A DNA stretch of 64,000 nt from the IMG/VR virus record IMGVR_UViG_3300021400_000252; one strand, written 5' to 3'. Of this stretch, positions 1 through 64,000 are shown piece after piece. This stretch comes from a virus (Duplodnaviria; Caudoviricetes). How positions within the stretch are numbered: the first letter of the stretch is position 1; the number at the start of each line of letters is the position of its first letter. Below the pieces are notes generated by a model. It had not been told where the DNA came from. It saw only the letters and a program-made list of their open reading frames with translations, and did no database searches. A program made the translations under genes and the position numbers.

Positions 1-447
1 TAATGAATTTTGATATAAATAATTAATCTTTTCAAATTCATCTTTTGAATATTCTACTTCACACTTTAAAAACTTACAACGAGTTAAATAATCTTCATAA
101 GATTTATATAAAAAGATAATTTGATAAATATCATATTTTTTAGGCAAAACTTGTAGTGGATAATCAACTGACATAGTTCTATTAAATAATGAAGAATAAA
201 CAAAATCTGATGTAAATAATCTTGCCATAATAATATTAGAATCAAAACTCATTAATTCATCAGCTTGTCCTTTAAGAAAAGAAACTAACCAAGCTTTGAA
301 CTCCTCTTTGTTTCTATATTGAGGTGGATTATTCTTTTGAATATATACTTTTAAGCCTTCTATTTCTTTTTCTTCAACTTTCTTTAAAAAAGTGTCTTTA
401 CCAATACGATCAAAGCCTTCAACAATGATTAGTTTCTTCTTTTCCAT
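1..447 (-). CDS. dNMP/thymidylate kinase-like P-loop kinase (runs off the window edge)
   Basis: Not in the ORF track. ATG at 447 reads MEKKKLIIVEGFDRIGKDTFLKK, a TMPK-type EGxDxxGK P-loop. Confidence 0.8.
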   Translation of the reverse strand, partial: MEKKKLIIVEGFDRIGKDTFLKKVEEKEIEGLKVYIQKNNPPQYRNKEEFKAWLVSFLKGQADELMSFDSNIIMARLFTSDFVYSSLFNRTMSVDYPLQVLPKKYDIYQIIFLYKSYEDYLTRCKFLKCEVEYSKDEFEKINYLYQNSL

Positions 448-448
448 A

Positions 449-1000
449 TTAATCCTCCATTTGTTCTATCTTAATTTCAATATCTCGAATACGTTTAACA
501 CATTCGTCATACTTAATCTTAGCTTTTTTAGCGAAATAATTATTACCTAAAGTCACTTCAGTTATACAAAATAGACAACTAGATAACATATCACAAAGAT
601 ATACAATTAATGACTCTAAAGTCTCTCTATTATTATATTCATCTATAAGTTCTCTAGAACCTGGAAAGAAATTCTTATCATAAAATTCAATATACTTTGA
701 ATCTAGTTGATCAAAGAATGGTTGAATTTCTGGATTTTCTTGTTTAATATGGAATGGGAAATCACTAATAAAACTTTCTGGTAAATCGTGAATTATTGCC
801 ATCTTCATTGCTTTATCTACATCAAAATTATAATAATTAGATAAATACATAACAAATAAAGTTACGTAAAAAGAATGAGATGATACAGATTCGTCATGAA
901 CGTGATATTCAGTTGAAAATCTATTCATTTGATTTAACTTATAAGCTTTTTCAAAATGTTCAAAACATTCATCTAAATTAAAATTTTTTATCTTAACCAT
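449..1000 (-). CDS. HD-domain 5'-deoxynucleotidase (YfbR-like)
   Basis: Motifs ESVSSHSF, AIIHDLPE and CDML follow the H...HD...D pattern of the YfbR family. Confidence 0.8.
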   Translation of the reverse strand: MVKIKNFNLDECFEHFEKAYKLNQMNRFSTEYHVHDESVSSHSFYVTLFVMYLSNYYNFDVDKAMKMAIIHDLPESFISDFPFHIKQENPEIQPFFDQLDSKYIEFYDKNFFPGSRELIDEYNNRETLESLIVYLCDMLSSCLFCITEVTLGNNYFAKKAKIKYDECVKRIRDIEIKIEQMED

Positions 1001-1941
1001 TTTTCTAATGCACCTTCTAACTCATCAATGTTCTTAATATATAATACATTGTCTAACTTTAAAATATGTTGTTTAAACATAACTAATTTACAATCAAAAT
1101 GCTTAAATTCAAAAATACTCATATGCATAATCTCATCAATATCTTCAAGCATTGGAATAATAGGTTTAGATTTTAAAATAGTATTATAAACATCTCGGTC
1201 TGAACTTACGCGTTTATATAAAGTAGAATCAGTTAAAATTCCACTATCATTAACGTCAGTATAAAGTACTGTAAAATTATACTTTTTAGATAAATGTTCT
1301 AAAGCAGTCTTAATTTCTGGGATATGATATCCTGAATCAGATAATCTAAATGGTAAGAAAATTGTTTTCTTTTCTTCCATAACATCAAATAGATCAGAGT
1401 CAACATACCCACGTTCATAAAATTCTAATTGAGATTTTGTTGCATAGAAAGTAATGCACTTCTCACAAATTTCAAAATTAATCTTATCATATTCTTTTAC
1501 AAATGGAACATCTTTATTTATAGTTGTTGAAACTAAATTCCAGAAGATAATTTTACGAGATAATTCTGGTTTAGTTCTTAATAAATTTAAACAAAGATAA
1601 TTTGGTTCTACAACGATATAATCAAAATCGTCATAAGGTAAATTTGGAATTGCTTCATTAGTTCGAGTCTCTTTAGCATTTATTCCATAAAAATCGATAA
1701 ACTCAAAATTAATATTAAGATTTAATCTAGAACAAAAAGCATTTAAATCTTGAATTGAATTAATTGTTGAATTCTTTGGTAAAGTTACAGTTGCTTGACA
1801 ATTGCTCTTTTTAATCTTATATAAAACTCGATTAATATTACCATCAGCAAACACATTATAAAAATTTGTTTCATAACTGCGCATTGAAACAATTGGAATG
1901 AATAGGACGCGCTTGTCCTTAATTAAATGATCTAATTTCAT
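988..1941 (-). CDS. Putative DNA glycosyltransferase (GT-B-like; resembles the arabinosylation-cluster protein of RB69-like phages)
   Basis: Motifs PIVSMRSYET..DGN, NAKETR, IFLPFRLSD.GY, TDVNDS and H.SIFEF. It sits next to a dNMP kinase and thyA. The family resemblance is from memory. Confidence 0.55.
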   Translation of the reverse strand: MKLDHLIKDKRVLFIPIVSMRSYETNFYNVFADGNINRVLYKIKKSNCQATVTLPKNSTINSIQDLNAFCSRLNLNINFEFIDFYGINAKETRTNEAIPNLPYDDFDYIVVEPNYLCLNLLRTKPELSRKIIFWNLVSTTINKDVPFVKEYDKINFEICEKCITFYATKSQLEFYERGYVDSDLFDVMEEKKTIFLPFRLSDSGYHIPEIKTALEHLSKKYNFTVLYTDVNDSGILTDSTLYKRVSSDRDVYNTILKSKPIIPMLEDIDEIMHMSIFEFKHFDCKLVMFKQHILKLDNVLYIKNIDELEGALEKWLR

Positions 1942-1970
1942 TTAATAAACCTCTCTTTACTTAATTCTAG

Positions 1971-1982
1971 TATATAATACAA
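1971..1982 (-). promoter_or_regulatory. Class II promoter motif TTGTATTATATA
   Basis: Same motif as at 5075, 6999, 23367 and 25754, located 30 nt upstream of the start at 1941. Confidence 0.55.
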
Positions 1983-1983
1983 T

Positions 1984-2014
1984 AAAAAAGTAGCTAGAAA
2001 CGATGTTCTAGCTA
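1984..2014 (-). terminator. Intrinsic terminator after thyA
   Basis: TAGCTAGAA/TTCTAGCTA stem followed by a T-run on the minus strand. Confidence 0.7.
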
Positions 2015-2020
2015 TGATTT

Positions 2021-2872
2021 TTAAACTGCTATTTCAATTTTTTCTTCTAATTTTGTCGACTTATAATCGATTAATTTAAAATCGTTTTCAGTCATATCTT
2101 TAATTGAAGTCTTTTCTGGGTTAATCCATAAAGTTGGAGCCGGATATTTAGTATTAAATGCAATCTTAGGCATTAAATCCATATGTCTATCATAAATATG
2201 TAGGTTATTAATATAATGAATAAATTTTCCTGGTATTAAATTACATTCTCTAGCTACCATATGAACTAATAAAGCATATTCAATATCATTAAAGCCACCA
2301 GCACCTGCAGCAGCAACTAAATCTCCAGATCTTTGAATTAAAGTCATATTTAATCTACCATCTGTTACGTCCCATAATGTTTCATAACAACATGGAGCTA
2401 AATGCATTTCTAATTCTTCTGATGGATTCCACATTGTGACAATCATTCTACGGTCCATAGGGGAATTTTTTAACTTATAGATAAGATGTTCAACTTGATC
2501 CATAAATTGATAATTACCATTATCTTTATAAACATATTTCTTACCTAATTGATAACCATAAGCTTTACCAATTGAACCTTTTTCATCTGCCCATTGATCC
2601 CAAATATGTGCATTTAAATCATTAATATTATTTGATTTATCTCTGAATAACCATAAAATCTCTCGAACAGCTGTTTTAAAAGATTGAGTTCTTAATGTTA
2701 GGATTGGGAATTCTTTTTCTAGATCATAAGTTCTTACAACTCCAAAAATTTTTGTAGTATGGGCTGGAGTTCCGTCTTCCCACTTAGGTCTTACTTCAAA
2801 ATCTTTATCTGAAAAACCTTCATTAATTAATTTACTATATTCTTGAATAAAATATCTATCTGCCTGTGACAT
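2021..2872 (-). CDS. thyA: Thymidylate synthase
   Basis: Motifs IGKAYGYQ, RRMIVTMWN, LAPC (catalytic Cys), QRSGD, FN and NLHIYDRH. Confidence 0.95.
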   Translation of the reverse strand: MSQADRYFIQEYSKLINEGFSDKDFEVRPKWEDGTPAHTTKIFGVVRTYDLEKEFPILTLRTQSFKTAVREILWLFRDKSNNINDLNAHIWDQWADEKGSIGKAYGYQLGKKYVYKDNGNYQFMDQVEHLIYKLKNSPMDRRMIVTMWNPSEELEMHLAPCCYETLWDVTDGRLNMTLIQRSGDLVAAAGAGGFNDIEYALLVHMVARECNLIPGKFIHYINNLHIYDRHMDLMPKIAFNTKYPAPTLWINPEKTSIKDMTENDFKLIDYKSTKLEEKIEIAV

Positions 2873-2883
2873 AAAGCCTCCTA

Positions 2884-3063
2884 TTAATATTCATTTTTAG
2901 AAACGTCTAGACAAACACAGTAATCTTTATCAAGTTCATCTGCAAAGATCTGAACTATATAATATTCACCATATTTTGTTAAGTCATATTCATCCCATTT
3001 TTGTTCATCTAGATTAAAAATTACTGGATTCATAATTGTTACATCAAGATCTTTTACTTGCAT
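2884..3063 (-). CDS. Small hypothetical protein (59 aa)
   Basis: The ATG overlaps the Mre11 stop (TAATG). The frame MQVKDLDVTIMNP...SKNEY fills the gap to thyA. Confidence 0.65.
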   Translation of the reverse strand: MQVKDLDVTIMNPVIFNLDEQKWDEYDLTKYGEYYIVQIFADELDKDYCVCLDVSKNEY

Positions 3064-4115
3064 TATTTAAAGACCTCCACTAGTTCATATTCTAAAACTG
3101 AATTATTATCTAACTTTGCTTTACATAATTTCTTATATTCATTTTCATAATCACTTAGAGCTAAGTCATCAACATTAAATTCTTCATCTGAAACATAAAT
3201 ATTATTTAATGAATCTATAATTCTTTTTGCAATAATCTTTTGATTATTTTCTAATTTCTCTTTTAATGTTTTTACTAATTCATGTTGACATTTTGTTTGA
3301 ACAACCGCATTGTCTTTGATTAGATCTAATTGTGCAAAATCATCTTCTGTATTTATATCTATCTTATAGAAATTAAATGCATAAGGATTTTCGATAAATT
3401 CAAGATTTAAAGTTTCAGTATCTAAAATTAAAATATTATGTGAATACTTAAATGCATCTTCACCAAAATCTTTTCCAGTTAAATTTCCTAAATTTAAAAT
3501 TTTATCTGTGACCCAAATACCATTATGTAAATGACCATTAATAAATAGATCACAATTTTCCTCAATTTCGTCTTTTTCAAAACCAACTGATGAAATAATT
3601 GGACCCATTTTAATTCCAGCTAAATCATTATGAGAAAAAATTATACGTTTTAAATCTGTTCTTTTTCCAAAATAATCTACTAATGGTTGTCTATCACTCT
3701 CTGGAATATATGGTAAAATACAAATTTCAGTATTATCGATAATAAATTTTGTTGGAGTATTAATTACAGCTCTATCAAATTCACCTTTTGAATTTTTATG
3801 CTCAAGTAAGCTTGATAAGTGGAATGTTAAATCATGAAAATGTGTTTCGTGATTACCAACAATAAAAATCATCGGAATTTTTGACCACTTAATTTCCATA
3901 AACGCTGAAGCCTCAGTATCATTTAAATTTGTTCGATCAAAAAAGTCTCCTAAACAAATTATTTGAGAACAATTATGAATTTCAGCTTGTTCATGAAGTC
4001 ATTGAAGTGACTCTAATTGATTTTCTAGTCTTAATGTAGTATATTTACCTTTTTGAGTTACAATACTGCTTTTTTCACAAAAGTGATTATCAGCATATAT
4101 TAAAATTTTACTCAT
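3063..4115 (-). CDS. Mre11/SbcD-like nuclease (T4 gp47-like); one TGA-Trp at 4001-3999
   Basis: With TGA as Trp it reads MSKILIYADNH...LQWLHE...CLGDFFDR...VGNHE...FSH...GHLH, giving all metallophosphoesterase motifs. The track ORF lacks motifs I and II. Confidence 0.92.
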
Positions 4116-4755
4116 TCTTGTCTTCTTTCTTTTTTTCTACTTTTTCTTCCTTTTTAGGCTCTTCTTTCTTTTCAACACTCCAAGGAGCTAGATAACAAGT
4201 AGCTACATCTGCCATATGTGTTAAAGAGACTAATGGATTAGATTCATAAATTAAATAGATATCAGAAGCACTTTGTTCATTAAATCCACCATGACATAAT
4301 GCTAAAATTTGGTCATCAGTAAAATCTACAAAATGTTTTGCAAGCATATATGATGCAAAAGAATTATTACCATAGACTGGTCTATTATTTGTAACTTTAA
4401 ATGTTAAAACTTCTTCAGTAGCACCTGTATTAGGATTTACTTGTTGTTTATAAAATGGTTCATATAAAGCACATTTATAAAAGTTTCTAAATAATGCAAC
4501 TTTAATAATATCTTCACGTGTAACAGATTCTATATTATATACGTCACGTAATAAAATCATATTATCAAATAGCTTTAATGCTGTTTCACAAAGAGCACCT
4601 GGATAACTTCCATAACCTGTAGAGGTAAAAATTCCATTAAAATAATCGATTCTTTCTAAAAAATCAATTATTTTTTCCATATCAAAATTTAGTTCTGATA
4701 ATAATTCTAAATATCTAACTTTATTGTCAAATCTTTGTTCTTCAGTTAATGCCAT
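4108..4755 (-). CDS. Degenerate HD-domain protein (metal ligands lost)
   Basis: YGSYPGALCET, VALFRNFYK (HD replaced by RN) and LTHMAD follow the phage HD hydrolase layout. Start MALTEEQ has an AAGGA RBS. Confidence 0.55.
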   Translation of the reverse strand: MALTEEQRFDNKVRYLELLSELNFDMEKIIDFLERIDYFNGIFTSTGYGSYPGALCETALKLFDNMILLRDVYNIESVTREDIIKVALFRNFYKCALYEPFYKQQVNPNTGATEEVLTFKVTNNRPVYGNNSFASYMLAKHFVDFTDDQILALCHGGFNEQSASDIYLIYESNPLVSLTHMADVATCYLAPWSVEKKEEPKKEEKVEKKKEDKNE

Positions 4756-4856
4756 ATTCAAATTTCCTTTCTTAAAACTTACTTTATAATACACTATTTT
4801 TTCCTTAAATTTTAGGTCTAATTTTTTTAAAAATTTATTTTTCAATTAAATTATTT

Positions 4857-4865
4857 GCTAAATTG
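4857..4865 (+). promoter_or_regulatory. Late-promoter-like motif variant (TTTGCTAAATTGTCTGAT)
   Basis: One mismatch to the GCTAAATTA consensus; intergenic. Confidence 0.45.
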
Positions 4866-4899
4866 TCTGATGCGTGCAAAAATGTGTGCAGAATCCGTA

Positions 4900-5100
4900 A
4901 AAATTCATAAAAATAAATAAATTATAATAATAAATATAAATATTATTAATAATATATTATAAATATATAAAATATTATATATAATTATAGATAAATATAT
5001 TATAAATATTATATATTATTGTTTTTTGCGAAAAATTTTAGAAAAATTATATGCTAAAATCTTTTTTGTATAAATTGTATTATATTATATACTTCAAAAA
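4900..5100. other. Near-pure A/T tract at the coding-strand switch; candidate replication origin or divergent promoter region
   Basis: Repeated ATAAATAT(A/T)AT units. Genes to the left are on the minus strand and genes to the right are on the plus strand. Confidence 0.45.
5075..5090 (+). promoter_or_regulatory. Class II promoter motif TTGTATTATATTATAT
   Basis: Recurrent intergenic motif, here upstream of Rad50. Confidence 0.55.
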
Positions 5101-5124
5101 TCAAAGAAAGGAAAAGGCTTTATA

Positions 5125-6993
5125 ATGATAAAATTTAACACTGTAAAAATACATAATTTTTATTCTTATGGAGATGCCGAAATTGATTTAAGAGATAAAG
5201 GATTTTGTTTAGTAAGTGGAAAAAATAATTTTGAAAAAGATAATGCAGCATCTAATGGGTCAGGTAAATCTGCTTGGATTAATGCAATGTGTGCATGTTT
5301 AATTGGTGAAACACTTACTGGTCAACGTAGTGGATTTAAAAATTTATTTTTAGAAGAAAATTCGTGTTGGGTAACTGTTGATATGAACTTTTTCGAAGAT
5401 AATTTTATTATCACACGAATTTTTAACCCTAAATCAGATTTAAAAATAATTAAAAATGGTGAAGATATTTCTGGAAAAACATTAAGAGATTCTGAAGCTA
5501 TCTTAGCAGAACAATTACCAGATATAAATAGAGACTTACTTGGATCTAGTATTTTAATTGGACAAGGATTTCCAGATAGATTATCTGCATTAACTCCAGC
5601 AAAAAGAAAAGAAAAACTAGAAAATCTAACAAAAACAGATTTTATGGTAAAAGAAATTAGAGAAAAAATCGAAAATCGTCTTAATGTTTTAGATACAGAT
5701 TTAAGAAATACTGAAGATAAGATTTTAGTAAAAAATACTTTAATTCAGACTAATCGAACAACATTAAATACTATTACTACAGAATTAGAAACACTTCAAA
5801 CTAATTCAAACTTCGATGCTGAGATTAAAAATCTTGAATCTGAGATCGAATCAAATAGAACATTATATGATGATAAATCAAAAGAATTAACAGAATTTAA
5901 TAATGAATTATCTGCAGTAAATACTAAATATTTAAAATTAACTTCAGATAAATCAGAACAATTACAATCTATGTTTGAAGCATTTAATACAAAATTTAAT
6001 TCAGTAAATGCTGAGAAAATTGCTTTAAATTCTGAAAAATCTAATTTACAACATCAAATTCAACATATAAAATCTATTGTAGATGTCTGTCCTACTTGTC
6101 ACCAAAAGTTAGCTGGTGTAACTAAACCAGATACTAAAGAACAAGAAGCTAGAATAGTTGAAATTGATAAACAAATTAATGTAATAGATCAAGAACTTAA
6201 TAAGTTAAAAGAAACAAAAGCTAAATATGAATTAGAAATTAAAAATACTTTTGATAAAGATATTTCAGATTTAGATAAGAAAAAGGCAGATTTAAATACT
6301 AAAATATCTTTATATAATGGAAATTTAAGTAAATTAAATACTCAAATTTTAAATTTAAATAATAAATTAAGTTCTATTCAGACAAATAAAGCTAATTATT
6401 TATCAAGATTAAATGATTTAAACTCTAAAAAAGAAGAAACCGAAAAGATTTTATTAAAATTAGACTTAGAAGTTCAAGAATTAAACACTTCTAAACAAGA
6501 AATCTTAGAACATACTCAAGTAGTTAAGAAGATGGAAAGTTTAATTAAACGTGATTTTAGAGGTATTTTATTACAAAATGTTATTAAGTATATTAATTCT
6601 AAATCTAAAACATTTAGTCAAACAGTTTTTGGAACTCAAGAAATTGAAATTGTTTTAAACGGAAATAATCTTGATATTTCTTATTGTAATAAGCCAATTG
6701 AGAGTCTTTCTGGTGGTGAAAGAACTAGAGTTGATTTAATTATTCAATTAACATTAAGAGATTTATTAAAGAATTATTTAAATTTAAATTCAAATATTCT
6801 TGCATTAGATGAAATTACAGATTTCTTAGACGAAAAGAGCTGTAATGCAGTAATGAACTTAATTGAAAATGAATTAAATTCAACTGAATCTGTCTTTATT
6901 ATAAGTCATATGGCTAATCAATTATCTTTACCTATTGACTCAGAGATCAGAGTAGAAAAAAGCGCTGAAGGCATCAGCTCGATAATATACTAA
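5125..6993 (+). CDS. Rad50/SbcC-like ATPase (T4 gp46-like)
   Basis: Walker A NGSGKS, Q-loop, coiled coil with CPTC zinc hook, LSGGE signature, Walker B LALDE and ISH. Confidence 0.95.
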   Translation: MIKFNTVKIHNFYSYGDAEIDLRDKGFCLVSGKNNFEKDNAASNGSGKSAWINAMCACLIGETLTGQRSGFKNLFLEENSCWVTVDMNFFEDNFIITRIFNPKSDLKIIKNGEDISGKTLRDSEAILAEQLPDINRDLLGSSILIGQGFPDRLSALTPAKRKEKLENLTKTDFMVKEIREKIENRLNVLDTDLRNTEDKILVKNTLIQTNRTTLNTITTELETLQTNSNFDAEIKNLESEIESNRTLYDDKSKELTEFNNELSAVNTKYLKLTSDKSEQLQSMFEAFNTKFNSVNAEKIALNSEKSNLQHQIQHIKSIVDVCPTCHQKLAGVTKPDTKEQEARIVEIDKQINVIDQELNKLKETKAKYELEIKNTFDKDISDLDKKKADLNTKISLYNGNLSKLNTQILNLNNKLSSIQTNKANYLSRLNDLNSKKEETEKILLKLDLEVQELNTSKQEILEHTQVVKKMESLIKRDFRGILLQNVIKYINSKSKTFSQTVFGTQEIEIVLNGNNLDISYCNKPIESLSGGERTRVDLIIQLTLRDLLKNYLNLNSNILALDEITDFLDEKSCNAVMNLIENELNSTESVFIISHMANQLSLPIDSEIRVEKSAEGISSIIY

Positions 6994-6998
6994 AAATA

Positions 6999-7010
6999 TT
7001 GTATTATATT
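6999..7010 (+). promoter_or_regulatory. Class II promoter motif TTGTATTATATT
   Basis: Recurrent motif, followed by a GGAG RBS and ATG at 7031. Confidence 0.55.
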
Positions 7011-7030
7011 TTATATAATAGGAGATCGAT

Positions 7031-7858
7031 ATGTTATGGAAAAAACCCACAGGTATGTCTTATTGTGACATGTGTATATGAATAGATAAAAGTGGAGTTA
7101 TCCCAAGAATTGCTGAAAATAAAGGAAAATACCCTAAAGATGAGGATCTAGTTTATAATTATTTGTGGTTATTAACTAAGATGCTTGCAATTAAAAAACA
7201 TATGTTTGTAAATTTCTCAGACTATGATGGGTTTGCCTTCCATGCAGCTTCATTCTATTATTTCCAATTAATTAAGAATTGAAATAATCGTGGAAAATCA
7301 GTTAAAGGAAGAATAATTGGTCCTATTGTTAATATTCTAGATTATGTAAAAGGAACATTACACAATAGACGAGTTGAATATCAAGATCAATCATTTAGAC
7401 AGGTTTTATCTGAAGAAATGAATGATAATAATTTTGATCCATTCCAATTTAAACAACAATTATTATCTGATGCTCGGGCTCAAAATTATTCAAAAACAAT
7501 TACAACAATTACAGAATCAATTAAACAATGTGATTATCTAATCGATGAACTGTTAAAAACAACACCATTTAGGAAAGATTCATCGGATTGGAGAAATATA
7601 AAAATTTCAATTTTATTAAATACACGTAATATATTAGAAAAAAGAAATAAATTAGTTCCGCTTCAACAAGGTGTTTCGGTAACGTTATGACATTTACCAA
7701 AATCTCTTTCTGAATATGTTAGAGTATTAATTAATGAATTCTTTATTAAATTAAAGAGATTAATCTTAGATTGTTTCGAAATGGATAGAGTTGATGAATC
7801 AATCTTAACTAAAATGATTTCAAATCCGGAGGGCACTTATGAAGAAGAGCTTGATTAA
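7031..7858 (+). CDS. 275-aa protein with three TGA-Trp codons; possible phage sigma factor (gp55-like)
   Basis: Continuous frame through TGA at 7079, 7280 and 7688 to TAA at 7856. It has an RBS and overlaps the next gene. The sigma call is weak, based on position after gp46 and the segment LLTKMLAIKKHMFVNFSDYD. Confidence 0.6.
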
Positions 7859-8243
7859 AGCTAATTTAGATAAATTACACTTATCAGATATTTACACTTT
7901 AATGATGTTTATATTATTTAAAGTAGAAGAAGTTCCAGAATATGCAACATTAAGTAGATTATGTTTCTTATTAGATGGAAATAATTTAACTAGACTTTTA
8001 GCATATTTTGCAGGTCAAACAATTAAAATTCCTACTGAAGAAGAATTTAAAGAATTAACAAATGCATTATTATTATATCAATATATTAATCTTGAAGGTC
8101 AATCTTTAGTAGATGCACAAAGACAATTAAATGTAAAAGATGATAAAGAAAAAGAAAAGATACTTGATTTATATTTAAAAATTATTCCAATTATTAAAGA
8201 ATATAATATTGATGAGGAGTCACTTAAGAATCATGGTAGATAG
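7839..8243 (+). CDS. Mor/C-family transcription activator-like protein
   Basis: LTRLLAYFAGQTIKIP resembles the Mor-family FGGxxxYIP signature. Confidence 0.5.
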   Translation: MKKSLIKANLDKLHLSDIYTLMMFILFKVEEVPEYATLSRLCFLLDGNNLTRLLAYFAGQTIKIPTEEEFKELTNALLLYQYINLEGQSLVDAQRQLNVKDDKEKEKILDLYLKIIPIIKEYNIDEESLKNHGR

Positions 8244-8472
8244 AATTGATTGGGAGTCTCCTAAATTTCTAGAAGAAAATAGAAATTTTAAAACAAGATT
8301 ATTATTTATAAATAGTATTTTTTCAGATAAATTTGATGAACAAGATATAATTGGAAGATGTATTCAACATAAATTAAATTTTATGTTAGATAATTTAGAA
8401 AAAGAAACTGAAAGATCTTTATGGAATGTTAAAGGTGTAGATCCAATAAAGATTATGAAGTATTTAGATTAA
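8233..8472 (+). CDS. Hypothetical protein
   Basis: Open frame in the operon; ATG at 8233 overlaps the upstream gene. Confidence 0.6.
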   Translation: MVDRIDWESPKFLEENRNFKTRLLFINSIFSDKFDEQDIIGRCIQHKLNFMLDNLEKETERSLWNVKGVDPIKIMKYLD

Positions 8473-8483
8473 GGAGAAAATCC

Positions 8484-8816
8484 GTGGTTAAAAGAAATAT
8501 TGTAGATGATTTTGGAACTATATTTAAATTATCTTCAAAGCAAACATCATATATGACTGATATTTTTATTAATTGTATATGTGAAGCAATTAGAACAGCT
8601 AAAGCACAAAACGAATCAATATTAGTTTTAGATTTAGGAGTAAGTTCATTAAGCATAAATCTTGAAGATGGAAGTTGGAAAAGTGTACCATCTAAATCAA
8701 TGAAGAGTGCTTTTGGAAAGTCTATTTCTTCATCTCAACCAGAAGATTTACTAGTGGAGTCATTAACTGAAGCTATTGCAGCTAAGTTAAATTCTATTAT
8801 TAATGAGGTAGTATAA
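8484..8816 (+). CDS. Possible divergent HU/IHF-like DNA-binding protein
   Basis: LSSKQ...DIFINCICEAI...LDLGVSSL...PSKSMKSAF follows the HU layout with short arms. GTG start with AAGGAG RBS. Confidence 0.4.
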   Translation: MVKRNIVDDFGTIFKLSSKQTSYMTDIFINCICEAIRTAKAQNESILVLDLGVSSLSINLEDGSWKSVPSKSMKSAFGKSISSSQPEDLLVESLTEAIAAKLNSIINEVV

Positions 8817-8818
8817 TT

Positions 8819-9379
8819 ATGACTGATGAACAAAAACAAGATTTAGTCCTTGTAGATGATTTATCAGATGAAGATTTAAAAGAAAATATTGATGGATTAA
8901 AACGTGAAGCTTTAGAAATACTTAGCCAAATTACAACAACTTCAAATGAAGAAAAACAAAAAGATTTGCTTTATTTATTCAATCAAAATCAAAAGAAAAA
9001 AGCAATTGTTAGATCAAATAGCTATGGTGATCTATTAGATAATGTTTTAGGTGAAACAAAAGATAGAATATTAAACCATCCAGAAGAAATGGATATGGTT
9101 CAATTAATGAACATGTTAAAGATTATTCAAGATTTAATTGAAAAGAATAATAATTTAATTAATGGACAAACACCTAATACATTAATTCAAGTTAATAAAC
9201 ATACAACAAATGTTAATGTTGAAACTACAGATCCAAGACTTGAAGGAATTAATACTCAAAAAAGAAAGAATATTAATGATTTCTTAAGTTCTTTAGGTCT
9301 TTACTCTAAAGATAAAGATGAAGCTGAAGTAATTGATGCAGACATAGCTAATCTTGATGGAGATAAAAATGAAGAATAA
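8819..9379 (+). CDS. Hypothetical protein; possible terminase small subunit
   Basis: Helical body followed by an Asn/Thr-rich strand (NTLIQVNKHTTNVNV) and an acidic tail, as in many TerS proteins. Weak call. Confidence 0.35.
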   Translation: MTDEQKQDLVLVDDLSDEDLKENIDGLKREALEILSQITTTSNEEKQKDLLYLFNQNQKKKAIVRSNSYGDLLDNVLGETKDRILNHPEEMDMVQLMNMLKIIQDLIEKNNNLINGQTPNTLIQVNKHTTNVNVETTDPRLEGINTQKRKNINDFLSSLGLYSKDKDEAEVIDADIANLDGDKNEE

Positions 9380-9674
9380 TATCAAAGATGTTTTAGATAA
9401 AATTAAGTTAAATAAAAGTGGAACATTTAAAAATCATTTTTATGTTATTGATCTTGAAGATAGCGATGAATATGCAAGAGTTTATTCTTTATTAGATGAA
9501 GTTGCTATTAATACTGAATATCCAGCTTTTACAAAGAATTCAAATAATTCAACAGTTAAAATAACAAATTATTTTGAAATAGACGTAAATGAAATAAAGT
9601 ATAATATATTTTTAATGGCTGATTTTGAAAATGATAAGTATTATTTAAAGATTGATGAACTTGGAGATGAATAA
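9369..9674 (+). CDS. Hypothetical protein
   Basis: ORF with a GGAG RBS. Confidence 0.7.
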   Translation: MKNNIKDVLDKIKLNKSGTFKNHFYVIDLEDSDEYARVYSLLDEVAINTEYPAFTKNSNNSTVKITNYFEIDVNEIKYNIFLMADFENDKYYLKIDELGDE

Positions 9675-10042
9675 TGCTAATAGGTTATAAAGGTACTTCT
9701 TCATTTGAAGATATGCTTGAATTAGACGATTGTGGTAATTTTGCAATTCGTTGTACAAATAATTTATTCTTACAATGATTTATGTGTGCCAAAACTATTA
9801 GAGGAAAATTTCATTATTTAACTTTTGGTCCAGTTTTTGTAGATAAACCAGATCTACCAACTAAATATGGATTCAATATCAAATATGGTTCAATGAAATT
9901 TAATGAACAAAAAATTTATGCAGCAATATCTAGCTTTATTAACGATCCAAAAAAAGAATTAGAAACAGTTGTTGAAGACGACTTTGACATAATTATTGAG
10001 GAAATACCTCAGATTGGAAAATTATTTAAAGCTTTAAATTAG
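9674..10042 (+). CDS. Hypothetical protein; one TGA-Trp at 9776
   Basis: TAATG-coupled start. The frame continues through TGA into the 9782 track ORF. Confidence 0.75.
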
Positions 10043-10054
10043 AAAGGAATTATT

Positions 10055-10447
10055 ATGGCATTAGCTGATGTAAAAGCTTATTTTAAAACTTTTGAGAAAG
10101 CCCATCTTGAGAGATTTGCTATTAAAGAGCAAGCTAAGGAAGCTGTTAAAGATGGTTATATTACTCAAGAAAAAGCTGACCAATTAGAAGAAACATTTAA
10201 AAAATATGATGAAACATATCAATTTTTTGCACATATAATGTATTTATATTCTAAACCAGTTCGTGGTAGAAAGAAAGAAAAATTTAAAGTTGCAAATAAA
10301 GAAATTGAAGATCATTTTTCTAGATTTGGATTAGACGAAGCATCTATTAAATTAGAAAATGAAGATGTTTTAGTTAATTTTAGAAAATATATTGAAAATT
10401 TTAAAAACGAAGTTAAGCAAGAAACCAAAGAAATTAAAGGAGAATAG
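10055..10447 (+). CDS. Hypothetical helical protein
   Basis: ORF with a GAAAGGA RBS. Confidence 0.7.
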   Translation: MALADVKAYFKTFEKAHLERFAIKEQAKEAVKDGYITQEKADQLEETFKKYDETYQFFAHIMYLYSKPVRGRKKEKFKVANKEIEDHFSRFGLDEASIKLENEDVLVNFRKYIENFKNEVKQETKEIKGE

Positions 10448-10450
10448 TTT

Positions 10451-11305
10451 ATGGAAGAATTAATTAGAGATATTTCCAAACTTTCTGTTCCGTCAGAACC
10501 AATCTTAGTTTTAGATGAAAATAAATTAGGATTTGATTCAGAAGGAACAGCAGAATTTGATGAAGCTAAAGAAAAATTAATTAAGACTTTAGAAGAAAGA
10601 AAAGATTTATTATCAGTTTCTGCTCCTCAATTAGGAATAAATAAAAGAATCTTTGCTATTCGTTTTAATGATAAAATTAAAATTTTCTTAAATCCTCTAG
10701 TTACAAGTATCTCAAGTGATAAGATCGTAAATTTTGAACCTTATCTTGATACAGATAAGTTTGTATATATTTGTAGACCAAAAGAAATTAAAATCATTTA
10801 TTATAATGAAGATTTAAAATATGAAGATAATCAATTATTAAATGAAGTTGCTTGTGAATTTATGCGTCAATATAATTTATTAGATGGTATTATTCCAGGT
10901 GAAATTTTCAACCATGATTTTGAACAAGAAAAAGTAACTCCAGAAGTTATTCCTATGTTAATTGATGCAACTTATTCTGGTGGTGGATTTATATTTGAAA
11001 AATCTGAGGTTGAAGAGAATTCATTAGAAGAAGTTTCTGAAGCTCTATCTAAGATGTGTGAAATTTATACTTCAATAGTTGATAAGTTTGCAGATTCAGA
11101 AGATAGTGGAATTGAAGAAACAACAAGACTTATTCTTCGTAGATTTAAATTAGACGAAAGAGTTAAATTAGGTCTAACAAGTTATGTTGATATCGAAGGA
11201 TATCAAAGAGCTAAAGCAGCTAAGAGACAAGAAATAATGACTAAGCGTGCATATAGAGCTAAATCATTTAATGATTTTGTTGGTAAAAAGTCTAGGAGAC
11301 ATTAA
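10451..11305 (+). CDS. Peptide deformylase-like protein, predicted inactive, with C-terminal extension
   Basis: SAPQLGINKRIF and FLNP are retained. EGCLS is replaced by EPYLD and QHExDHLDG by MRQYNLLDG. Confidence 0.75.
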   Translation: MEELIRDISKLSVPSEPILVLDENKLGFDSEGTAEFDEAKEKLIKTLEERKDLLSVSAPQLGINKRIFAIRFNDKIKIFLNPLVTSISSDKIVNFEPYLDTDKFVYICRPKEIKIIYYNEDLKYEDNQLLNEVACEFMRQYNLLDGIIPGEIFNHDFEQEKVTPEVIPMLIDATYSGGGFIFEKSEVEENSLEEVSEALSKMCEIYTSIVDKFADSEDSGIEETTRLILRRFKLDERVKLGLTSYVDIEGYQRAKAAKRQEIMTKRAYRAKSFNDFVGKKSRRH

Positions 11306-11306
11306 T

Positions 11307-11525
11307 ATGCCTATTAAAGAAGAATTAATTACTGATTTCTATGGTCGATATATTGGTTATCTAAGAACTGATGAAGAAGGAAATATCACAGCTTTAGATT
11401 ATCCTTCTAGGACACCTCTTGGTGTATATGATATTAAATCAAATCAAACACTTGAACTAACTTCTAGAAAGCCTATTGCTAGAGGTAATGTAGTAGTTAG
11501 TTTCTTGTATAAGAAAAAGAAATAA
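11307..11525 (+). CDS. Small beta-rich hypothetical protein
   Basis: ATG at 11307 with AGGAG RBS; DFYGRYIG and PLGVYD hairpin-type repeats. Confidence 0.65.
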   Translation: MPIKEELITDFYGRYIGYLRTDEEGNITALDYPSRTPLGVYDIKSNQTLELTSRKPIARGNVVVSFLYKKKK

Positions 11526-11541
11526 TATTTAGGAGATTAAA

Positions 11542-13422
11542 ATGCAATTACAATTAAATAAAGAAGATAAAATACTTGTGATTGTAGAGTCTCCAACAAA
11601 AAAACCTACTATTGCAAAGATTTTAAAAGATGGTGGATATAAAAACGCAATGATTTCTGCTAGTGTCGGACATATTATGAAATTAGCTGACGATAAAAAA
11701 TCTTGGAAAAATACTGGTATTTGGCCAGATCAAGATTTTAAAGCTAATTATAAATTAAACGAAGAAAAAGCAAAAGTCGTTGAAGAATTAAAAGCAAAAG
11801 TAAAAATGGCTGATTATATTTTTATTGCAACCGACCCAGATAGAGAAGGTCATGTTATTGCTTGGTCAATTCTAAAATTTATTAAACCAGATATTAAGAA
11901 ATGTTATAGAATGACTATGCATGAAATCACAGCTAAAGCCGTACTTCGTGCATTAGAAAATCCTATTGAATTTAATGACAATATGGTTGATGCTGGAATT
12001 ACTCGTTCAATCATAGATAAATTATTAGGTTATAGTTTATCTGAATGGGCTAGATTATACATTGGTGCTAAGTCAGTTGGTAGATGTCAATCTGCAGGAT
12101 TAATCATACTAGAAAATAGAGAAAAAGAAATTCAAGAGTTTAAACCAGAATTATTTTATGATTTATATTTAAATTTTGAAAAGAATAAAACTCAATTTAA
12201 AGCTAAGTATTATGGAACTGAAGATAATAAAGTTGAACATTTTAAGACTTATGCTGAAATGGAAAATGTTGTAAAATCTTGTCTTGGAAATAAATTTAAA
12301 ATTAAAAGTATTGAAAAGAAAGAAAAGAAAGAAAACCCAAAACCTCCTTTTGATACTCCATCATTCCAACAAGAAGCATCAAGTAAATTACGTTTAAAAA
12401 CAAAAGATGCACAAAGTTGTGCTCAACAATTATTCCAAGGTATAGAAGTTAATGGTAGTCATGTTGGTTTAGTTACTTATATACGTACAGACTCAACAGA
12501 AATGGCTCCAGAATTCGTTGATGAATTAAAGCCATATATTGAATCAACTTATGGTAAAAACTCATTTAATAAGCCAAGAACTGGAAAGAAAAATGTAAAT
12601 GCTCAAGATGGACATGAATGTTTAAGATGTACTGATCCATCAATGACACCAGAAAAACTTGCAAAATATATTAAAAATGATTTATTATTAAAAGTATATA
12701 AATTAATTTGGCAAAGAACAATTGCTTCAGCATTACCTCCTACAACTATTTCAGAAACAACTTATTTAATTGAAAATAATGGTCAATTATTTACATTAGT
12801 TTCTAATGAAATTGTTGATCCAGGTTATAGAGTAGTTTATTCTTATAAAGATGATGATGAAAATGAAGATGATATTTATGTAAAAGAAACTTTTAAAAAA
12901 GGTGAAATTCTAGAAAAATGTTCTTTAGATGGTCAAGAAAAATCAACTAAACCAAAACCAAGATATACTGAAGCAACATTTAATAAAGAATTACAAAAAG
13001 CTGGTATTGGTCGTCCATCTACTTATGCAACTATTATTGATACTATCTTATCTGAATCTCGTGGATATTGTAAATTAGAAGGAAAAGAAATGGTATTAAC
13101 AGATTTAGGTAGATTAACTGCTACAACTTTAACTAGAGCATTTCCTAACTTAATTAGTTTACAATATACTAATGAACTAGAACATGAATTAGATTTAATA
13201 GCTGAAGGAAAGTTACAAAAACTAGTAGCTTTAAATAATTTTTATAATACATTAACTGAATCTATTGCAAATAATAGTGAAGGAAAAATTAATACAGATG
13301 GAGAAAAGATCTGTCCTGAATGTGGTAGTCCTTTAAAATTAAGACGAAACAGATGGGGTCAATTATTCTACGGTTGTTCTGGATATCCATCTTGCCATTA
13401 TATATTAAAAGACAAAAAGTAA
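11542..13422 (+). CDS. topA: DNA topoisomerase IA
   Basis: TOPRIM VIVESP and ATDPDREG, SVGRCQ, catalytic VTYIRTD, GIGRPSTY, and one C-terminal C4 zinc ribbon. Confidence 0.97.
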   Translation: MQLQLNKEDKILVIVESPTKKPTIAKILKDGGYKNAMISASVGHIMKLADDKKSWKNTGIWPDQDFKANYKLNEEKAKVVEELKAKVKMADYIFIATDPDREGHVIAWSILKFIKPDIKKCYRMTMHEITAKAVLRALENPIEFNDNMVDAGITRSIIDKLLGYSLSEWARLYIGAKSVGRCQSAGLIILENREKEIQEFKPELFYDLYLNFEKNKTQFKAKYYGTEDNKVEHFKTYAEMENVVKSCLGNKFKIKSIEKKEKKENPKPPFDTPSFQQEASSKLRLKTKDAQSCAQQLFQGIEVNGSHVGLVTYIRTDSTEMAPEFVDELKPYIESTYGKNSFNKPRTGKKNVNAQDGHECLRCTDPSMTPEKLAKYIKNDLLLKVYKLIWQRTIASALPPTTISETTYLIENNGQLFTLVSNEIVDPGYRVVYSYKDDDENEDDIYVKETFKKGEILEKCSLDGQEKSTKPKPRYTEATFNKELQKAGIGRPSTYATIIDTILSESRGYCKLEGKEMVLTDLGRLTATTLTRAFPNLISLQYTNELEHELDLIAEGKLQKLVALNNFYNTLTESIANNSEGKINTDGEKICPECGSPLKLRRNRWGQLFYGCSGYPSCHYILKDKK

Positions 13423-13446
13423 AAACGTGACATTTCACGTTTTTTA
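13422..13446 (+). terminator. Intrinsic terminator
   Basis: AAAACGTGA-CATT-TCACGTTTT followed by a T-run. Confidence 0.75.
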
Positions 13447-13468
13447 TTTTACTAAAAAATAATAGTTT

Positions 13469-13477
13469 GCTAAATTA
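13469..13477 (+). promoter_or_regulatory. Putative late promoter GCTAAATTA
   Basis: TTTGCTAAATTAATTGAT, identical to the copy upstream of the tail sheath (43181). Confidence 0.75.
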
Positions 13478-13528
13478 ATTGATATTTTGAAAATTAAAAT
13501 TTCAATTAATATAACATAGGAGTAGAAC

Positions 13529-14863
13529 ATGGAAATTAATACAAAAGTATTGAATAAGTGGTTACAAATTGTTATTAGAGCAGCTAAGAATACAGATGTT
13601 TCTGATCATGTAACTAATGTTAATGAAAGATTCTATAAACTATCTAAATTTGTTATTTCTCTTTTAATGAAAAAGAGCTATAGAGTTTCAGAAATAGATG
13701 AATATTTTAGAGCTTTCGCTAATAACTATACTTATAAATTAGGTGGTGAAGAATTTAATTTAAGTGTAAAACAAGTATTTGTTGCATTTGCAATGTTCTG
13801 TAAACTTAAAGGTTTAGTATGGGATCAATCTAGTGCTCCTTCTGTTTATGAAGTTGATGCATTTAAAGACTCAAACTTTGGTAAATTATTAATTAAACAT
13901 GGTTTATTTGCTGGAGCTGATTCTAATACACAATCTGAAGAACCAACACAAGAACCAGAACAAACTACTGAGCCAACAAATGTAACTCAAGAACCTACAG
14001 CTGATACAGCTGAAGCTGAACCTACACAAGAACCAGCTGCAGAACCAGAACAAACTCAAGCTAGTGAAGTTCAACCTGAAGCACAACCTACAGAAGCTCA
14101 ACCTGCTGAAGGTGAAGCTAAGCCAAAGAGAAAGAGAAGAAAAAGAGTAAAAGATGGAGATCATTACTATGGAAATCAAAGTGATGTTGTAAAACGTTCT
14201 AGAAATAAAGATGTAGATAGAAAGAAACCAGACCGTTCATTCTATCCTCATATGTCTCCATATGTAATCGATTTAATTGGTACACCAGGTAGTCCAATTG
14301 AAATGACTGGTTCAGGTGGATATATTTATATTATAGCTGGTAGTGCTAATAAGACTAGTAATAAAACTCCAAAAGCATATGTTATGCCTCTAAAGAAACA
14401 ATTATTAAATACTAGAACTGGTGAAATTGGTGATATTAATCCTAAGAAATTACAACCAAACACTGATAGATTAAATGATAAAGGTGAATTAAAAGTTCAT
14501 ATTGCAGGTTCATCTACACTACAAAATCAAATGTTATTCTTCAATACTCCTCAAGAAGCTCAACATGTATTAGATCAAGTTTTAGCTAATCCAGAAGGAA
14601 GAATTGATACAAATAATATTGTAGTAAGTGACTTAAAGATTAAAGCTATTAAATTATTCGAAGTCGATCCTAACTGGAGACGAAACTTAGAAGTATTTAC
14701 TCGTAAGTTCTATAAAATTAAAACTGAATTTGGTGAAGCATATATTGCAGCCAAAGATTTATTTGAATCAGTTCAAGAATCTATAACTAATGATGACGGT
14801 GTTGAAACTTGGTCAGATGAATATGGAAAAGCATATGATGAAGCTTTTAGAAGATATTACTAG
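13529..14863 (+). CDS. Hypothetical protein with a Pro/Glu/Gln/Thr linker and a basic patch; first gene of the MoxR operon
   Basis: EPTQEP-type repeats, KPKRKRRKRVK, and C-terminal LFES/VQES sites. Confidence 0.75.
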   Translation: MEINTKVLNKWLQIVIRAAKNTDVSDHVTNVNERFYKLSKFVISLLMKKSYRVSEIDEYFRAFANNYTYKLGGEEFNLSVKQVFVAFAMFCKLKGLVWDQSSAPSVYEVDAFKDSNFGKLLIKHGLFAGADSNTQSEEPTQEPEQTTEPTNVTQEPTADTAEAEPTQEPAAEPEQTQASEVQPEAQPTEAQPAEGEAKPKRKRRKRVKDGDHYYGNQSDVVKRSRNKDVDRKKPDRSFYPHMSPYVIDLIGTPGSPIEMTGSGGYIYIIAGSANKTSNKTPKAYVMPLKKQLLNTRTGEIGDINPKKLQPNTDRLNDKGELKVHIAGSSTLQNQMLFFNTPQEAQHVLDQVLANPEGRIDTNNIVVSDLKIKAIKLFEVDPNWRRNLEVFTRKFYKIKTEFGEAYIAAKDLFESVQESITNDDGVETWSDEYGKAYDEAFRRYY

Positions 14864-14872
14864 GAGTTAGAA

Positions 14873-16597
14873 ATGAAAATTAAGAAAACAAAAATTATTG
14901 AAAATTTAAAACCATTAAGAGAAGCAGATGGTGATGATGACGATCTAGATTTAGATAACCTAGATTTAGATGATATCGATTTCGATGATGCTGATTTAGA
15001 TGGATTAGATGATTTAGATGGTGATGAAGAAAAAATTCAAAAGGTTGCTCCAAAAGAACAACAAGCGCCTCAACCTCAATCTAAACCACAACCACAACCT
15101 AAATCAGAGCCAGCTCCTCAACCTAAACAAGAACAACCAAAGCCAGCTGAAGCTCATGTTGATAATGCAAAAACATTACCTTCAGGTGATGTTGTAGGTA
15201 CAACTAAAAAACCTTCAAAACCATCAAAGGTAAGACAAGTTATTGATCTTCAAAACTTATTAGATCTTAAAGGTGGAAATTTACCTAAGAATGCTGTTTA
15301 TTCTGTTTTAAATCGTTCATTAAGAGATTCAAAAATTGCAGCAATTAAACAAAGAGTTAAGAAACAACCAGACGCAAACTTTGCACGTGATTTCAATATA
15401 TTAGTTGAAGGTCTTCCTGGTGGTGGTAAAACTGCTACTATTAAAGCTTGGGCTGAGGCTAATGGTGTTAACCTAGTTGCAGTAAATGCAAAGGACCCAG
15501 ATCTAGAATTAGCAATTAATGGTGCTGTAATGAGAGATTTAAGTAATGATAGTGATAAGAACTCAATTGTTATGGCTTATTCTAAATTATTAGCTCCACT
15601 TGAAGAACCAAATTCAATCTTATTCTTAGATGAATATAATAGACAAACTGATGACCAAATCAGAGCTTCACTTTTAACATTAATTGGTGAGCACTGTATT
15701 TATGGTCAAGTTGGTGGACAAGTTGATACTGAAAAGAAACAAGGATACCATTTCTTTAAAAATATGTTATTTACAGTAGCAGCTATCAACCCAGCTGTAC
15801 CTCAAGATAAAGGTGCTGCTAAGTTAAATGATGCTGAAATGAGTAGATTCTTACGTAGAGTAGTATTTGACTCATCTCCAAAAGCTGCAGCATCATATTT
15901 TAAATGGTATTTTGATAAAGAGTTAAAAGCAATTACTGATGCAAATCAAGATACTTCTGAAGCAGATCCAGCTTATGCTTGGGTATATGCTACAACATTC
16001 TTACAAAAACATATAGCAATTTATTTAACTACTTCTCCAGATTTTAGATTTGATACTAAAGATGATTTACAAGACTTATATAATGGTGACAAAACAATGT
16101 TTAACCAAAGATTATTAACTCAATTAATTGCATCATTAGTATATCATCCAGAAGCAACAATGGCACAACAAATCTTAGATTATATTGGTAAGATTGCTCC
16201 ATTAAATCTTGTAGATTTACCTGACCAAGCCGAAGATGATTTAAGAGACTGGTCAAATATCTTAGATAAAGATAAAGATATGCTTGAAAAACTTTTAAAA
16301 GATTATAAACAACCTCCAGTAAATATTCCTGGTTATGGTGATATTTCTCAATTAGATCAAGCTATTGATGACGATGACGTTAATCCAGACGAAGTTGAAG
16401 ATGAATTCAATGATGATAATGTTGCTACTGAATTTGATGATTTAGTAAAACAAGCAGAAAATGGTGAAGAAATAGATAATGATTTATTCGCTAATGACAG
16501 TAGTACAGATTCAGCAACTGGTAATGCAGTTAATACACAAGAATTAGATGCAATTACAAATGCAATTAACAATAGTATAGATAATATTAAAATGTAA
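14873..16597 (+). CDS. MoxR-family AAA+ ATPase with acidic low-complexity termini
   Basis: Walker A GLPGGGKT, Walker B ILFLDEYNR, sensor 1 AAINP, and the Arg-finger region AEMSRF. Confidence 0.9.
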   Translation: MKIKKTKIIENLKPLREADGDDDDLDLDNLDLDDIDFDDADLDGLDDLDGDEEKIQKVAPKEQQAPQPQSKPQPQPKSEPAPQPKQEQPKPAEAHVDNAKTLPSGDVVGTTKKPSKPSKVRQVIDLQNLLDLKGGNLPKNAVYSVLNRSLRDSKIAAIKQRVKKQPDANFARDFNILVEGLPGGGKTATIKAWAEANGVNLVAVNAKDPDLELAINGAVMRDLSNDSDKNSIVMAYSKLLAPLEEPNSILFLDEYNRQTDDQIRASLLTLIGEHCIYGQVGGQVDTEKKQGYHFFKNMLFTVAAINPAVPQDKGAAKLNDAEMSRFLRRVVFDSSPKAAASYFKWYFDKELKAITDANQDTSEADPAYAWVYATTFLQKHIAIYLTTSPDFRFDTKDDLQDLYNGDKTMFNQRLLTQLIASLVYHPEATMAQQILDYIGKIAPLNLVDLPDQAEDDLRDWSNILDKDKDMLEKLLKDYKQPPVNIPGYGDISQLDQAIDDDDVNPDEVEDEFNDDNVATEFDDLVKQAENGEEIDNDLFANDSSTDSATGNAVNTQELDAITNAINNSIDNIKM

Positions 16598-16627
16598 TTA
16601 AATTTAATTGCAATATAAGGAGATTAT

Positions 16628-17860
16628 ATGCATAAACTTAATAATCTACGTGAATCTGCAACTGATTATATGACTCAAGAAGAAAAAACTTGGAAAAATC
16701 AGATAATTAAATTATTAATTAATAAAAAACATAGTAAGTTTGCTAAACGTTTACTTTATTATGATTTAAATATCGTTGAAATTCAAGATGATCCAGATTT
16801 TACTGCTGCAATTTCAACAGATGTAACAAAACCAGTCATTTACATAAGTAGAGGATTCTTAACGAATCCTCAAACTTTTGACCAATTAGATGTACTTCTT
16901 AGACATGAATTATCTCATAATCTAATGATGCATCAATTAAGAATGATTAATAAACTTAATGCAAGTGCAAAAAAAGTTAAAGGTACTAATTCTTGGAAAG
17001 ACTTAGCAAATAGTAATTCGTTTCAAGATTTTTTAAATATAATTATGGATGATGAAATTTCTAATTTTAGATATTCACAGATCGATAAAAATACTGTTCG
17101 TTATATGGTTTTAAATGGTAAAACTATTAGCGGATTAGTTACAGAAGACCATAGAGAATCTTGGATGAAATTAACTCTTGAAGAAATGTATGAAAAAAGT
17201 TTACAAGAGTTAGAACAAGTTAGACAAAACGTACTTAATAATATTAAAAATGCAGCTCCAAAAAACATGATAGATAGATCTTATTTTAAAAATTCATCTT
17301 ATGCTAGAATTGATGCTCCAACATCAACATTTGGTACAAAAGATAAATCTGGAGCTCATGGTATTGAACAAATAAAGAAATCAAAATACTATCGTTCATT
17401 AGGTGTAAAATATAGAAGAACACAAATTATTATAAATAGAATTCTTGAGGTATTAAAGGATAAGTCAGATGACCAATTAAAAAGTGCTTTAAGAAAAATT
17501 GGTGAGTCTAAATTAACAGATAAATTATATTTTGGAGAGATTTTAGTCGATGGCAAACCAGAAAAGATTTATATCACTTCTCCAGAACAAAAGTCTATTA
17601 CTGCATCTATTATTAAATATTTATTAGGAAATATCGCCGAAAAACCTGTTGTAGACGTTCAAAGAAAATTCCACACTCAAGAATATAAGAATGCTTATAA
17701 TGAAATTATGAATAACGTTAAAGATATTTATAAGAATCTTTCTTCAAAAGATTTAGAAGAGATTTTAAATCGAATTGCTGCATCAAATGTTATTGCAAAT
17801 AAAACTTCTTATGGAACTCTTTCTAAAGAAGACTATGAGATGAGATATGGAGCTATTTAA
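16628..17860 (+). CDS. HExxH metallopeptidase-like protein (DUF2201 N-terminal type)
   Basis: FTAA...IYI, LRHELSHNLMMH and NIIMDDEIS; lies between MoxR and vWA genes. Confidence 0.75.
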   Translation: MHKLNNLRESATDYMTQEEKTWKNQIIKLLINKKHSKFAKRLLYYDLNIVEIQDDPDFTAAISTDVTKPVIYISRGFLTNPQTFDQLDVLLRHELSHNLMMHQLRMINKLNASAKKVKGTNSWKDLANSNSFQDFLNIIMDDEISNFRYSQIDKNTVRYMVLNGKTISGLVTEDHRESWMKLTLEEMYEKSLQELEQVRQNVLNNIKNAAPKNMIDRSYFKNSSYARIDAPTSTFGTKDKSGAHGIEQIKKSKYYRSLGVKYRRTQIIINRILEVLKDKSDDQLKSALRKIGESKLTDKLYFGEILVDGKPEKIYITSPEQKSITASIIKYLLGNIAEKPVVDVQRKFHTQEYKNAYNEIMNNVKDIYKNLSSKDLEEILNRIAASNVIANKTSYGTLSKEDYEMRYGAI

Positions 17861-19974
17861 TGAAAAAAGATGATTTATTAAAGAAAGTAGATAATGAAGC
17901 AACAGTCGGAACTTTTGATGCATTACAAGGATATGCAGATGCATTAGTTCAAATATTACAAAAAAAGCAACCTAAACCTGAAGGTCCACAAGGTGGTGGA
18001 GGTGGAATGCCTCCAATGCCAGATGACCTACCACCAATGGAGATAGATCCAGACTTACCAGTATTAAGTCCAGATAATCAAAGTGGAGCTGGAATGTCGA
18101 TGGATTTTGATGATCCAGAAGACTTAATGAAAAAACAAAAACAAATCGACCTTGGTGATACTCCATCTAAAGAAGAAAATGATGATGACGACGATGATGA
18201 CAGCAATAATGGTGGAAATAGTGGTAGCAGTCAATCAAAGAATAAAAAGAATAAAAAAGATGATCAATCAGATGAAAATAATGGCGGATCAGATGATGGT
18301 GGTGACTTTGAAGATGAAGATGATTTAGATAATCTTGACAATTCAAATAATAGAAAGCCTCCAAAGAATAGAAACGGAAACGATCTAGACGATTTAGACG
18401 ATCTAGATGACTTTGATGATTCAGATTTAGATAACCTAGATGACTCAGATTTAGACGATTTAGAGGACCAAGATAATAATTCTAATGGTAAAGGTAAAAA
18501 TCAAAATAAGGACGATTTGGATGATTTAGACGACCTAGATAATACTGACATTGATGATTTGGATTTAGATGATTTAGGTGATGAAGATAATGATAATGAA
18601 TTTGGTGGATTAGATGATGGTGAAGATTCTGAAGATAATTCAGATGATAACCAAAATCAAAAAGGAAAGAATGGTGATTCTAAAGACTCAGATGATTCAG
18701 AAAATCAAAGTGGAGATTCTTCTTCAAGTAGTCAAAGTAGTTCAGATAGTAGTTCAGACTCTGATCAAGATTCTAAAGAACATCAGGCAGGATCTGATAG
18801 TGACGAAAATAATTTTGAAGTAGGTAACGACAGCGATAATAAGTCTAGTCAAACAAAATCAGATAAAAATAAATCAGATAAAGATAATAAATCTTCAGAT
18901 TCAAAAGCTAATAAAGATCCACAAGATCAAAATGGTGAAAAGTCAAACGATAAAGAAAAAGAAAATACACCAAAAGACAATTCAGCAGATGATGATACTC
19001 TAGAATTACCTAGTGAAAAAAATGAAGCTAAAGCTAAAGATAGATTGAGAAGAATAAACAGACTTCAAAAGCATATTTCAAAAGTTTTAGAAAATAATAA
19101 ATTTGATAAGAAACTAGATAAATCAACTAAAGATAGATTAAAGAAAGATTTAGAAGATTTAAAAGATGCTGAAAATCATGTATATGAGGATTCAGATAAA
19201 GTTGAAGATATTCTTCTTCAAGGAATTAATGATCTAAGTCAAATATTACAAATCTCTATAAGTAAAGATTTAGAGAAGAGAGGTTCTGTAGTAACAGCTT
19301 TAAATAATGATCCATTTGCTAATATGGAAATCGATCAAGAAGAAAAAGAAATTATTAAGAACTCTGGTGCTCAAAAGAAGTCTAATTCAGCTGATGCATA
19401 TCAAGCAGTTTATACTGCAGCTGAATTAAAACGTGATATCGAAAAACTTATCGGAATGCAAGTAGAAAAGTATAAGCTTTCTATAAAATCATATAGAATT
19501 ATGAATAGACATGCTGAAGATAATAATATGATTAGAAAAGGTCACCAAGATAAACGTAGACTTGATGATAAGAAACCATATATGAGAGTTTATATTGACC
19601 AATCTGGTTCTTGGCATAAAGAAGACTTTGATAAAGCACGAGCTTTATGTTCTGGATTAAAAGCTTATCAAGATGATGGACTTCTAGATTTAGAGTATAA
19701 ATATTTCGATAGTTCAGTTTACGATACTCCAAAAAATGAAGGTAGTGGTGGAACTAGCGCTTGGCCAGAAATATACACACAAATTAGAAATAGTACATTT
19801 ACTAATGTTATGATTGTAACAGATAGTGATTTACAAGATTATGAAAAAACAAGTTATCCAACTCTTGAACTAGAAGGTGCTGTCTTCTGGGTATGGAAAG
19901 GTGGAGACAGTTCAGACAAGTTATGTAAGTACTTACATGGTGCACTTTGGAATAAACAATATTCATTAGATTAA
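17860..19974 (+). CDS. vWA-domain protein with a long Asp/Asn/Ser-rich disordered region
   Basis: MIDAS DQSGS, GGTS and VTDSD in the C-terminal domain; TAATG coupling to the upstream gene. Confidence 0.85.
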   Translation: MKKDDLLKKVDNEATVGTFDALQGYADALVQILQKKQPKPEGPQGGGGGMPPMPDDLPPMEIDPDLPVLSPDNQSGAGMSMDFDDPEDLMKKQKQIDLGDTPSKEENDDDDDDDSNNGGNSGSSQSKNKKNKKDDQSDENNGGSDDGGDFEDEDDLDNLDNSNNRKPPKNRNGNDLDDLDDLDDFDDSDLDNLDDSDLDDLEDQDNNSNGKGKNQNKDDLDDLDDLDNTDIDDLDLDDLGDEDNDNEFGGLDDGEDSEDNSDDNQNQKGKNGDSKDSDDSENQSGDSSSSSQSSSDSSSDSDQDSKEHQAGSDSDENNFEVGNDSDNKSSQTKSDKNKSDKDNKSSDSKANKDPQDQNGEKSNDKEKENTPKDNSADDDTLELPSEKNEAKAKDRLRRINRLQKHISKVLENNKFDKKLDKSTKDRLKKDLEDLKDAENHVYEDSDKVEDILLQGINDLSQILQISISKDLEKRGSVVTALNNDPFANMEIDQEEKEIIKNSGAQKKSNSADAYQAVYTAAELKRDIEKLIGMQVEKYKLSIKSYRIMNRHAEDNNMIRKGHQDKRRLDDKKPYMRVYIDQSGSWHKEDFDKARALCSGLKAYQDDGLLDLEYKYFDSSVYDTPKNEGSGGTSAWPEIYTQIRNSTFTNVMIVTDSDLQDYEKTSYPTLELEGAVFWVWKGGDSSDKLCKYLHGALWNKQYSLD

Positions 19975-19995
19975 TAAAAAAATTAAATAATTATT

Positions 19996-20004
19996 GCTAA
20001 ATTA
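19996..20004 (+). promoter_or_regulatory. Putative late promoter GCTAAATTA
   Basis: TTGCTAAATTATCTGTA, intergenic. Confidence 0.7.
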
Positions 20005-20059
20005 TCTGTATAAGCGTATTAACTTATTCCTTTCATAAATACGCTTATACAGATTTTTT
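20004..20059 (+). terminator. 17-bp perfect hairpin plus T-run; terminator or regulatory RNA structure
   Basis: ATCTGTATAAGCGTATT (20004-20020) pairs with AATACGCTTATACAGAT (20038-20054). Confidence 0.7.
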
Positions 20060-20088
20060 AATCTTAAAAATTGATTAGGAGAATTATA

Positions 20089-21975
20089 ATGGCAGAACGT
20101 AAAAAGAAAAAATATTCTAATTGTACATATACTACTGGAAATTTATCTTTAAATATGAACCAATTTAATAAAGATGCTGTACTTCCAGATGATGATTCAA
20201 ATAAAGAAGTAAATGTAGATACAACAACACCTACAACTACTAGTGAAACAACTACTACTCCATCAACTGGTGATGGTGGAAACGGTGGAATGGCTGAAGG
20301 ATTAAATGAAGCAACTGCATATAGTAATGCAGTACATGTTCAAGGTGACTTTGAAATTCCAGATGAAGTAAAGATTCTTGATCAGAAGCAAATTGAAGAT
20401 GCTTTAATTGGATTGGAAATCGAAGAAGAATTTAAAGTTGGTTATGTTAGACCATTATATTTATATAAAGAATTAGTTGATTTATTTAAAATTGTAAAAA
20501 CAACAGAATTAGTTGGATATACTGGAATAGATTATATTGAAGCAAGAGCTGACTTAGATAATAATAGAGATGCTAGATTAGCGGTAGCTAAAAAAGTTGC
20601 TCAATTAGATAATGACAAAGGTACACATCTAGATTATCAACCAGGTGCTAATAGAGAAGGTGACTTCTCAGCTGATTATTATTCAGTTGGTAAATTAGTT
20701 CAAAGAGATGATAAAGTTAATAAAACTACTGATTTTAGAACAATTTTATTCTATCCAACAATTGGAAGTAAACCAAGAGTTTGTTATTGGTTTAAATTAA
20801 CTATTAAAGGACAAGAATGGCCAAACTTTAAACAAATTGGTAGAGATCAATTAGTTCAATTAGTTCTTTCTACTGCTGAAAAACTAGATAAAAAATCTAA
20901 TCGTTGGAATATGGAAAAATTAAAACGTAAAGTTTTAGATGAAATTGCTAAAGACGAACAAACTATTTCTGCTGTTGAGTTTGATCAAGAAGATAATTTA
21001 GAAACTCGTTCTAAATTAGATAAAGGTGGAGTTATTGCTAAACCTAGAGTAAGAGCGTTATATTCAAATCAAATTTATTATTTATCAACTAAGAATGTTA
21101 CATATGGTGCTCCTGTTGTTAAGTATATTAAAGAAGATCTAGATCAAGATTTAGAAGAAAAACGTGAAACTAAGAGATATTATATTAGACCTCAAAATAT
21201 TTTCTGTGCAAATAAAAAAGACGTATTAAAAGCTTTAATAGATGTAGCTGATGCTGGTGAGAACTGTACTGTGTATACTTTAAAGAACTTAGATGACCAT
21301 GATGATGTACAAAAATTAAGTAATGATGATATTATTTATACGTACGATGAGCATGCACTAAGAGATAAAAATGGTGTATTAGTAATGGATTATGACTTAT
21401 TCATTAAACATGAAGAAGAACGTCCTAAATTAGGAAAATCACCAGATCAAATTACAAAGTCAGAATTCGATCAAAATTATGACGATAGAATGACTCAAAA
21501 CACATTCGTTGAATCAAAGGAAGATAATATGGAAGATTTAGTTGGAAAGAAAGTTACAATAATTTCAATTGATCCAAACGATCCAGCTGCAGATGATTAT
21601 GCTGGTAAAGAAGGAACTATTACTGAAGTAGGTAAAGATCCTTGGGGCGATATTTATTATCGTGGAACATGGGGTGGCATTGCTCTATATCCAAATATAG
21701 ATAAGTTAAAGATTACAGAAGGATTTGAAGTAAAATATGAAGATCCATTTAATTTATCTTTTGATACTTATGAAGGTGATCGTAAATTATTTGAAGATGC
21801 AAATGAAGAACAAATCTGTTGTATTTGTGGTGAACCATATAAAGGTTATGGAAACAATGCAGAACCATATAAACATGGATATTGCTGTGATGAATGTAAT
21901 TTAAAATTTGTTATTCCAGCAAGAATGCAAGGATTAAATAGTTATTACGATAAAAAAGATGAAGATGAAGAATAA
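20089..21975 (+). CDS. Multidomain protein with an SH3-like (DUF4314-like) domain and a C-terminal zinc finger
   Basis: VGKKVTIISIDPNDP...GKEGTITEV...GTWGGIAL and CCICG...GNNAEP...CCDECN. Domains are separated by LNE, LEE, FVE, ITE and LFE sites. Confidence 0.7.
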   Translation: MAERKKKKYSNCTYTTGNLSLNMNQFNKDAVLPDDDSNKEVNVDTTTPTTTSETTTTPSTGDGGNGGMAEGLNEATAYSNAVHVQGDFEIPDEVKILDQKQIEDALIGLEIEEEFKVGYVRPLYLYKELVDLFKIVKTTELVGYTGIDYIEARADLDNNRDARLAVAKKVAQLDNDKGTHLDYQPGANREGDFSADYYSVGKLVQRDDKVNKTTDFRTILFYPTIGSKPRVCYWFKLTIKGQEWPNFKQIGRDQLVQLVLSTAEKLDKKSNRWNMEKLKRKVLDEIAKDEQTISAVEFDQEDNLETRSKLDKGGVIAKPRVRALYSNQIYYLSTKNVTYGAPVVKYIKEDLDQDLEEKRETKRYYIRPQNIFCANKKDVLKALIDVADAGENCTVYTLKNLDDHDDVQKLSNDDIIYTYDEHALRDKNGVLVMDYDLFIKHEEERPKLGKSPDQITKSEFDQNYDDRMTQNTFVESKEDNMEDLVGKKVTIISIDPNDPAADDYAGKEGTITEVGKDPWGDIYYRGTWGGIALYPNIDKLKITEGFEVKYEDPFNLSFDTYEGDRKLFEDANEEQICCICGEPYKGYGNNAEPYKHGYCCDECNLKFVIPARMQGLNSYYDKKDEDEE

Positions 21976-21999
21976 TTAACAAATATTTAGGAGTGCATT

Positions 22000-23358
22000 A
22001 TGGATATTTTCAGAAATTTATTTGAAGAGCTCGCTCCAGAAGATAATATCGAGAAAATTAAAAAAGAAATATTAAAATTAAAAACTCCAACTGCAGAAAA
22101 AACTTCTAACTATGTTTTATATGATGAAGATTCTATTAAATATTATAAAGAAAAAGGTGAGCCAGGAACTGTAGACCACGAAACTGAGCGCTATGTATTT
22201 AGACTTGGTGGTGGTTTAAATGGCTGTGGTACTTGGTCTAATTATTTTAAAGATTTAAGTGTAATATTTAAAGAATTAGAAGAAAATACTGGTTGAGCTC
22301 CAGTTGCTACTGATTTTTCTTTAGATACTATTGATGATGTATTTGATGTTGAAATAACATTATTTAATCCAAAAGACCATGATGAATTAAATGATAAATT
22401 AAATGAAGATTTAATTTTTATTGACAAAAATAATGCTAAATCAAAATTATATGGATTAAGAAAACAAATTGAAACTACTCAAAATGATAGTGTAAAAGAA
22501 TCATTATTAAATTTATTTAATCTATATCTATATCAAATTAAATCTTTAATGTTTGATTATAAAGTAGATTTTAGTGAAGATGAATGGCAAGAAAATCGTA
22601 AATTCATGATGGATAACATGGATAACTTAGAAGGTAAATCTGATCAATTAGAAGAAGATATTGAAAAACATGAAGAGTTAAATCCAAAATTATTTAATGA
22701 AGATGAAAAATTAAAAGATGAAGTTTTAGATAAAATTAATTTAATTGTTGAATATTTTTTATCTGATCTAGAAGAAGATGGAATTAAAATCGATGTTGAA
22801 GATATTATCTTAGTTGGTTCTAACGTAAGTTATAATTATACTAAAGACTCAGATTTAGATATTCATATTATTGCTAATACAGATGATTTAGATTGTCCAG
22901 ACAATTTATATCCATTATTATATGGTGCTTATAAATCTTTATTTAATAGAAAGATGGATATTAGTTTCTATGGAATTCCAGTTGAAGTTTATGTTGAAAC
23001 AGATGATACTCCATTAAGAAGTAACGGTATTTATTCTGTAAAAGATAATGATTGGATTGTTCACCCGGTTCAAGCTAATATTCCTGATATAGATTTTGAT
23101 CAAGTTGAAGAATTAGTTAAACCTTATGAAGACAGATATAAAGAAATTCTTGAAAATCCATCTGTTGAAGAAATTGAACAACTAATTACTGATATCTATG
23201 AAGAACGTAAAAAAGGTATGAGTGATGAAAATGGTGAATATTCTTTAGAAAATTTATGTTTTAAAGAATTTAGAAACAGAGGTTATTTAGATAAATTAAA
23301 AGATTTAAAAAATGAAGTATTATCTAAAGAACTATCATTAGAAAATTTAGAAAACTAA
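22000..23358 (+). CDS. Pol-beta superfamily nucleotidyltransferase with N-terminal extension; one TGA-Trp at 22294
   Basis: Track ORFs 22000 and 22549 are in frame with no other stop. Motifs ILVGSNVSYNYTKDSDLDIH (hGS...DxD) and PVEVYVE. Confidence 0.8.
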
Positions 23359-23366
23359 TTAAAAAG

Positions 23367-23380
23367 TTGTATTATATTAT
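23367..23380 (+). promoter_or_regulatory. Class II promoter motif TTGTATTATATTAT
   Basis: Recurrent intergenic motif. Confidence 0.55.
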
Positions 23381-23407
23381 ATATTGATATAATTAGGAGA
23401 AATTTAA

Positions 23408-24043
23408 ATGATTTTAAATGAAAAGAAACAAAAACTTCCAGAGATTTTCCTATCTACATATATTTCAGATGCTTGGGATAGAATTGCTACATTAAAAGCT
23501 GATATTGATGGAATTAAAGCTGAATATTCTGATACAAAAGATGTCGAAGAGGTATTGAATGATTTAATTGATACTTATTTAATTCTAGTAGGTACTTTTG
23601 AAAATAAATTAAAATCTATTGGTTCAAATGTTGAAATTGTTAGAAAAGAACCTGAAGTAAAGAAGGTAAATGAAAGCGTTTTACAAAGAACACAAGTTCA
23701 AAGACCACAACCTGTTCAACCTCAAGTTCAACAAAGACCTGTAAATAGAAATCCTCAACCACAGGTTCAAAGAGTTCAACCTCAGCCTCAACAAACTAGA
23801 GCTCCTCAATTAGATGATGATTTATGGAGTGATGCAGTATTTGCTCCACAAAATCAACAAAGAATGAATGAGAGTTATAATCAACAAGCTGTAACTGCTG
23901 GTGGATTAGATAGTTATTATGATGCTCCAGTTCAATCTAATTCAGATACTTATGATGTTCCAGACTTCCCAGATTCAGATTTCGAGATGTCTCAAGAAGA
24001 ATTAATGGAATTAGAAAAGTTTAAAGCACAATACAGAAGATAA
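23408..24043 (+). CDS. Hypothetical protein with a Gln/Pro-rich region
   Basis: AGGAG RBS; LNE, VNES and MNES sites. Confidence 0.7.
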   Translation: MILNEKKQKLPEIFLSTYISDAWDRIATLKADIDGIKAEYSDTKDVEEVLNDLIDTYLILVGTFENKLKSIGSNVEIVRKEPEVKKVNESVLQRTQVQRPQPVQPQVQQRPVNRNPQPQVQRVQPQPQQTRAPQLDDDLWSDAVFAPQNQQRMNESYNQQAVTAGGLDSYYDAPVQSNSDTYDVPDFPDSDFEMSQEELMELEKFKAQYRR

Positions 24044-24068
24044 TAGCTCAGCTATTATCTTTTTTTTA
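24038..24068 (+). terminator. Intrinsic terminator
   Basis: AGATAATAGC-TCA-GCTATTATCT followed by a T-run. Confidence 0.75.
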
Positions 24069-24086
24069 TTTTTATGTTATCTTATT

Positions 24087-24095
24087 GCTAAATTA
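24087..24095 (+). promoter_or_regulatory. Putative late promoter GCTAAATTA
   Basis: TTGCTAAATTATCTGAT, intergenic. Confidence 0.7.
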
Positions 24096-24214
24096 TCTGA
24101 TCGATTAATATTTTATTACGTAAAAATGCGTTTTTTATCGTTTATATATGAATATTCAAATAAACATTAAAACGCTTCCTGAGCGTAAATTTTTGATGTC
24201 TAGTGGAGAATTAT

Positions 24215-25747
24215 ATGGCACTTATTCAGTTATATTCTTGGATAAATAATGAAGAAGATATTTTAAATTTAGATTTTACAACTACACATTTTACTTCTGA
24301 TTTAGATGCTGTCGATTATTTTCAAAAAAGAGACAATTTAAATATTCCTATCGGAAGTGCTTATGCATTTACATTAGATTTTAATATTAATCCATTAATT
24401 TTCTCTTCTGATTTATTTGATTGGTCAGCTAAAAATATTATTAATAAAATATTAAATAGCTATGGAATTAATTTAAATAATGATGAATTTCAAAATGCTA
24501 ATTGTGATATATTAAATGCACCTCAATTACAAAACGTTCAAATTGAACAATTAATTGATATGTATAAGTTAATTGATGCTTTCGATGTAAATGATAGTAA
24601 GAGAAATAAAGCTTGGTTCGAATATTTATCAATTTATTTAAATAAATTAGGAATTAATGCTATTCAATATTCTGTTGGTACTTCAGATTTTTATATTTTA
24701 TTAACAAAAAATCTTGAAATTATTGAATGTAAGAAAATTGAAATTCATAAAGATGGCGAAAGAGATTTATTTAAACAATTTTTCACCGAAGATACTAGAA
24801 TGCAATTAGTTTCAACTTCAAGAAATGCTGGTCCATATAAAAATCAAAAATACGGAAAAAATAGATTTGAAAGAAAGAAATTATCAAAAATTGCTAGAAC
24901 AGTAAAACAATATAATAAAATTGATATGAATCAATTATTTAAAAATGATGTTTTAGAAGTAGAAATTCCTGTAATTGGAGAATCAGATGAATATTTAGTT
25001 ACAGTTAGAATGGATGGAGTTATTGCTGAACTAGCAAAAATTTTAAAAAATAATAAATTCAAATTAGAATATAAAATTGTTGTTCAAGCATTAACTAAAA
25101 TTTTTAATAGTGCTGATTTACAAATAAATTGTACATGTCCAGATCATAAATACCATTTTTCACATTGGAATATTATAAGAGGTGTTTCTACTTTAGATTC
25201 AGCACATGACCCAGGACAAGGTAAAGGAATTGCAAATCCAAATGATGATCAAGGTCGTGGTTGTAAACACTCTTTATTAGTTTTAAATAATGGAGATTGA
25301 ATTTTAAAAGTTGCTTCAGTTATTAATAACTATATTCATTATATGTCAGAAAAGTCTCAAAAATTATTCTTAAAATTAATATTCCCTAAATTATATGGAA
25401 TTACTAGTGATGAAATGGTTGAACAAGATTTATTAGATAAAGAAACATTACAAGATTGTTTAGATTCAAACGAAAGCTTTATTGATGCTATTAATGAGTA
25501 TGGTAAAAATAGAGGTAAATTCCAAAAAGGTTCTAATATTAACCCTGTTTACGCTGATAAGCTTGAAGCTGAACAAAAAGAAGAAAATACTAAACAACAA
25601 GTTGATCCAAACAAAAAGAATTTACAAAAAGCTGTTAAAGAGACAGAAAGAGCTAATAAACTTGCTCAAAAAGAATCTGAAAAAGCTGATAAAGAAGCTT
25701 CAAAACCTATTGAACCTCCTAAAGAAGATGAAGAACAACCAGTATAG
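24215..25747 (+). CDS. SWIM zinc-finger protein with a possible degenerate ADP-ribosyltransferase-like N-domain; one TGA-Trp at 25298
   Basis: CTCPD...GCKH (SWIM). The frame continues through TGA into track ORF 25343. Confidence 0.75.
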
Positions 25748-25753
25748 TTAATA

Positions 25754-25765
25754 TTGTATTATATA
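25754..25765 (+). promoter_or_regulatory. Class II promoter motif TTGTATTATATA
   Basis: Recurrent motif, here upstream of the terminase. Confidence 0.55.
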
Positions 25766-25799
25766 TATAATATATAATATATCCAGATTGGAGAATATT

Positions 25800-27914
25800 A
25801 TGAATTTTGATCAAGAAAAATTTAATAAACTCTCAACTGAAGAACAAAAAGTCGTTTTACAAATTTTAAAAGAATATTCTAAAACTGGAAAATCTGAACT
25901 TTTAGATTCATTACAATCTATGGAATGGGACGAATTTCCAGTAGATATTCATACATTCTTACATGACAAACGATATTTAGGAAATGCATTATATGATGCT
26001 GAAGGTAAGTTTACAGTATTCCCATACTGAGAAAAATGTTTAGAAGATATATTTCCAACTAATACTTCAACAAAATATAATACTATAGTATTTACAGGAG
26101 CTATCGGTTTAGGTAAATCAACTATAGCAGTTATTTGTTTATTATATTTATTATATAGATTACTTTGTTTAAGAGATCCATATCAATATTATGGAATGCA
26201 AAGTATTGATAAATTAAGTATTTCAATGATGAATATTACATTAGAAAATGCTAGAGGTGTTGCATTAGATAAAATGAATTCAATGCTTTTAGCTAGTGAA
26301 TGGTTTATGAGTCATGGTGAAATGCATGGTACAACTAATATGAGATATGTTACTGATAAACATATTGAAATTATTTGTGCTTCAAGTAATAATCAGATCA
26401 TAGGTCGTGCTTTGTTTGCTAACTTTACAGATGAAGTTAACTTCTCTCTTGTTCAAGACCCAGTTAAGTCTAAGAAGAGAATGATGAAAATTATTACTCA
26501 AGTAGATGCTCGTATGAAATCACGTTTCATGCGTGGTACCTACTTACCTACATTAAATATTATCGCATCTTCAAAAGATAGTGAACAATCTTTCCTAGAA
26601 GAATTTATTCAAAATAAACAAAAGAATGAAAGTAAAAATACTTTAATTGTAGATGAACCTCAATGGGTAGTTGACCCAAGAAAAGATTCACCTCAAAAAT
26701 TCTGGGTAGCTATTGGAGATAAAGTTCTTGCTAACGAATTATTACCATTAGATGCAACTCCAGAATTAGTTGATGAATATAGAAATAAAAATTATACAAT
26801 GTGACAAGTTCCAATTGGATACTTAGATACATTCCAATTAAACCTTGATGAAGCAATTTGTTCTATAATTGGTATTGCAACAGCAGCATCTTTAAAATAT
26901 ATTTCAGGTGAAAGATTAGTTAAAACAAAAACTACTGATTATGAAAATCCATTCCTGAATGATATACTTGAAATTGGAGATGGAGAAGATGATTTACATC
27001 AATATTCAGAATACTTTGATTTAAGTAGAGTTAGTGATAAAGACAAAGAAAAACCATTATTTATTCACTTAGACTTATCTGAGTCTGGAGACATGACTGG
27101 TATTGCAGGCGTATGAATAACTGGTAGAGATGAATCATTTGATAAATCTAAAATGATTGAAAATGATTTTAGTCAATTATCAAAATTAATTTTACAAGAA
27201 TCTAGTGTAGAATCTCAGATGTTAATTTATAAATTAGCTTTCTCTGTTTCAATTAAAAATCCTAGAGGCGCACATATTAGTTCAATAAAGCATAGAATAT
27301 TTATAAATTGGTTAAAAGATAATGGATTTGATATTAAAATGATTACATCAGATACTCACCAATCTGCTACTCTTTTACAAGAATTAAAAGCTGATGGATT
27401 TGAAACAGAAGTATTATCAGTAGATAGAACAACATCACTAGAAAATAAAAAGAAAGTTTGTTTACCTTATCACTATTTTAAAACAGCAATTTATGAACGC
27501 CGTTTCATAATGTATGACAAAGCTAAACTATTAACTGAAGAGTTATTAGGATTGGAACGTGAAGCTGATGGACACATCAACCACCCTGAAAATGGTAAAT
27601 ATGGTTCTAAGGACCAAGCCGATGCAGTCTGTGGTGCAGTATGAACAGCTAGTAAAAATGGTGAAAAATATTCATTTGATTTTGGTGATTCAATTGAAAC
27701 AACTGTTCAAATTTCAAAACCAAGTAATACAAGTCAAAATGAGATTGAAAAACATGATTTTGGAAAAAATCTATTAAATGTAATGTCTAAAGAAAAATAT
27801 ATTGAAGTTGATGAATATGGTAATCCAAAATATTATGGAGACCTAGATGATACTGCAATAGATGATGATGCTATAAATTCAATAGCAATTTCTAATGGAA
27901 TAATTTGTATATAA
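25800..27914 (+). CDS. terL: Terminase large subunit (704 aa); four TGA-Trp codons at 26028, 26802, 27114 and 27642
   Basis: Walker A TGAIGLGKS lies in a gap of the track. Also Walker B FTDEVN, coupling motif IIASS, nuclease HLDLS..GD and SKDQADAV. Directly upstream of the portal. Confidence 0.93.
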
Positions 27915-27930
27915 TAATTAGGAGAATAAA

Positions 27931-29994
27931 ATGCCAGAAAATGATAACAAAACTAAAAAAATTAAAAAACAAGCATCTCAATTAGTAGGAACACTAATTC
28001 AAGCGACTCCTAATAATAACGATAATACTCGATTAGATGTAGATTTAAATAAAACGTTAGAAGACATTTTAATTTTAGGTGGATTAGAGGATAGAGTAAA
28101 TTTCTCAGAACTTGAAAAGTTTACACAAATTTCAAATTCAAGAGACTATATGTATAGTCAATTAGACACAATGTTCCAAGATGCATCAGTTTCGGCTATT
28201 GCAAGAATTTTAACTGAAAATGTTTGTGAAGTTGGAGATAATGGTCATATTGTTTGAGCTGAGTCTGATGATCCAAAAATTAGTAAATTCGTAAATTATG
28301 TATTAAATACTATGAATGTAGATAAAAATATTTTTGGATGGGCATTTAATCTTGTTAAATACGGTGATATCTATTTAAAAAATTTAAGAAATTCAGACTT
28401 TACAAATACAATTTTTAATTCACAAAGTATTCAAAATATGTATAGTGCTAAATCTCATTTAAACGAAACTATTCAATTAGATTTAAAGAATGCTAATGAT
28501 GAATTCTGTTGGAGATTAAAATTAGTTCCAGATCCTGCTACTATGTTTGAATTAAATCAAAATGATATTACTTTTGGATATGTTGAAACTCCAAATGATA
28601 TTACTCAATTAGCTAATCAAGATGCATATGCAGCTAATACTGGTTTAAATTCTAATGCATTAAATGGTGGTGGATCATTTAATTATAAAGTTAAATCAAA
28701 TGATATTATACTTCATGATGCTGAAGATTATATTCATATTTATTTATCAGATGGTCAATCAAGATTCCCAGAGACTATCGATTTAATAATGGAACCTGAC
28801 ATTAAAGATAAGAATGCTAAGAATCGTTCAAATTTAAAATCAACAACTTATGCTTTTGATGTTATTAGAGGAAAATCATTATTCTATGATGTTTATAAGA
28901 TTTGGAGAGAAAAAACTCTTATTGAATCCGCATTATTACTTGCAAGATTAACTCGTTCATCAGTATTTAGAATTGTTTCTATTGAAACAGCTAATATGGA
29001 TAGAACTAAAGCTAATCAATTACTACACCAAGTAAAAGATATGTTTGAACAAAAACGTGCTTTCTTAAGTGGTAAAAATGCTTCAGATTATAATAGCCCA
29101 GGTCCAATCGAAAACTGGATTTATAATAATACTAAGAATGGTAAAGGTGCTATCACAGTTGATACTGTAGGTGGAGATTATGATCCAAAGAATTTAACTG
29201 ACTTAGATAAATGGAACGATAGATTCTACGGTGCATTTGGTATTCCTAAACAATATTTCGGATTAACCGAAGATGGTGCTGGATTTAATGGTGGTACTGC
29301 ATTAACTATTACTTCAACAATTTTCCAAAAGAAAGTTTCTCAAGTTCAAAATGCTTTAATTCAAGGAATTAATACTGCAGTAGATTTATATTGTATTAAA
29401 AAAGGTTTAAAATCTTACGTACATAGATACACTATTAAGATGAGACCTCCAGTTTCTCAAGAAGAACTTAATTATAGAGAAAAATTAACAAATCGTTTAA
29501 ATGCTGTATCAACTGCTAATGCTTTATTCCAAGATGTTGAAACAAAGAGTAGTAGATTAATTATCTTAAAGAATTTATATAAGATGGTTGATTATGGTGA
29601 AGATGAAATTCTTCAAGTACTAGATGAAGAAATTAAATTAGCAAAAGCTGCTGAAGCTGAAGCTAAGAAACAAAAAGAAGAGGAAGCTAAACAAGCTGCT
29701 TTAGATGCTGCTAATGGTGAAGCTGCTAATGCCGAGCCAGCAAATGTTCCTGGTGGTACTGGTGAGACAGGTGGAGCTAATGAAGCATCAGCTCCTGAAG
29801 GTGAAACAGCTAGTGAAGGTGATGATTTAAATCTAGACTTAAATCTTACTGATTTACCAACAGCTGAATCTTTCAATAATACTAACCCAGATGCAGTAAC
29901 ATTAAATGAGGATGTTGACTTTCTAGATGAATCAGAAGATCTTCCAACTCCAGAAGAATTAGATGATAAAGTAGATTTTACTAAAAATAAATAA
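27931..29994 (+). CDS. Portal protein (T4 gp20-like); one TGA-Trp at 28255
   Basis: LVKYGDIYL, LLARLTRS..RI..I, TVGGD and FYGAFGIPKQY; located between terL and the protease. Confidence 0.9.
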
Positions 29995-30017
29995 TTAATA
30001 TTTGAAAGGAATTAAAT

Positions 30018-30488
30018 ATGTTATCTAAAAATGATTGCATGAATTTATTATTAGAGCTAGAAGATAAAGGTAAAGAAGTAAATTCATATATTAGAAGATT
30101 AATGTTATCTAAAGATGTACCATTAGAAGTATTAAAATTTATTGTAGAAAACCAAGGCATGAATGCTGCAAACTTCTATGAGGTTCTTAGACAAAAACAT
30201 AATAAATCAAAATCTCAATTATATGTAAATCTTGTAAATGAAGAATTAGATGATTCTGAAATATTAATAGTTTTATCTAGCTTATTGACTCAAATTTTCT
30301 TATATAAAAATAAGAATGAAAACGTTTCAGATATTTTCTTTAATGAAGTTCGTTTAAATGAAATATTACAAGCTTTGGAAAATTTTAGACAAACTGGCAA
30401 TTTAGATTTATGTAAAAAATTATTAAGATTAGTTCGATCAGACTTATTAGTTTTAGAATATATAAGTGGTAGAAGAGAATTATCTTAA
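30018..30488 (+). CDS. Hypothetical protein
   Basis: ORF with a GAAAGGA RBS. Confidence 0.7.
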   Translation: MLSKNDCMNLLLELEDKGKEVNSYIRRLMLSKDVPLEVLKFIVENQGMNAANFYEVLRQKHNKSKSQLYVNLVNEELDDSEILIVLSSLLTQIFLYKNKNENVSDIFFNEVRLNEILQALENFRQTGNLDLCKKLLRLVRSDLLVLEYISGRRELS

Positions 30489-30513
30489 AAATATTTAAAA
30501 TAGTTAAACATTT

Positions 30514-30540
30514 AAAAGGTGAATTAATTCACCTTTTTTT
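30514..30540 (+). terminator. Intrinsic terminator
   Basis: AAAAGGTGAAT/ATTCACCTTTT followed by a T-run. Confidence 0.7.
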
Positions 30541-30560
30541 ATTTTTATTTTATAAAATCT

Positions 30561-30569
30561 GCTAAATTA
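30561..30569 (+). promoter_or_regulatory. Putative late promoter GCTAAATTA
   Basis: CTGCTAAATTAAATGAT, intergenic. Confidence 0.7.
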
Positions 30570-30629
30570 AATGATTTAGATTTTTAAATCTTTTTCAACT
30601 TCTCAAATTAACAATTAAGGAGATATTAA

Positions 30630-31115
30630 ATGAAATTAGAGAATGGTTATAAAAAAGTATATACTGTTAATGAAGACGGTGTAAGAACTTTACATGCTAC
30701 TAAAGATGTTTTAAATCCAGCTGCTGATGAAACTATCATTGATAAAGCAAAAGCTCAAACATTAAAAACTGCTAACTTCTATCAAGATGGTGATGCAATT
30801 AGATATGTACTAGGTGCAAATAGAGCTATTGATCGTAAAGTTGATCCAGAGTTAACAGAAGTTAGAAAGTTATTCGTTGCAGTCCATGTTCATGAATATG
30901 AAAATCTTGAAGCTCGTTGGAATGAAGAAACACATGTTTGTACTTTTGATTTAAAGTGTAAGACTTGTGATGATACAAAGAGTATTCCTCAAGCAGGTGT
31001 TTTAGTTGAAGGTGAATATGTTGCAACATTAAAATTAGAGAATGGTCAAACATTTACTTCTAGAATTGCAGTTCCAGCACAAGAAACACCAGTTGCAGAA
31101 CCTGCAGGTAATTAA
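30630..31115 (+). CDS. Probable virion protein (possible head decoration)
   Basis: Own late promoter and strong RBS within the head module; HVH...CKTC motif. Confidence 0.55.
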   Translation: MKLENGYKKVYTVNEDGVRTLHATKDVLNPAADETIIDKAKAQTLKTANFYQDGDAIRYVLGANRAIDRKVDPELTEVRKLFVAVHVHEYENLEARWNEETHVCTFDLKCKTCDDTKSIPQAGVLVEGEYVATLKLENGQTFTSRIAVPAQETPVAEPAGN

Positions 31116-31143
31116 TTTTTAAAATAGTAACTAAGAATTATTT

Positions 31144-31152
31144 GCTAAATTA
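31144..31152 (+). promoter_or_regulatory. Putative late promoter GCTAAATTA
   Basis: TTTGCTAAATTATTTGTA, upstream of the protease and capsid genes. Confidence 0.75.
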
Positions 31153-31195
31153 TTTGTAATCAAATTGATTAATGATATGTAATGGAGGTAAGTTC

Positions 31196-33175
31196 ATGAA
31201 TAACACTACGAATTTATCAACAGATAAAATCCGTGAAGCATTACATTTTCAAGAATTAACTCCTGAAGAAAAACAATCAAGAGGAATTCTTGGTAGACTT
31301 TATGGTCCTTGTGCTTCATTCATCGCACCAACAAGAAATGATCGTTTCTATGGTGATGAGTTATGGACTAATGTATTTGAAAAAAATGAAATAGTAAAAG
31401 AAATGTTTGATAATGGTGGTATTCCAATGGAACTAGACCACCCATTAGGAGATAGAGAAGAAACTACTTCAATTAACATTGCAGCTATTCTTCCAGAAAG
31501 ACCTAAAAAAGATAAAGATGGACATTTAATTACTTATGTTGATATCCTAGATACTCCAAGTGGTAAAATTGTTTATACTTTAGCTAAGTATGGTTTTAAA
31601 TGAGGTATTAGCTCAAGAGGTTCTGGTGAATTAATTTCTGATTATGACGGACATGAGTCTGTTGATCCAACTTCTTATGATTTTCAAACTTTTGATTTAG
31701 TATTACTTCCAGCAGTTAAAGATGCACGTTTAACATTCGTTGAATCTTATGATGCAAAACAAAAAACCGCTATGAAGAAAATGAAGAGAGAATTAAAAGA
31801 AGCTTTAAGTACAGCTTCAGATGGAGATCGAAAAATTATGGAAAATGCTTTAGATAATTTAAAGATAAACTTAGATGATGAAAATCTTAGTCCAGAAAAT
31901 GTTGTAACTGAAGCTATCTCAGATAAAATGTTTGATTTAAATAATGCTCCAAAAACAACACCAGATGGAATTGAAATTGAATATGTAAATATTGATGATT
32001 TCGATAGCTGGTTAAATGAAGGCTTAGATGATTTAGACGAAGCTAAAAAGGACGAAGATCAACCAGAAGATAAAGATAAAGATAAAGAAGAAGAAAAAGA
32101 TTCAGATAAAGATAAAAAAGAAGATAAAAAAGATAAAAAAGAGGACAAGTCAGAAAAGAAGAAAGATGACAAGTCTGATGACGAATCTGAAGAATTTGAA
32201 CCTAAGAATGAATTTACTGTAAAAGAAATTACAGATGCATTCAAAGGTCTTGATAAAGATGCAGTAGTAAAAGTACTACCAGTTGAAATCGATAATAAAG
32301 AAATGAATATTAATCTTTATTTTGATAAAACTGATGAAGACAACCTTGTTATAGGTGGTACCATCGCTCCTGAAGAGAACGATGAAAACATAGATAATCC
32401 TGAAACTGAAGAAACTATTGATGTATTCGGAAACGAAGACGTTGCAGCTAGTGATACTGGAGCAGAGGAATTAGTAGACGATTCATTTATAGAGGACTTC
32501 AAGAAAACTGTTCGTGAAAATAAAGCTTTAGAACAAAAAGTTAAGACTTTAGAAAACGAAAAGACAGTTAGTGATGCTAAGGTTAATGAATTAGATAAGG
32601 AACTTAACCAATATAAAGAAGCTTTCAATAGAACAAGTCAGGTTGCGTCTCAATATAAGAAATCAAAATTAGAAATTCAAAACTTAAACAATCAGTTAGC
32701 TGAAAAAGATAACCAAATTAAAGCTTTAAGTGAAAAATTATCTAATAACAAATTAACTGAAAGTTTAGATTCTACTAAATTAGAAGTTACTAAGTTAAAA
32801 CAACAATTAGTTGAACAAGCTACAAACTATAAGCAAAAATATGCTGAAAGAACTGATGTAGCTAAGAAGTACAAATCAATGTATTTAGGTGTAATGCAAA
32901 AATATGTTGAATCAAAAGCTAATATGTTAAACGTTAGAGCTTCAGAGATCACAAGTAGACTAGACAAAAACTATACTACAGATGATGTAGATCAAGTATG
33001 TGATCAAATCTTAAATGAAGGTATGACAATGTCAAATATGAGTCATTTACCTTTAACAAATGCAAATACTAAAGTTAAATTCAGTGAAGGCCTACAAAGA
33101 CAACAAGCTCCTAAAGAGGATGCTGGATATGAGATCGCTGATTGGGCTCTAGAACTTGCAAATATGGAATATTAA
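31196..33175 (+). CDS. Prohead protease (T4 gp21-like) fused to a scaffold-like acidic and coiled-coil region; one TGA-Trp at 31601
   Basis: RNDRFY, ELDHP, ILDTPSG, then past the TGA: GISSRGSG and FDLVLLPA. In frame with track ORF 31772. Confidence 0.92.
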
Positions 33176-33211
33176 AATTTAAATTAGAAAATATTATAGG
33201 AGAAAAACATT

Positions 33212-34642
33212 ATGGCAAATTTAATGGAAAAATATGGCCGTCAAATTAAAGTTGCTGAGTCTTTCGTTGCTGAAAACTTCGGTAAGAAGATTTCTGATAG
33301 AACAAGACTTAACACTGCTGTGTTAATTGAAAACACAAATAAATTCATCTCAATGAGAGAATCTTTCGCTACAACTAGAACAGATCTTGGTGATTACAAG
33401 AAATTCTGTTTAAACTTAACTAATATCTCAGTTCCAAGCTTAATTGCTAATGACTTAGTTATTACTCATGCTTTAACTTCATTCTCTGGTTCTGTTGCTT
33501 ACTTAGAGTATCAATCAAGAACTAATAAAGGTGGTGTAAATGCTGGTGATACATTCAATAGTGTATTCGGTCTTGGTGAAATGAATGCTGCTCGTCAAAA
33601 CTTCACTTCTGCATACATCGTAGATGTATTAGCTGCTGGTGAAACTAAGGTTACTGTATCAACTGCTCAAAACCAAATCGTTAAGGGTTCATTTGCTGTT
33701 CCTCAAGATAGAACTGCTGCTGATGGTTCTGATATGTACACTGGTGGTGTAGTATACACTAAGAGAAATAATGTTGCATATGCTGATATTAAGTATGTTA
33801 TTGTTGATCCAGTAACTAAGAAGACTCATTTCGAATATGATACTGTTGATGCTGATGCAACAACTGCTCCAGTAGCTCCAGACAATGCAATTAAAGCATT
33901 ATATGCTTCAAATGAATTCCAAATGACTAATGTTCCTGCTAAAGACATTCCAACAATTGGACCTGTTATGAAGAATATTCCTCTAGTAGCTGAACCTAGA
34001 CGTATCGCTGTTAAGTATGATCAAATCACTGCTTTCCAAGCTAAGACTGATTATGGTTTCTCATTAGATAAGCAAATTGCTGAACAAGCAGTTGGTGAAT
34101 TAAACTATGAAATCGATACTGAAATCGTAGATATGTTATATCAAGCTGCTAAGGCTGAAACTACTGCTGATGAATTAAAGTTAACTACATTCTCTAAGAC
34201 TTTACCTCTTGGTGTTGATATGTTCAGACACTATAGTTCATTCTTAAATACTTTATCTAAGGCTAGAACTATTATCTACAAGAGAACTAAGAAGTTCTTA
34301 CCTAACTACATGGTATGTGCTCCAGACGTTCTTAACGTATTAGAGTTCGTTCAAGGTTATAAGGATACTACTCCTAACAAGATCTATGGTCCTTATAAAG
34401 CTGGTCAATTAAATGGTCTTGCAGTTTATGTATCTCCATTATTAAATGATGGTGAATACTTCATTGGTTTAAATGGTTCTGATATGGTTTCATCTGCAGG
34501 TGTATATGCTCCTTACATGGCTATCGTTCCTACTAACCTATTAGGTACACCAGATGGTGGTTTAGCTCAAGGCTTCTCTACTTACTATGCTAAGGCACTT
34601 GTTAACCCAAGTCTATTAGTATTTGGTAAGATTGTTGACTAA
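33212..34642 (+). CDS. Major capsid protein (T4 gp23-like)
   Basis: AEPRRIAVKY...ELNYEIDTEIV and SAGVYAPY; high-expression codon bias; MRES candidate maturation site. Confidence 0.93.
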   Translation: MANLMEKYGRQIKVAESFVAENFGKKISDRTRLNTAVLIENTNKFISMRESFATTRTDLGDYKKFCLNLTNISVPSLIANDLVITHALTSFSGSVAYLEYQSRTNKGGVNAGDTFNSVFGLGEMNAARQNFTSAYIVDVLAAGETKVTVSTAQNQIVKGSFAVPQDRTAADGSDMYTGGVVYTKRNNVAYADIKYVIVDPVTKKTHFEYDTVDADATTAPVAPDNAIKALYASNEFQMTNVPAKDIPTIGPVMKNIPLVAEPRRIAVKYDQITAFQAKTDYGFSLDKQIAEQAVGELNYEIDTEIVDMLYQAAKAETTADELKLTTFSKTLPLGVDMFRHYSSFLNTLSKARTIIYKRTKKFLPNYMVCAPDVLNVLEFVQGYKDTTPNKIYGPYKAGQLNGLAVYVSPLLNDGEYFIGLNGSDMVSSAGVYAPYMAIVPTNLLGTPDGGLAQGFSTYYAKALVNPSLLVFGKIVD

Positions 34643-34664
34643 TCTAAACTAAAATAAAAAATAT

Positions 34665-34691
34665 AAAGAGCCTCGAAAGAGGTTCTTTTTT
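34665..34691 (+). terminator. Intrinsic terminator after the capsid gene
   Basis: GAGCCTC-GAAA-GAGGTTC followed by a T-run. Confidence 0.85.
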
Positions 34692-34729
34692 ATTGTATAA
34701 TTATTATATAAAACAGTTTTGGAGGTTTT

Positions 34730-35518
34730 ATGAGTATTTTTACAGATAAAGAGTTAAAATCAATCTATGAGCGATTATTACCACAAATAAAGGATGAAAT
34801 AACTGCCGAAGATTATTTTAGATTGGTAGAAAATTTAGATCAGTTTTCTTTAGCTGATGCATTAACGTTCGAAAAAATAAATCGAACTGCACCAATATAT
34901 TCAGATATGGTAGGTAAATATAATGGACCTCAAAGAATTGGATTATTTGCTAATACGACTTTAATAGAACAGAGTTGCATTAATAAACCAATAAATCCTT
35001 TTAATTTATTTAAATATCCAATACGATTTAAATATGGAGATAATACACATAATATAATTAATGGTGGAGCTGGAAATTATGCTTCTGATTTATATTATGA
35101 AACATCTGGAACTTCTGGAATAAAAATAAAAGTAGAAGTAAAGAGTTTTGTAGGCGAACTAGAATCAGCCATGAAATTATATGGTTTCAAAGATACAAAA
35201 ACTGGTTTTCCATATAATGCTACATTTTTAATATTATTTAATAGAGACACTTTAAAATATTATTTAATAGGTAATGATAAGCAATATTATAATTATGCAA
35301 CAAAGACAACTAATTATATAAATACTGATAAAAAGATTAAAGTAAAATCTGATGAAGTAGAAAAAGTATTTATCTATGAAGAACTAGATTGGGTTTGTGA
35401 TCCTAGACTGCATGATGTTCATACAATTAAATGGAATTCTGAGTTAGTTAAACTTGCAGAAGAAATATGCGACCATGTAGGAATAAAACCAATGATAAAT
35501 GAAAGAAAGAATTATTAA
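34730..35518 (+). CDS. Putative PD-(D/E)XK endonuclease
   Basis: ASDLYY...KVEVKSF motif. It has its own class II-like promoter (34693) and flanking terminators. Confidence 0.45.
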   Translation: MSIFTDKELKSIYERLLPQIKDEITAEDYFRLVENLDQFSLADALTFEKINRTAPIYSDMVGKYNGPQRIGLFANTTLIEQSCINKPINPFNLFKYPIRFKYGDNTHNIINGGAGNYASDLYYETSGTSGIKIKVEVKSFVGELESAMKLYGFKDTKTGFPYNATFLILFNRDTLKYYLIGNDKQYYNYATKTTNYINTDKKIKVKSDEVEKVFIYEELDWVCDPRLHDVHTIKWNSELVKLAEEICDHVGIKPMINERKNY

Positions 35519-35550
35519 AAGCTAAAATTTATTTTTAGCTTTTTTATTTT
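35517..35550 (+). terminator. Intrinsic terminator
   Basis: AAAAGCTAAAA/TTTTAGCTTTT stem followed by a T-run. Confidence 0.6.
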
Positions 35551-35555
35551 TATCT

Positions 35556-35629
35556 GCTAAATTATACGTATAATGTTAAACATAATAACATTAAAAAAAT
35601 TTAAAAAAGTTTAATACTATGCTAAATTA
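35556..35629 (+). promoter_or_regulatory. Two tandem putative late promoters GCTAAATTA (35556 and 35621)
   Basis: Both are exact matches upstream of the neck gene. Confidence 0.7.
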
Positions 35630-35649
35630 ATTAGTTTTGGAGGTTTAAT

Positions 35650-36372
35650 ATGAATGTAACCTTAGCTGATGTTATTAGAGAGATTAAACGTAAAGTTTGG
35701 GCAGGTGACAACCTAGAGCATGATCTAGAAGATGTTGATCTTAATGAGATTGTAAATGAATCGATTCGAGAAATAAGACGATATTTCGATGAAACTGCTA
35801 AAGTGACGATTCCATTCCAACGATGTATTAATCTAAATGAACAAAAATTTAAACCAAGTTCTATAATAAAAATTTATAAAGTAAATGGAAATAGTGTTAA
35901 TACAGATGATATAAATGTTAATACCGACCCACTATATGCTTATCAATTTTTAATATGGAGTAATGGTGGTACTATGTACAATGTACAAGATTACACTTAT
36001 AATTATGGTGCTTGGAGTACTATGAACCAAATTCGAAATACTTTAACAACTGAATTAGATTTCGAAGAGGATAAACAAAATAATTTAGTTTATATATTTA
36101 CGAGTTTGAATCCAAAAGCAATCACACTTGAATATATTCCAAGAATTGAAAAAGTTGAAGATATTCAAACAGATAGATGAATAGATATATTAATTCAATT
36201 AGCTGTAGCTCATACAAAAGTTGAAGTTGGTAGAATTAGAACAAGATATACTACTTCAAATGAACTATGGGGTGATGATGCTGAAAAAATGTTAACTGAA
36301 GGTCAAGAAGAACTAAAAGCTTTAAGAGAAAAACTTGAAGAAGAAGACTCAGTTATACCACCATTAAATTAG
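35650..36372 (+). CDS. Neck / head-tail adaptor (T4 gp13-like); one TGA-Trp at 36178
   Basis: DRW...AHTKVEVGRIRTRY...EGQEELKALREKL matches the gp13 C-terminus; TAG stop at 36370. Confidence 0.85.
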
Positions 36373-36392
36373 ATAAAAATAGGAGAACATAA

Positions 36393-39300
36393 ATGTCAAA
36401 GAATAGAAATAAAATACTTACTCAATTTGATTTATCATCTGCATTTACTGCACTAAGTGATATGGATTATGCAGCACCTGAAGGAAATGTAAAAAGCTTC
36501 CAAGAAAATTTAGTTGAACGTAAAGGTTATGGTAAATGCTTTGAACCTTTATTTGAAGATTTATATGACCTTGAAGATACACAAGATTTAAACGATGCAG
36601 CTGACGCTAGAGAAGCAGAAGTTGCTCAAGCTAAGTTATCAAGAATTGAAAAGATCATTGATTTAGATGCTAAAACTCCAGATGAATTATTACCTTCTTA
36701 TGTAGGTAAAATTATTGTTCAATGTCCTCAATGTATGAATTTATTCTACAAAGATGAAGCAGACATCGAAAAAGATGAAGAAGATCCAACTTTATGCAAT
36801 GTTGGTGAGGAATGTCAACATTGTGGAAATACTTCAGGTTATACATTAATTGGTAAAGTTGATGCAGCAACTGAGGAAGATTTAAATCAAGGCACTGATG
36901 TTCCTGCAGAAGAAACTCCAGCAGAAGAACAACCAACCGAAGAAACTCCTGAAGAAACACCAGAAGAAACAGGTGAAAAAGGTGGAGATGAAGATTTAAA
37001 TTTAGATGATATGGATTTAGATCTAAATCTAGATGAAGAGCCAGCTCAAGAATCTTTTAATACAAATCCAGATGGCCAAGTATTAACAGAAAATGTTGAG
37101 AAATTAGATGAAGAATGTATGAATAAAGCAATCACTGATTTCTTATTAGATGACTCTAGTACTCATAAGAGCTTAGATGTTATTCTAGCTGATCTATATA
37201 AAGCTCATCCTGAAGCACCAGCTGAAAATGTTCAATCAGCTATGGATGGAGTTTTAAATGTTGAATGGCCTTTAAATAAGATTGAAACTTTTGGTTTCTG
37301 TGCTAAGCAACATCCTTATGTTGAAGGTTTAACAGAAGAAGTAGATAAAGACTTAGATAAGAAATTAGCAGAACATGATACTTATATTGAGTATTTAAGA
37401 AAAGAAATTGCGACTTTAGAAGATTCTATTAAGAATGAAAAGAATGAAGAAATTAAAGCTGCAAAACAAGCTCATTTAGATGAATTAAATCAATCATTAG
37501 ATGCAGCTCTTCCTGATGCTGTTAAGAATGGAAGCGTAGAAGTTAATACTGAAAATACTGAAGATGCTTCAGATGATAACTTAGATGCAGATGACGTTCT
37601 TAATGGTGAATTAAATAACAAAGAAACTACTGAAGAAAATGCAGAAGCAGAATCAACTGAGAATTCTAAAGATGAATCTGATGAAAATTCAGATGAAAAT
37701 ACTTTTGCTATGACTTTAGATAATCAAGAAGTTAAAGAATCTTTAACTGAAAGTGTTACAATTGATGTAGATGATTTAGAATTCTGTCAAATGGTTAATG
37801 ATGGAAAAATTAATGATGTAAGTAAATATAATCTTGGATATATTAGATTAGGTGAATTATCTCAAATTTGTGTTGATAATCATTTAGATAGAGCTTATGA
37901 TATAATTGAAAAAGCAATAGATCAAATTACAGGTTATACTGAAGAAAACTCTCTAACTGAAGATAAGAGAGATGACGATGACTACTATGGTAGAGACATC
38001 GATGATGCTGTTATTCAATTAAAGAAAAGAGGTCATGCTGAATTCTGGTGCCGTCAAGGTAAAGAGAAAGCTGAAGAAGTAAAGAAAATTGTAAAAGATA
38101 AATATAATTTAGATGTTGAGTATACAATTGATAATGATTATTGTGAAGCTAAAGTTGTTAAATCAAAAGATTTAAATGAAGCTGTTGCTATTACAATTAG
38201 TGTTGATGAAGTAGATGATACAGTTACTCCATCAGCTGATACAATGGTTATAGATAATGGTGATGCAGGAGTTGCAGAATATCATGCAGATGATAATTGT
38301 GTAAACTGTGAAGATCCATTTAATCAAGACTTTGAACCAGTAGAATTCAATCGTCCAGCTTTTAATCCATTTGCTAATACTGAATTTGATTTCGATAGCG
38401 AAGCTGATGAAACAGCTATTCAAAATGTAGAACCAGAAGAAATGGATAATAAAAAACTAGATAAATCAGAAGAAAAAGAATTAGATAAAGAATTAAATTC
38501 TGAAGATGATTCTGATAAAAAAGATGATGATAATGATGACAAAGATAAAGGTGAAAAAGCTAAAGATGAATCTTTAACAGAATCAGTAAAATTAGTTGAA
38601 AATAAAAATGACAAATGGGCTCAAACATTAAATACTTTTTATAAAAATGATCTAGAAGCCGGAAATCGTTATATTGTTTTTGGTAAAGACAGAGATTTAA
38701 GTGGAGTACAGTCTGGTCAAAATCAACGATTCTTTGCATCAAGTGATTTCAAACAAATTTTAACACAATTAACTACATATTCAAAAGCAGATCGAGATAA
38801 TACTTTAATCGTTTTATCACCTAAAGTAAATTATGCTCAATTTAAAAATGCTATTGAAAAAGTTCAAACTGAAGCACAAAAGAATCCAAGAAGTAAAGAA
38901 ACTAAAAATGCTTTAACTGAATTTAATAAATTTATGGTTCCAACAAACACTATTACTGCTTATGTTAATGGTAAACAAACAAAAGAAGGAAAAAATTGTT
39001 TAGATAGATTATATAAAACTATTAAATCGTCACCAATAACTAAAAATAATGACGTCTTTGGAAATTCAGCATGGGAAGATACTTCTGCTCAAAATAATGA
39101 AGCAGAAAATCCTAATCCTGAAGTAAATAATAATCAACAAAATCAAAATGTTCAACAAAACCAAAATACTGGTGAACAAGGTATTGTTGGTCAAGATAAT
39201 AAAGTAAATACTCAAGCTCCTGCTTCTGCTCCTGAAGCTCAACAAGCTGAACCTCAACCAGCTGCAACTCAAGCTGAGCCTGCTAATAATGCTCAAGCTG

Positions 39301-40514
39301 AAAATACCGAAAATACTGATACTAATGCAGATTCAACTAAAGCTCAAGAAGCACCTAAGATTAATCCACAAGAATTAATTAAAGGATTAAGAGCTAAGTA
39401 TGGTGATAAGTATGATGGTTGGAAAACTATGGGTAATACTTTAAAAACTTTAGATGATGCTGGTTTATTAAGCGGTGAATATAATAAAGAACAATGGGAT
39501 GACTATGATGAGTATAAGAACCATCGTACAGAAGCATTCAATAATAATTCAAATGGAACAATTTTAACAGAGGCAATGTCTGATGAAGATTATAATAGAT
39601 TATTTGATTCGACTACTTACGGTAATAAATTAAGTGATTTCTATGATCTATCAGCAAGATGTGGTGAAATCTTCGAATCTACTTATGAGTCTTTAGGATA
39701 TCCAATGGATGATGAATGGATTATTGCTCCAGAAATCTTAAAAGATGATAATAAGGTTACTGAATTATATAATGCAGTAAGAAAGAATGTTGTTGATATT
39801 TTAAATAATGGATCTAGAGATGAATTAGATGATGGTCATCATGGTGATGTTATTGGAACTCTTATCGATTTATTTGATATAAATCAAGTTTTTGAAAATT
39901 TAGATGAAGCTAAAGATGATAAAAAAATTGTTGATGATGTAACTGATGCTGAATTTAAAGAATTAATTACTAGTGATATTTTTAATGAAAAATGTGAAGA
40001 TAAACCTACTGAAGCTAAGAAAATTACTGAAGATTCTGAATTAGACCATATGTTAGATCAATTAGATACAGAAATTGATAATGTATTAAATCAAGAAGAA
40101 CAACCTCAAGAGAATTCTAATAATTCTAATAAAGAAGAATTTGATCAAGAAATGCTTGATGAAATTGACGAGGATGGTCTAGAGGAATGCTTATCTAAAT
40201 CATTGGTTAATATATATGAAAACGTAGAAAACTTCAAAATAAGTGATATTAATTTAGTTAATAATAGATTAATTGTTGAAGGTAAAATTAAGTTTAATAA
40301 ATCTGGAAATACTCTAGATACAAAGTATATTTTCAATGATATCTACAAAGATAATGATAAATTAATCTTAAATGGTTATAATAAGACTTTATCTGAAGAT
40401 TGTAATTTAGTATTAACTGGAAATATTAAAGATAAGAAATTCATAACTGAATCTTTCGAATATAATTATACAGTTGAAGGTGACAAAGTTCACGGTAAAG
40501 TTAATAATAACTAA
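36393..40514 (+). CDS. 1373-aa acidic virion-associated protein with a zinc ribbon and many L-x-E sites (probable internal head polyprotein)
   Basis: CPQC...CQHC; repeated LTE, LDE, LNE and ITE sites; located between neck genes. Confidence 0.65.
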   Translation: MSKNRNKILTQFDLSSAFTALSDMDYAAPEGNVKSFQENLVERKGYGKCFEPLFEDLYDLEDTQDLNDAADAREAEVAQAKLSRIEKIIDLDAKTPDELLPSYVGKIIVQCPQCMNLFYKDEADIEKDEEDPTLCNVGEECQHCGNTSGYTLIGKVDAATEEDLNQGTDVPAEETPAEEQPTEETPEETPEETGEKGGDEDLNLDDMDLDLNLDEEPAQESFNTNPDGQVLTENVEKLDEECMNKAITDFLLDDSSTHKSLDVILADLYKAHPEAPAENVQSAMDGVLNVEWPLNKIETFGFCAKQHPYVEGLTEEVDKDLDKKLAEHDTYIEYLRKEIATLEDSIKNEKNEEIKAAKQAHLDELNQSLDAALPDAVKNGSVEVNTENTEDASDDNLDADDVLNGELNNKETTEENAEAESTENSKDESDENSDENTFAMTLDNQEVKESLTESVTIDVDDLEFCQMVNDGKINDVSKYNLGYIRLGELSQICVDNHLDRAYDIIEKAIDQITGYTEENSLTEDKRDDDDYYGRDIDDAVIQLKKRGHAEFWCRQGKEKAEEVKKIVKDKYNLDVEYTIDNDYCEAKVVKSKDLNEAVAITISVDEVDDTVTPSADTMVIDNGDAGVAEYHADDNCVNCEDPFNQDFEPVEFNRPAFNPFANTEFDFDSEADETAIQNVEPEEMDNKKLDKSEEKELDKELNSEDDSDKKDDDNDDKDKGEKAKDESLTESVKLVENKNDKWAQTLNTFYKNDLEAGNRYIVFGKDRDLSGVQSGQNQRFFASSDFKQILTQLTTYSKADRDNTLIVLSPKVNYAQFKNAIEKVQTEAQKNPRSKETKNALTEFNKFMVPTNTITAYVNGKQTKEGKNCLDRLYKTIKSSPITKNNDVFGNSAWEDTSAQNNEAENPNPEVNNNQQNQNVQQNQNTGEQGIVGQDNKVNTQAPASAPEAQQAEPQPAATQAEPANNAQAENTENTDTNADSTKAQEAPKINPQELIKGLRAKYGDKYDGWKTMGNTLKTLDDAGLLSGEYNKEQWDDYDEYKNHRTEAFNNNSNGTILTEAMSDEDYNRLFDSTTYGNKLSDFYDLSARCGEIFESTYESLGYPMDDEWIIAPEILKDDNKVTELYNAVRKNVVDILNNGSRDELDDGHHGDVIGTLIDLFDINQVFENLDEAKDDKKIVDDVTDAEFKELITSDIFNEKCEDKPTEAKKITEDSELDHMLDQLDTEIDNVLNQEEQPQENSNNSNKEEFDQEMLDEIDEDGLEECLSKSLVNIYENVENFKISDINLVNNRLIVEGKIKFNKSGNTLDTKYIFNDIYKDNDKLILNGYNKTLSEDCNLVLTGNIKDKKFITESFEYNYTVEGDKVHGKVNNN

Positions 40515-40519
40515 TTAGT

Positions 40520-40564
40520 AATGGATTGGCTGGCTAATCTTGGTCATCCAATCCATTATTTTTA
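40520..40564 (+). terminator. Stem-loop, probable terminator
   Basis: AATGGATTGG...CCAATCCATT followed by a T-run. Confidence 0.65.
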
Positions 40565-40579
40565 AGAAAGGTGTTTAAT

Positions 40580-41155
40580 ATGGACGATAATAAAATTAAT
40601 GATATTAAACAAAAAAATGATGACTTTTTACATCAAAAACGTAGTGAAGAAGAAAAAAGAAATGATTATGGTAGATTAATTACTCCACAAATTAAATTTC
40701 ACAGAAAATGGTTTAATGAAATGTGTAGAATGCGTGGAGTTCGTGCTATGTATCAAGCTCCACTTTCAGATAAAGAATTCGATCTTAATGCTGAATTAAA
40801 AAGTAATTATCAACCAAAAGAGCCTGTATGGTGTATCTTTGATCAATATCCAGATCAAAAGACTATGAAAAAAGTTGGATGGGTAGCTGAATTACAAGAA
40901 AATTCATCCATTATTCATGTTCCATACGATTTACATGATCTTCAAGTTGGAGCATTATTCTGGATTCCTACTGGTTTAGATGATGGAGAACCAAGATTAT
41001 TTAGAGTTATTTCAATGTACACTAAAATGATCTATCCGGCAAGTGTTGCATGTGAAATTGCTCCAGAATATGAATCTACAGATGAACCAGTTTTAGTAAG
41101 TGATTATGATACCTCTACTGATAACTTATTATTAGATTTAGAAGGAGATGACTAA
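40580..41155 (+). CDS. Neck / head closure protein (T4 gp14-like)
   Basis: Position in the neck module; beta-rich, with TMKKVGW, LQVGALFWIP and RLFRVI. Confidence 0.6.
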   Translation: MDDNKINDIKQKNDDFLHQKRSEEEKRNDYGRLITPQIKFHRKWFNEMCRMRGVRAMYQAPLSDKEFDLNAELKSNYQPKEPVWCIFDQYPDQKTMKKVGWVAELQENSSIIHVPYDLHDLQVGALFWIPTGLDDGEPRLFRVISMYTKMIYPASVACEIAPEYESTDEPVLVSDYDTSTDNLLLDLEGDD

Positions 41156-42108
41156 TGAAAAAATATATATTATGTGAATCTCCAAGTAAATACATTTTAA
41201 AAGAAGCAAATGAACTTAAAAATTGGACACAAATATTAGACCCATTAATTTTACAAGATAATAGAGAATTCGATGAAAAATATGATGAATATCTAGAAGA
41301 ATATTGAGGTAAAGAGAATGCTGAGATTGTTAAAAGAGATTTAGGTAAAGCATTTGCTCAAGAGGTAACTCAATTTGGATATATGGAAGAAGATAATCCA
41401 TTTATTAGATTTTTACATACGAATAATTGTGAACGTCTTCAATGGTTTAAAGACGCAGATGCTAGATATATCTATTTACATAATGCAGCTGCAAATGGTT
41501 ATGTTAGAGAAAAAGATATGGATGGAAAGGGTTACTTTGGTAAAAAACATATAATTTTTTATCGAGAAGCATTCTCAGTATCTGAAAAAGTTTTTGATTT
41601 ATATTTAAGAATCCTAGATAACTTTAAAATTGATGGACAACCATTCAATAATAAAGAAAATTTATTTGATCAAATTTTCTTCGATCATGGAAAATTAAGA
41701 ACTAATTATATGGAGTTAGTTGATGCAAATAAACAAGCATTTGGTGCAAAGGCACAATTAAAATCTGATAATCAATCATTGGAATCAATTTTCAAAGCTT
41801 ATCTTACTCCATCATTTACAAAAGATAAATTATTCCATTTAGTACTCGATAGTTTAAGTCTTAATGCTTATAATTTAGGTGAAGAAAAAGATGCTTTATT
41901 GAATATTTTAAGTATTCCACAAGCATTAGAAAAGAATCAAGCAGATGATAGACAATGGCGTAGAGCTTGGAACTATGTTCAATTTAATAATCAAAAATTA
42001 ATTAGTGAGTTTGCATTAAATATCTATCACGATAAACATAAAAATGATACTTCTAAAGATGAAGAAATCCGAGGTTTAGTACATGCATTTTTCAATAAGC
42101 TTGGATAA
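41155..42108 (+). CDS. Hypothetical virion-region protein; one TGA-Trp at 41305
   Basis: TAATG-coupled start MKKYILCESPSKYILKEA, in frame with track ORF 41383. Confidence 0.75.
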
Positions 42109-42421
42109 AAAATATGATTCTTTTAAAGTAAAAGATAAAATACGTGTAACTGCTGTAAATAATGTGCTTAGATACTCTCATAAAAGCACAGAAAGAGCTT
42201 TAGATAGATATATAAAAGAACAGTATAAAATGTCTTTAGAAGATTTATGTTTAGTTATTATATATAGTACTAAAATCGAACAAGTAGCTCCGAGAGAATA
42301 TACAGTGATTATTCCAGACCCACGTTTAGATGATGCTGCAAGATTAATTACTTTCGGTGACGGAAAATTATTTGGAAGTAATATTCTCTTAAAAGCTTTT
42401 GATTGGAAAGGAGTTTATTAA
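42083..42421 (+). CDS. Hypothetical neck or tail-completion protein
   Basis: ORF between the neck and tail terminator genes. Confidence 0.55.
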   Translation: MHFSISLDKKYDSFKVKDKIRVTAVNNVLRYSHKSTERALDRYIKEQYKMSLEDLCLVIIYSTKIEQVAPREYTVIIPDPRLDDAARLITFGDGKLFGSNILLKAFDWKGVY

Positions 42422-43155
42422 TGGCAACTCAAAAAGAAGATATGCTATCTGGTATAGCTTTATATGATATTGCACTTTGAAATAAAATTAATAAATATAT
42501 TCCTCAAACAGGATTAAATACTCAAAAGGTTTACAAGCCAGATCAAATGGATCAATTTTTAAAGATTATGGCTGATGAAAATAATGATAAAAAGATATTA
42601 TTTCCATTAATTAAAATTGATAGAGAAAAAGATTTTGAACTTTTATCAAATATTAAAAATTTAAAAACATTTAACGGTAATAAGATTTATCAAGATAATG
42701 ACCAAACAATGGTTAGTAATGTTATCCCAATTAAATTAAATTATCAAATTAATATTTTTACTGGTTCTTATAATTCAGGATGTGAATGGGTTAGATCTTT
42801 ATTATTTAAATTAATAAATAATCCAGTTATAGATATAACAATTCCATATCAAAAGTCAAATTTAACATACGTCACTAATATTAGAGTTCTTCCAACTATT
42901 TCAGATATCAGTGATATGTCTCAAAGACTTTATCCAGGACAATTTTCTTGTTTTAGTATTAAATTAGAACTTCATGATGCTAATTTATTTAATATTCCTA
43001 TTAGATCAAACTGGAAAATAGATGGTGCAGAAATTGGAACTTTTGTTGAATTAAAAGCAATAAAAGATGAAGAAACAGATGAGATAGATATAACAGAAGA
43101 TGAAGTTGAAGCTCCAGTTAGAAAAAAGCCAACTTTTTCTATCTTAGAATCATAG
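42421..43155 (+). CDS. Tail terminator / sheath stabiliser (T4 gp15-like); one TGA-Trp at 42478
   Basis: TAATG start, FPLIKIDR and PIKLNYQINIF; directly before the sheath gene. Confidence 0.7.
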
Positions 43156-43183
43156 AAGAATTAAATTAATTTATTAATCATTT

Positions 43184-43192
43184 GCTAAATTA
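43184..43192 (+). promoter_or_regulatory. Putative late promoter GCTAAATTA
   Basis: TTTGCTAAATTAATTGAT. Confidence 0.75.
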
Positions 43193-43235
43193 ATTGATTT
43201 AGTAATTTGAATAAATATATTATAAGGAGATACAA

Positions 43236-44894
43236 ATGCCATATCGTAATATATATGAAAAAGATTATACAAGACCTGTATCATCTGCTGCTGGTAGTAA
43301 CTTTGCAGTTTTAGTTCCAGGTTTTGTTGGTGATGGAACACCAGATGAGGATACATTCGTTAATGGTGTTGCAGAGTTTGATACTCAAGCCGATTTTATT
43401 AAGAAGATTGGTAAAAGAAATGCTTTAGTTGAATATACTCCAGGTGTGAAGGAAAAAGATGCAACCGCACCAGTTATTGCTGATATATCTAAATATGTTC
43501 CAGCTGAAGCTGAGCCTACTGATGGTACAACTGATGAAACTCCAACTGATGAAACTCCAACTGATGAAAAAGCTCCAGAAGATACAATTACAATAACATT
43601 CAATAATGGTGAAACCACAGAAGAAATAGTTTTAATTAAAAAGGCTTATGCGGAAATATCTGATAGCCTTGAAGGTAAAACATTAGTTCGAGCTACTATT
43701 AATGAAAAACAAGCTATAACAACAGTTGGTGAATATAAATTAGGAAACTGTGAGTTCACACCAGTTGATCGTGAAGCTGCTGTTGATACTGAAAAGTATA
43801 TTGTATTAGATTCAATTGGAAATGATCATATTGAAGCTGTTGATGAAGTAAAAATTTATCATTTTGGTAACCAAATCGCTTATGAATTATTAGGACTTGG
43901 ATATCACGTTTTATTTAAAGAAATAAAAAGTGTTTCTGAGTTAAATACTGATGAATTCTACGATGGATTAGAAGACAAATCAGTTTATAATTTCAGATAT
44001 ATTCTTTCAGGATTAAGAACTGATAATACAACTGCTAATAATAAACTTGCTGCTTTAGCTACATTACGTGGTGATACTATAGCATTATTAGATTTAGATG
44101 AGAATTGTTATTTAGATCAAAAAATTCAGTCAAGTCCACTTGAATTAGCTAAAAGTATGACTAATACAATTAATACCTTAACTTCAGCTAACACCAACTC
44201 AACTATATTAGCTCCATCATTAAAGTTATATATGAATGATGATCAAGTTTATAACAATAAAACATTACCAATGTCTTTATATTATCTAGCATGTGCTAAG
44301 TATGCTTTAGAAAATAATTACAAAGAGTGGTATGCCGTAGCAGGTTATAGACGTGGTATTTGTAGATATACAATAGATAAACCATTATTAACTGCAGGTG
44401 AAACTTTAGTTAATAAATTATCTCCAAGACGTCAAACAACTATTGGAACAAATCCAGGTGGTGGACAATGTATCGTATCTAAAGCTTGTAATCTAGTAGC
44501 ATTAATTAAAGGTAATTATTATATTTGAGGTAACAGAACTGCTGAAACACTTGGTGATGCTCAATCTGGTGAACTAAGTGCTAAACATTACTTAAATATT
44601 AGACAATTGATTACTACTTTAAAACAAGAATTATATACAGTATTAACTTCAAAAACATTTAATCCTAATAGTGATACATTATGGTATTCATTCAAGAGTG
44701 CTATAACACCTATACTAGAAACTATGGTAAATACTGATGGTATTGCTGATTATGAAATTAGACGTTCAGAGAATACTCAAAAAGGAACAATGAGTGCAGT
44801 AATCAGATTAGTTCCAATTGAAGCTGTTGAAGATTTCGAAATTACTATTTCTCTTGAGAATTCTCTTGAAGAAACTGGTACTATTTTAGAATAA
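43236..44894 (+). CDS. Contractile tail sheath protein; one TGA-Trp at 44526
   Basis: WYAVAGYRRG, YIWGNRT (W from TGA), YLNIRQL, FNPNSDTLW and PIEAVEDFEI. Confidence 0.93.
43528..43569 (+). repeat. 15-bp coding tandem repeat (TDETP, about 2.8 copies)
   Basis: CAACTGATGAAACTC repeated within the sheath N-terminal insertion. Confidence 0.8.
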
Positions 44895-44913
44895 GATAAA
44901 GGAGTAAAGAATA

Positions 44914-45540
44914 ATGGCAGATACAAATTATAAACACAATTACCCTTCATCTCTATCTGGACATCATATTGCAAATAACCAGTATAGAAATAATGAAGCA
45001 GCTCGTACTGGATTTTTCTCTTTAAGAGTTAATGGTTTAAATGAAATTTATAAATCAACAACTACTTATACTGATCCAAATAAAGCTCCAAAGGCAACTG
45101 CTGAAAATGCATGGATGACTGCTGAAGATAACTTAGAGCTACATGTGGTTAAGTTCTTCGAACCAGACTTTACTATCACACCTTTAAATTACACTCGTGG
45201 TAATGAAGTTGTAAAGTTTGCTGGTAAGCCTGAATGGCAAGGTGGTGACTTAGTTGTAGATGACGTAATTGGAATGCATACTTATGAAATTCTACAAGCT
45301 TGGTTATTTAAAGCTTACAACCCATTCACTCAAAAAGGTGGACGTATGTCAGATTATAAGTTCACAGCTACATTAACACAATATACTCAAGATTACGAAG
45401 AAGTAAGAACTTGGACATTATATGGTGTATGGATTAGTGGATTATCTTCTGAAGGATTTGATAAAGAGAACGATGGTAAGAGACAAGTAACAGCTAAGTT
45501 CGAATACGATTGGGCTCTACCTGAAAAATTAGAAAATTAA
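44914..45540 (+). CDS. Tail tube protein (T4 gp19-like)
   Basis: VKFAGKPEW, LQAW, TWTLYGVWI and FEYDWA; follows the sheath gene. Confidence 0.9.
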   Translation: MADTNYKHNYPSSLSGHHIANNQYRNNEAARTGFFSLRVNGLNEIYKSTTTYTDPNKAPKATAENAWMTAEDNLELHVVKFFEPDFTITPLNYTRGNEVVKFAGKPEWQGGDLVVDDVIGMHTYEILQAWLFKAYNPFTQKGGRMSDYKFTATLTQYTQDYEEVRTWTLYGVWISGLSSEGFDKENDGKRQVTAKFEYDWALPEKLEN

Positions 45541-45544
45541 TTTT

Positions 45545-45574
45545 AAAATAGGAGATTAATCTCCTATTTTTTTT
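45545..45574 (+). terminator. Intrinsic terminator
   Basis: AAAATAGGAGA-TTAA-TCTCCTATTTT followed by a T-run. Confidence 0.8.
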
Positions 45575-45613
45575 ATTATTATATTTTTATTAAATTTTTA
45601 TTAAAAATAATTA

Positions 45614-45622
45614 GCTAAATTA
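45614..45622 (+). promoter_or_regulatory. Putative late promoter GCTAAATTA
   Basis: TAGCTAAATTAAATGTA. Confidence 0.65.
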
Positions 45623-45651
45623 AATGTATAATTAACGAATAGGAGCTTAAT

Positions 45652-45813
45652 ATGGGTAGAAATAAACTCGACCGAAGCCAAAAAGTTATACAATCTTTTG
45701 AATCAACTAAACCATTAAAACAACGTTTAGAAGATGAAGCTAGTAAAAGAAATATAACAGTATCGGCGCTAATTAGAGAAATATTAGAAAAGCACTATGA
45801 AGAAAGGGATTAA
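45652..45813 (+). CDS. Ribbon-helix-helix (CopG/Arc-like) DNA-binding protein, 53 aa
   Basis: Not in the track. AGGAG RBS; MGRNKLDRSQKVIQSFESTKPLKQRLEDEASKRNITVSALIREILEKHYEERD. Confidence 0.75.
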   Translation: MGRNKLDRSQKVIQSFESTKPLKQRLEDEASKRNITVSALIREILEKHYEERD

Positions 45814-45815
45814 TT

Positions 45816-46610
45816 ATGGAAAACGAGAAATTAGAAAACTATGAAGGTCAAAGACTAGAAAATTACACTATTAATGAAGGTTACTATCTTCCTTCACGTG
45901 GAAAAATCTATAGCAAGCCAGTTAAACCATTAGTAGAATTAACTGCAATGAATGGATTTGATGAATTAAGAAGAAAAGGAAATTCAGTAGCTCCATTAAA
46001 AGTACTAGCTGACTTAATTGAAAAGTGTATGATTGAAAAGCCAGCAATTCATGTTTATGATATGAGTTTAGGTGATTATCAATACTTGTTACAAAAATTA
46101 AGAGTAATCACCTATGGTTCAGCTTATCTTATGGATGTTAGATGTCCTAATTGTGGCAGACATGTTGAAATTGAAACAGACTTAGATGAATTTGAAGCTG
46201 AAGAATTAGATTTAGATGAGTTTGAAGAAAAAAGTAATATTACGCTTCCAGTATCTGGTGATAAGATTGGATTAAATTTCCAAACTCCACACTTAATTGA
46301 TGCAATCGATGATAAAGCTAAAGAATTAAAGCGTAAGATGAAAGAACTAAAAATGGATTTCACATCATTTGCTACATTATTATTAACTATTAATAATGTT
46401 AATGGTGAACAATTACCTCTTGGTGATTTAGGTGAATATATCAAGAAAATGCATGCTAAGGATTTACGTTTCTTAGAGATTTCTATTGATAAGTTAAACG
46501 AAGTAATGGGTGGAATTGTAACAATTACAAAGACTTGCCCAGAATGTGAGGAAGAACTAGACGTAACCTTTCGCTTCGGACCAGACTTTTTTAGACCCGA
46601 AATATTGTAG
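45816..46610 (+). CDS. Baseplate hub / tail assembly chaperone (T4 gp26-like)
   Basis: LPSRG, D.QYLLQKLRVITYG, CPNC, CPEC and terminal FGPDFFRP; lies between the tube and tape measure genes. Confidence 0.8.
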   Translation: MENEKLENYEGQRLENYTINEGYYLPSRGKIYSKPVKPLVELTAMNGFDELRRKGNSVAPLKVLADLIEKCMIEKPAIHVYDMSLGDYQYLLQKLRVITYGSAYLMDVRCPNCGRHVEIETDLDEFEAEELDLDEFEEKSNITLPVSGDKIGLNFQTPHLIDAIDDKAKELKRKMKELKMDFTSFATLLLTINNVNGEQLPLGDLGEYIKKMHAKDLRFLEISIDKLNEVMGGIVTITKTCPECEEELDVTFRFGPDFFRPEIL

Positions 46611-46830
46611 TGATAATCCAGATGAATTATATGCTCCAAAACATTTTAAAGATGTAGTGCAAGAAGCATGGTTTATCTGTGACGCACTTCATATTGGATA
46701 TGAAGATGTAATGAAAATGACTGTAGTTGAAAGACATTATTTCATTGAATTTATTAAAGCTAAGAATGAAGCTGTAAATAAAAAGATTGAAGAGTCTAGA
46801 CAACAAGCTATGCAAAATAGACATAAATAG
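46588..46830 (+). CDS. Start-less downstream chaperone ORF, probably reached by programmed frameshift
   Basis: The +1 frame is open from 46567 to 46830 across TTTTTTA at 46587: LDPKYC...QEAWFICDALHIGYEDVMKMTVVERHYFIEFI. A terminator follows it. Confidence 0.7.
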   Translation, partial: FLDPKYCSDNPDELYAPKHFKDVVQEAWFICDALHIGYEDVMKMTVVERHYFIEFIKAKNEAVNKKIEESRQQAMQNRHK

Positions 46831-46857
46831 AGCATATTTACATATATGCTCTTTTTA
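46829..46857 (+). terminator. Intrinsic terminator
   Basis: AGAGCATAT/ATATGCTCT followed by a T-run. Confidence 0.7.
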
Positions 46858-46896
46858 TTTATTAAATTTTTATTAAATTAATAGAAAGTTTGATTT

Positions 46897-46905
46897 GCTA
46901 AATTA
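46897..46905 (+). promoter_or_regulatory. Putative late promoter GCTAAATTA
   Basis: TTTGCTAAATTAACTGAT. Confidence 0.7.
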
Positions 46906-46934
46906 ACTGATAGTTTAATTGATTGGAGTTCAAG

Positions 46935-49283
46935 ATGCCTGAAAAGAATTTAACTTCATTAAAACCATTATCTGTTGATAATGATATAAAAGAACAACTT
47001 AAACAAATTCATAAACAAATTAAGCAAGTTAGACTTGAGTCAAAACAATATGTTGAAGACGATTTACTTAAGTCTAAATCTTATTGGGAAGCTCAACTTG
47101 ACTTCTTAAAGAAATATGAGCTATATAAAAAAGAAGCACGTGAAAGAGAATATACTGAAGACGTGCGTATACAAGATAAACTATTAGAATTTAGAAAAAG
47201 TAATGATGAAAAAGCTCTTAGATCAGAAACAACTGCTCTTGAACGTTTATATAAACAAAAGAAAATTTGATCAAAAGCTGATTTTGATGACCGAATAGCT
47301 GCTATCAATGCTGAATTCGATGAAAAGATTAAAAAGCTAGAACTTTACGACGGACTCAGTGCAGCAATGATGGAAGAGCGTAAACAGAAAGCCATTGAAG
47401 ATGCAGAAGAGCAATATAAAAAAGGTCTTGAATTAGCTAAAAAAGAAATTGAAGAACAAAAGAAACGTGATAAAGAAAAAGAAAAGCGTGAAGAAGATAA
47501 GCGTAAAAAACAAAAAGCTAAAGATGCATATCAAGTATTAAATCCTTCTTTACGACAAGGTTTATCAAATGGACTAATGTCTCTTTTTAGTAAAGACTTT
47601 AGAGAACAAAGAAGAGCCGAAAAAGAGGCTGCTAAACAGGATTTAAGAGATGAAGGATACTCAGATAGTGATATTAGAAAAGGACGTATTACTGGTGTTC
47701 TTGATTCATTAACACATGCATTAGGTACATTTACTAAACAATTAGATTCAGCAATTACAACTACAGGTAATTTACAATCACAAATAGATACAAGATTATA
47801 TGGTTCTAATTTAGAAACTAAAGGTGGTTCTATTTGGAGAAAAATAAGTTCAGATATAACAAGTGTTGCATCTGTATCACCAATTGTAAAAATGAATGAC
47901 ATTGTTAATAATTTAAAAACAATGGTTGATTCTGGTATTGTTTATAATGTTGAACAACGTGCATTCTTAGCTACAATTAAAGATAAAATTGCTACAACAT
48001 TCGATGCTAATGATGCATCACTAAAGAAATTAATTCGTATCCAACAACAAGATACTACAGCTGGTAGACTTGGTATGGAAGCTGCATTAAATTCATTCTT
48101 AAATAATATGTATCAAACTACAGAATATTTAAAGGATTTAGCTACTCAAGTTAGAGGTGATTTATTCGAAGCTGAAGCATTATCTGATGCAAAGACTGGA
48201 ACTGAACTAGAATATACAGTTCAAAAATGGTTAGGTTCTATGTATTCAGTTGGTGCTAATAACGTTCAAAATATCTCAAAAGCATTAGGACAAATCTTAT
48301 CTGGTGATGTAAATGGTATTACTAGTGGTGGAGCTGGTAATCTATTAATTATGGCTGCCAATAGAGCTGGTGTTTCAGTTTCTGATATGTTATCTAGTGG
48401 TTTAAATAGTGATCAAACAAGTAATTTATTAGAAGAAGTTGTTAATTACTTAGGTGATATTTATGATCAAGCTAAGAATAGTAGAGTTGTTCAACAACAA
48501 TTAGCTCAATTATATGGTTTAACTGCTTCAGACTTAAAAGCTATTGCTGGATTAGCTCAAGATCAAAAAGCAAAAAAAGCAATTTCTAACCAATTGAGTT
48601 ATGATGGAATGGTTAATAACTTAATGAATATGGCAAACTCAATCACTAAGAGAATGTCTACTGGTGAAATGATGGATAATGTTTGGGAAAACTTTAAATA
48701 TTCACTTGGTGCTAGTATTGGAGCAAACCCAGTAACATATGCTATCTATAAAGCTGGTGGATTATTAGATGATGTCGTTGGTGGTATAGCTTTACCGGAT
48801 ATTAAATTTATGGGTACAGGTGTTAACTTACAAACCACTGTTGCTGACTTAATGAGAGTTGCTGCATTAAGTGGTGGTGTTATGACTGGTATTGGTAGTA
48901 TGTTAAGTGGTTTAGGTTCTGGTGGTAATGGAGCTTCAATGTTAAAGAAGTTAAATATAGGTGCAAACTTAACTACAGTTCAACGTGGTTCTGGTAATTT
49001 AGGAATTGGTGAACGTGGTGCTTCAACATCTTCATCAGGTTATGTTGGTAATGCTAGTGGATCTGATGTAAAGAATAAAGTTATGTCTGATGCTAGTGAA
49101 GAGCAAGAAAATACTTTAGCAACTGTTAAAGAGGAAAATACTGAAGTAACTATTGAAGACGTAAATGAAAATGTAGTATTAATTTATAAATTACTAGAAG
49201 ATGTTACAACCGGAGCATTAACATTTAAAGTTGAAGACCAAGGCTCAACAACTAGTAACTGGATAAGAGATACACTTCATTAG
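46935..49283 (+). CDS. Tape measure protein; one TGA-Trp at 47268
   Basis: Long helical Ala/Gly/Leu-rich protein after the chaperone. Track ORFs 46923 and 47367 are in frame. Confidence 0.75.
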
Positions 49284-49297
49284 AATAGGAGATAAAA

Positions 49298-50761
49298 ATG
49301 TTTACTTTTGATAATACTCATATTTTTACAGGTTATTTAAAACAATATTTATCTTCATTTAACCTTCCAAAATATCGAGTTTACACAGCAGAAAATGAAA
49401 AATATCATAGAGAACATATCTCTGAACGTAAAAATGAAAAAGATATTTTTAAAACAGTATTTAAAAATACAAATAATGAAACATATCACAAAGACACAAA
49501 ATATATTGAATATATCAAAGATGGATTTATTCAGTATTGTGTAGAAGAAAATGGAAGTTATAAGTGGATTAAATATGATAATAGACCATATGTATATAAT
49601 AGATTAGACTTAAATCATACTAAGAGATTAGTATTAAGTTCAAATGTTTATGATACATATACTCATGAATACTTAGGAGATTTCTTAAGATTTCAAAGAG
49701 ATTATAATCATGTAGACTTAATGCCATTATATAATTGTTTTAATAATAAAATTGTTAATCACTTAAATCTTGAATTTGATAAAACTTATTTTGAAACAGA
49801 AAACTTTGTTTCATCAGATGCAATTTCAAATAATCCAACAGTATATAATGTGTCATTTAAATCTTCTGATACTAACTATAAAATATATATGCTTCCAGTT
49901 AAGTTATTTCATGAATATACTATAGCTATAGATAGTCCAAATGTAATTGAAATGTGTTGTGGATTCTTTGGAGAATATTTAGATGAAAGAGAAAAGTTTA
50001 AACCTTTCTCTCAAGCTACTTATGTTAAGTATAAATCAATGAATTTTAACCAACCAGTAATATTTGATAAATTATTAAGTGAAAATTTAAGTAAAGAAAT
50101 TAAACGATTAACTAATAATGGTGATTATATAAATACAGAATTAGCATTAATGGAAAAAGATTTAAAATTATTTATAAAAGTTCCACATGATTTAAATTCA
50201 ACAATCACAATTCTAGAAGGAAATTATATTGGATGGAATGATTCATTCTATTCAAAGCGTGATAATAAAGATTTTAAATTTATTCAAAATAAATTCGTTA
50301 CTAATTATCAAAATTATTCCGATGATCAGAAATTTGTACCAATTACAAGACTACAATTATTGAGTTTAAATACTAAAGTTAGTTATCCATTTGCAGATAA
50401 ATTGTTAGAATATTTAGCTGGAAATGTAATTACAAATTTAGATACTATTGAAGATAATATTAAGAGAGTTGAAACTGTTTTAGCATTAAATGGTAATCCA
50501 ATCCAAAGAGATTCAGATGGCAATCCATTAGGATTATGGACAGATCGTTATAGAAGAACAGTTTATGATAAACTAACAGATGTCACATCAATTGAACACT
50601 TAGATCAAAATAAAAATAAATCAAATTTAAGTGAAACAAACCTAGAAACATTAGGATTTGTTGATAAAGTTGCTGAGAAAAATTATACCTATTCTTATAC
50701 TAATGAGGATGGTAAAACAGTCTTAACAAGTATTGCAGGTGTAGATATTTACTCAGAATAA
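49298..50761 (+). CDS. Hypothetical tail or baseplate protein
   Basis: Position in the tail operon; AGGAG RBS. Confidence 0.6.
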   Translation: MFTFDNTHIFTGYLKQYLSSFNLPKYRVYTAENEKYHREHISERKNEKDIFKTVFKNTNNETYHKDTKYIEYIKDGFIQYCVEENGSYKWIKYDNRPYVYNRLDLNHTKRLVLSSNVYDTYTHEYLGDFLRFQRDYNHVDLMPLYNCFNNKIVNHLNLEFDKTYFETENFVSSDAISNNPTVYNVSFKSSDTNYKIYMLPVKLFHEYTIAIDSPNVIEMCCGFFGEYLDEREKFKPFSQATYVKYKSMNFNQPVIFDKLLSENLSKEIKRLTNNGDYINTELALMEKDLKLFIKVPHDLNSTITILEGNYIGWNDSFYSKRDNKDFKFIQNKFVTNYQNYSDDQKFVPITRLQLLSLNTKVSYPFADKLLEYLAGNVITNLDTIEDNIKRVETVLALNGNPIQRDSDGNPLGLWTDRYRRTVYDKLTDVTSIEHLDQNKNKSNLSETNLETLGFVDKVAEKNYTYSYTNEDGKTVLTSIAGVDIYSE

Positions 50762-50777
50762 AGATAGGAGATAAAAT

Positions 50778-51425
50778 ATGGGATATCAACCTTCTTATGA
50801 ATACTCATCAGAAGTAATCAAAAAATATACCAAAGAAAATATATACCAAGCTCCTAAAAACTATATTTATATTTCTCACCTAGATGAGGATTATAGATAT
50901 TGGAGATTACCAAATTGGCCTGATGAGTTCAATGATAGTATGCAATCATCTTTTGCTACTACTACAGCTTTAGGTAGATCTGCTCCAGTTTACACTTATT
51001 CAAATTCAGGTCCAAGAACTATTAATATTACATTAGTAATCCACAGAGATGAATTTGATGATGTTAATATGTCTTGGAGTAATTCAAAACTCGGATATGG
51101 TGAAGATTATGTTGATAATCTAATTAGAGCATTACAATCAATTGCTTTACCGAGATATAATGTAGATAATAAAGCAGTAGAACCACCTTTAGTTGCATTA
51201 AAAATTGGTAAATCTTTATTTATTAAAGGTATTGTAAATGGACCTGTCGGTGTTACACAAGGAAAACCAATTTTAAGAGGTGATTTATATGCAAACCTAC
51301 AAGTGTCATTTTCAATAACTGAAGTAGATCCATATGATGCTACAACAGTATTTACTAATGGTTCTTATAGAGGTGAAATGAATACATTTAGACAAGGTGC
51401 TAGAAATATTGGAATAGACGATTAA
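50778..51425 (+). CDS. Tail tube initiator / baseplate tube-like protein
   Basis: LGRSAPVYTYSNSGPRTINITL and PPLVALKIG. Confidence 0.75.
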   Translation: MGYQPSYEYSSEVIKKYTKENIYQAPKNYIYISHLDEDYRYWRLPNWPDEFNDSMQSSFATTTALGRSAPVYTYSNSGPRTINITLVIHRDEFDDVNMSWSNSKLGYGEDYVDNLIRALQSIALPRYNVDNKAVEPPLVALKIGKSLFIKGIVNGPVGVTQGKPILRGDLYANLQVSFSITEVDPYDATTVFTNGSYRGEMNTFRQGARNIGIDD

Positions 51426-51438
51426 TTTGGAGATTTAT

Positions 51439-51765
51439 ATGGATAGATTAAAAAATAAATCTTATAAAAACTATAATTATACAAATCGATACACTACAGT
51501 ACCATATTATTATGATACTAAAACTGGAAAATATGTTTATGGTATAGGAACTTCTATGGATAAATCAATTCCATACTATACTCATAAATTATCTAGTAAT
51601 GATACATTAGATTACTTAGCTTTAAAATATTATGCAAATCCAACTTTATGGTGAATTATTGCTTATTTTAATGATATTATAGATCCATTTATTAAATTAA
51701 CTGACTGTTATACTCAAATCAAAATTCCAAATATGGCAAGTATTAAATTTGGAGCAGATAGATAA
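51439..51765 (+). CDS. LysM-type baseplate wedge protein (T4 gp53 / P2 gpX-like); one TGA-Trp at 51652
   Basis: DTLDYLALKYYANPTLWWIIAYFNDIIDPF...IKIP, with the second W from TGA. Confidence 0.88.
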
Positions 51766-53087
51766 TGATAAACACTAAATTAAAATTTTCAGAACAAAGA
51801 CGTAGTTTATTATCTGATGGTGCTAGAGTTCAAGTACCTTGGATAAAAGTTACTATTGGTAAATATACATTTGGAGTATTTTCAAAAACAAAAGCTACAA
51901 AAAATGTAGACGGTTTTTATGAAAATTTTAATGTAATGTATCCAAATTATATTTCAAGACTAGATATAACAAAAATTAATGGTCAAGTTAATCAATACAC
52001 ATTAACTATTAATTATCCTATTACAGTTAATGATGATCCAAATTTCTTTGAAAAAGTCTTTTCGAGTGTAAGTAGTTCACGTAAAATAGTCTTTACTTAT
52101 GGAGATTGTTCATTACCAACTTATGTTTATAAAGACGAAGAAGCAATTATTACAAAAGTTACAACAAATGTATCTCTAGAAAGTTCTAAAATAACTTATG
52201 TTGTTAATGCAACTTCAACAGCAACATTAGGTCTATCTGGCTCTATTACTAGAATTAGTGATGAAAGACCACATAAACCTAGTGATATAATTAAAGGATT
52301 ATTTAGAGATAAAACAACAGGACTTCAAGATTTATTTAAAGGTATGAGCGTTGATAACTTAGATAAATTAATAGATAGTTCAGACCAAGCAGTTGTCTTA
52401 CACTCTAAAGTAAATATTTCAGTATTAGATTATATTTCATATTTAGTAAGTTGTATGATTCCAGATGGCTCTGTTGTTGGAGATAGAAGTAATGCTATAT
52501 ACATATTAACTATTCATGATGAAACATTATATGATAGAGCTTATGAATCTTTAGGAACAGCTAATGATTTATTAAATGTAGGTCCTTATTTTAAAGTTAC
52601 TAGAACAACACACTTAGGAAATCATTCAGACGCGTATAATATTGATGTTGGATATAATACTTCAACTATTGTTTCTAACTTTTCATTACAAGATAATGAG
52701 AATTATGCATTATTCTATGATTATCAAGCTGAATTAAATCAAAATAATTATGTTAGAAGAATTAATTCAGATGGAGTATGAGAAGATGTGTATGCTCCAA
52801 GTTTAGCTTCAAAAAATGAGCATTTTGAAGTTAGAACTGAAGATAGAACATGGTGGACAAAGATAACAAAATATCCTGTAAAAGCTTCTATAACCATTCA
52901 AGGATTATTACGTCCAGCAGTATTAATGTCTTATGTAAGATTAAATGTAATCTTTCCTGGTGGACATAAACATATTTCGTCTGGATTATATATTATAACA
53001 AGTCAAACAGATTCAATTAGTGAAAGTGGTTATAAAACAACATTATCTTTAACTAAGATAGATGGTGATGATGATATTAAAATTTAA
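51765..53087 (+). CDS. Baseplate hub protein (gp27/gpD-like); one TGA-Trp at 52779
   Basis: C-terminal ASITIQG...SSGLYIITSQTDSISESGYKTTLSL, in frame with track ORF 52788. Confidence 0.75.
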
Positions 53088-53182
53088 CGTTTAGGAACGT
53101 TTTATTTAATTAATGATTAATTTAATTACTTAATAAATAAACGCTATCCTGGTGACGATTTCTATTGAAAGGAACGATAATT

Positions 53183-54067
53183 ATGTTAACTCAAGCTGAA
53201 ATTAAACAAGTAATAACTCGTAATAATCTAAGTGGATCCTCTGAAGAAACAGGTGTATACTTAGTCCATATTCCATTATTCGATACAGTAACAAAAATTA
53301 ATACACTTGTTTATGCTCATGCATTATACAATGATGCAGGATATGGTTCATATGAAGTCGGTGATTTAGTGTGGGTTGGTTTTGAAAAGAATGAAGCCGG
53401 TAAGCCAGTAATTCTTGGAAGGATGTATCAAGGAAGAGAGTTAGCCACACTTAAAAATAAATATAAATCTCAAGTTACTGGTAAGGATTTAGATATTAAA
53501 GAAAAAGCATCATTACCTTATGATACTTTATTTAAAGATAAAACATTTGCAAGTCTTAATACTGATGTAATTAATTTAAATGAAAAAGTTGAAAAACTGC
53601 TTCCATTAGTTGAACTTCAAAATGCTGATACAATGGATACTGAACAAAGATACATTCGAACTAAGAATATTAAGTATAGTGCTGAAAAAACGTTTTATAA
53701 TAATGTTAAATCAACTCAAGCAGAAGTTTATACATATAACTTACTTATTCCATCTCAACAAGTATTTACTAGAATGAGCGTAGCTGCTTTATCGAGTTAT
53801 TCGCCTAATTATAAATTACCAAATGGTGATTTAATCATTCATAATATTAATGCTTACTGTTTACTTACAGAAAGTAATCAATCAAGACATTTAAATATTA
53901 GTCCATATATTTATATTCAAACTGTTGGATATGGTAAATCTAAAACTAATGATATATTTTTTGATACTATAAGATTTTGTGAAGACTTTGATATTAGTTC
54001 TCAATTTAGTATTACTTTAGATTACTTATCTTTAAATATTGAATATTCAAACATTACAAAGAAATAA
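53183..54067 (+). CDS. Baseplate spike protein with a gp5/gpV-like OB-fold N-terminus
   Basis: EVGDLVWVGFEKNEAGKPVILG; located between the hub and gp25 genes. Confidence 0.75.
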   Translation: MLTQAEIKQVITRNNLSGSSEETGVYLVHIPLFDTVTKINTLVYAHALYNDAGYGSYEVGDLVWVGFEKNEAGKPVILGRMYQGRELATLKNKYKSQVTGKDLDIKEKASLPYDTLFKDKTFASLNTDVINLNEKVEKLLPLVELQNADTMDTEQRYIRTKNIKYSAEKTFYNNVKSTQAEVYTYNLLIPSQQVFTRMSVAALSSYSPNYKLPNGDLIIHNINAYCLLTESNQSRHLNISPYIYIQTVGYGKSKTNDIFFDTIRFCEDFDISSQFSITLDYLSLNIEYSNITKK

Positions 54068-54073
54068 TATAAA

Positions 54074-54111
54074 AAAAATAAAGTTATTAAATATTTAATA
54101 ACTTTATTTTT
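54074..54111. terminator. Long A/T-rich palindrome, probable terminator
   Basis: AAAAATAAAGTTATTAAATATTTAATAACTTTATTTTT is self-complementary. Confidence 0.55.
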
Positions 54112-54121
54112 ACTTTTAATT

Positions 54122-54130
54122 GCTAAATTA
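54122..54130 (+). promoter_or_regulatory. Putative late promoter GCTAAATTA
   Basis: TTGCTAAATTATATAG. Confidence 0.7.
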
Positions 54131-54157
54131 TATAGTTAGTTGTAAAGGAGATTAAAA

Positions 54158-54541
54158 ATGCGTTCAATTAAATTTCCAAATATGTTTAATACGAATAGTA
54201 CTAATGTATGAAAGTCTTCTGAGTATAAAGAAGCAACCGCACAAAACACAGAATTAGTTCTATTAAGTGAACGTCGTTCTTTAATCGGTGACCCATTCTG
54301 GGGTGGATTAATCGATTCATTAACTTTTGAACAAAACTCTCAAATGACATCTGAAATTTTGGCTGATGTAATTTATGAACAAGTTTCAATTTTTATACCT
54401 CAGTTAAAAATTAGACGTGAAGATATAGTTATAAGACGTGAATCAGGAAAAATATATGCAGATATTCATGGAATAAATCAAATAGATTATCAAAATGATC
54501 TTTACACTTTAATACTTTCAAATAATTCATTAAACGAGTAA
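54158..54541 (+). CDS. Baseplate wedge / sheath initiator (T4 gp25-like); one TGA-Trp at 54209
   Basis: MRSIKFP...QNTELVLLSERRSLIGDPFWG..I..LTFEQN...FIPQL; AAGGAG RBS. Confidence 0.85.
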
Positions 54542-54556
54542 ACAGGAGAATGAAAT

Positions 54557-57500
54557 ATGATAAATAATAAAGATATCGCTGCAATTGAATTATCACCAAC
54601 TGCTAAAGATTATTATCAAATATGGAACGAATTACTAGAGACTGCAAAAAAGCTTTCTGCTAGATGGGATCCAACAACAACAAATGAATCAGATCCTGGT
54701 ATCGTTTTATTAAAAGTTATTACAGCTATTGTAGATAGACTAAATTTCCAAAATGATATTACAGCTCTTGAAGTTTTTATGCCATCTGCATCTGAATTTG
54801 AAAGTATGCAAAAATTATGTAATATGATGGGATATAATATTAAATATTATCAATCAGCAACAACTGATGTTACGTTATATTATAGTGGACAAAAAGAATG
54901 GACAGAGTCTTCTTATTTAATTCCAATGTTTACTGCTTTTACAAATGCAGATAAAAGTATAAATTATTTTACAACTGAACCAAAATATTTAACAAAGAAT
55001 TCATACGGAGTTCTATTACCTTGTATTGAAGGACAAATAGAACAATGTGAATCAGATAATGATAATATTATTTCTATTTATCAATTAGATGATAATCATA
55101 GATATTATTTCTCTGAAACTCAAGTTGCTCAAAATGGTATCTTTGTTTTCAATATTAATGATGGAAATAAGAGTGAAAGATGGACTGAAGTAGATAATTT
55201 AAATTCTCAACAAGCAAAGAGTAAAGTATATAAATTTGGATTTGATTCTAGATTAGCAAAACCATTCATCGAATTCCCTGAAGATATTAGTTCAATAATT
55301 GAAGACGGTCTAGAAATTTATTATACTAGAACATCTGGTATTAGTGGAAATATTAGTGCTCGTGAATTAAGTGCTTTCGTAACAGTACCTTCAACATTAA
55401 GCGATGGACTTGATGGTGATTCAGCAAACTATACTATTGTTAATGCTTCATCATCAACTAATGGAGCTAATATTGAATCAATTCCTGAAGCTTATACTAA
55501 TTATAAAAAGACAATAGGTACTTTTGATACATTAATTAATTGTAGAGATTATATGAATAAAATCTATCAATTAAAAGATGATGCAAATATTGATTTAGTT
55601 TCAAATTGTTTAGTTTCAGATATTAATAATGATATTAACCACTCTATTAAATTATGTACATATAATGATTATGGAATTTATTATAAGAACGTTCAAACTT
55701 CTGATGATTCTCCTATTGATAACTTTACATTAACATTATATCCATTTAAGAGAGTAAATAATTTAAATACTAAATCTGAGTACTTAAATTCATTTAAATT
55801 GGATAGAAGTGTTTTAACAGATATTGAAACTAAGCTTGAAAATCTTAAGACATTAGTTCATAAATTTAGATTACCTTCTGAAGAATACGGTGACAATAAA
55901 GAACCAGAAATTGTTGCAATTAAGAATTACTTACAATTAAAGGCTATCATTACTACTACTGAAAGAGTAAATAAAGCCGAGCAAAGCGTAATTCTAGCAA
56001 ACATTAAGACTGCAATTTATGAAAACTTTAATTTACGTAAATTAGATTTTAGTGAACAAATTCCATATGAAAGCATACTAGAAGTAATCACTAATGCAGA
56101 TAAAAGAATTAAGAATGTTAACTTAGACGAACCAACATTATTAACAAAATTTTTATTAGCAAATAATAATGAATATAGTGTTGCTAGTACTTATTCTATA
56201 GATCAATCAAATAAAAAATTTAATAACTTAAGTGGTGAAGAACAATTAAGTAGAAAGATATATAATAAACTTGCACTTAGAAATATCTTAGCTGGAAAGC
56301 TTGAGTTATTTAATTATAATACTGAATTTAAATCATCATTCACTGAAGCTAAATATCCAGACACTACTACTATTAGTGTTGTAACACCAAAGGCAGGAGA
56401 TTTAGAAAGATATGGTGTTGTAAAAATTAATACAGCAACTCAATATGATTTAAATAGTACTGGAGATAAAAAATTAACTAATGGTGAAATAATTCAATTT
56501 AGATCTAAAAATCTAAGAACAACAATTACATATCCAGCATATGTAAATTATTATTTATCATTAAAAAATACTTCAGGATTGGATAATTCAGCAAAACCTG
56601 CATCATTTATCACTTTATATGATTGTTTAATGTATTTAGGTAAATCATCAAGTACTCCATTATCATTTAGTACAAGTCAGAGTTCATTTACTTTTACACC
56701 TACTTCTATCTCAAATGAAGTTGAATTTAATGCTTACGATGGTAGAGAAATCTTATTTGTACAATCTACAACAGATAGTACTAAATATAACACAGGAAAT
56801 GGTTGAGTAAATGACCAACGTCAAAGATTCGTAAGTGACACTACATATTATACTTTAAATGTAAAAGCTGCAGATAATTTCTACGCATTAGTTTCTTATA
56901 TTAAAAAGAAAATTCTTGTTAACTCAATTTATTATGACGGAATTTATAAATGTTTAGGTGCAAGCAAGAATTATATTCCAGGATACTTAATTGATCAAAA
57001 TCAATATAAATATACTAGATTACTTTTTGCTCCAGTTAATGGTAGCTGGACTAGTTACTTTGTTCAAGATCCAACTAATGGATATGCTAAAGCAGAAAAT
57101 AATTATAGCTTAGGTAAGGATGCTGTTCTAGAAGGTCTTGCAAAGAATGGTGAATATCAATTAAAAGATGGAGAATTCTTATTAATTAATTACACTAATT
57201 CAGAAACAGAAACTGACGGTACATCACAAAAAGAAACCATAATAAATAAATATTATGGAAAAGGAACTATAATTAGACCTAATTTTAAAATGGTTGATTC
57301 AATTCAAAAGTTCAATGCTGGTAGTTCTTATACTAAAACAGATATAGATTTTAAAACTGCATTCGACGAAGCTAACGTTCAATTAACAAATACTGTTTAT
57401 TCATTATTTACATTAGGTTCTGATGAACAAATTGAGATAAGAGAATTTGCTGATATTTATTTAGATTCAAACACAGTGTACTTATATTGGAATTTAAATA

Positions 57501-59395
57501 ATAGTTCAAATGTATTAAGACTTAAGTTTGAATCAAAGAAAACTGTTGGTGGTTATAATGTATATACTCACACTTATACTCTAAGTGAGAATGAATATAT
57601 TTATTATTCAGATCAAAATCAATTAGACATGGCATATTATGGAAATGGTACAAAGATTTCTATGAAACAATATGTCTCAGTTTCAACTTCTGTTGATGAA
57701 TCAGAATTACGAGCTGATAGAACATTCTATATTAAAGATAAGACTGTAAATAATGAAACAATTTTAACTGAAGGATTAAGAAGTATTCCTTGGCAAAAAT
57801 TTAACTTTGATTCACACTCTATTGATTCAAATAAAACATTCATGGTTTTAACTGAATATAATTATATAAATTTAATCGAAGGTGATTATATTGTTAACTT
57901 AGAATTAGATACTGAAGATTCAGATGAGTCTGATGGCTCAGCATTAGCGAGTGAACAAAAAATTGGTAATGACTGAGTTAAAATTAAGCAAAACAGTCTA
58001 GTTAGTTATTATTCAGACGGTGTTTACAAAGAATTACCAAAATTAGATTTTGAAGATAAAGAAAATTACTGGGAAGTCTCTTGTAAATTAGTTTTAAACT
58101 GTGGACCGGATTTAGATCAAACATTAGTAAATACTAATGATACAATTACTTTACATTTATTAAGTAAGACTATAATTAATGATATTATTAATAGTTATAA
58201 TGAGACTGGTGCGGATATTAAAGGAAGTATTGATAGCAAGATTGCAGAATATACTCAATCACCAGACCAATCAAATTATAAACCAATAGAATTAAAGAAA
58301 ACTAATAATCAATATCCATTAAACTTAAAATCTAATTATGAATTAAGAAATGCATATGGTGATATTTATACTTTAATTCAGACTACAGATTCTGATACTG
58401 GTGAAGATACATTTATTTATGACTTTAAAGTTAAATCAACTAGTATAAATAATCTTACAACTGCTTTAAATACATCATTAAATCAATCATTACATAACGT
58501 AAGTGATAATTTAACAAGATTTTCATTCAATGAAATCTTCAACTCAAGATTAGTTACTCAAAATCTTGATTATAAACCAAATGATGATAATGTTAATCTA
58601 AGTTTATTACTTCCAATTGAAAATGCTGGTGCAGGTACAACTCAAACAAATTGGCAATATGGAATAGTGATGATTTATTATATTAAAAATCAAACTACTA
58701 AGACAAATGTTCAAGATGTTGCAATAACACTTTCAACCGCTACATCTGCACCAACACCAAAGATATTTGGAAACTTTGTTAAAGATCCAGAAGATAATCT
58801 ATCAAATGTAGATCCATCTAAATTTGGTTGGTGGAACCAAGACAGTGATAGTTTAAGTGCTGATACATATTATAGTTATAATAGTGGTACTTATTATAAA
58901 TTAAAACCAGGAATAAACATTTTATATATTCCATCATCAGTTACATTAAAGATTTATCCAGATGTTTATTCTGACGATGGTGGTACTACATATAAATTAA
59001 AATGTGAAGATTCGATCATCATATCTGATTTAAGTTTAGTTAATGCAACTAGAGATAATATCTTCGGAATTAATTTAGATTTAGTTCATTATTATATTAC
59101 AACTAAAGCTTCACCAAGTGATAATGAAGTTAGTGATATTGGAAAGCAATTAATTCTTGATATTAGTAAGATAGATAAAGATAATGAATTCTTCTACAAT
59201 TCTCCTATTAACAATAATAATGCAATTGATATTAACACAAAAGCATTAGATGTTAATGGAGATAATGAGAGTTTACAAAGTCCAAATATTTGGTACAGCA
59301 GAAACAATGTAAATAATCCATATGTAATTTCTGAAATCGATATAAAGTCAGTTGATAGTAATATTCAAATAGCTAGATCTTCAATGAAGAATTAA
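54557..59395 (+). CDS. Large baseplate wedge protein (gp6/gpJ-like N-terminus, 1612 aa); TGA-Trp at 56804 and 57974
   Basis: KDY..I, ESDPGIVLL, MMGYNIKYYQSATT, TNGANIES and RDY. Three track ORFs share one frame. Confidence 0.85.
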
Positions 59396-59405
59396 GGAGA
59401 CATTT

Positions 59406-60104
59406 ATGATAAAGATTCAAGATGAAACTCCAAGCATTTATTATAACAAATCTCGAGACTTCCAATTTATTGGTAGATTATTCGAGATTATGTTAAATTA
59501 TTCAAAAACAAATACAGATCTATTATATAGTTTACCTTCTAAAAATACTGACTTTGCAGATTTATTAGCTCTAACACTTGGAATCAACTTAAAACATGAT
59601 TATAATACAGATCAGTTAATGGCTATTTGTAGTATATTTCCAACAATTCTAAAAAATAAAGGAACATTTAATGCATTAAAGTTAGTCGGTGATACTATTC
59701 TTCATGCAGAAGGTATCACTGATAACTTCGATTATCAATTTGATTCAGATAATTACACATTAACAATCTTCATTCCTATAGAATTAACAGATTTAAGTTT
59801 ATTTAATGATTTATTAGAATATATTTTACCGGCTGGTGTTTGTTATAATATTGTAAAAACAACAAGAGTAAAAGAAGTGATAACTCAAAAATTTGATTTA
59901 AACGAAAAAATGACTATCACAAAATTAGACCTTGAAAGAACAGCTAAATTAAGAAAAGAGTATGATAGTAAACATACTCAAATAGGTGCTCAACCTGGAT
60001 ATTTAATTAATACAGGAATTATTAGACCTACAAGTACCTTAGATAAACCTAAGGAAACAACCACAGATAATATTGTTTATCAAGATGACAAGTTATCTGA
60101 ATAA
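59406..60104 (+). CDS. Baseplate wedge protein (gp7/gpI-like)
   Basis: LLALTLG, ILKNKGT..AL and LEYILPAG. Confidence 0.75.
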   Translation: MIKIQDETPSIYYNKSRDFQFIGRLFEIMLNYSKTNTDLLYSLPSKNTDFADLLALTLGINLKHDYNTDQLMAICSIFPTILKNKGTFNALKLVGDTILHAEGITDNFDYQFDSDNYTLTIFIPIELTDLSLFNDLLEYILPAGVCYNIVKTTRVKEVITQKFDLNEKMTITKLDLERTAKLRKEYDSKHTQIGAQPGYLINTGIIRPTSTLDKPKETTTDNIVYQDDKLSE

Positions 60105-60126
60105 TATATAGAAAGTTGAGTGTAAT

Positions 60127-60714
60127 ATGACTGATACTTATTTAGACTCATTACAATACACTGGAACAATTATTGTTAAAGAATTTAAAGGTAAAGAGTT
60201 AATAAAAATAAATAAATTTCATAATCAAGGTTGTGATCCGTTATTTAGATTCTTTGCAAAGTGTCTTGGAGGAGATTTTGCTTCTGCAAAATTATTAAAA
60301 CCAACTAAGATAAAATTATTTGATGTTATTAATAAAAATTCCGATTCGCCTGCTGGATTTGATTTTAGTACTACATCAATGAGAAATGTATCTACTGATT
60401 TTATTTATTTAGATACAAATGTATTTGTACAAGAAGATAAAGCTACCTTTAGATTTTCAATTCCATATTCATATCTAATTGGTAGCTTCCTATCTGTTAT
60501 TGGATTATATGCTGATTCAGAAACAAATGATAAAGCACCTTGTGCTTATTATCTACTAACAAAAGAAGTTGTACAGAATTATAATAAGATATTAGAATGG
60601 GATCCAGTAGATATTCGAGATAAAAACCATAACTTTAGTTTATTAGTTGAATGAACAATGCAAGTAAGTAATCCAGAAAAAATTAAAGAGAATAATGTTG
60701 TTAGTAGTAATTAA
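60127..60714 (+). CDS. Baseplate-fibre adaptor-like protein; one TGA-Trp at 60652
   Basis: HNQG, VIGLY and terminal FSLLVEWTMQV; TAA at 60712 overlaps the next RBS. Confidence 0.65.
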
Positions 60715-60725
60715 GGAGAAAAAAC

Positions 60726-63110
60726 ATGGCTATAAATTATTTTAAAAGTGATAATGTAGAAGTTTATCCTTCAGCATATAGAGGAACATATAAAAAAGAT
60801 AATGAATTATATACTTATAATGTTGAAAGTTCAATTTATACAGAAGTAAATCATACATTATTCTCACATATTAATAAAGATACTTACATTATTACTGATC
60901 CAGATAAAGTCTCAAAAAATAATCCACTTGAAGTATTGATTCATGGATATTATTTTAAAATACTTAATCCAAGTGAGCTTTTTGATACAACAGGTAAATT
61001 CAATATTAGTTATTTAGGTATTAGAACTAAGTTAGTTCCTATTGGTACAGATCAAAATAGTACAATTTTATGTGCATTTACTAATGATACTAATGTTGAT
61101 AGTACTGGAACATTAGATGTAGCAAATGGTGATTTTGTCGGACTAGCTTATTCAAAAGATGTTAAACCTGTAGAAGGCCAATCATCTGAATATAAATACT
61201 ATTTCTTAGACTTTACTACTAATGACAAAAATGAATTATACGGTAAAATCAAAAATGTTGATTTAGAAGACGATATTATAACTACAGAAAAAATAGTTGA
61301 TCAAAGTGTTACTACAGACAAATTACATGATGGTGATATCACAACTGAAAAAGTTAAAGATGAAGCTATTACTCATGAAAAAATAGCTGATAATGCTATT
61401 GAAAATAATAATATTAAAAATAATACTATTGAAAATGTAAAGCTTCTTAATAAAACTATTGAAGGTAATAAGATTAAAGACAGTACTATCGGTACAAGTC
61501 ATATTATTGATAAAGCAGTTACTTCTAAGAAAATTGCTGAAAGTAATGTATTAACTGAGCATATCAAAGACGATAATATTACTTTTGATAAACTTGGACC
61601 TGGAGCTATTAAATATGATCCAGATAAACGTATTATAGCTGATGATGCAATTAGAGCAAGTAATATTGCTGCTAATAGTATTATTGAAGAGAAAATTCAA
61701 AACTCAGCAGTAACAACTAAGAAAGTAAATGATAAAGCAATTACAACAGAAAAAATCGCAGATAAAGCGGTTACAAACGATAAGATTGCTCAAAGTGCAG
61801 TAAAGACTGATAATTTAGATTCTAATGCGATTATTTATGGTGCTAAATATATTGTAAATGCTAGTGGAAATGGAAATAGATATACTCGTAGCGATAAATT
61901 ATTATTTATTGACAATGGTGAAATTAAAGAAAGTAACGTTAACATTGGTTCTGTAAATAACCCAGTATATTTAGATAATGGTATATTTAAGTCAGTTAAT
62001 AGAACTGGTTCTTATTCTAAACCAATTGTTGGAATAAATGATTTAAACTATGCTTTTGTTAATGATGGTATTCAATTTAATAGTTATGCAAAAATTTATC
62101 TTTCAGGAAATAAATTATATGTAAATAGATCATTAGATTTATCAAATAATAATATTGAAAATATTAAAAAGATTAATGTAGGTGAACTTAATGCAAATAC
62201 GTTTACAGCTCAAACATTTAAAGTAAGTGGTTCTATTATTTGTTATGGTAGTCCAAGTATTAAACTTGCAGGTGGACAAAACATTGTTTTCCAAGATGTA
62301 CCAAGTGAGCATACTGGAACTAAATTATTTATTAAGACAAATAATAATGGAATAAAACTATCTGCAGAACATTATGCTTATAATCCTAGTTCATGTTCTA
62401 GTACAAAAGATACAGAAAATTATTTATGGTTAACAAAAGATTATACTCAGTTAAATAAAAAATTATGTGGTACTGGAAGTCTTATTCTAACAAACTCTAG
62501 TTCTGAATCTTCTCGAATAACACTAAATAGTTCAGATATTAGTATTAAAACTGATACTATAGTTTTGAATAATGATACTAAGATTTCAAATGGTAGAGTT
62601 CGATTCATTAAAACTCCTTACTTTAACAAAGGTATATATTCTGATACTTTTGACCTAACATATTCTTGATGGTCAAATCTTTGAAAATATAGTGATTATT
62701 ATTATAATAGTTCTCTATTACAGGATATAGTTGCAAACACAATACATGATCGTGGATATACATCCAGTACATTAATATTAATAGAAGGAGTTGTTTACTT
62801 TAACTTAAGTTATCATGATAGTGATCAACTTCGAAGAAGAATCGGTATACCATTTGCAATAAGTGCTTACTATTATAGTAATGGAAATTATGTTGATAAA
62901 CTTCCTGATTCTTATGATCAGAGTTATGTTGCTGTTGCAAATCTAGATTATTTATTAGGATGGGATAAAGATAATGGAGGTATTTATCTAGAAATCGAAA
63001 ATAGAGAATTTAGACTTAGAGGATTTAAAGGACAAGGAAGCAATAACGAAGTATTTCAATATATCGATAAGCCTGGAATCATTATTTCTAGAATTAGTAC
63101 ATTACATTAA
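60726..63110 (+). CDS. Tail fibre / receptor-binding protein (794 aa); TGA-Trp at 62667 and 62682
   Basis: 10-residue repeats of the ITTEKIADKA type. The frame stays open to TAA at 63108, just before a terminator. Confidence 0.8.
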
Positions 63111-63142
63111 TATTTAATTAAACTTAAATATAAATATTATTT

Positions 63143-63186
63143 AAAAGAGATAATATCTAATATATATTATCTCTTTTTATTTTTTA
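63143..63186 (+). terminator. Intrinsic terminator ending the structural module
   Basis: AAAAGAGATAATAT/ATATTATCTCTTTT followed by T-runs. Confidence 0.7.
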
Positions 63187-63292
63187 TAAAATTAAATAAA
63201 AAATTTTATAAAAAATATATAAATATTATATAAATATATACTATAATAATGTATAATATAATAGAGATATAATATATAAGGAGTTTTATTAT

Positions 63293-63580
63293 ATGGAAAA
63301 TAAATTTATAAAAATTACTTGTCCACATTGCGGAGCAGAATATACTTTAGATGAAATTTATCTTTCTAAATATTTAACAGGAACTTCTAATACTGTAGTT
63401 AAAAATGCTTTAGGAAAGATTTTAGCTGTAGATTATGATGAAGAACCAGATTTATCAGAACAATATATTTGTGATTATTGTAATAAAGAATTCAATGTAG
63501 ATTTAGAAATTAAAGTAAAGACTGAAGATGTTGAAGAAGAAGTTAACTTTACATCTACAGAACCAGTTTCATTATTCTAA
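63293..63580 (+). CDS. Zinc-ribbon protein
   Basis: CPHC...CDYC; AAGGAG RBS. Confidence 0.75.
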   Translation: MENKFIKITCPHCGAEYTLDEIYLSKYLTGTSNTVVKNALGKILAVDYDEEPDLSEQYICDYCNKEFNVDLEIKVKTEDVEEEVNFTSTEPVSLF

Positions 63581-63879
63581 TGATTTATATTACAGAATTA
63601 AGACCACCTAAGAAATTAAGTGGAAAATCTTCATTTTTAATAAAGTATAGTAAATATGTACCAGAATTATTATCATTAATATTTAGTTATAATAAAGTTA
63701 AACCATATTATTATTTTGAAAAAGCACATGAATGGGAAATAAGTTGTGTTAATTTAAAAGAATTTATGGATGAAGCTATTAAATATGATGATATAACTCT
63801 AACATTAGTAAAAGATGAACCGACTTTAATTAAGTCTGATATGCCATCATGGTTAATATATTTCTTAAATAAATTTTAA
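63580..63879 (+). CDS. Hypothetical protein (weakly HARP-domain-like)
   Basis: TAATG coupling; F...Y.PELL..I...YY.EKAHEWEI pattern. Confidence 0.5.
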   Translation: MIYITELRPPKKLSGKSSFLIKYSKYVPELLSLIFSYNKVKPYYYFEKAHEWEISCVNLKEFMDEAIKYDDITLTLVKDEPTLIKSDMPSWLIYFLNKF

Positions 63880-63890
63880 AAGAGTTAAAT

Positions 63891-64000
63891 ATGATAGAAT
63901 TATTTTATAAATATAAAGATATAGATAATAATTTAATCTTTGAATTAAAATATAATAAAAATTTAATATATAATTCTTTAGAAATTAAACCAGGTGAAAA
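63891..64000 (+). CDS. Partial ORF at the window edge
   Basis: ATG at 63891, with the frame open to the end of the window. Confidence 0.4.
   Translation, partial: MIELFYKYKDIDNNLIFELKYNKNLIYNSLEIKPGE

Follow-up and report, generated by a model that had tools for sequence, protein, structure and literature searches.

In-frame TGA codons in 19 genes of a T4-like jumbo phage

The window, by which we mean the whole stretch of 64,000 nucleotides that we analysed, is part of the genome of a T4-like jumbo phage of about 244 kb and 27% GC from sheep/ruminant gut samples. A gene model of 58 open reading frames in which TGA is taken as a sense codon spans 96% of the window and contains 26 in-frame TGAs within 19 genes, which reproduces exactly the count given in a preliminary description of this DNA; in this model a spurious antisense ORF (8453-8839, minus strand), which carried one further TGA, was swapped for the real gene at 8484-8816. 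The claim that genes end in TAA or TAG proved true for all 58, with 49 ending in TAA, 9 in TAG and none in TGA, and all seven TAATG stop/start overlaps reported earlier are present where they had been placed, the junction at 3063 lying on the minus strand. The genes that carry TGA are the following.

3063..4115, minus strand: SbcD-like metallophosphoesterase gene; TGA at 4001 (residue 39)
7031..7858, plus strand: 275-aa gene whose N-terminal domain is sigma-region-2-like; TGA at 7079, 7280 and 7688 (residues 17, 84 and 220)
9674..10042, plus strand: 122-aa gene; TGA at 9776 (residue 35)
22000..23358, plus strand: 452-aa gene (PHROG 36119; weak NTP_transf_2 match); TGA at 22294 (residue 99)
24203..25747, plus strand: 514-aa gene; TGA at 25298 (residue 366)
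25788..27914, plus strand: terminase large subunit (PHROG 2 and PHROG 9); TGA at 26028, 26802, 27114 and 27642
27931..29994, plus strand: T4-like portal (Pfam Portal_T4); TGA at 28255 (residue 109)
31172..33175, plus strand: head maturation protease (PHROG 207); TGA at 31601 (residue 144)
35650..36372, plus strand: gp13-like neck protein; TGA at 36178 (residue 177)
41155..42108, plus strand: 317-aa virion-module gene; TGA at 41305 (residue 51)
42421..43155, plus strand: tail or baseplate protein; TGA at 42478
43236..44894, plus strand: tail sheath; TGA at 44526 (residue 431, yiWgnrt)
46923..49283, plus strand: 786-aa tail-module gene; TGA at 47268 (residue 116)
51427..51765, plus strand: gp53-like baseplate wedge subunit (PHROG 7145 and PHROG 232); TGA at 51652 (residue 76)
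51765..53087, plus strand: 440-aa baseplate-module gene; TGA at 52779 (residue 339)
54158..54541, plus strand: 127-aa gene; TGA at 54209 (residue 18)
54557..59395, plus strand: 1612-aa fibre or baseplate protein; TGA at 56804 and 57974
60127..60714, plus strand: 195-aa gene, called an 'adaptor' in the preliminary description; TGA at 60652 (residue 176)
60726..63110, plus strand: 794-aa distal tail protein; TGA at 62667 and 62682

Across these genes, Pfam and PHROG domains either enclose the TGAs or start past them. The TGA of the SbcD-like gene falls inside both its Pfam Metallophos (residues 3-198) and its PHROG 100 match (residues 2-323), Portal_T4 (residues 75-569) encloses that of the portal and PHROG 207 (residues 10-234) that of the protease, and in the sheath the Pfam C-terminal domain (residues 450-539) comes after the TGA. 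Orthologues of the gp13-like gene have PF26809 Phage_T4_gp13, and a family search with the 195-aa gene gave no match. The gene at 42421..43155 probably starts at the ATG at 42421, downstream of AAGGAG.

Following the TGAs, the frames run without TAA or TAG for 19 to 862 codons; with an off-frame frequency of TAA plus TAG of 8.9% per codon, the joint log10 P that these frames are open by chance is about -222. TGA is 32-fold rarer in-frame than off-frame, and no ORF has one among its final 19 codons. Since the same TGAs recur across independent assemblies from several studies, they are not assembly errors. In the comparison of coding densities that had been proposed for this DNA, reading TGA as sense gave the best value (95.8%), 6.7 points above code 11 (89.1%), and lowered the gene count from 73 to 58; reading TAG as sense gave almost no gain (90.2%).

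TGA positions align with tryptophan codons

We aligned the window at the codon level with nine relatives, and 25 of the 26 TGA sites were alignable. At 19 of these 25 at least one relative has TGG, and the relatives that show exchange of TGA and TGG include close strains as well as relatives of 35-88% protein identity. The 57 partners of window TGA were TGG in 25 cases, TGA in 16 and another residue in 16 (Y6 I2 L2 P2 V2 Q1 A1), and none of these 57 partners from the nine relatives was Gly or Cys. Window TGG was paired with TGG 117 times, with TGA 42 times and with another residue 70 times, which puts the share of Trp-codon partners at 69% for TGG sites versus 72% for TGA sites. Between close strains, TGA and TGG are exchanged at 25298, 28510, 28903, 54209, 57974 and 60652.

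Taking the early and head genes site by site, L077 has TGG and L076 TGA at 4001, the 275-aa gene has TGG partners in both of these relatives, and 9776 is TGG in L076, Y in L077 and a retained TGA in five close strains. At 25298 TGG occurs in L018 and in L002, a strain with about 99% DNA identity to the window over the aligned stretch, and TGA in L016 and L017. L018 has TGG at all four terminase sites and also at the portal site 28255, and its portal translates whole by table 11; at 36178 TGG is found in L018 and L019 and TGA in L017 and L021. Among the tail genes, L019 has TGG at 42478 (V or A in farther relatives), at 47268 (Y in L021) and at 51652 (TGA in L021), and both L019 and L021 have it at 44526 and 52779. 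Site 54209 is TGG in L004, TGA in L003 and Y in L021, and sites 57974 and 60652 are TGG in L003, L004 and L005; the L004 orthologue of the 1612-aa fibre or baseplate protein is a single unbroken gene of 1591 aa, with V at site 56804. At 41305 L019 also has TGA and the alignment runs on at both flanks, and at 62667 and 62682 L004 has L and Y with the alignment extending beyond both. Six sites, at which relatives show only a non-Trp residue or another TGA, would fit variable Trp positions and are no proof by themselves. Site 22294 is the sole one without an aligned homologue, its support being frame continuity alone (353 open codons downstream).

Alignment of homologues at the TGA columns, a check that the preliminary description had suggested, gave W in 114-119 of 119 homologues for the terminase at residue 77 (114/119), the sheath (118/119), the portal and residue 220 of the early 275-aa gene (119/119 each). 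In the HMMER search with the terminase, the remaining columns hold W or A (residue 439), Y/W/F (615) and I/L/W (335); the 275-aa gene has F/Y/W at residue 17 and a variable column, mainly Q, at residue 84, and the protease column is variable, with P or I in relatives. The four peptide contexts that had been quoted earlier were all found (yiWgnrt, tlwWiia, tdrWi, lveWt), but the accompanying statement that they mark family-conserved Trp positions stands at the family level for the sheath, where the TGA lies opposite the W of the Afp2 WGaRT motif, and only at the orthologue level, as TGG, for the gp13-like, gp53-like and 'adaptor' genes.

A phage tRNA with a UCA anticodon

About 2.3 kb past the end of the window there is a gene for a 96-nt tRNA with the anticodon UCA. 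This gene is present in L003 (12712-12807) and L004. The contig of L006, a strain that matches the window at 100% identity across 10.4 kb, breaks off within it and ends with its first 76 nt. The tRNA forms an intact canonical 7/5 cloverleaf (acceptor 7 bp, T stem 5 bp), and its acceptor-end marks, A1-U72 and G73, are those of the phage's own tRNA-Trp(CCA). These are the identity marks of bacterial tRNA-Trp; bacterial tRNA-Sec has an 8/5 acceptor/T-stem architecture, and tRNA-Gly has G1-C72. It also has a long extra arm, the loop of which repeats the UCCAAA of the normal Trp anticodon loop, and on account of this arm and the UCA anticodon ARAGORN labelled it 'SeC'. Both promoter-like motifs lie upstream of the gene, and no TrpRS was found near it. 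Since the phage has tRNA-Trp(CCA) and some 15 other tRNAs, carriage of a tRNA is by itself unspecific.

The W columns, the exchange with TGG, the absence of Gly partners and a tRNA(UCA) with tRNA-Trp marks all agree with the earlier reading of TGA as Trp, and the sequence evidence supports the view that the phage reads TGA as a tryptophan sense codon, never as a stop. The decoder of UGA would most probably be the phage tRNA(UCA), which may be charged with Trp, probably by the host TrpRS, as judged from its identity marks only, and the charged tRNA would then compete with the release factor at UGA. Overall, we consider it highly probable that this T4-like jumbo phage uses TGA for Trp and never as a stop, with its own tRNA(UCA) as the most probable decoder.

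Usage and distribution of TGA

TGA makes up 16% of the Trp codons, about one in six, and TGG 84%. Because this 16% stands against an A-ending share of 77-98% in the purine-ending codon pairs of Lys, Glu, Gln, Leu and Arg, because the phage brings its own tRNA, and given the published relatives, we infer a host that uses the standard code; TGA would be kept rare by what it costs to compete with release factor 2. Among the relatives the TGA share of Trp codons ranges from 11% to 73%, which suggests that the trait may still be moving.

With 26 TGAs over 165 Trp codons, 19.2 +/- 1.8 TGA genes are expected at random and 19 were observed, and because the spread matches chance there is no 'one per gene' design. 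Positions within genes are even, from 0.06 to 0.89, and both promoter-like motifs have TGA genes downstream. The virion block at 22-64 kb holds 21 of the 26 TGAs (21 TGA versus 91 TGG), the block at 5-11 kb has 4 TGA versus 7 TGG, one more TGA is in the SbcD-like gene, and the block at 11.4-22 kb has no TGA among 27 Trp codons (P about 0.01). The random-like scatter and the occurrence behind both promoter-like motifs therefore make the recoding look genome-wide rather than a gene-specific switch.

This distribution bears on a hypothesis proposed for recoded phages (10.1101/2021.08.26.457843), namely that sparse TGA, one to a gene, is a deliberate gate by which virion genes, and perhaps a late sigma factor, await the build-up of suppressor tRNA. 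We regard a gate of this kind as unlikely here. The block devoid of TGA would suit it, as would the 275-aa gene, in which three of six Trp codons are TGA and the sigma-region-2-like domain matches chain 7d7d_F of the T4 late-transcription complex with Z 7.4; however, with 44 genes tested, three of six in a single gene falls short of significance, the Z score is in the range usual for helical bundles, the number of TGA genes and their even internal positions are as described above, and TGA occurs behind both promoter-like motifs, both of which also precede the tRNA gene. Just as doubtful is the more specific idea that the recoding is tied into the developmental programme of the phage and that 7031-7858, its gene richest in TGA, encodes a gp55-like late sigma factor, with the suppressor tRNA needed before late promoters (TGCTAAATT) can fire; there, the spare CCA-anticodon-like arm could let the host TrpRS charge tRNA(UCA), and late transcription, if this were true, would be licensed by a tRNA.

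Slightly less probable again is a Mycoplasmatota-like host without RF2 that itself reads code 4, the phage merely following and tRNA(UCA) topping up the supply. Such a host would agree with the lack of TGA stops in 58 genes, with TGA in nucleotide-metabolism and early-block genes beside virion genes, and with the carriage of tRNA-Trp(CCA) and some 15 others. But free use of TGA at 27% GC predicts TGA as the main Trp codon, and the 16% seen does not conform to this; the range among relatives suggests a trait still in motion, a 244-kb phage is big for hosts of about 1 Mb, a Shine-Dalgarno motif precedes 65% of the genes, and published TGA-recoded gut phages were assigned to standard-code hosts (10.1101/2021.08.26.457843). 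MAG bins with distant relatives (Lachnospiraceae, Bacteroidales and Bacilli), which are weak hints, each have two RF genes.

Decoding of TGA as Gly (code 25, as in Absconditabacteria/Gracilibacteria), selenocysteine or cysteine has a negligible probability, for while the frames are just as open under code 25 and ARAGORN gave the label 'SeC', neither Gly nor Cys occurs among the 57 partners, of the seven TGA columns of the terminase and the early gene one has a single Gly in about 119 homologues, the portal and sheath columns have none, and the tRNA, with A1-U72, G73 and a 7/5 architecture, shows neither the 8/5 form of bacterial tRNA-Sec nor the G1-C72 of tRNA-Gly; code 25 and selenocysteine decoding were rejected on these columns, which are Trp or aromatic rather than Gly or Cys, and on the tRNA architecture. 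The view that the TGAs are genuine stops, in broken genes, through assembly errors or with low-level leaky readthrough, fits several public gene calls that break genes at TGA but is next to impossible, being contradicted by TGG swaps and by conservation of TGA sites as high as that of TGG sites, by identical TGAs in independent assemblies and by the open downstream frames, and on this view 19 genes that look essential, portal, sheath, terminase and protease among them, would all be broken.

Relation to known recoded systems

The basic phenomenon is not new: TGA-to-Trp recoded gut phages, correctly cited as known in the preliminary description, have been published by Borges et al. (10.1101/2021.08.26.457843), with suppressor tRNAs and standard-code hosts, in clades such as Jade and Agate and including cattle samples, and the present phage adds one more of this kind. 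It shares with them in-frame TGA in conserved genes, the lack of TGA stops, a phage tRNA(UCA), an animal-gut origin, a large genome and a TGA use that differs widely among close relatives, and it differs in that TGA is only 16% of Trp codons, that the density gain is 6.7 points and that TGA extends beyond structural or lysis genes. No 'code change operon' with RF1 or TrpRS was seen in the genome stretches read. Phage TrpRS:tRNA(UCA) pairs insert Trp at UGA by experiment (10.1101/2025.10.30.685624); the tRNA described here likewise has a UCA anticodon and, as in the AP1 tRNA, G73, but theirs come with a phage TrpRS, of which none was found near our tRNA, and ours has the long extra arm with a CCA-anticodon-like loop.

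In Mycoplasma and Spiroplasma and their phages (code 4) TGA is also Trp via tRNA-Trp(UCA), but there TGA is the main Trp codon in a cell without RF2, whereas here TGG prevails (84%) and the tRNA is phage-borne. The TAG-to-Gln crAss-like and Lak phages (code 15; PMC9523058) similarly turn a stop into a sense codon with a phage suppressor tRNA, yet codon and amino acid are different, and TAG stays a stop here (9 genes). Absconditabacteria/Gracilibacteria with code 25 likewise have AT-rich genomes in which TGA is a sense codon, but the columns aligned here hold Trp or aromatic residues and not Gly, and the tRNA marks are those of Trp rather than Gly.

Because TGA use spans 11% to 73%, the clade is good material for studying stepwise stop-codon capture and for asking what limits TGA use, presumably competition with release factor 2. 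Surveys call recoding from coding-density gains of 5-10%, and owing to the sparing use of TGA the gain of 6.7 points is under the 10% cut-off applied to recoded phages in one of them (PMC13037316); since so small a gain misses this cut-off, lightly recoded phages are probably under-counted. Standard-code gene calling also mis-annotates this phage and its many relatives, and in public gene calls the genes for portal, sheath, terminase and fibre are cut at TGA.

In-frame TGA codons and coding density

The preliminary description of this DNA counted 26 in-frame TGA codons in 19 genes, and we obtained the same counts with a simple longest-ORF gene model in which TGA is a sense codon, yielding 58 genes that cover 96% of the window. 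One extra in-frame TGA was dropped, as its antisense ORF is spurious. The reported termination of genes at TAA or TAG holds across all genes (TAA 49, TAG 9), and all seven of the reported TAATG overlaps are real; for the gene listed from 42403, AAGGAG precedes an ATG at 42421, which is probably the true start. After each TGA the frame runs on for 19 to 862 codons without TAA or TAG, and because these triplets occur at a rate of 8.9% per off-frame codon, the joint log10 probability of such open frames is about -222. Coding density, a check named in the preliminary description, comes to 89.1% under code 11, to 95.8% if TGA is taken as sense and to 90.2% if TAG is, while reading TGA as sense rather than by code 11 lowers the gene count from 73 to 58 and raises the mean length from 262 to 354 aa. 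The observation of in-frame TGA is thereby confirmed.

TGA is read as tryptophan

The assignment of TGA to tryptophan, also proposed beforehand, is supported by strain swaps, codon-level alignment, homologue columns and domains. TGA and TGG replace each other at 25298, 28510 and 28903 among strains 98-99% identical, and at 54209, 57974 and 60652 in the more divergent fibre region; here, at 65-75% identity, nucleotide alignments paired TGA unreliably (e.g. TCA/TGA), and protein-level alignments were used instead. For a codon-level test, we aligned the proteins to those of nine relatives found as metagenome loci (L003, L004, L016-L019, L021, L076 and L077; 35-88% protein identity) and tracked the codon under each W. 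The partners of window TGA were TGG in 25 cases, TGA in 16 and another residue in 16 (Y six times, I, L, P and V twice each, Q and A once each), with neither Gly nor Cys among them, and the partners of window TGG were TGG in 117 cases, TGA in 42 and another residue in 70. Trp codons thus make up 72% of partners at TGA sites versus 69% at TGG sites. Twenty-five of the 26 TGA sites were testable, and 19 of those had a TGG partner.

We weighted this test above the homologue columns, since some W residues in the databases may derive from TGA translated by code 4. In those columns, W occupies the TGA site at portal residue 109 in 119/119 homologues, one of which translates fully by table 11, so that its W is TGG. 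At sheath residue 431, W is found in 118/119 homologues, and the site aligns with the W in the WGaRT motif of Afp2, a sheath protein of solved structure. Of the four terminase TGA columns, that of residue 77 has W in 114/119 homologues, and the others are W/A, Y/W/F and I/L/W. The early gene at 7031-7858 on the plus strand, in which three of six Trp codons are TGA, has W in 119/119 at residue 220, F/Y/W at residue 17 and a variable column, most often Q, at residue 84. Pfam or PHROG domains span TGA in the Metallophos/SbcD, portal and protease proteins, and the sheath C-terminal domain lies beyond its TGA.

A candidate decoder tRNA beyond the window

We found no tRNA gene within the 64-kb window. 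By ARAGORN and Rfam, 244-kb relatives carry a 96-nt tRNA with anticodon UCA, tRNA(UCA), the proposed decoder of TGA, located 2.3 kb beyond the point matching the window end, with a SIS-domain gene on one side and a DUF5662 gene on the other. An array of 15-16 more tRNAs, tRNA-Trp(CCA) among them, lies slightly beyond it. In L006, a window-identical strain, the contig breaks off 76 nt into tRNA(UCA).

Copies of tRNA(UCA) in metagenome loci
L003:12712-12807, relative
L004:12712-12810, relative
L006:12712-12787, window-identical strain, cut
L028, further locus with a two-armed copy

The acceptor stem of the tRNA is 7 bp long and includes A1-U72; the discriminator is G73, the CCA end is encoded, and the anticodon loop reads CUUCAAA. 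The ends of the tRNA match those of the phage's own tRNA-Trp(CCA). By established identity rules, A1-U72 and G73 are marks of Trp, not of Gly or Sec. It also bears a long extra arm with the loop AGUCCAAA, which resembles the Trp CCA anticodon loop. The stem of this arm covaries (GGCCG/CGGCC in L003, AGCCG/CGGCU in L028) and the loop is retained in the strongly diverged L004 copy. The arm might serve TrpRS as a handle by which to accept the tRNA. When four MAGs were searched with a pattern for the two-armed tRNA, the one hit was chance-like. A similar pattern matched 48 IMG/VR contigs representing 32 distinct stretches, of which 31 look protein-coding and were rejected, L028 being the sole exception.

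Some 3.3 kb beyond the window end, a ROOL RNA (Rfam RF03087, 248-255 bits) separates tRNA(UCA) from the main tRNA array.

Copies of the ROOL RNA
L003:13735-14352
L004:13810-14425

Usage of TGA and hints on the host

TGA accounts for 26 of the 165 Trp codons of the window (16%), versus 77-98% for the A-ending member of other purine-ending codon pairs, a sign that its use is strongly curbed. Most simply read, this rarity is a cost of competition with a host release factor, from which we infer a standard-code host. Across relatives the TGA share of Trp codons ranges from 11% to 73%; the whole clade is therefore recoded, with the window's lineage at the low end. A design of one TGA per gene was rejected, because random allocation predicts 19.2 +/- 1.8 genes holding a TGA and 19 are observed, so that the once-per-gene look is due to chance. 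The virion block contains 21 TGA versus 91 TGG; outside it, the SbcD-like gene also contains TGA, as does the 5-11 kb block (TGA 4 versus TGG 7), and at 11.4-22 kb none of 27 Trp codons is TGA (P about 0.01, uncorrected). TGA and TGG are alike in the base that follows them.

A Shine-Dalgarno motif precedes 65% of genes versus a 6.5% background. MAG bins with distant relatives bear the names Lachnospiraceae (twice, counting Waltera), Bacteroidales and Bacilli, binning being weak evidence of infection. Each of these four bins holds two RF-domain genes; a phage contig number could be inferred once, and none of the RF-domain genes is on that contig.

Comparison with known recoded phages

Recoding of TGA to Trp as such is already known, as the preliminary description had stated, and our analysis supports this interpretation for the window. 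Gut phages of humans and animals, cattle samples included, have been described with TGA-to-Trp recoding, suppressor tRNAs and standard-code hosts, along with two Jade phages carrying RF1 and TrpRS (10.1101/2021.08.26.457843). Among jumbo phages, those of the rumen included, a 2026 survey reported TGA recoding at a 10% density cut-off (PMC13037316), and mass spectrometry in a 2025 preprint showed that phage TrpRS:tRNA(UCA) pairs put Trp at UGA (10.1101/2025.10.30.685624). Particular to this phage are a low TGA share, a density gain below that threshold, TGA that is not restricted to late genes, and a two-armed tRNA. The practical value of the result lies in annotation and in surveys of recoded phages.

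Promoter-like motifs and a sigma-like gene

The motif TGCTAAATT occurs in 11 copies versus 2.5 expected, all of them intergenic, on the plus strand and just upstream of genes, and is probably a late promoter.

Copies of TGCTAAATT in the window
4856, 13468, 19995, 24086, 30560, 31143, 35555, 35620, 43183, 46896, 54121, plus strand

Another motif, TTGTATTAT, lies ahead of four genes (5125, 7031, 23408 and 25788) and of a minus-strand gene that ends at 1941; both TGCTAAATT and TTGTATTAT stand upstream of the tRNA(UCA) gene. The product of gene 7031-7858 matched no family in Pfam or PHROGs, and its AlphaFold model (pLDDT 83) gave no match with Foldseek. In a Foldseek-independent structural search, the N-terminal domain (residues 11-122) matched many sigma region-2 domains with middling Z. 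It also matched, in the T4 late-transcription complex (7d7d), chain F, which is presumably gp55 (Z 7.4, 97 residues aligned). Z values of this size are common among helical bundles. The modelled fold makes this gene a candidate gp55-like late sigma factor, a lead and not a finding. That the suppressor tRNA licenses late transcription is improbable; we keep the idea open because of the sigma-like fold match and the presence of TGCTAAATT before late operons.

Gene content and relatives of the phage

The window has a GC content of 27%, and its minus-strand genes form one small block (1-4845), all others lying on the plus strand. The latter include topoisomerase, a MoxR/vWA module, terminase, T4-like portal, prohead protease, Gp23-type capsid protein, gp13-like neck protein, sheath, tube, baseplate and fibre genes. 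PDB sequence searches gave no usable match for the SbcD-like, gp13-like and gp53-like proteins, the last reaching no better than E = 0.44. No isolate phage in INPHARED was matched by the sheath protein or by 20 kb of DNA. Exact-protein look-ups led to contigs of up to 244 kb in gut metagenomes of ruminants, sheep among them, and window 53580-64000 is matched at 100% identity by L006 and L007.

The major capsid protein gene (33212-34642, plus strand, 476 aa) has zero Trp codons, TGG or TGA. Many homologues of the terminase (25800-27911) have lengths of 800-1450 aa and align with the query in 2-4 pieces, the interruptions lying near query residues 207-209, a pattern that suggests an intein or other insertion at a fixed site in this family. 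Finally, the tail, baseplate and fibre genes compared at 43236-63110 are 40-88% identical in protein to those of L003, L004 and L019 (sheath 57%, a 794-aa distal tail protein 40%, a small 127-aa gene 88%), whereas the identity of the same strains is 98% across the replication and head regions; these comparisons show strong mosaicism of the virion tail module inside one phage species-level group.

Follow-up and report, generated by a model that had tools for sequence, protein, structure and literature searches.

Pairs of a MoxR ATPase and a vWA protein occur widely and are little understood, and what they do in phages is a prediction only. Such a pairing of a MoxR-like AAA+ protein with a vWA protein is also found in chelatases and in conflict systems. 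In the group 2.2 (T4-like) jumbo phages, a MoxR protein is found with a fused metallopeptidase-vWA protein, and a role in virion assembly or processing has been proposed for the pair (Iyer et al., 2021, Viruses 13:63, PMC7824862). In the Acidianus two-tailed virus (ATV), the MoxR protein p618, whose vWA partner is p892, is a major component of the virion and a chaperone of its morphogenesis (Scheele et al., 2011, reviewed in PMC4124505). With these two precedents, the one assigned to virion assembly (PMC7824862) and the other described as a virion component (PMC4124505), the remark of an earlier note on the DNA considered here, that its author was aware of no characterised equivalent, is not supported in that form. 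The MoxR pair of phage 0305phi8-36 has been placed among the non-structural genes (PMC2147016). As to the processing of head proteins, phage T4 possesses N-terminal leaders that are removed by Glu-specific cleavage, Alt being cut at ITE-6, with multiple sites present within the propeptides (PMC5694885).

The four-gene operon and its late-type promoter motif

The window, a stretch of viral DNA of 64,000 nucleotides, contains four consecutive genes of one orientation (+ strand): gene 1, encoding a protein of 444 aa (13529-14863); gene 2, encoding a MoxR-family AAA+ ATPase recognised through its homologues and a profile match (14873-16597); and, both recognised through homologues and predicted folds, gene 3, encoding a stand-alone HExxH metallopeptidase (16628-17860), and gene 4, encoding an acidic disordered region followed by a C-terminal vWA domain (17860-19974). 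An AGGAG-type ribosome-binding site precedes each of the four reading frames, which remain unchanged if TGA is read as Trp, none of the four containing an in-frame TGA. The upstream end of the operon is marked by an intrinsic terminator on the + strand (13421-13444; a 10-pair stem followed by a T-run), located downstream of a topoisomerase gene, and its downstream end in this phage by a copy of the late motif that runs into a hairpin with a T-run (19995-20061, + strand), the 17-bp stem of the hairpin being perfect (20004-20054, T-run to 20061; -24.1 kcal/mol, z -8.7). The operon described in the earlier note, between a terminator and a hairpin, is thus confirmed.

A survey of synteny found the same four-gene order in approximately 30 complete metagenomic loci, which also have the flanking genes in common, and in the related loci the position of the operon does not vary, the late block always starting with it. 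An alignment-based scan of IMG/VR for relatives resulted in 5 loci, a scan of the same database with a single protein as the query produced no match, and DNA and protein searches of the GenBank phages found no relative of the ATPase, of the peptidase or of the fused protein of locus L003 that is described below. The phage belongs to a large clade of uncultured giant T4-like phages of the gut and the rumen, across which both the gene order and the promoter motif are kept.

The putative promoter in question is a late-type motif of 18 nt on the + strand (13466-13483, core 13468-13477), positioned 45 nt ahead of the first start codon. The window holds two exact copies of the full motif, at 13466 and 43181, and ten exact copies of the 10-nt core, all of them on the + strand, all intergenic, and all preceding late or structural genes. 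The gene downstream of position 43181 is probably the tail sheath gene: Atlas offers sheath families for it as leads, and two genes further on, PHROG identifies a gene for the tail tube (E 2e-11). The motif ahead of the operon is, as claimed before, identical to the one ahead of this gene, whose identity as the sheath is probable. In 26 of the 27 related loci the motif recurs ahead of the first module gene, at a distance of 45-75 nt, and this promoter motif, common to the module and the structural genes across the clade, supports their co-regulation. By its motif, the operon appears to be transcribed from the promoter type of the virion genes.

The proteins of the module

The identities of the genes rest on homologues and on predicted folds, because the proteins of the window fall short of the Pfam cut-offs. 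The ATPase scores 20.8 bits against the AAA_3 model (PF07726; gathering cut-off 27), its orthologue from locus L005 scores 28.8 bits, and of 282 homologues found, most of the 120 listed carry PF07726. Among PDB sequences, the ATPase profile best matches 2r44_A (E 2.4e-5; about 230 residues aligned), an entry titled ‘uncharacterized protein’, which we take to be a MoxR-family ATPase of Cytophaga hutchinsonii. The alignment of the homologues shows the predicted catalytic AAA+ set to be intact, the Walker A motif (G180-T187), D253 and E254 of the Walker B motif and the subsequent N256-R257 being invariant, along with the sensor and arginine residues.

The HExxH core of the putative peptidase (residues 93-97; nt 16904-16918) is likewise shown by alignment to be intact, with H93, E94, H97 and D141/E143 invariant among its homologues, of which 315 were found. 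A Foldseek search with the whole AF2 model of the peptidase (pLDDT 83) produced nothing significant, while VIA-align matched the model to BlaR1, minigluzincins and the M48 peptidases Ste24/HtpX at modest Z scores (4.7-6.0), pointing to a zincin-like fold. Homologues of the vWA protein were taken from the loci, a word-based search having returned near-identical proteins only; in 29 sequences, D, S, S and D of the MIDAS are invariant and T is near-invariant, and by this measure the predicted MIDAS of the window protein, whose D-x-S-x-S is encoded at nt 19597-19611, is shown to be intact. When the AF2 model of the vWA domain was used in Foldseek, integrin I and vWF A domains were found on top (probability 1.0, best E 6e-4), in keeping with a Rossmann-like vWA fold, the NorQD complex occupying rank 33. 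The same protein is disordered and acidic over a long stretch (residues 61-430), D and E making up 32% of it.

No Pfam match was obtained for the window peptidase or the vWA protein with the DUF2201 models (PF13203, PF09967) or with VWA. The link to this family is provided by the protein of the distant relative L003, in which the two parts are fused: it scores 36.8 bits against DUF2201_N (cut-off 23.2) and 16.4 bits against DUF2201 (cut-off 26.4), it is matched by both window proteins in BLASTP (E 6e-15 and 4e-10), and its N-terminal half is homologous to the window peptidase. L003 is the sole exception, peptidase and vWA being encoded by separate genes, in different frames and with variable spacing, in about 37 of the 38 loci, and the vWA gene is found two genes downstream of the ATPase gene in all complete loci. 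Homologues and folds thus bear out the earlier assignment of a MoxR ATPase, a stand-alone HExxH protein and a vWA protein with an intact MIDAS, and the distribution of the separate genes bears out that peptidase and vWA, which are normally fused, are split here.

The 444-aa protein, the first module gene in every locus, has 22 homologues, all distant, and matched neither Pfam, PHROGs or Atlas nor, as a single protein or as a profile, PDB sequences. Its alignment reveals two conserved domains separated by a low-complexity linker and, some 30 residues ahead of the C-terminus, an L-x-E that is invariant.

N-terminal leaders and the proposed site of action

The leaders on the ATPase and the peptidase are what is new relative to the published fused pair. 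Both are short and basic, and each has (L/I)-x-E at its end with a small residue after it, reading as quoted in the earlier note (MHKLNNLRE-S in the peptidase; residues 1-9, nt 16628-16654). The leader of the ATPase (residues 1-17, nt 14873-14923) contains two (L/I)-x-E sites, and the sequence that comes after it is acidic and of low complexity; the L-R-E singled out before is indeed present, at residues 15-17, but the site mainly conserved in the homologues is the first, at residues 8-10, the L-R-E being a tandem second. Conservation of the leaders among homologues, set beforehand as a test that could have refuted the proposal, was found in 114 of 116 ATPases and 84 of 85 peptidases called independently, all ending in (L/I)-x-E, and, within the loci, in 39 of 42 ATPases and 41 of 47 peptidases, plus five peptidases with shorter leaders. 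The strict leader pattern occurs in control families at frequencies of 0-0.22, except for topoisomerase, in which the motif is catalytic. When the pattern is loosened, an N-terminal [LI]-x-E is also retained by two control families that are not late (0.61 and 0.67), and thus this motif alone is not diagnostic. Only nine of 37 vWA proteins possess a leader, that of the window protein being non-canonical, and the 444-aa protein has none in any of 28 loci, the copy in the window included.

A candidate enzyme for cutting the leaders is encoded in the same window, by an open reading frame on the + strand (31172-33175) for a putative head-maturation protease fused to a scaffold (PHROG 207, E 5.5e-9), which is a single frame with TGA 31601 taken as Trp and has the late motif ahead of it, at 31143. 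The protease matched neither Pfam nor PDB sequences, so that its type and specificity are presumed ones, and its His and Ser motifs were recognised by eye only. A scaffold-like N-terminus at 31772 was also considered as a leader and was rejected, this position being internal to the protease-scaffold fusion under TGA=Trp.

Since the leaders of the ATPase and the peptidase are in the format of the T4 capsid-targeting propeptides, recruitment to the prohead and trimming there are the most likely explanation for them. We tentatively favour, at somewhat less than even confidence, the module being a split form of the phage MoxR AAA+/metallopeptidase-vWA chaperone pair, with the 444-aa protein as a conserved partner, that is recruited to the prohead, trimmed, and acts in head assembly or maturation. 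A client would be bound by the vWA protein through its metal site, remodelled by the MoxR ring and then cut by the peptidase, which is tethered to vWA in the fused forms and would be translationally coupled to it here; the leaders would bring the ATPase and the peptidase into the prohead core, where the protease-scaffold protein would trim them before the two act on the head. In its broader form, of a complete AAA+ chaperone/zinc-protease/vWA machine loaded in the prohead core via cleavable T4-style leaders and working either inside the capsid or upon delivery to the next host, the proposal is possible with the same reserve, while prohead loading in any of these versions, taken together, is plausible from the sequence, with the balance slightly in its favour. 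Counted against prohead recruitment were the controls under the looser pattern, the inferred specificity of the protease, the leaderless 444-aa protein and the rarity of leaders on vWA; the classification of the 0305phi8-36 MoxR pair as non-structural (PMC2147016) was counted on the same side.

The module may instead be an assembly chaperone of the cytoplasm and never be packaged, helping there or at the membrane to fold, metallate or trim virion proteins, in which case the leaders would be ordinary N-terminal helices, A-rich starts favoured in translation, or pro-peptides cut by the module's own peptidase. We consider this a substantial possibility, though not the probable one: the proposal published for the fused pair is of this kind (PMC7824862), MoxR proteins in general are chaperones of the cytoplasm, some non-late families have a conserved [LI]-x-E as well under the looser pattern, and residues 2-10 of the peptidase are helical in the AF2 model. 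It accounts poorly, however, for leaders that vary in sequence and in length, from 6 to 19 residues, while keeping the terminal (L/I)-x-E and small residue in over 90% of members, for the variable linker that sets the ATPase leader off from the fold, and for a leader format common to non-homologous neighbouring proteins of the same genome.

The leader evidence would serve equally well a module that travels in the head as T4 Alt and the internal proteins do, and that is ejected together with the DNA to remodel or degrade host proteins (defence factors, for example) before phage gene expression; large leader-bearing proteins are ejected by T4 (PMC5694885), and here several downstream late proteins have conserved leaders too. 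Yet the ATPase and the vWA protein are strongly acidic (pI about 4.3-4.4), unlike DNA-associated internal proteins, and in this resemble core or scaffold proteins more than DNA-bound ejected ones, a hexameric AAA+ would need to reassemble after ejection, models of defence and counter-defence found no match, and the data give no indication of a host target, making this reading unlikely and injection of the module into the host a speculation. Least of all do we expect a metabolic chelatase-like pair (of the CobS/CobT or BchI/BchD type), or a vWA-MoxR system of conflict or superinfection exclusion, unrelated to the virion. A MoxR-like AAA+ with a vWA partner is indeed common to both, but an HExxH peptidase is integral to this module, the promoter motif is of the late structural type with the operon invariably opening the late block, and no chelatase or defence family was matched in Pfam, NCBIfam or PADLOC; as PADLOC and NCBIfam gave only low-complexity noise with the module proteins, the defence and chelatase readings were set aside.

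If prohead loading is true, T4-style capsid targeting would not be limited to small internal proteins but would include an energy-dependent remodelling machine, the first such prohead-loaded machine in a bacterial virus, and the leaders would serve as a rule by which head cargo could be recognised from sequence in the many uncultured giant phages of the gut and the rumen, with a whole block of such leader-tagged cargo in the giant gut phages. The clade offers a fixed four-gene operon, a peptidase split from its adaptor, and a testable prediction on the site of action, namely that the prohead protease cleaves the leaders behind Glu.

Comparison with known systems

The module is most similar to the jumbo-phage pair of Iyer et al., also of large T4-like phages, in which a MoxR gene adjoins the HExxH peptidase and vWA, the role being predicted there; here, however, peptidase and vWA are split into translationally coupled genes, the 444-aa gene comes first, and the ATPase and the peptidase carry leaders. 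The bacterial DUF2201 proteins (PF13203 and PF09967), encoded beside MoxR-type ATPases, possess the same HExxH domain, vWA-like domain and AAA+ partner, but they are cellular and formed of one polypeptide, and the window proteins score below both Pfam models. With ATV p618/p892, compared at the family level, the module shares a MoxR ATPase that is encoded by a virus and has a partner of the vWA type, while ATV is archaeal and spindle-shaped, the pair lacks both a peptidase and a protease-type leader, and its role is in extracellular tail growth. The T4 head proteins processed by gp21 (IPI-III, Alt, gp67, gp68) share with the ATPase and the peptidase short N-terminal leaders ending in (L/I)-x-E, often with several sites, and a single leader format across non-homologous proteins under late expression, predicted here from sequence. 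In T4, however, the cargo is an ADP-ribosyltransferase or internal proteins that are small and basic, and not an AAA+/protease machine, and the targeting and the cleavage after Glu that are known in T4 are predictions for the giant phages described here.

A probable late operon in a T4-like phage

By its sequence, the source of the window (G+C ~28%) is a distant T4-like myovirus, to which no GenBank phage was found to be similar in a sequence search. The portal is of the T4 type (Pfam E 5e-29) and the major capsid protein of the gp23 type (E 3e-23); proteins of the tail tube, the baseplate wedge and the tail fibres are encoded as well. The upstream genes include those for a gp46-like nuclease and topoisomerase IA, and a deformylase-like gene. 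Under table 11, in-frame TGA codons split the late ORFs 22000-23358, 24203-25747, 25788-27914, 27931-29994, 31172-33175 and 35650-36372. When TGA is read as Trp (code 4), these ORFs fuse, among them those of the portal (27931-29994) and of protease and scaffold (31172-33175) as well as 22000-23358, and the fused forms correspond to undivided ORFs in related loci. None of the four module genes has an in-frame TGA, and their ORFs are the same under code 4.

The proposed four-gene operon, encoding a 444-aa protein (13529-14863), a MoxR ATPase (14873-16597), an HExxH peptidase (16628-17860) and a vWA protein (17860-19974), is borne out by the ORFs, their ribosome-binding sites and a vWA start that overlaps the peptidase stop by 1 base. 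It is preceded by a + strand terminator after the topoisomerase gene (13421-13444) and by the 18-nt promoter motif (13466-13483), and is closed by a hairpin of 17 perfectly paired bp and its T-run (20004-20061; z -8.7), no further + strand terminator-like sites being found within it. The order of the four genes, on the same strand and tightly spaced, is kept in all loci with enough flank among 63 metagenome and 5 IMG/VR loci, in the kind of synteny survey that the earlier note had suggested, and a topoisomerase gene is usually found upstream. In many lineages a fifth gene, of the family of window gene 23408-24043, directly follows the vWA gene, as if a fifth operon member, and thus the hairpin boundary is specific to this phage. 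Three human gut contigs (L052, L063 and L067; 36-37% G+C) possess the 444-aa gene and the ATPase, with a broken peptidase and no detectable vWA gene, which could reflect either assembly error or decay.

The 10-nt core of the motif occurs in ten exact copies in the window, all intergenic and on the + strand, ahead of late genes that include the probable sheath gene and the one for protease-scaffold. Of the earlier claim that the module and the tail sheath gene have the 18-nt motif in common, the exact copy stands, while the sheath gene is a probable one, assigned from Atlas leads and its location ahead of the tube gene. In 26/27 related loci the motif is found 45-75 nt 5' of the first module gene, even as the proteins there are only 25-40% identical, which marks it as a clade-wide promoter element that structural genes have too; that it is late we infer from the company of these neighbouring genes. 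At 19995-20061 the core leads directly into the terminator hairpin, and, as a transcript begun there would be devoid of the hairpin 5' arm, read-through from the module could be stopped and fresh initiation allowed.

The encoded proteins

The ATPase has 282 homologues, with PF07726 on most of the matches listed. Walker A, Walker B plus N-R, the sensor and the arginine are invariant in the family alignment, an orthologue (L005) scores past the AAA_3 cut-off, and the best solved relative of the family profile is 2r44, which we take to be a MoxR-family ATPase. In one subclade (L005:9416-9790; also L016, L026, L010 and L037) the ATPase carries ~75 extra residues past the leader, and a D-x-S-x-S stretch in them is aligned by hhalign with the vWA-profile MIDAS strand (probability 60%, E 8.5e-5).

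Among the 315 homologues of the peptidase (~385 aa), HExxH and an acidic motif downstream are invariant, and in an AF2 model (pLDDT 83) the predicted N-terminal domain aligns with BlaR1, minigluzincins and Ste24/HtpX, with scores that are modest (Z 4.7-6.0), yet consistent across these peptidases. Sequence searches found no assignment for the vWA protein; its model matches integrin I and vWF A domains (probability 1.0), with the NorQD complex among the matches, and 29 C-terminal vWA domains from related loci retain D-x-S-x-S, T and D. The protein opens with ~370 residues (17860-19150) of 32% Asp+Glu, rich in Ser and Asn, and a short E-I-D-P-D-L-like motif around residue 60 is common to homologues.

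A single 523-aa protein of a distant relative, L003, matches both the window peptidase and the window vWA protein and scores past DUF2201_N, with a weak DUF2201 match, suggesting that the two window genes represent a split DUF2201-type protein. This only fused gene has an IS605 OrfB-type transposase gene on one side and, on the other, a BspA-type leucine-rich-repeat gene (L003:5754-9124), and the L003 ATPase is in fragments. For the 444-aa protein the homologues found were all distant, and no fold could be recognised. An L-x-E ~30 residues from its C-terminus, followed by an acidic tail of variable sequence, is invariant in 20 distant homologues (window 14750-14863), and could be either a processing site or mere part of a conserved helix.

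Leaders and the role of the module

The earlier note had made its reading depend on conservation of the leaders, and leaders ending in (L/I)-x-E are indeed kept, in 114/116 distinct N-termini of independently called ATPases and in 84/85 such peptidases (by loci, 39/42 and 41/47, with 5 further peptidases having shorter leaders). The ATPases begin M-K-I, with (L/I)-x-E within 8-18 residues and often a second site a few residues on. The peptidase leaders, of 6-19 residues, differ in sequence among lineages and end in almost all of them in (L/I)-x-E then S or A, the sole peptidase without one being the fused L003 protein. Such leaders are found in vWA proteins of some lineages only (9/37 loci), the window version being off-pattern, and at the N-terminus of the 444-aa protein in 0/28. 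Leader-like starts ending in hydrophobic-x-E are also kept by three downstream late-block families (20071-21975, 23408-24043, 24203-25747 and homologues in L001-L066), the first with a poly-basic run after the leader. With a small residue needed after Glu, upstream non-late control families score 0-0.22, excepting topoisomerase, whose motif is the catalytic strand; when the pattern is loosened, two of the control families rise to 0.61 and 0.67, so the motif by itself is no proof, and the argument rests on variable leader, fixed terminal site and following linker taken together.

A candidate for cutting the leaders is ORF 31172-33175 (one TGA read as Trp), preceded by the late motif and matching a PHROG head-maturation protease (E 5.5e-9). 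As it has no match among Pfam or PDB sequences, its presumed Glu specificity derives from the T4/phiKZ family rule and candidate sites in the N-terminal region of the capsid protein.

That this is a late morphogenesis module appears quite likely. Recruitment to the prohead and trimming there, overall, is somewhat favoured from the sequence patterns, and its narrower form, in which the module would also act in head maturation, is put forward tentatively. A cytoplasmic chaperone that is never packaged is only slightly less probable than this narrower form. Packaging followed by ejection into the host seems improbable: the ATPase and the vWA protein are acidic, a character that speaks more for a role in the core or akin to a scaffold than for ejection with the DNA.

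Relation to known systems

In T4-like jumbo phages, a MoxR ATPase has been described together with a fused metallopeptidase-vWA protein, and the pair was proposed to take part in assembling the virion, with peptidolytic processing (Iyer et al., 2021; PMC7824862). The earlier statement that no characterised equivalent was known is thus not borne out as worded, a related pair having already been reported. In ATV, the MoxR ATPase p618 is a major virion component, with p892 as its vWA partner (PMC4124505), and leaders with multi-site cutting after Glu are documented for T4 (PMC5694885). The module thus belongs to a known, still uncharacterised kind. Metallopeptidase and vWA are fused in the jumbo-phage pair and split in the window module. 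Besides this split, the new features here are the leaders, the presence of a fourth gene and the fixed make-up of the late operon.

Follow-up and report, generated by a model that had tools for sequence, protein, structure and literature searches.

A 64,000-nt stretch of phage DNA, referred to below as the window, raises the question of how UGA is read in a very A+T-rich viral genome, and whether its few in-frame TGA codons, often one per gene, control virion assembly. An earlier note on this DNA had suggested that the host may use the standard code, that the phage turns on UGA decoding late, and that a single UGA per gene sets the timing and stoichiometry of assembly. The window is one piece of a ~244-kb rumen myovirus (jumbo phage) with 27% G+C. 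Its coding density is 0.93 under code 4, 0.82 under code 11 and 0.83 under code 15. The genes for the large terminase (terL; 25788..27914, + strand), the portal (27931..29994, + strand) and other proteins are unbroken only if TGA is a sense codon, and TGA has been abandoned as a stop, the 54 window genes ending in 45 TAA, 9 TAG and 0 TGA codons. Because aligned terL and portal genes of standard-code relatives have TGG in their DNA where the window has TGA, TGA is assigned to Trp in this phage. At terL codon 81, an invariant Trp column (W in 120 of 120 homologues), the window and 12 of the 14 relatives that employ TGA as a sense codon have TGA, and six relatives in which TGA is not a sense codon have TGG. 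For annotation, the phage and its many rumen relatives need code 4, without which half of the virion genes look broken.

Sense TGA is strongly avoided, far beyond chance. Counted over the window ORFs, 26 in-frame TGA stand against 138 TGG, which bears out the earlier observation that TGG outnumbers TGA in this genome, and 19 of 55 genes contain an in-frame TGA. TGA thus accounts for 16% of Trp codons, whereas the A-ending share in all 13 other NNR families is 77–99% (binomial P ~1e-61 against the lowest of them). This scarcity argues against a host that itself uses code 4 (Mycoplasma-type, without RF2) and whose code the phage would simply have. A+T-rich code-4 bacteria favour TGA for Trp, and native code-4 usage, with TGA as the preferred Trp codon in all gene classes, is at odds with a share of 16% and with 0 of 44 Trp codons in the downstream non-virion genes (tRNA and RNA-processing region). 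Phages of code-25 hosts, for which TGA encodes Gly, carry in-frame TGA in ~90% of their genes (10.1101/2021.08.26.457843), compared with the 19 of 55 found here.

The tRNA scan confirmed that no tRNA gene lies within the window, as the earlier note had remarked. The window's own contig runs on, however, and 2.3 kb beyond the window it carries a Trp-type tRNA(UCA) that would decode UGA. This contig, L081 (100% identical to the window over 10,421 nt), stops within the gene, of which it holds the first 76 nt (L081:12712-12787). The complete gene is present in L078 and L079 (98%-identical strain), where it scores 57.6 bits against the Rfam tRNA model and shows compensatory changes; ARAGORN called the anticodon tca in L078 only, and did not call L079. 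This tRNA combines a 7-bp acceptor stem with A1-U72, G73 and a D arm of Trp-like form; its extra arm, 26 nt long, is unusual and has a loop that mimics the anticodon loop of a CCA tRNA. The label 'SeC' (selenocysteine) assigned by ARAGORN is excluded by the acceptor stem, A1-U72, G73 and the D arm, as well as by the occurrence of TGA in invariant Trp columns. From these sequence features we infer charging with Trp, and UGA is almost certainly read as Trp via the phage's own tRNA(UCA).

To extend the analysis beyond the window, the flanks were reached by walking ~10 kb upstream and 28 kb downstream via exact-protein matches. In the resulting ~102 kb of this lineage, with ~140 kb remaining unseen, we found neither trpS nor a release-factor gene; none of 120 TrpRS homologues lies on the 243.9- or 244.9-kb scaffolds, a result that is uninformative as to absence. 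Relatives of 223–232 kb do carry trpS, prfA (RF1) or tRNA(UCA): G001 has tRNA(UCA) and trpS, and in G002 trpS adjoins prfA, all of these genes being without TGA. Another relative, of 224 kb, has a trpS homologue. Of the proposal that the phage turns on UGA decoding late, self-supplied decoding stands in outline, with the tRNA(UCA) gene and the virion operons having the promoter-like motif TGCTAAATT in common; its onset would come only after phage expression has begun.

The host probably uses the standard code, in keeping with the earlier suggestion, and would terminate at UGA by RF2. TGA under-use, the phage tRNA(UCA), standard-code relatives and RF2 in three MAGs all point in this direction. 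The terL clade is a mixture of TGA-recoded, TAG-recoded and standard-code members, and the syntenic relatives include standard-code phages with TGA stops as well as TAG-recoded ones. RF2 is present in 3 of the 3 MAGs with related contigs, where the binning of short phage contigs amounts to no host link. The high A+T content would suit a code-4 host, as would a 74%-identical terL fragment in a MAG labelled uncultured Tenericutes and a relative's trpS whose nearest named cellular TrpRS homologues come from Bacilli and Anaeroplasma. However, the same Tenericutes MAG contains an RF2 fragment; it matches 247 of 353 positions at 348 bits, whereas complete RF1 proteins score 277–291 bits against that model. 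A phage with its own tRNA(UCA), relatives with trpS and RF1, and syntenic relatives that use TGA as a stop or recode TAG likewise speak against a code-4 host, which we regard as highly improbable. As a sign of RF2 competition we compared the nucleotide following TGA and TGG and found no difference in the window (n=26, P=0.62). In G001 and G002 the following nucleotide does differ (P ~1e-7), with more A and less T and C after TGA. The TGG codons in this latter comparison have an odd excess of following C, and the difference was left uninterpreted.

The virion module (25788..63110, + strand) comprises terL, portal, protease, major capsid, neck, sheath, tube, baseplate and fibres, as delineated from ORFs, PHROGs names and synteny with G001 and G002. 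Its 27 genes contain 79 TGG and 19 in-frame TGA, the latter starting at positions 26028, 26802, 27114, 27642, 28255, 31601, 36178, 41305, 42478, 44526, 47268, 51652, 52779, 54209, 56804, 57974, 60652, 62667 and 62682 (+ strand). Four of them fall in terL (codons 81, 339, 443 and 619, next to 5 TGG), and two in each of the genes of 1612 and 794 aa. Exactly one TGA is found in the genes for portal (codon 109, with 5 TGG), protease, a 240-aa neck-like protein, sheath and a gp25-like protein, and in the 317-aa, 250-aa, 786-aa, 440-aa, 127-aa and 195-aa genes. The tail tube gene (44914..45540, + strand) has 6 TGG and 0 TGA, and TGA is absent from thyA (0/7 Trp codons), topA (0/6), the four genes of the MoxR operon (0/16) and the gene for the 1373-aa protein (0/7). 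This recount reproduces all per-gene numbers reported before (zero, one, and four of nine for terL). The major capsid gene (33212..34642, + strand) has no Trp codon in the window copy, and its orthologues in ten TGA-recoded relatives contain 0 TGA among 34 Trp codons. The closest matches of the major capsid protein in cultured phages (Bacillus and Listeria phages) are only 29% identical and give no hint of the host.

The gene-by-gene pattern invites the interpretation that each virion gene is given a lone UGA codon, which sets assembly timing and subunit stoichiometry: exactly one TGA occurs in 11 of the 27 genes of the module, the abundant capsid and tube proteins have none while low-copy terL has four, and tRNA(UCA) and the virion operons share TGCTAAATT. 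We tested the dispersion by permuting TGA labels among the Trp codons in the module (27 genes, 25788-63110). The 11 genes with exactly one TGA compare to 8.0 ± 2.2 expected (P=0.13), the 14 genes with at least one TGA to 12.5 expected (P=0.24), and the variance of TGA per gene is as expected under permutation (P=0.47), so that under-dispersion is absent from the module. When the full window is counted, 15 genes carry a single TGA, compared with 13.7 expected (P=0.39). TGA codons are positioned within genes in the same way as TGG codons, with no preference for gene starts (KS P=0.48). TGA and TGG are swapped even between strains that are 98% identical; the portal has one TGA in the window and 3 TGA with 3 TGG in strain L004 (98.3% identical). 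The protease gene, with one TGA in the window, has 0 TGA in six recoded relatives, 13 of the 27 genes of the module, capsid among them, have none, and TGA is also found in non-virion genes. 'One TGA per gene' is the Poisson outcome of few TGA codons distributed over many genes, without a set-point. The proposed control of timing and stoichiometry by single UGA codons did not survive these comparisons, and we consider it very unlikely.

TGA usage does differ between gene classes. Across the ~102 kb, TGA makes up 19 of 98 Trp codons in virion genes (19%) and 10 of 138 in the others (7%; P=0.008), in a test that draws its flanks from strains 98–99.4% identical. Inside the window alone the bias is not significant (7 of 64 Trp codons before position 25788 vs 19 of 98, Fisher P=0.19). 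TGA is thus commoner in virion genes over the ~102 kb, yet not confined to them: the enrichment anticipated by gene class is seen at the larger scale and is neither significant in the window nor exclusive. Non-virion genes with TGA are those for an Mre11/SbcD-like nuclease (3063..4115, − strand; one TGA at codon 39, window 3999-4001, also TGA in L112 and L119) and a possibly sigma-like protein of 275 aa, together with a gene of 551 aa that lies amid the replication genes. In a 122-aa gene (9674..10042, + strand) the only Trp codon is a TGA (codon 35). Immediately upstream of terL, the genes of 452, 211 and 514 aa (22000..25747, + strand) contain one TGA in the 452-aa gene (22294) and one in the 514-aa gene (25298); because their G001 and G002 orthologues are TGA-rich (14/15, 10/14, 6/7 and 9/11), these genes probably belong to the recoded class. 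Since TGA occurs in genes usually thought early (Mre11/SbcD-like here, topA and Mre11 in relative L119), a clean split between early and late genes is blurred.

The lack of a set-point and the swaps between strains are also compatible with neutral codon capture, in which TGG drifts to TGA after gain of tRNA(UCA), the low TGA share reflects a recent change, and TGA has no regulatory use. The random scatter of TGA over genes and its lack of positional bias within them agree with such drift, and the lineage share of 16% is far below the ~49% of Trp codons in G001 and G002. Drift alone, however, does not predict that G001 and G002 use TGA in a strongly modular way, or that the same genes are TGA-free across TGA-heavy lineages, namely capsid (0/34) and, in G001 and G002, thyA (0/15) and Mre11 (0/11), with Rad50 having at most one TGA. 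Further weight against a purely neutral process, which we judge unlikely, comes from the tRNA and RNA-processing region downstream, where none of 44 Trp codons is TGA, and from a 275-aa gene that is rich in TGA in each of the four recoded genomes compared.

This 275-aa gene (7031..7858, + strand) has 3 TGA (codons 17, 84 and 220) among 6 Trp codons. Its orthologues have TGA/Trp ratios of 5/5 in G001, 3/3 in G002 and 3/5 in L119, compared with 0/4 in the standard-code relative L121, and in G001 and G002 the gene is flanked by largely TGA-free neighbours. The protein belongs to no known family, and no match was obtained in Pfam, PHROGs, Foldseek against the PDB or a profile search of PDB sequences. 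In an AF2 model (pLDDT 82), the N-terminal domain resembles sigma-factor region 2, and the best 50 VIA-align hits include over 20 chains of sigma region 2, one of them T4 gp55 (7d7d_F; Z 7.3, rmsd 6.0, 122 aligned), where Z <8 is also seen for unrelated helical bundles.

The motif TGCTAAATT is present in 11 copies on the + strand, all intergenic and contained in 4856..54129 (starts at 4856, 13468, 19995, 24086, 30560, 31143, 35555, 35620, 43183, 46896 and 54121), compared with 2.5 by chance, and 0 of 100 shuffles reach 11. It precedes the virion and MoxR operons and, outside the window, the tRNA(UCA) gene, and also stands upstream of a Rad50-like gene; this promoter-like motif may be a late promoter. 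A second motif, TTGTATTAT, occurs upstream of the 275-aa gene at 6999 and ahead of the tRNA(UCA) gene; on its own it is not enriched in the window (6 seen, 3.7 expected). A feed-forward timer can be imagined on this basis: UGA decoding would license the 275-aa factor, the factor would read TGCTAAATT, and late transcription would then raise tRNA(UCA), whose extra arm might be a means of recruiting host TrpRS without a phage TrpRS. We offer this as speculation and think it rather improbable. If the 275-aa factor does read TGCTAAATT, the real gate would lie one step upstream of the virion genes, and the TGA codons within them would be tolerated passengers.

The reading we favour, and consider likely, is that the phage is a TGA=Trp recoded gut phage with its own tRNA(UCA), in which TGA is kept from some genes and is random elsewhere. 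Host RF2 would end translation at UGA, and the phage would make its own Trp-type tRNA(UCA), which the bigger relatives would supplement with their own TrpRS and RF1. UGA would become readable only once phage expression is under way, and its decoding would probably be less efficient than that of UGG. Selection would bar TGA from (i) genes whose products are required ahead of the tRNA or regardless of it, i.e. the replisome, nucleotide metabolism and the tRNA/RNA-processing module, and (ii) the gene for the major capsid, the virion's most abundant protein. Elsewhere, A+T mutation pressure would convert TGG to TGA at random.

Comparison with known systems places this phage apart from native code 4. 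In Mycoplasmatales and Entomoplasmatales and their viruses, RF2 is absent and TGA is the majority Trp codon in all gene classes. The phage shares with them an A+T-rich genome and the reading of UGA as Trp via a tRNA-Trp(UCA), whereas its TGA is a minority codon avoided in core genes. The closer parallel is the recoded-phage model of Borges et al. for TGA-to-Trp gut and rumen phages of the Jade, Sapphire and Agate clades (10.1101/2021.08.26.457843; Nature Microbiology 2022 in its later form). The mechanism outlined above is already published as this model, and by its shared features the phage is a further case of it. Alike are (i) the low G+C content, large genome and animal gut origin, (ii) TGA=Trp by alignment and the loss of TGA as a stop, (iii) a phage suppressor tRNA, (iv) clades that mix codes 4, 11 and 15, and (v) a higher frequency of TGA in structural than in replication genes. 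The 'code change module' of the Jade clade, trpS with RF1 and tRNA, is seen here in relatives. The phage differs from the Borges phages in its unusually sparse TGA use (16% of Trp codons, 19/55 genes), in having no trpS or RF1 in ~102 kb of its lineage, and in the 26-nt extra arm of its tRNA(UCA). TAG-to-Gln recoded crAss-like and Lak phages also concentrate the reassignment in late genes and combine suppressor tRNAs with standard-code hosts (10.1101/2021.08.26.457843), but they involve another codon and amino acid, another virus lineage and Bacteroidota hosts. Phage TrpRS:tRNA(UCA) pairs insert Trp at UGA in E. coli and compete with RF2 (PMC12636597). The AP1 tRNA of that study is Trp-type with a UCA anticodon and G73, as is the tRNA described here; those tRNAs are paired with a phage TrpRS, whereas none has so far been found in this lineage. 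Three points are of note: the major capsid gene is consistently free of TGA, a possible sigma-like gene is consistently loaded with it, and the Trp-type tRNA(UCA) has a long extra arm while the ~102 kb covered so far contain no TrpRS gene. A lightly recoded member hereby joins a clade of heavily recoded, standard-code and TAG-recoded phages, a series that is useful for studying stop-codon capture.

We accepted 55 long open reading frames (ORFs) in the window as genes under code 4, 54 of which reach a stop codon within it, and G+C content ranges from 23 to 33%. By PHROGs and Pfam annotation, 25788–63110 is a T4-like morphogenesis module (including terL, portal, prohead protease, major capsid, sheath, tube, gp25-like wedge and fibres), preceded by genes for a YfbR-like HD hydrolase, thyA, SbcD/Mre11-like and SbcC/Rad50-like proteins, peptide deformylase, topA and a MoxR-type AAA operon. 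The codon counts of the earlier note were all reproduced, with 26 in-frame TGA and 138 TGG. Genes end on TAA (45) or TAG (9) and never on TGA, and coding density is 0.93 under code 4 versus 0.82 under code 11. Start-proximal TGAs are placed within genes because good ribosome-binding sites stand upstream of them. Codon 81 of terL, a TGA, corresponds to W in 120 of 120 homologues, and wherever terL and portal have TGA here, the DNA of relatives without sense TGA reads TGG, which removes the circularity of translated databases. These comparisons show that TGA specifies Trp.

The rarity of TGA in this AT-rich genome, already noticed from the sequence, lies far beyond chance. The A-ending share is 16% for Trp versus 77–99% in each of 13 other NNR families (binomial P ~1e-61 against even the lowest of these); TGA is therefore actively avoided, in contrast to A+T-rich code-4 bacteria.

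The earlier note had further pointed to TGA often being used once per gene. We shuffled TGA labels among all Trp codons in the 27 genes of the virion module and used a second null based on gene length. Exactly one TGA is found in 11 genes (8.0 ± 2.2 expected, P=0.13) and at least one in 14 (12.5 expected, P=0.24), the variance of TGA per gene matches expectation (P=0.47), and the gene-length null agrees. Within genes, no positional preference of TGA was found. Nor is the pattern stable between strains: portal has one TGA in the window and three in a 98.3% identical strain (L004), and the TGA at 25298 is TGG in strain L009. Among recoded relatives, protease is often free of TGA. Codon 81 of terL is TGA in 12 of 14 relatives with sense TGA, and the capsid gene has none at 34 Trp codons across ten recoded relatives. 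The one-per-gene pattern is thus not real. The window's own major capsid gene (33212–34642) has no Trp whatever; relatives have 2–4, TGG throughout.

Within the window, class bias is weak, with TGA making up 19% of Trp codons in the virion module versus 11% elsewhere (P=0.19). We extended this test with flanks from near-identical strains, 10 kb upstream and 28 kb downstream. The upstream flank (U32 operon, dUTPase, DnaB, primase, PolA) uses TGG only, except for a 551-aa ORF with three TGA between the U32 operon and dUTPase (L112:13172–14827), and the downstream flank has TGA at 0 of 44 Trp codons. Pooled, TGA occupies 19/98 Trp codons in virion genes and 10/138 in non-virion genes (P=0.008). 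A virion-gene bias exists, yet it is not exclusive: the TGA in the window's Mre11/SbcD-like gene is shared with L112 and with a TGA-recoded relative (L119), in which topA and Mre11 are recoded as well. Code-11 gene callers break the 551-aa ORF into pieces.

Two near-complete relatives, G001 (223 kb, with terminal repeats) and G002 (232 kb), are collinear with the window. TGA accounts for ~49% of Trp codons in both, and its use is strongly modular, some 10-kb bins having 0–20% and others 60–93%. In both, thyA and Mre11 have zero TGA, Rad50 at most one and the capsid gene 0/4. G001 encodes tRNA(UCA) and trpS next to its tRNA array, G002 encodes trpS followed directly by prfA (RF1), and all these code-change genes are without TGA. 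Across the whole records, A is commoner and T or C rarer after sense TGA than after TGG (P ~1e-7 each), a skew that may reflect RF2 competition or only dinucleotide bias.

ARAGORN finds no tRNA gene in the 64-kb window. Exact-protein look-ups recovered the window's own contig (L081, 130,742 bp), matching at 100% identity for 10,421 nt, and scaffolds 243.9 and 244.9 kb long from strains with 98% identity. The window end is followed, after ~2,291 nt, by the start of a tRNA gene whose anticodon is UCA; L081 stops inside this gene, 2,366 nt past the window (L081:12712–12787), and strains L078 and L079 carry it complete (12712–12807 in each; Rfam tRNA, 57.6 bits each). Between the two complete copies, base changes in the acceptor and D stems compensate one another. 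The tRNA bears A1-U72 and G73, and its D arm resembles that of a relative's Trp(CCA) tRNA. Its extra arm measures 26 nt, in L078 with a 5-bp stem and a loop, AGUCCAAAC, similar to the Trp CCA anticodon loop; the loop core AGUCCAAA is kept in L079. A short variable loop is the norm for bacterial tRNA-Trp, and in G001 tRNA(UCA) has the usual length, 75 nt.

The 9-mer TGCTAAATT lies ~45 nt upstream of tRNA(UCA). The window holds 11 copies (4856–54129), all intergenic and on the + strand, against 2.5 expected by chance (at least 11 in 0 of 100 shuffles); they precede the protease, neck, sheath, tape-measure-like, baseplate and MoxR operons, among others. The 9-mer is likely a phage promoter element.

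Downstream of tRNA(UCA) follow a ROOL RNA (Rfam RF03087, 248–254 bits; L078:13735–14352, L079:13810–14425), which lies before the main tRNA array, ~38 further tRNA genes including Trp(CCA), a tmRNA (L123:15513–15886) and Tpt1/KptA-, Thg1- and nucleotidyltransferase-like genes. Phage tmRNA genes, also present in G002 (L062:1091–1496) and G003 (L064:237–616), adjoin tRNA arrays and tRNA repair or maturation genes (Tpt1/KptA-like, Thg1-like, CTP_transf_like, YqeY). In the tRNA-Trp(CCA) genes (L078:17384–17457; G001:4292–4365), one pair in the upper part of the anticodon stem is mismatched, G27.A43 in L078 and an A.C at the second pair from the top in G001, so that four pairs remain contiguous. 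The mismatch is not conserved, since the stem is complete in the L079 copy. A 2026 paper (PMC13092985) reports UGA reading by Trp(CCA) tRNAs whose anticodon stem is 4 bp long.

The 275-aa gene at 7031–7858 (+) has TGA at 3/6 Trp codons; among orthologues the proportion is 5/5, 3/3 and 3/5 in recoded relatives and 0/4 in a standard-code relative. Its neighbours are largely without TGA in G001 and G002, whereas L119 has Mre11 (3/3) and topA (3/6) recoded too. Sequence methods gave no match for the protein. AlphaFold predicts two helical domains for it (pLDDT 82), and an all-against-PDB structural search placed >20 sigma region-2 domains among the best 50 (T4 gp55, Z 7.3), with unrelated helical bundles scoring in the same range. 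We hypothesize that this gene, by its modelled sigma region-2 likeness and its TGA load, may offer a mechanistic lead.

The metagenome-assembled genomes (MAGs) with related contigs are labelled Candidatus Limenecus, Lachnospiraceae and uncultured Tenericutes, and RF2 is present in all three. Among named cellular sequences, those closest to the trpS of a relative come from Bacilli and Anaeroplasma; in Anaeroplasma and Acholeplasma, UGA is a stop. Labels, RF2 and trpS kinship are hints to the host and its code, not proof.

Homologues of terL number >1,400, many from rumen and gut samples on contigs of 130–235 kb. Among IMG/VR loci, a single terL clade holds TGA-recoded, TAG-recoded and standard-code members, including the syntenic L121, which uses TGA as stop. 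L012 and L013 of this clade (60% identity) are TAG-recoded, with a coding density of 0.91 under code 15 versus 0.69 under code 11. In several relatives (P0014, P0016, P0018, P0020, P0076, P0078, P0080; L044, L035), terL is enlarged by intein/homing-endonuclease domains (PF14890, PF14528, PF13392).

The feature is real and was counted correctly; its significance is modest overall, and three side observations deserve separate attention. In E. coli, phage TrpRS:tRNA(UCA) pairs place Trp at UGA codons, competing with RF2 (PMC12636597). Borges et al. (10.1101/2021.08.26.457843) described recoded phages of low G+C from gut and cattle samples in which (i) TGA is read as Trp or TAG as Gln, with codes mixed inside clades and TGA dropped as stop, (ii) suppressor tRNAs occur in some genomes, and modules of RF1, TrpRS and tRNA in Jade phages, and (iii) recoded codons concentrate in structural and lysis genes, and they proposed that recoding sets the timing of late expression. 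The late-recoding interpretation of the earlier note matches this model and is a rediscovery, since both the class and the timing proposal were published there; its added one-per-gene claim fails. The window phage fits exactly the class of TGA=Trp recoded gut phages, to which it is a lightly recoded addition.
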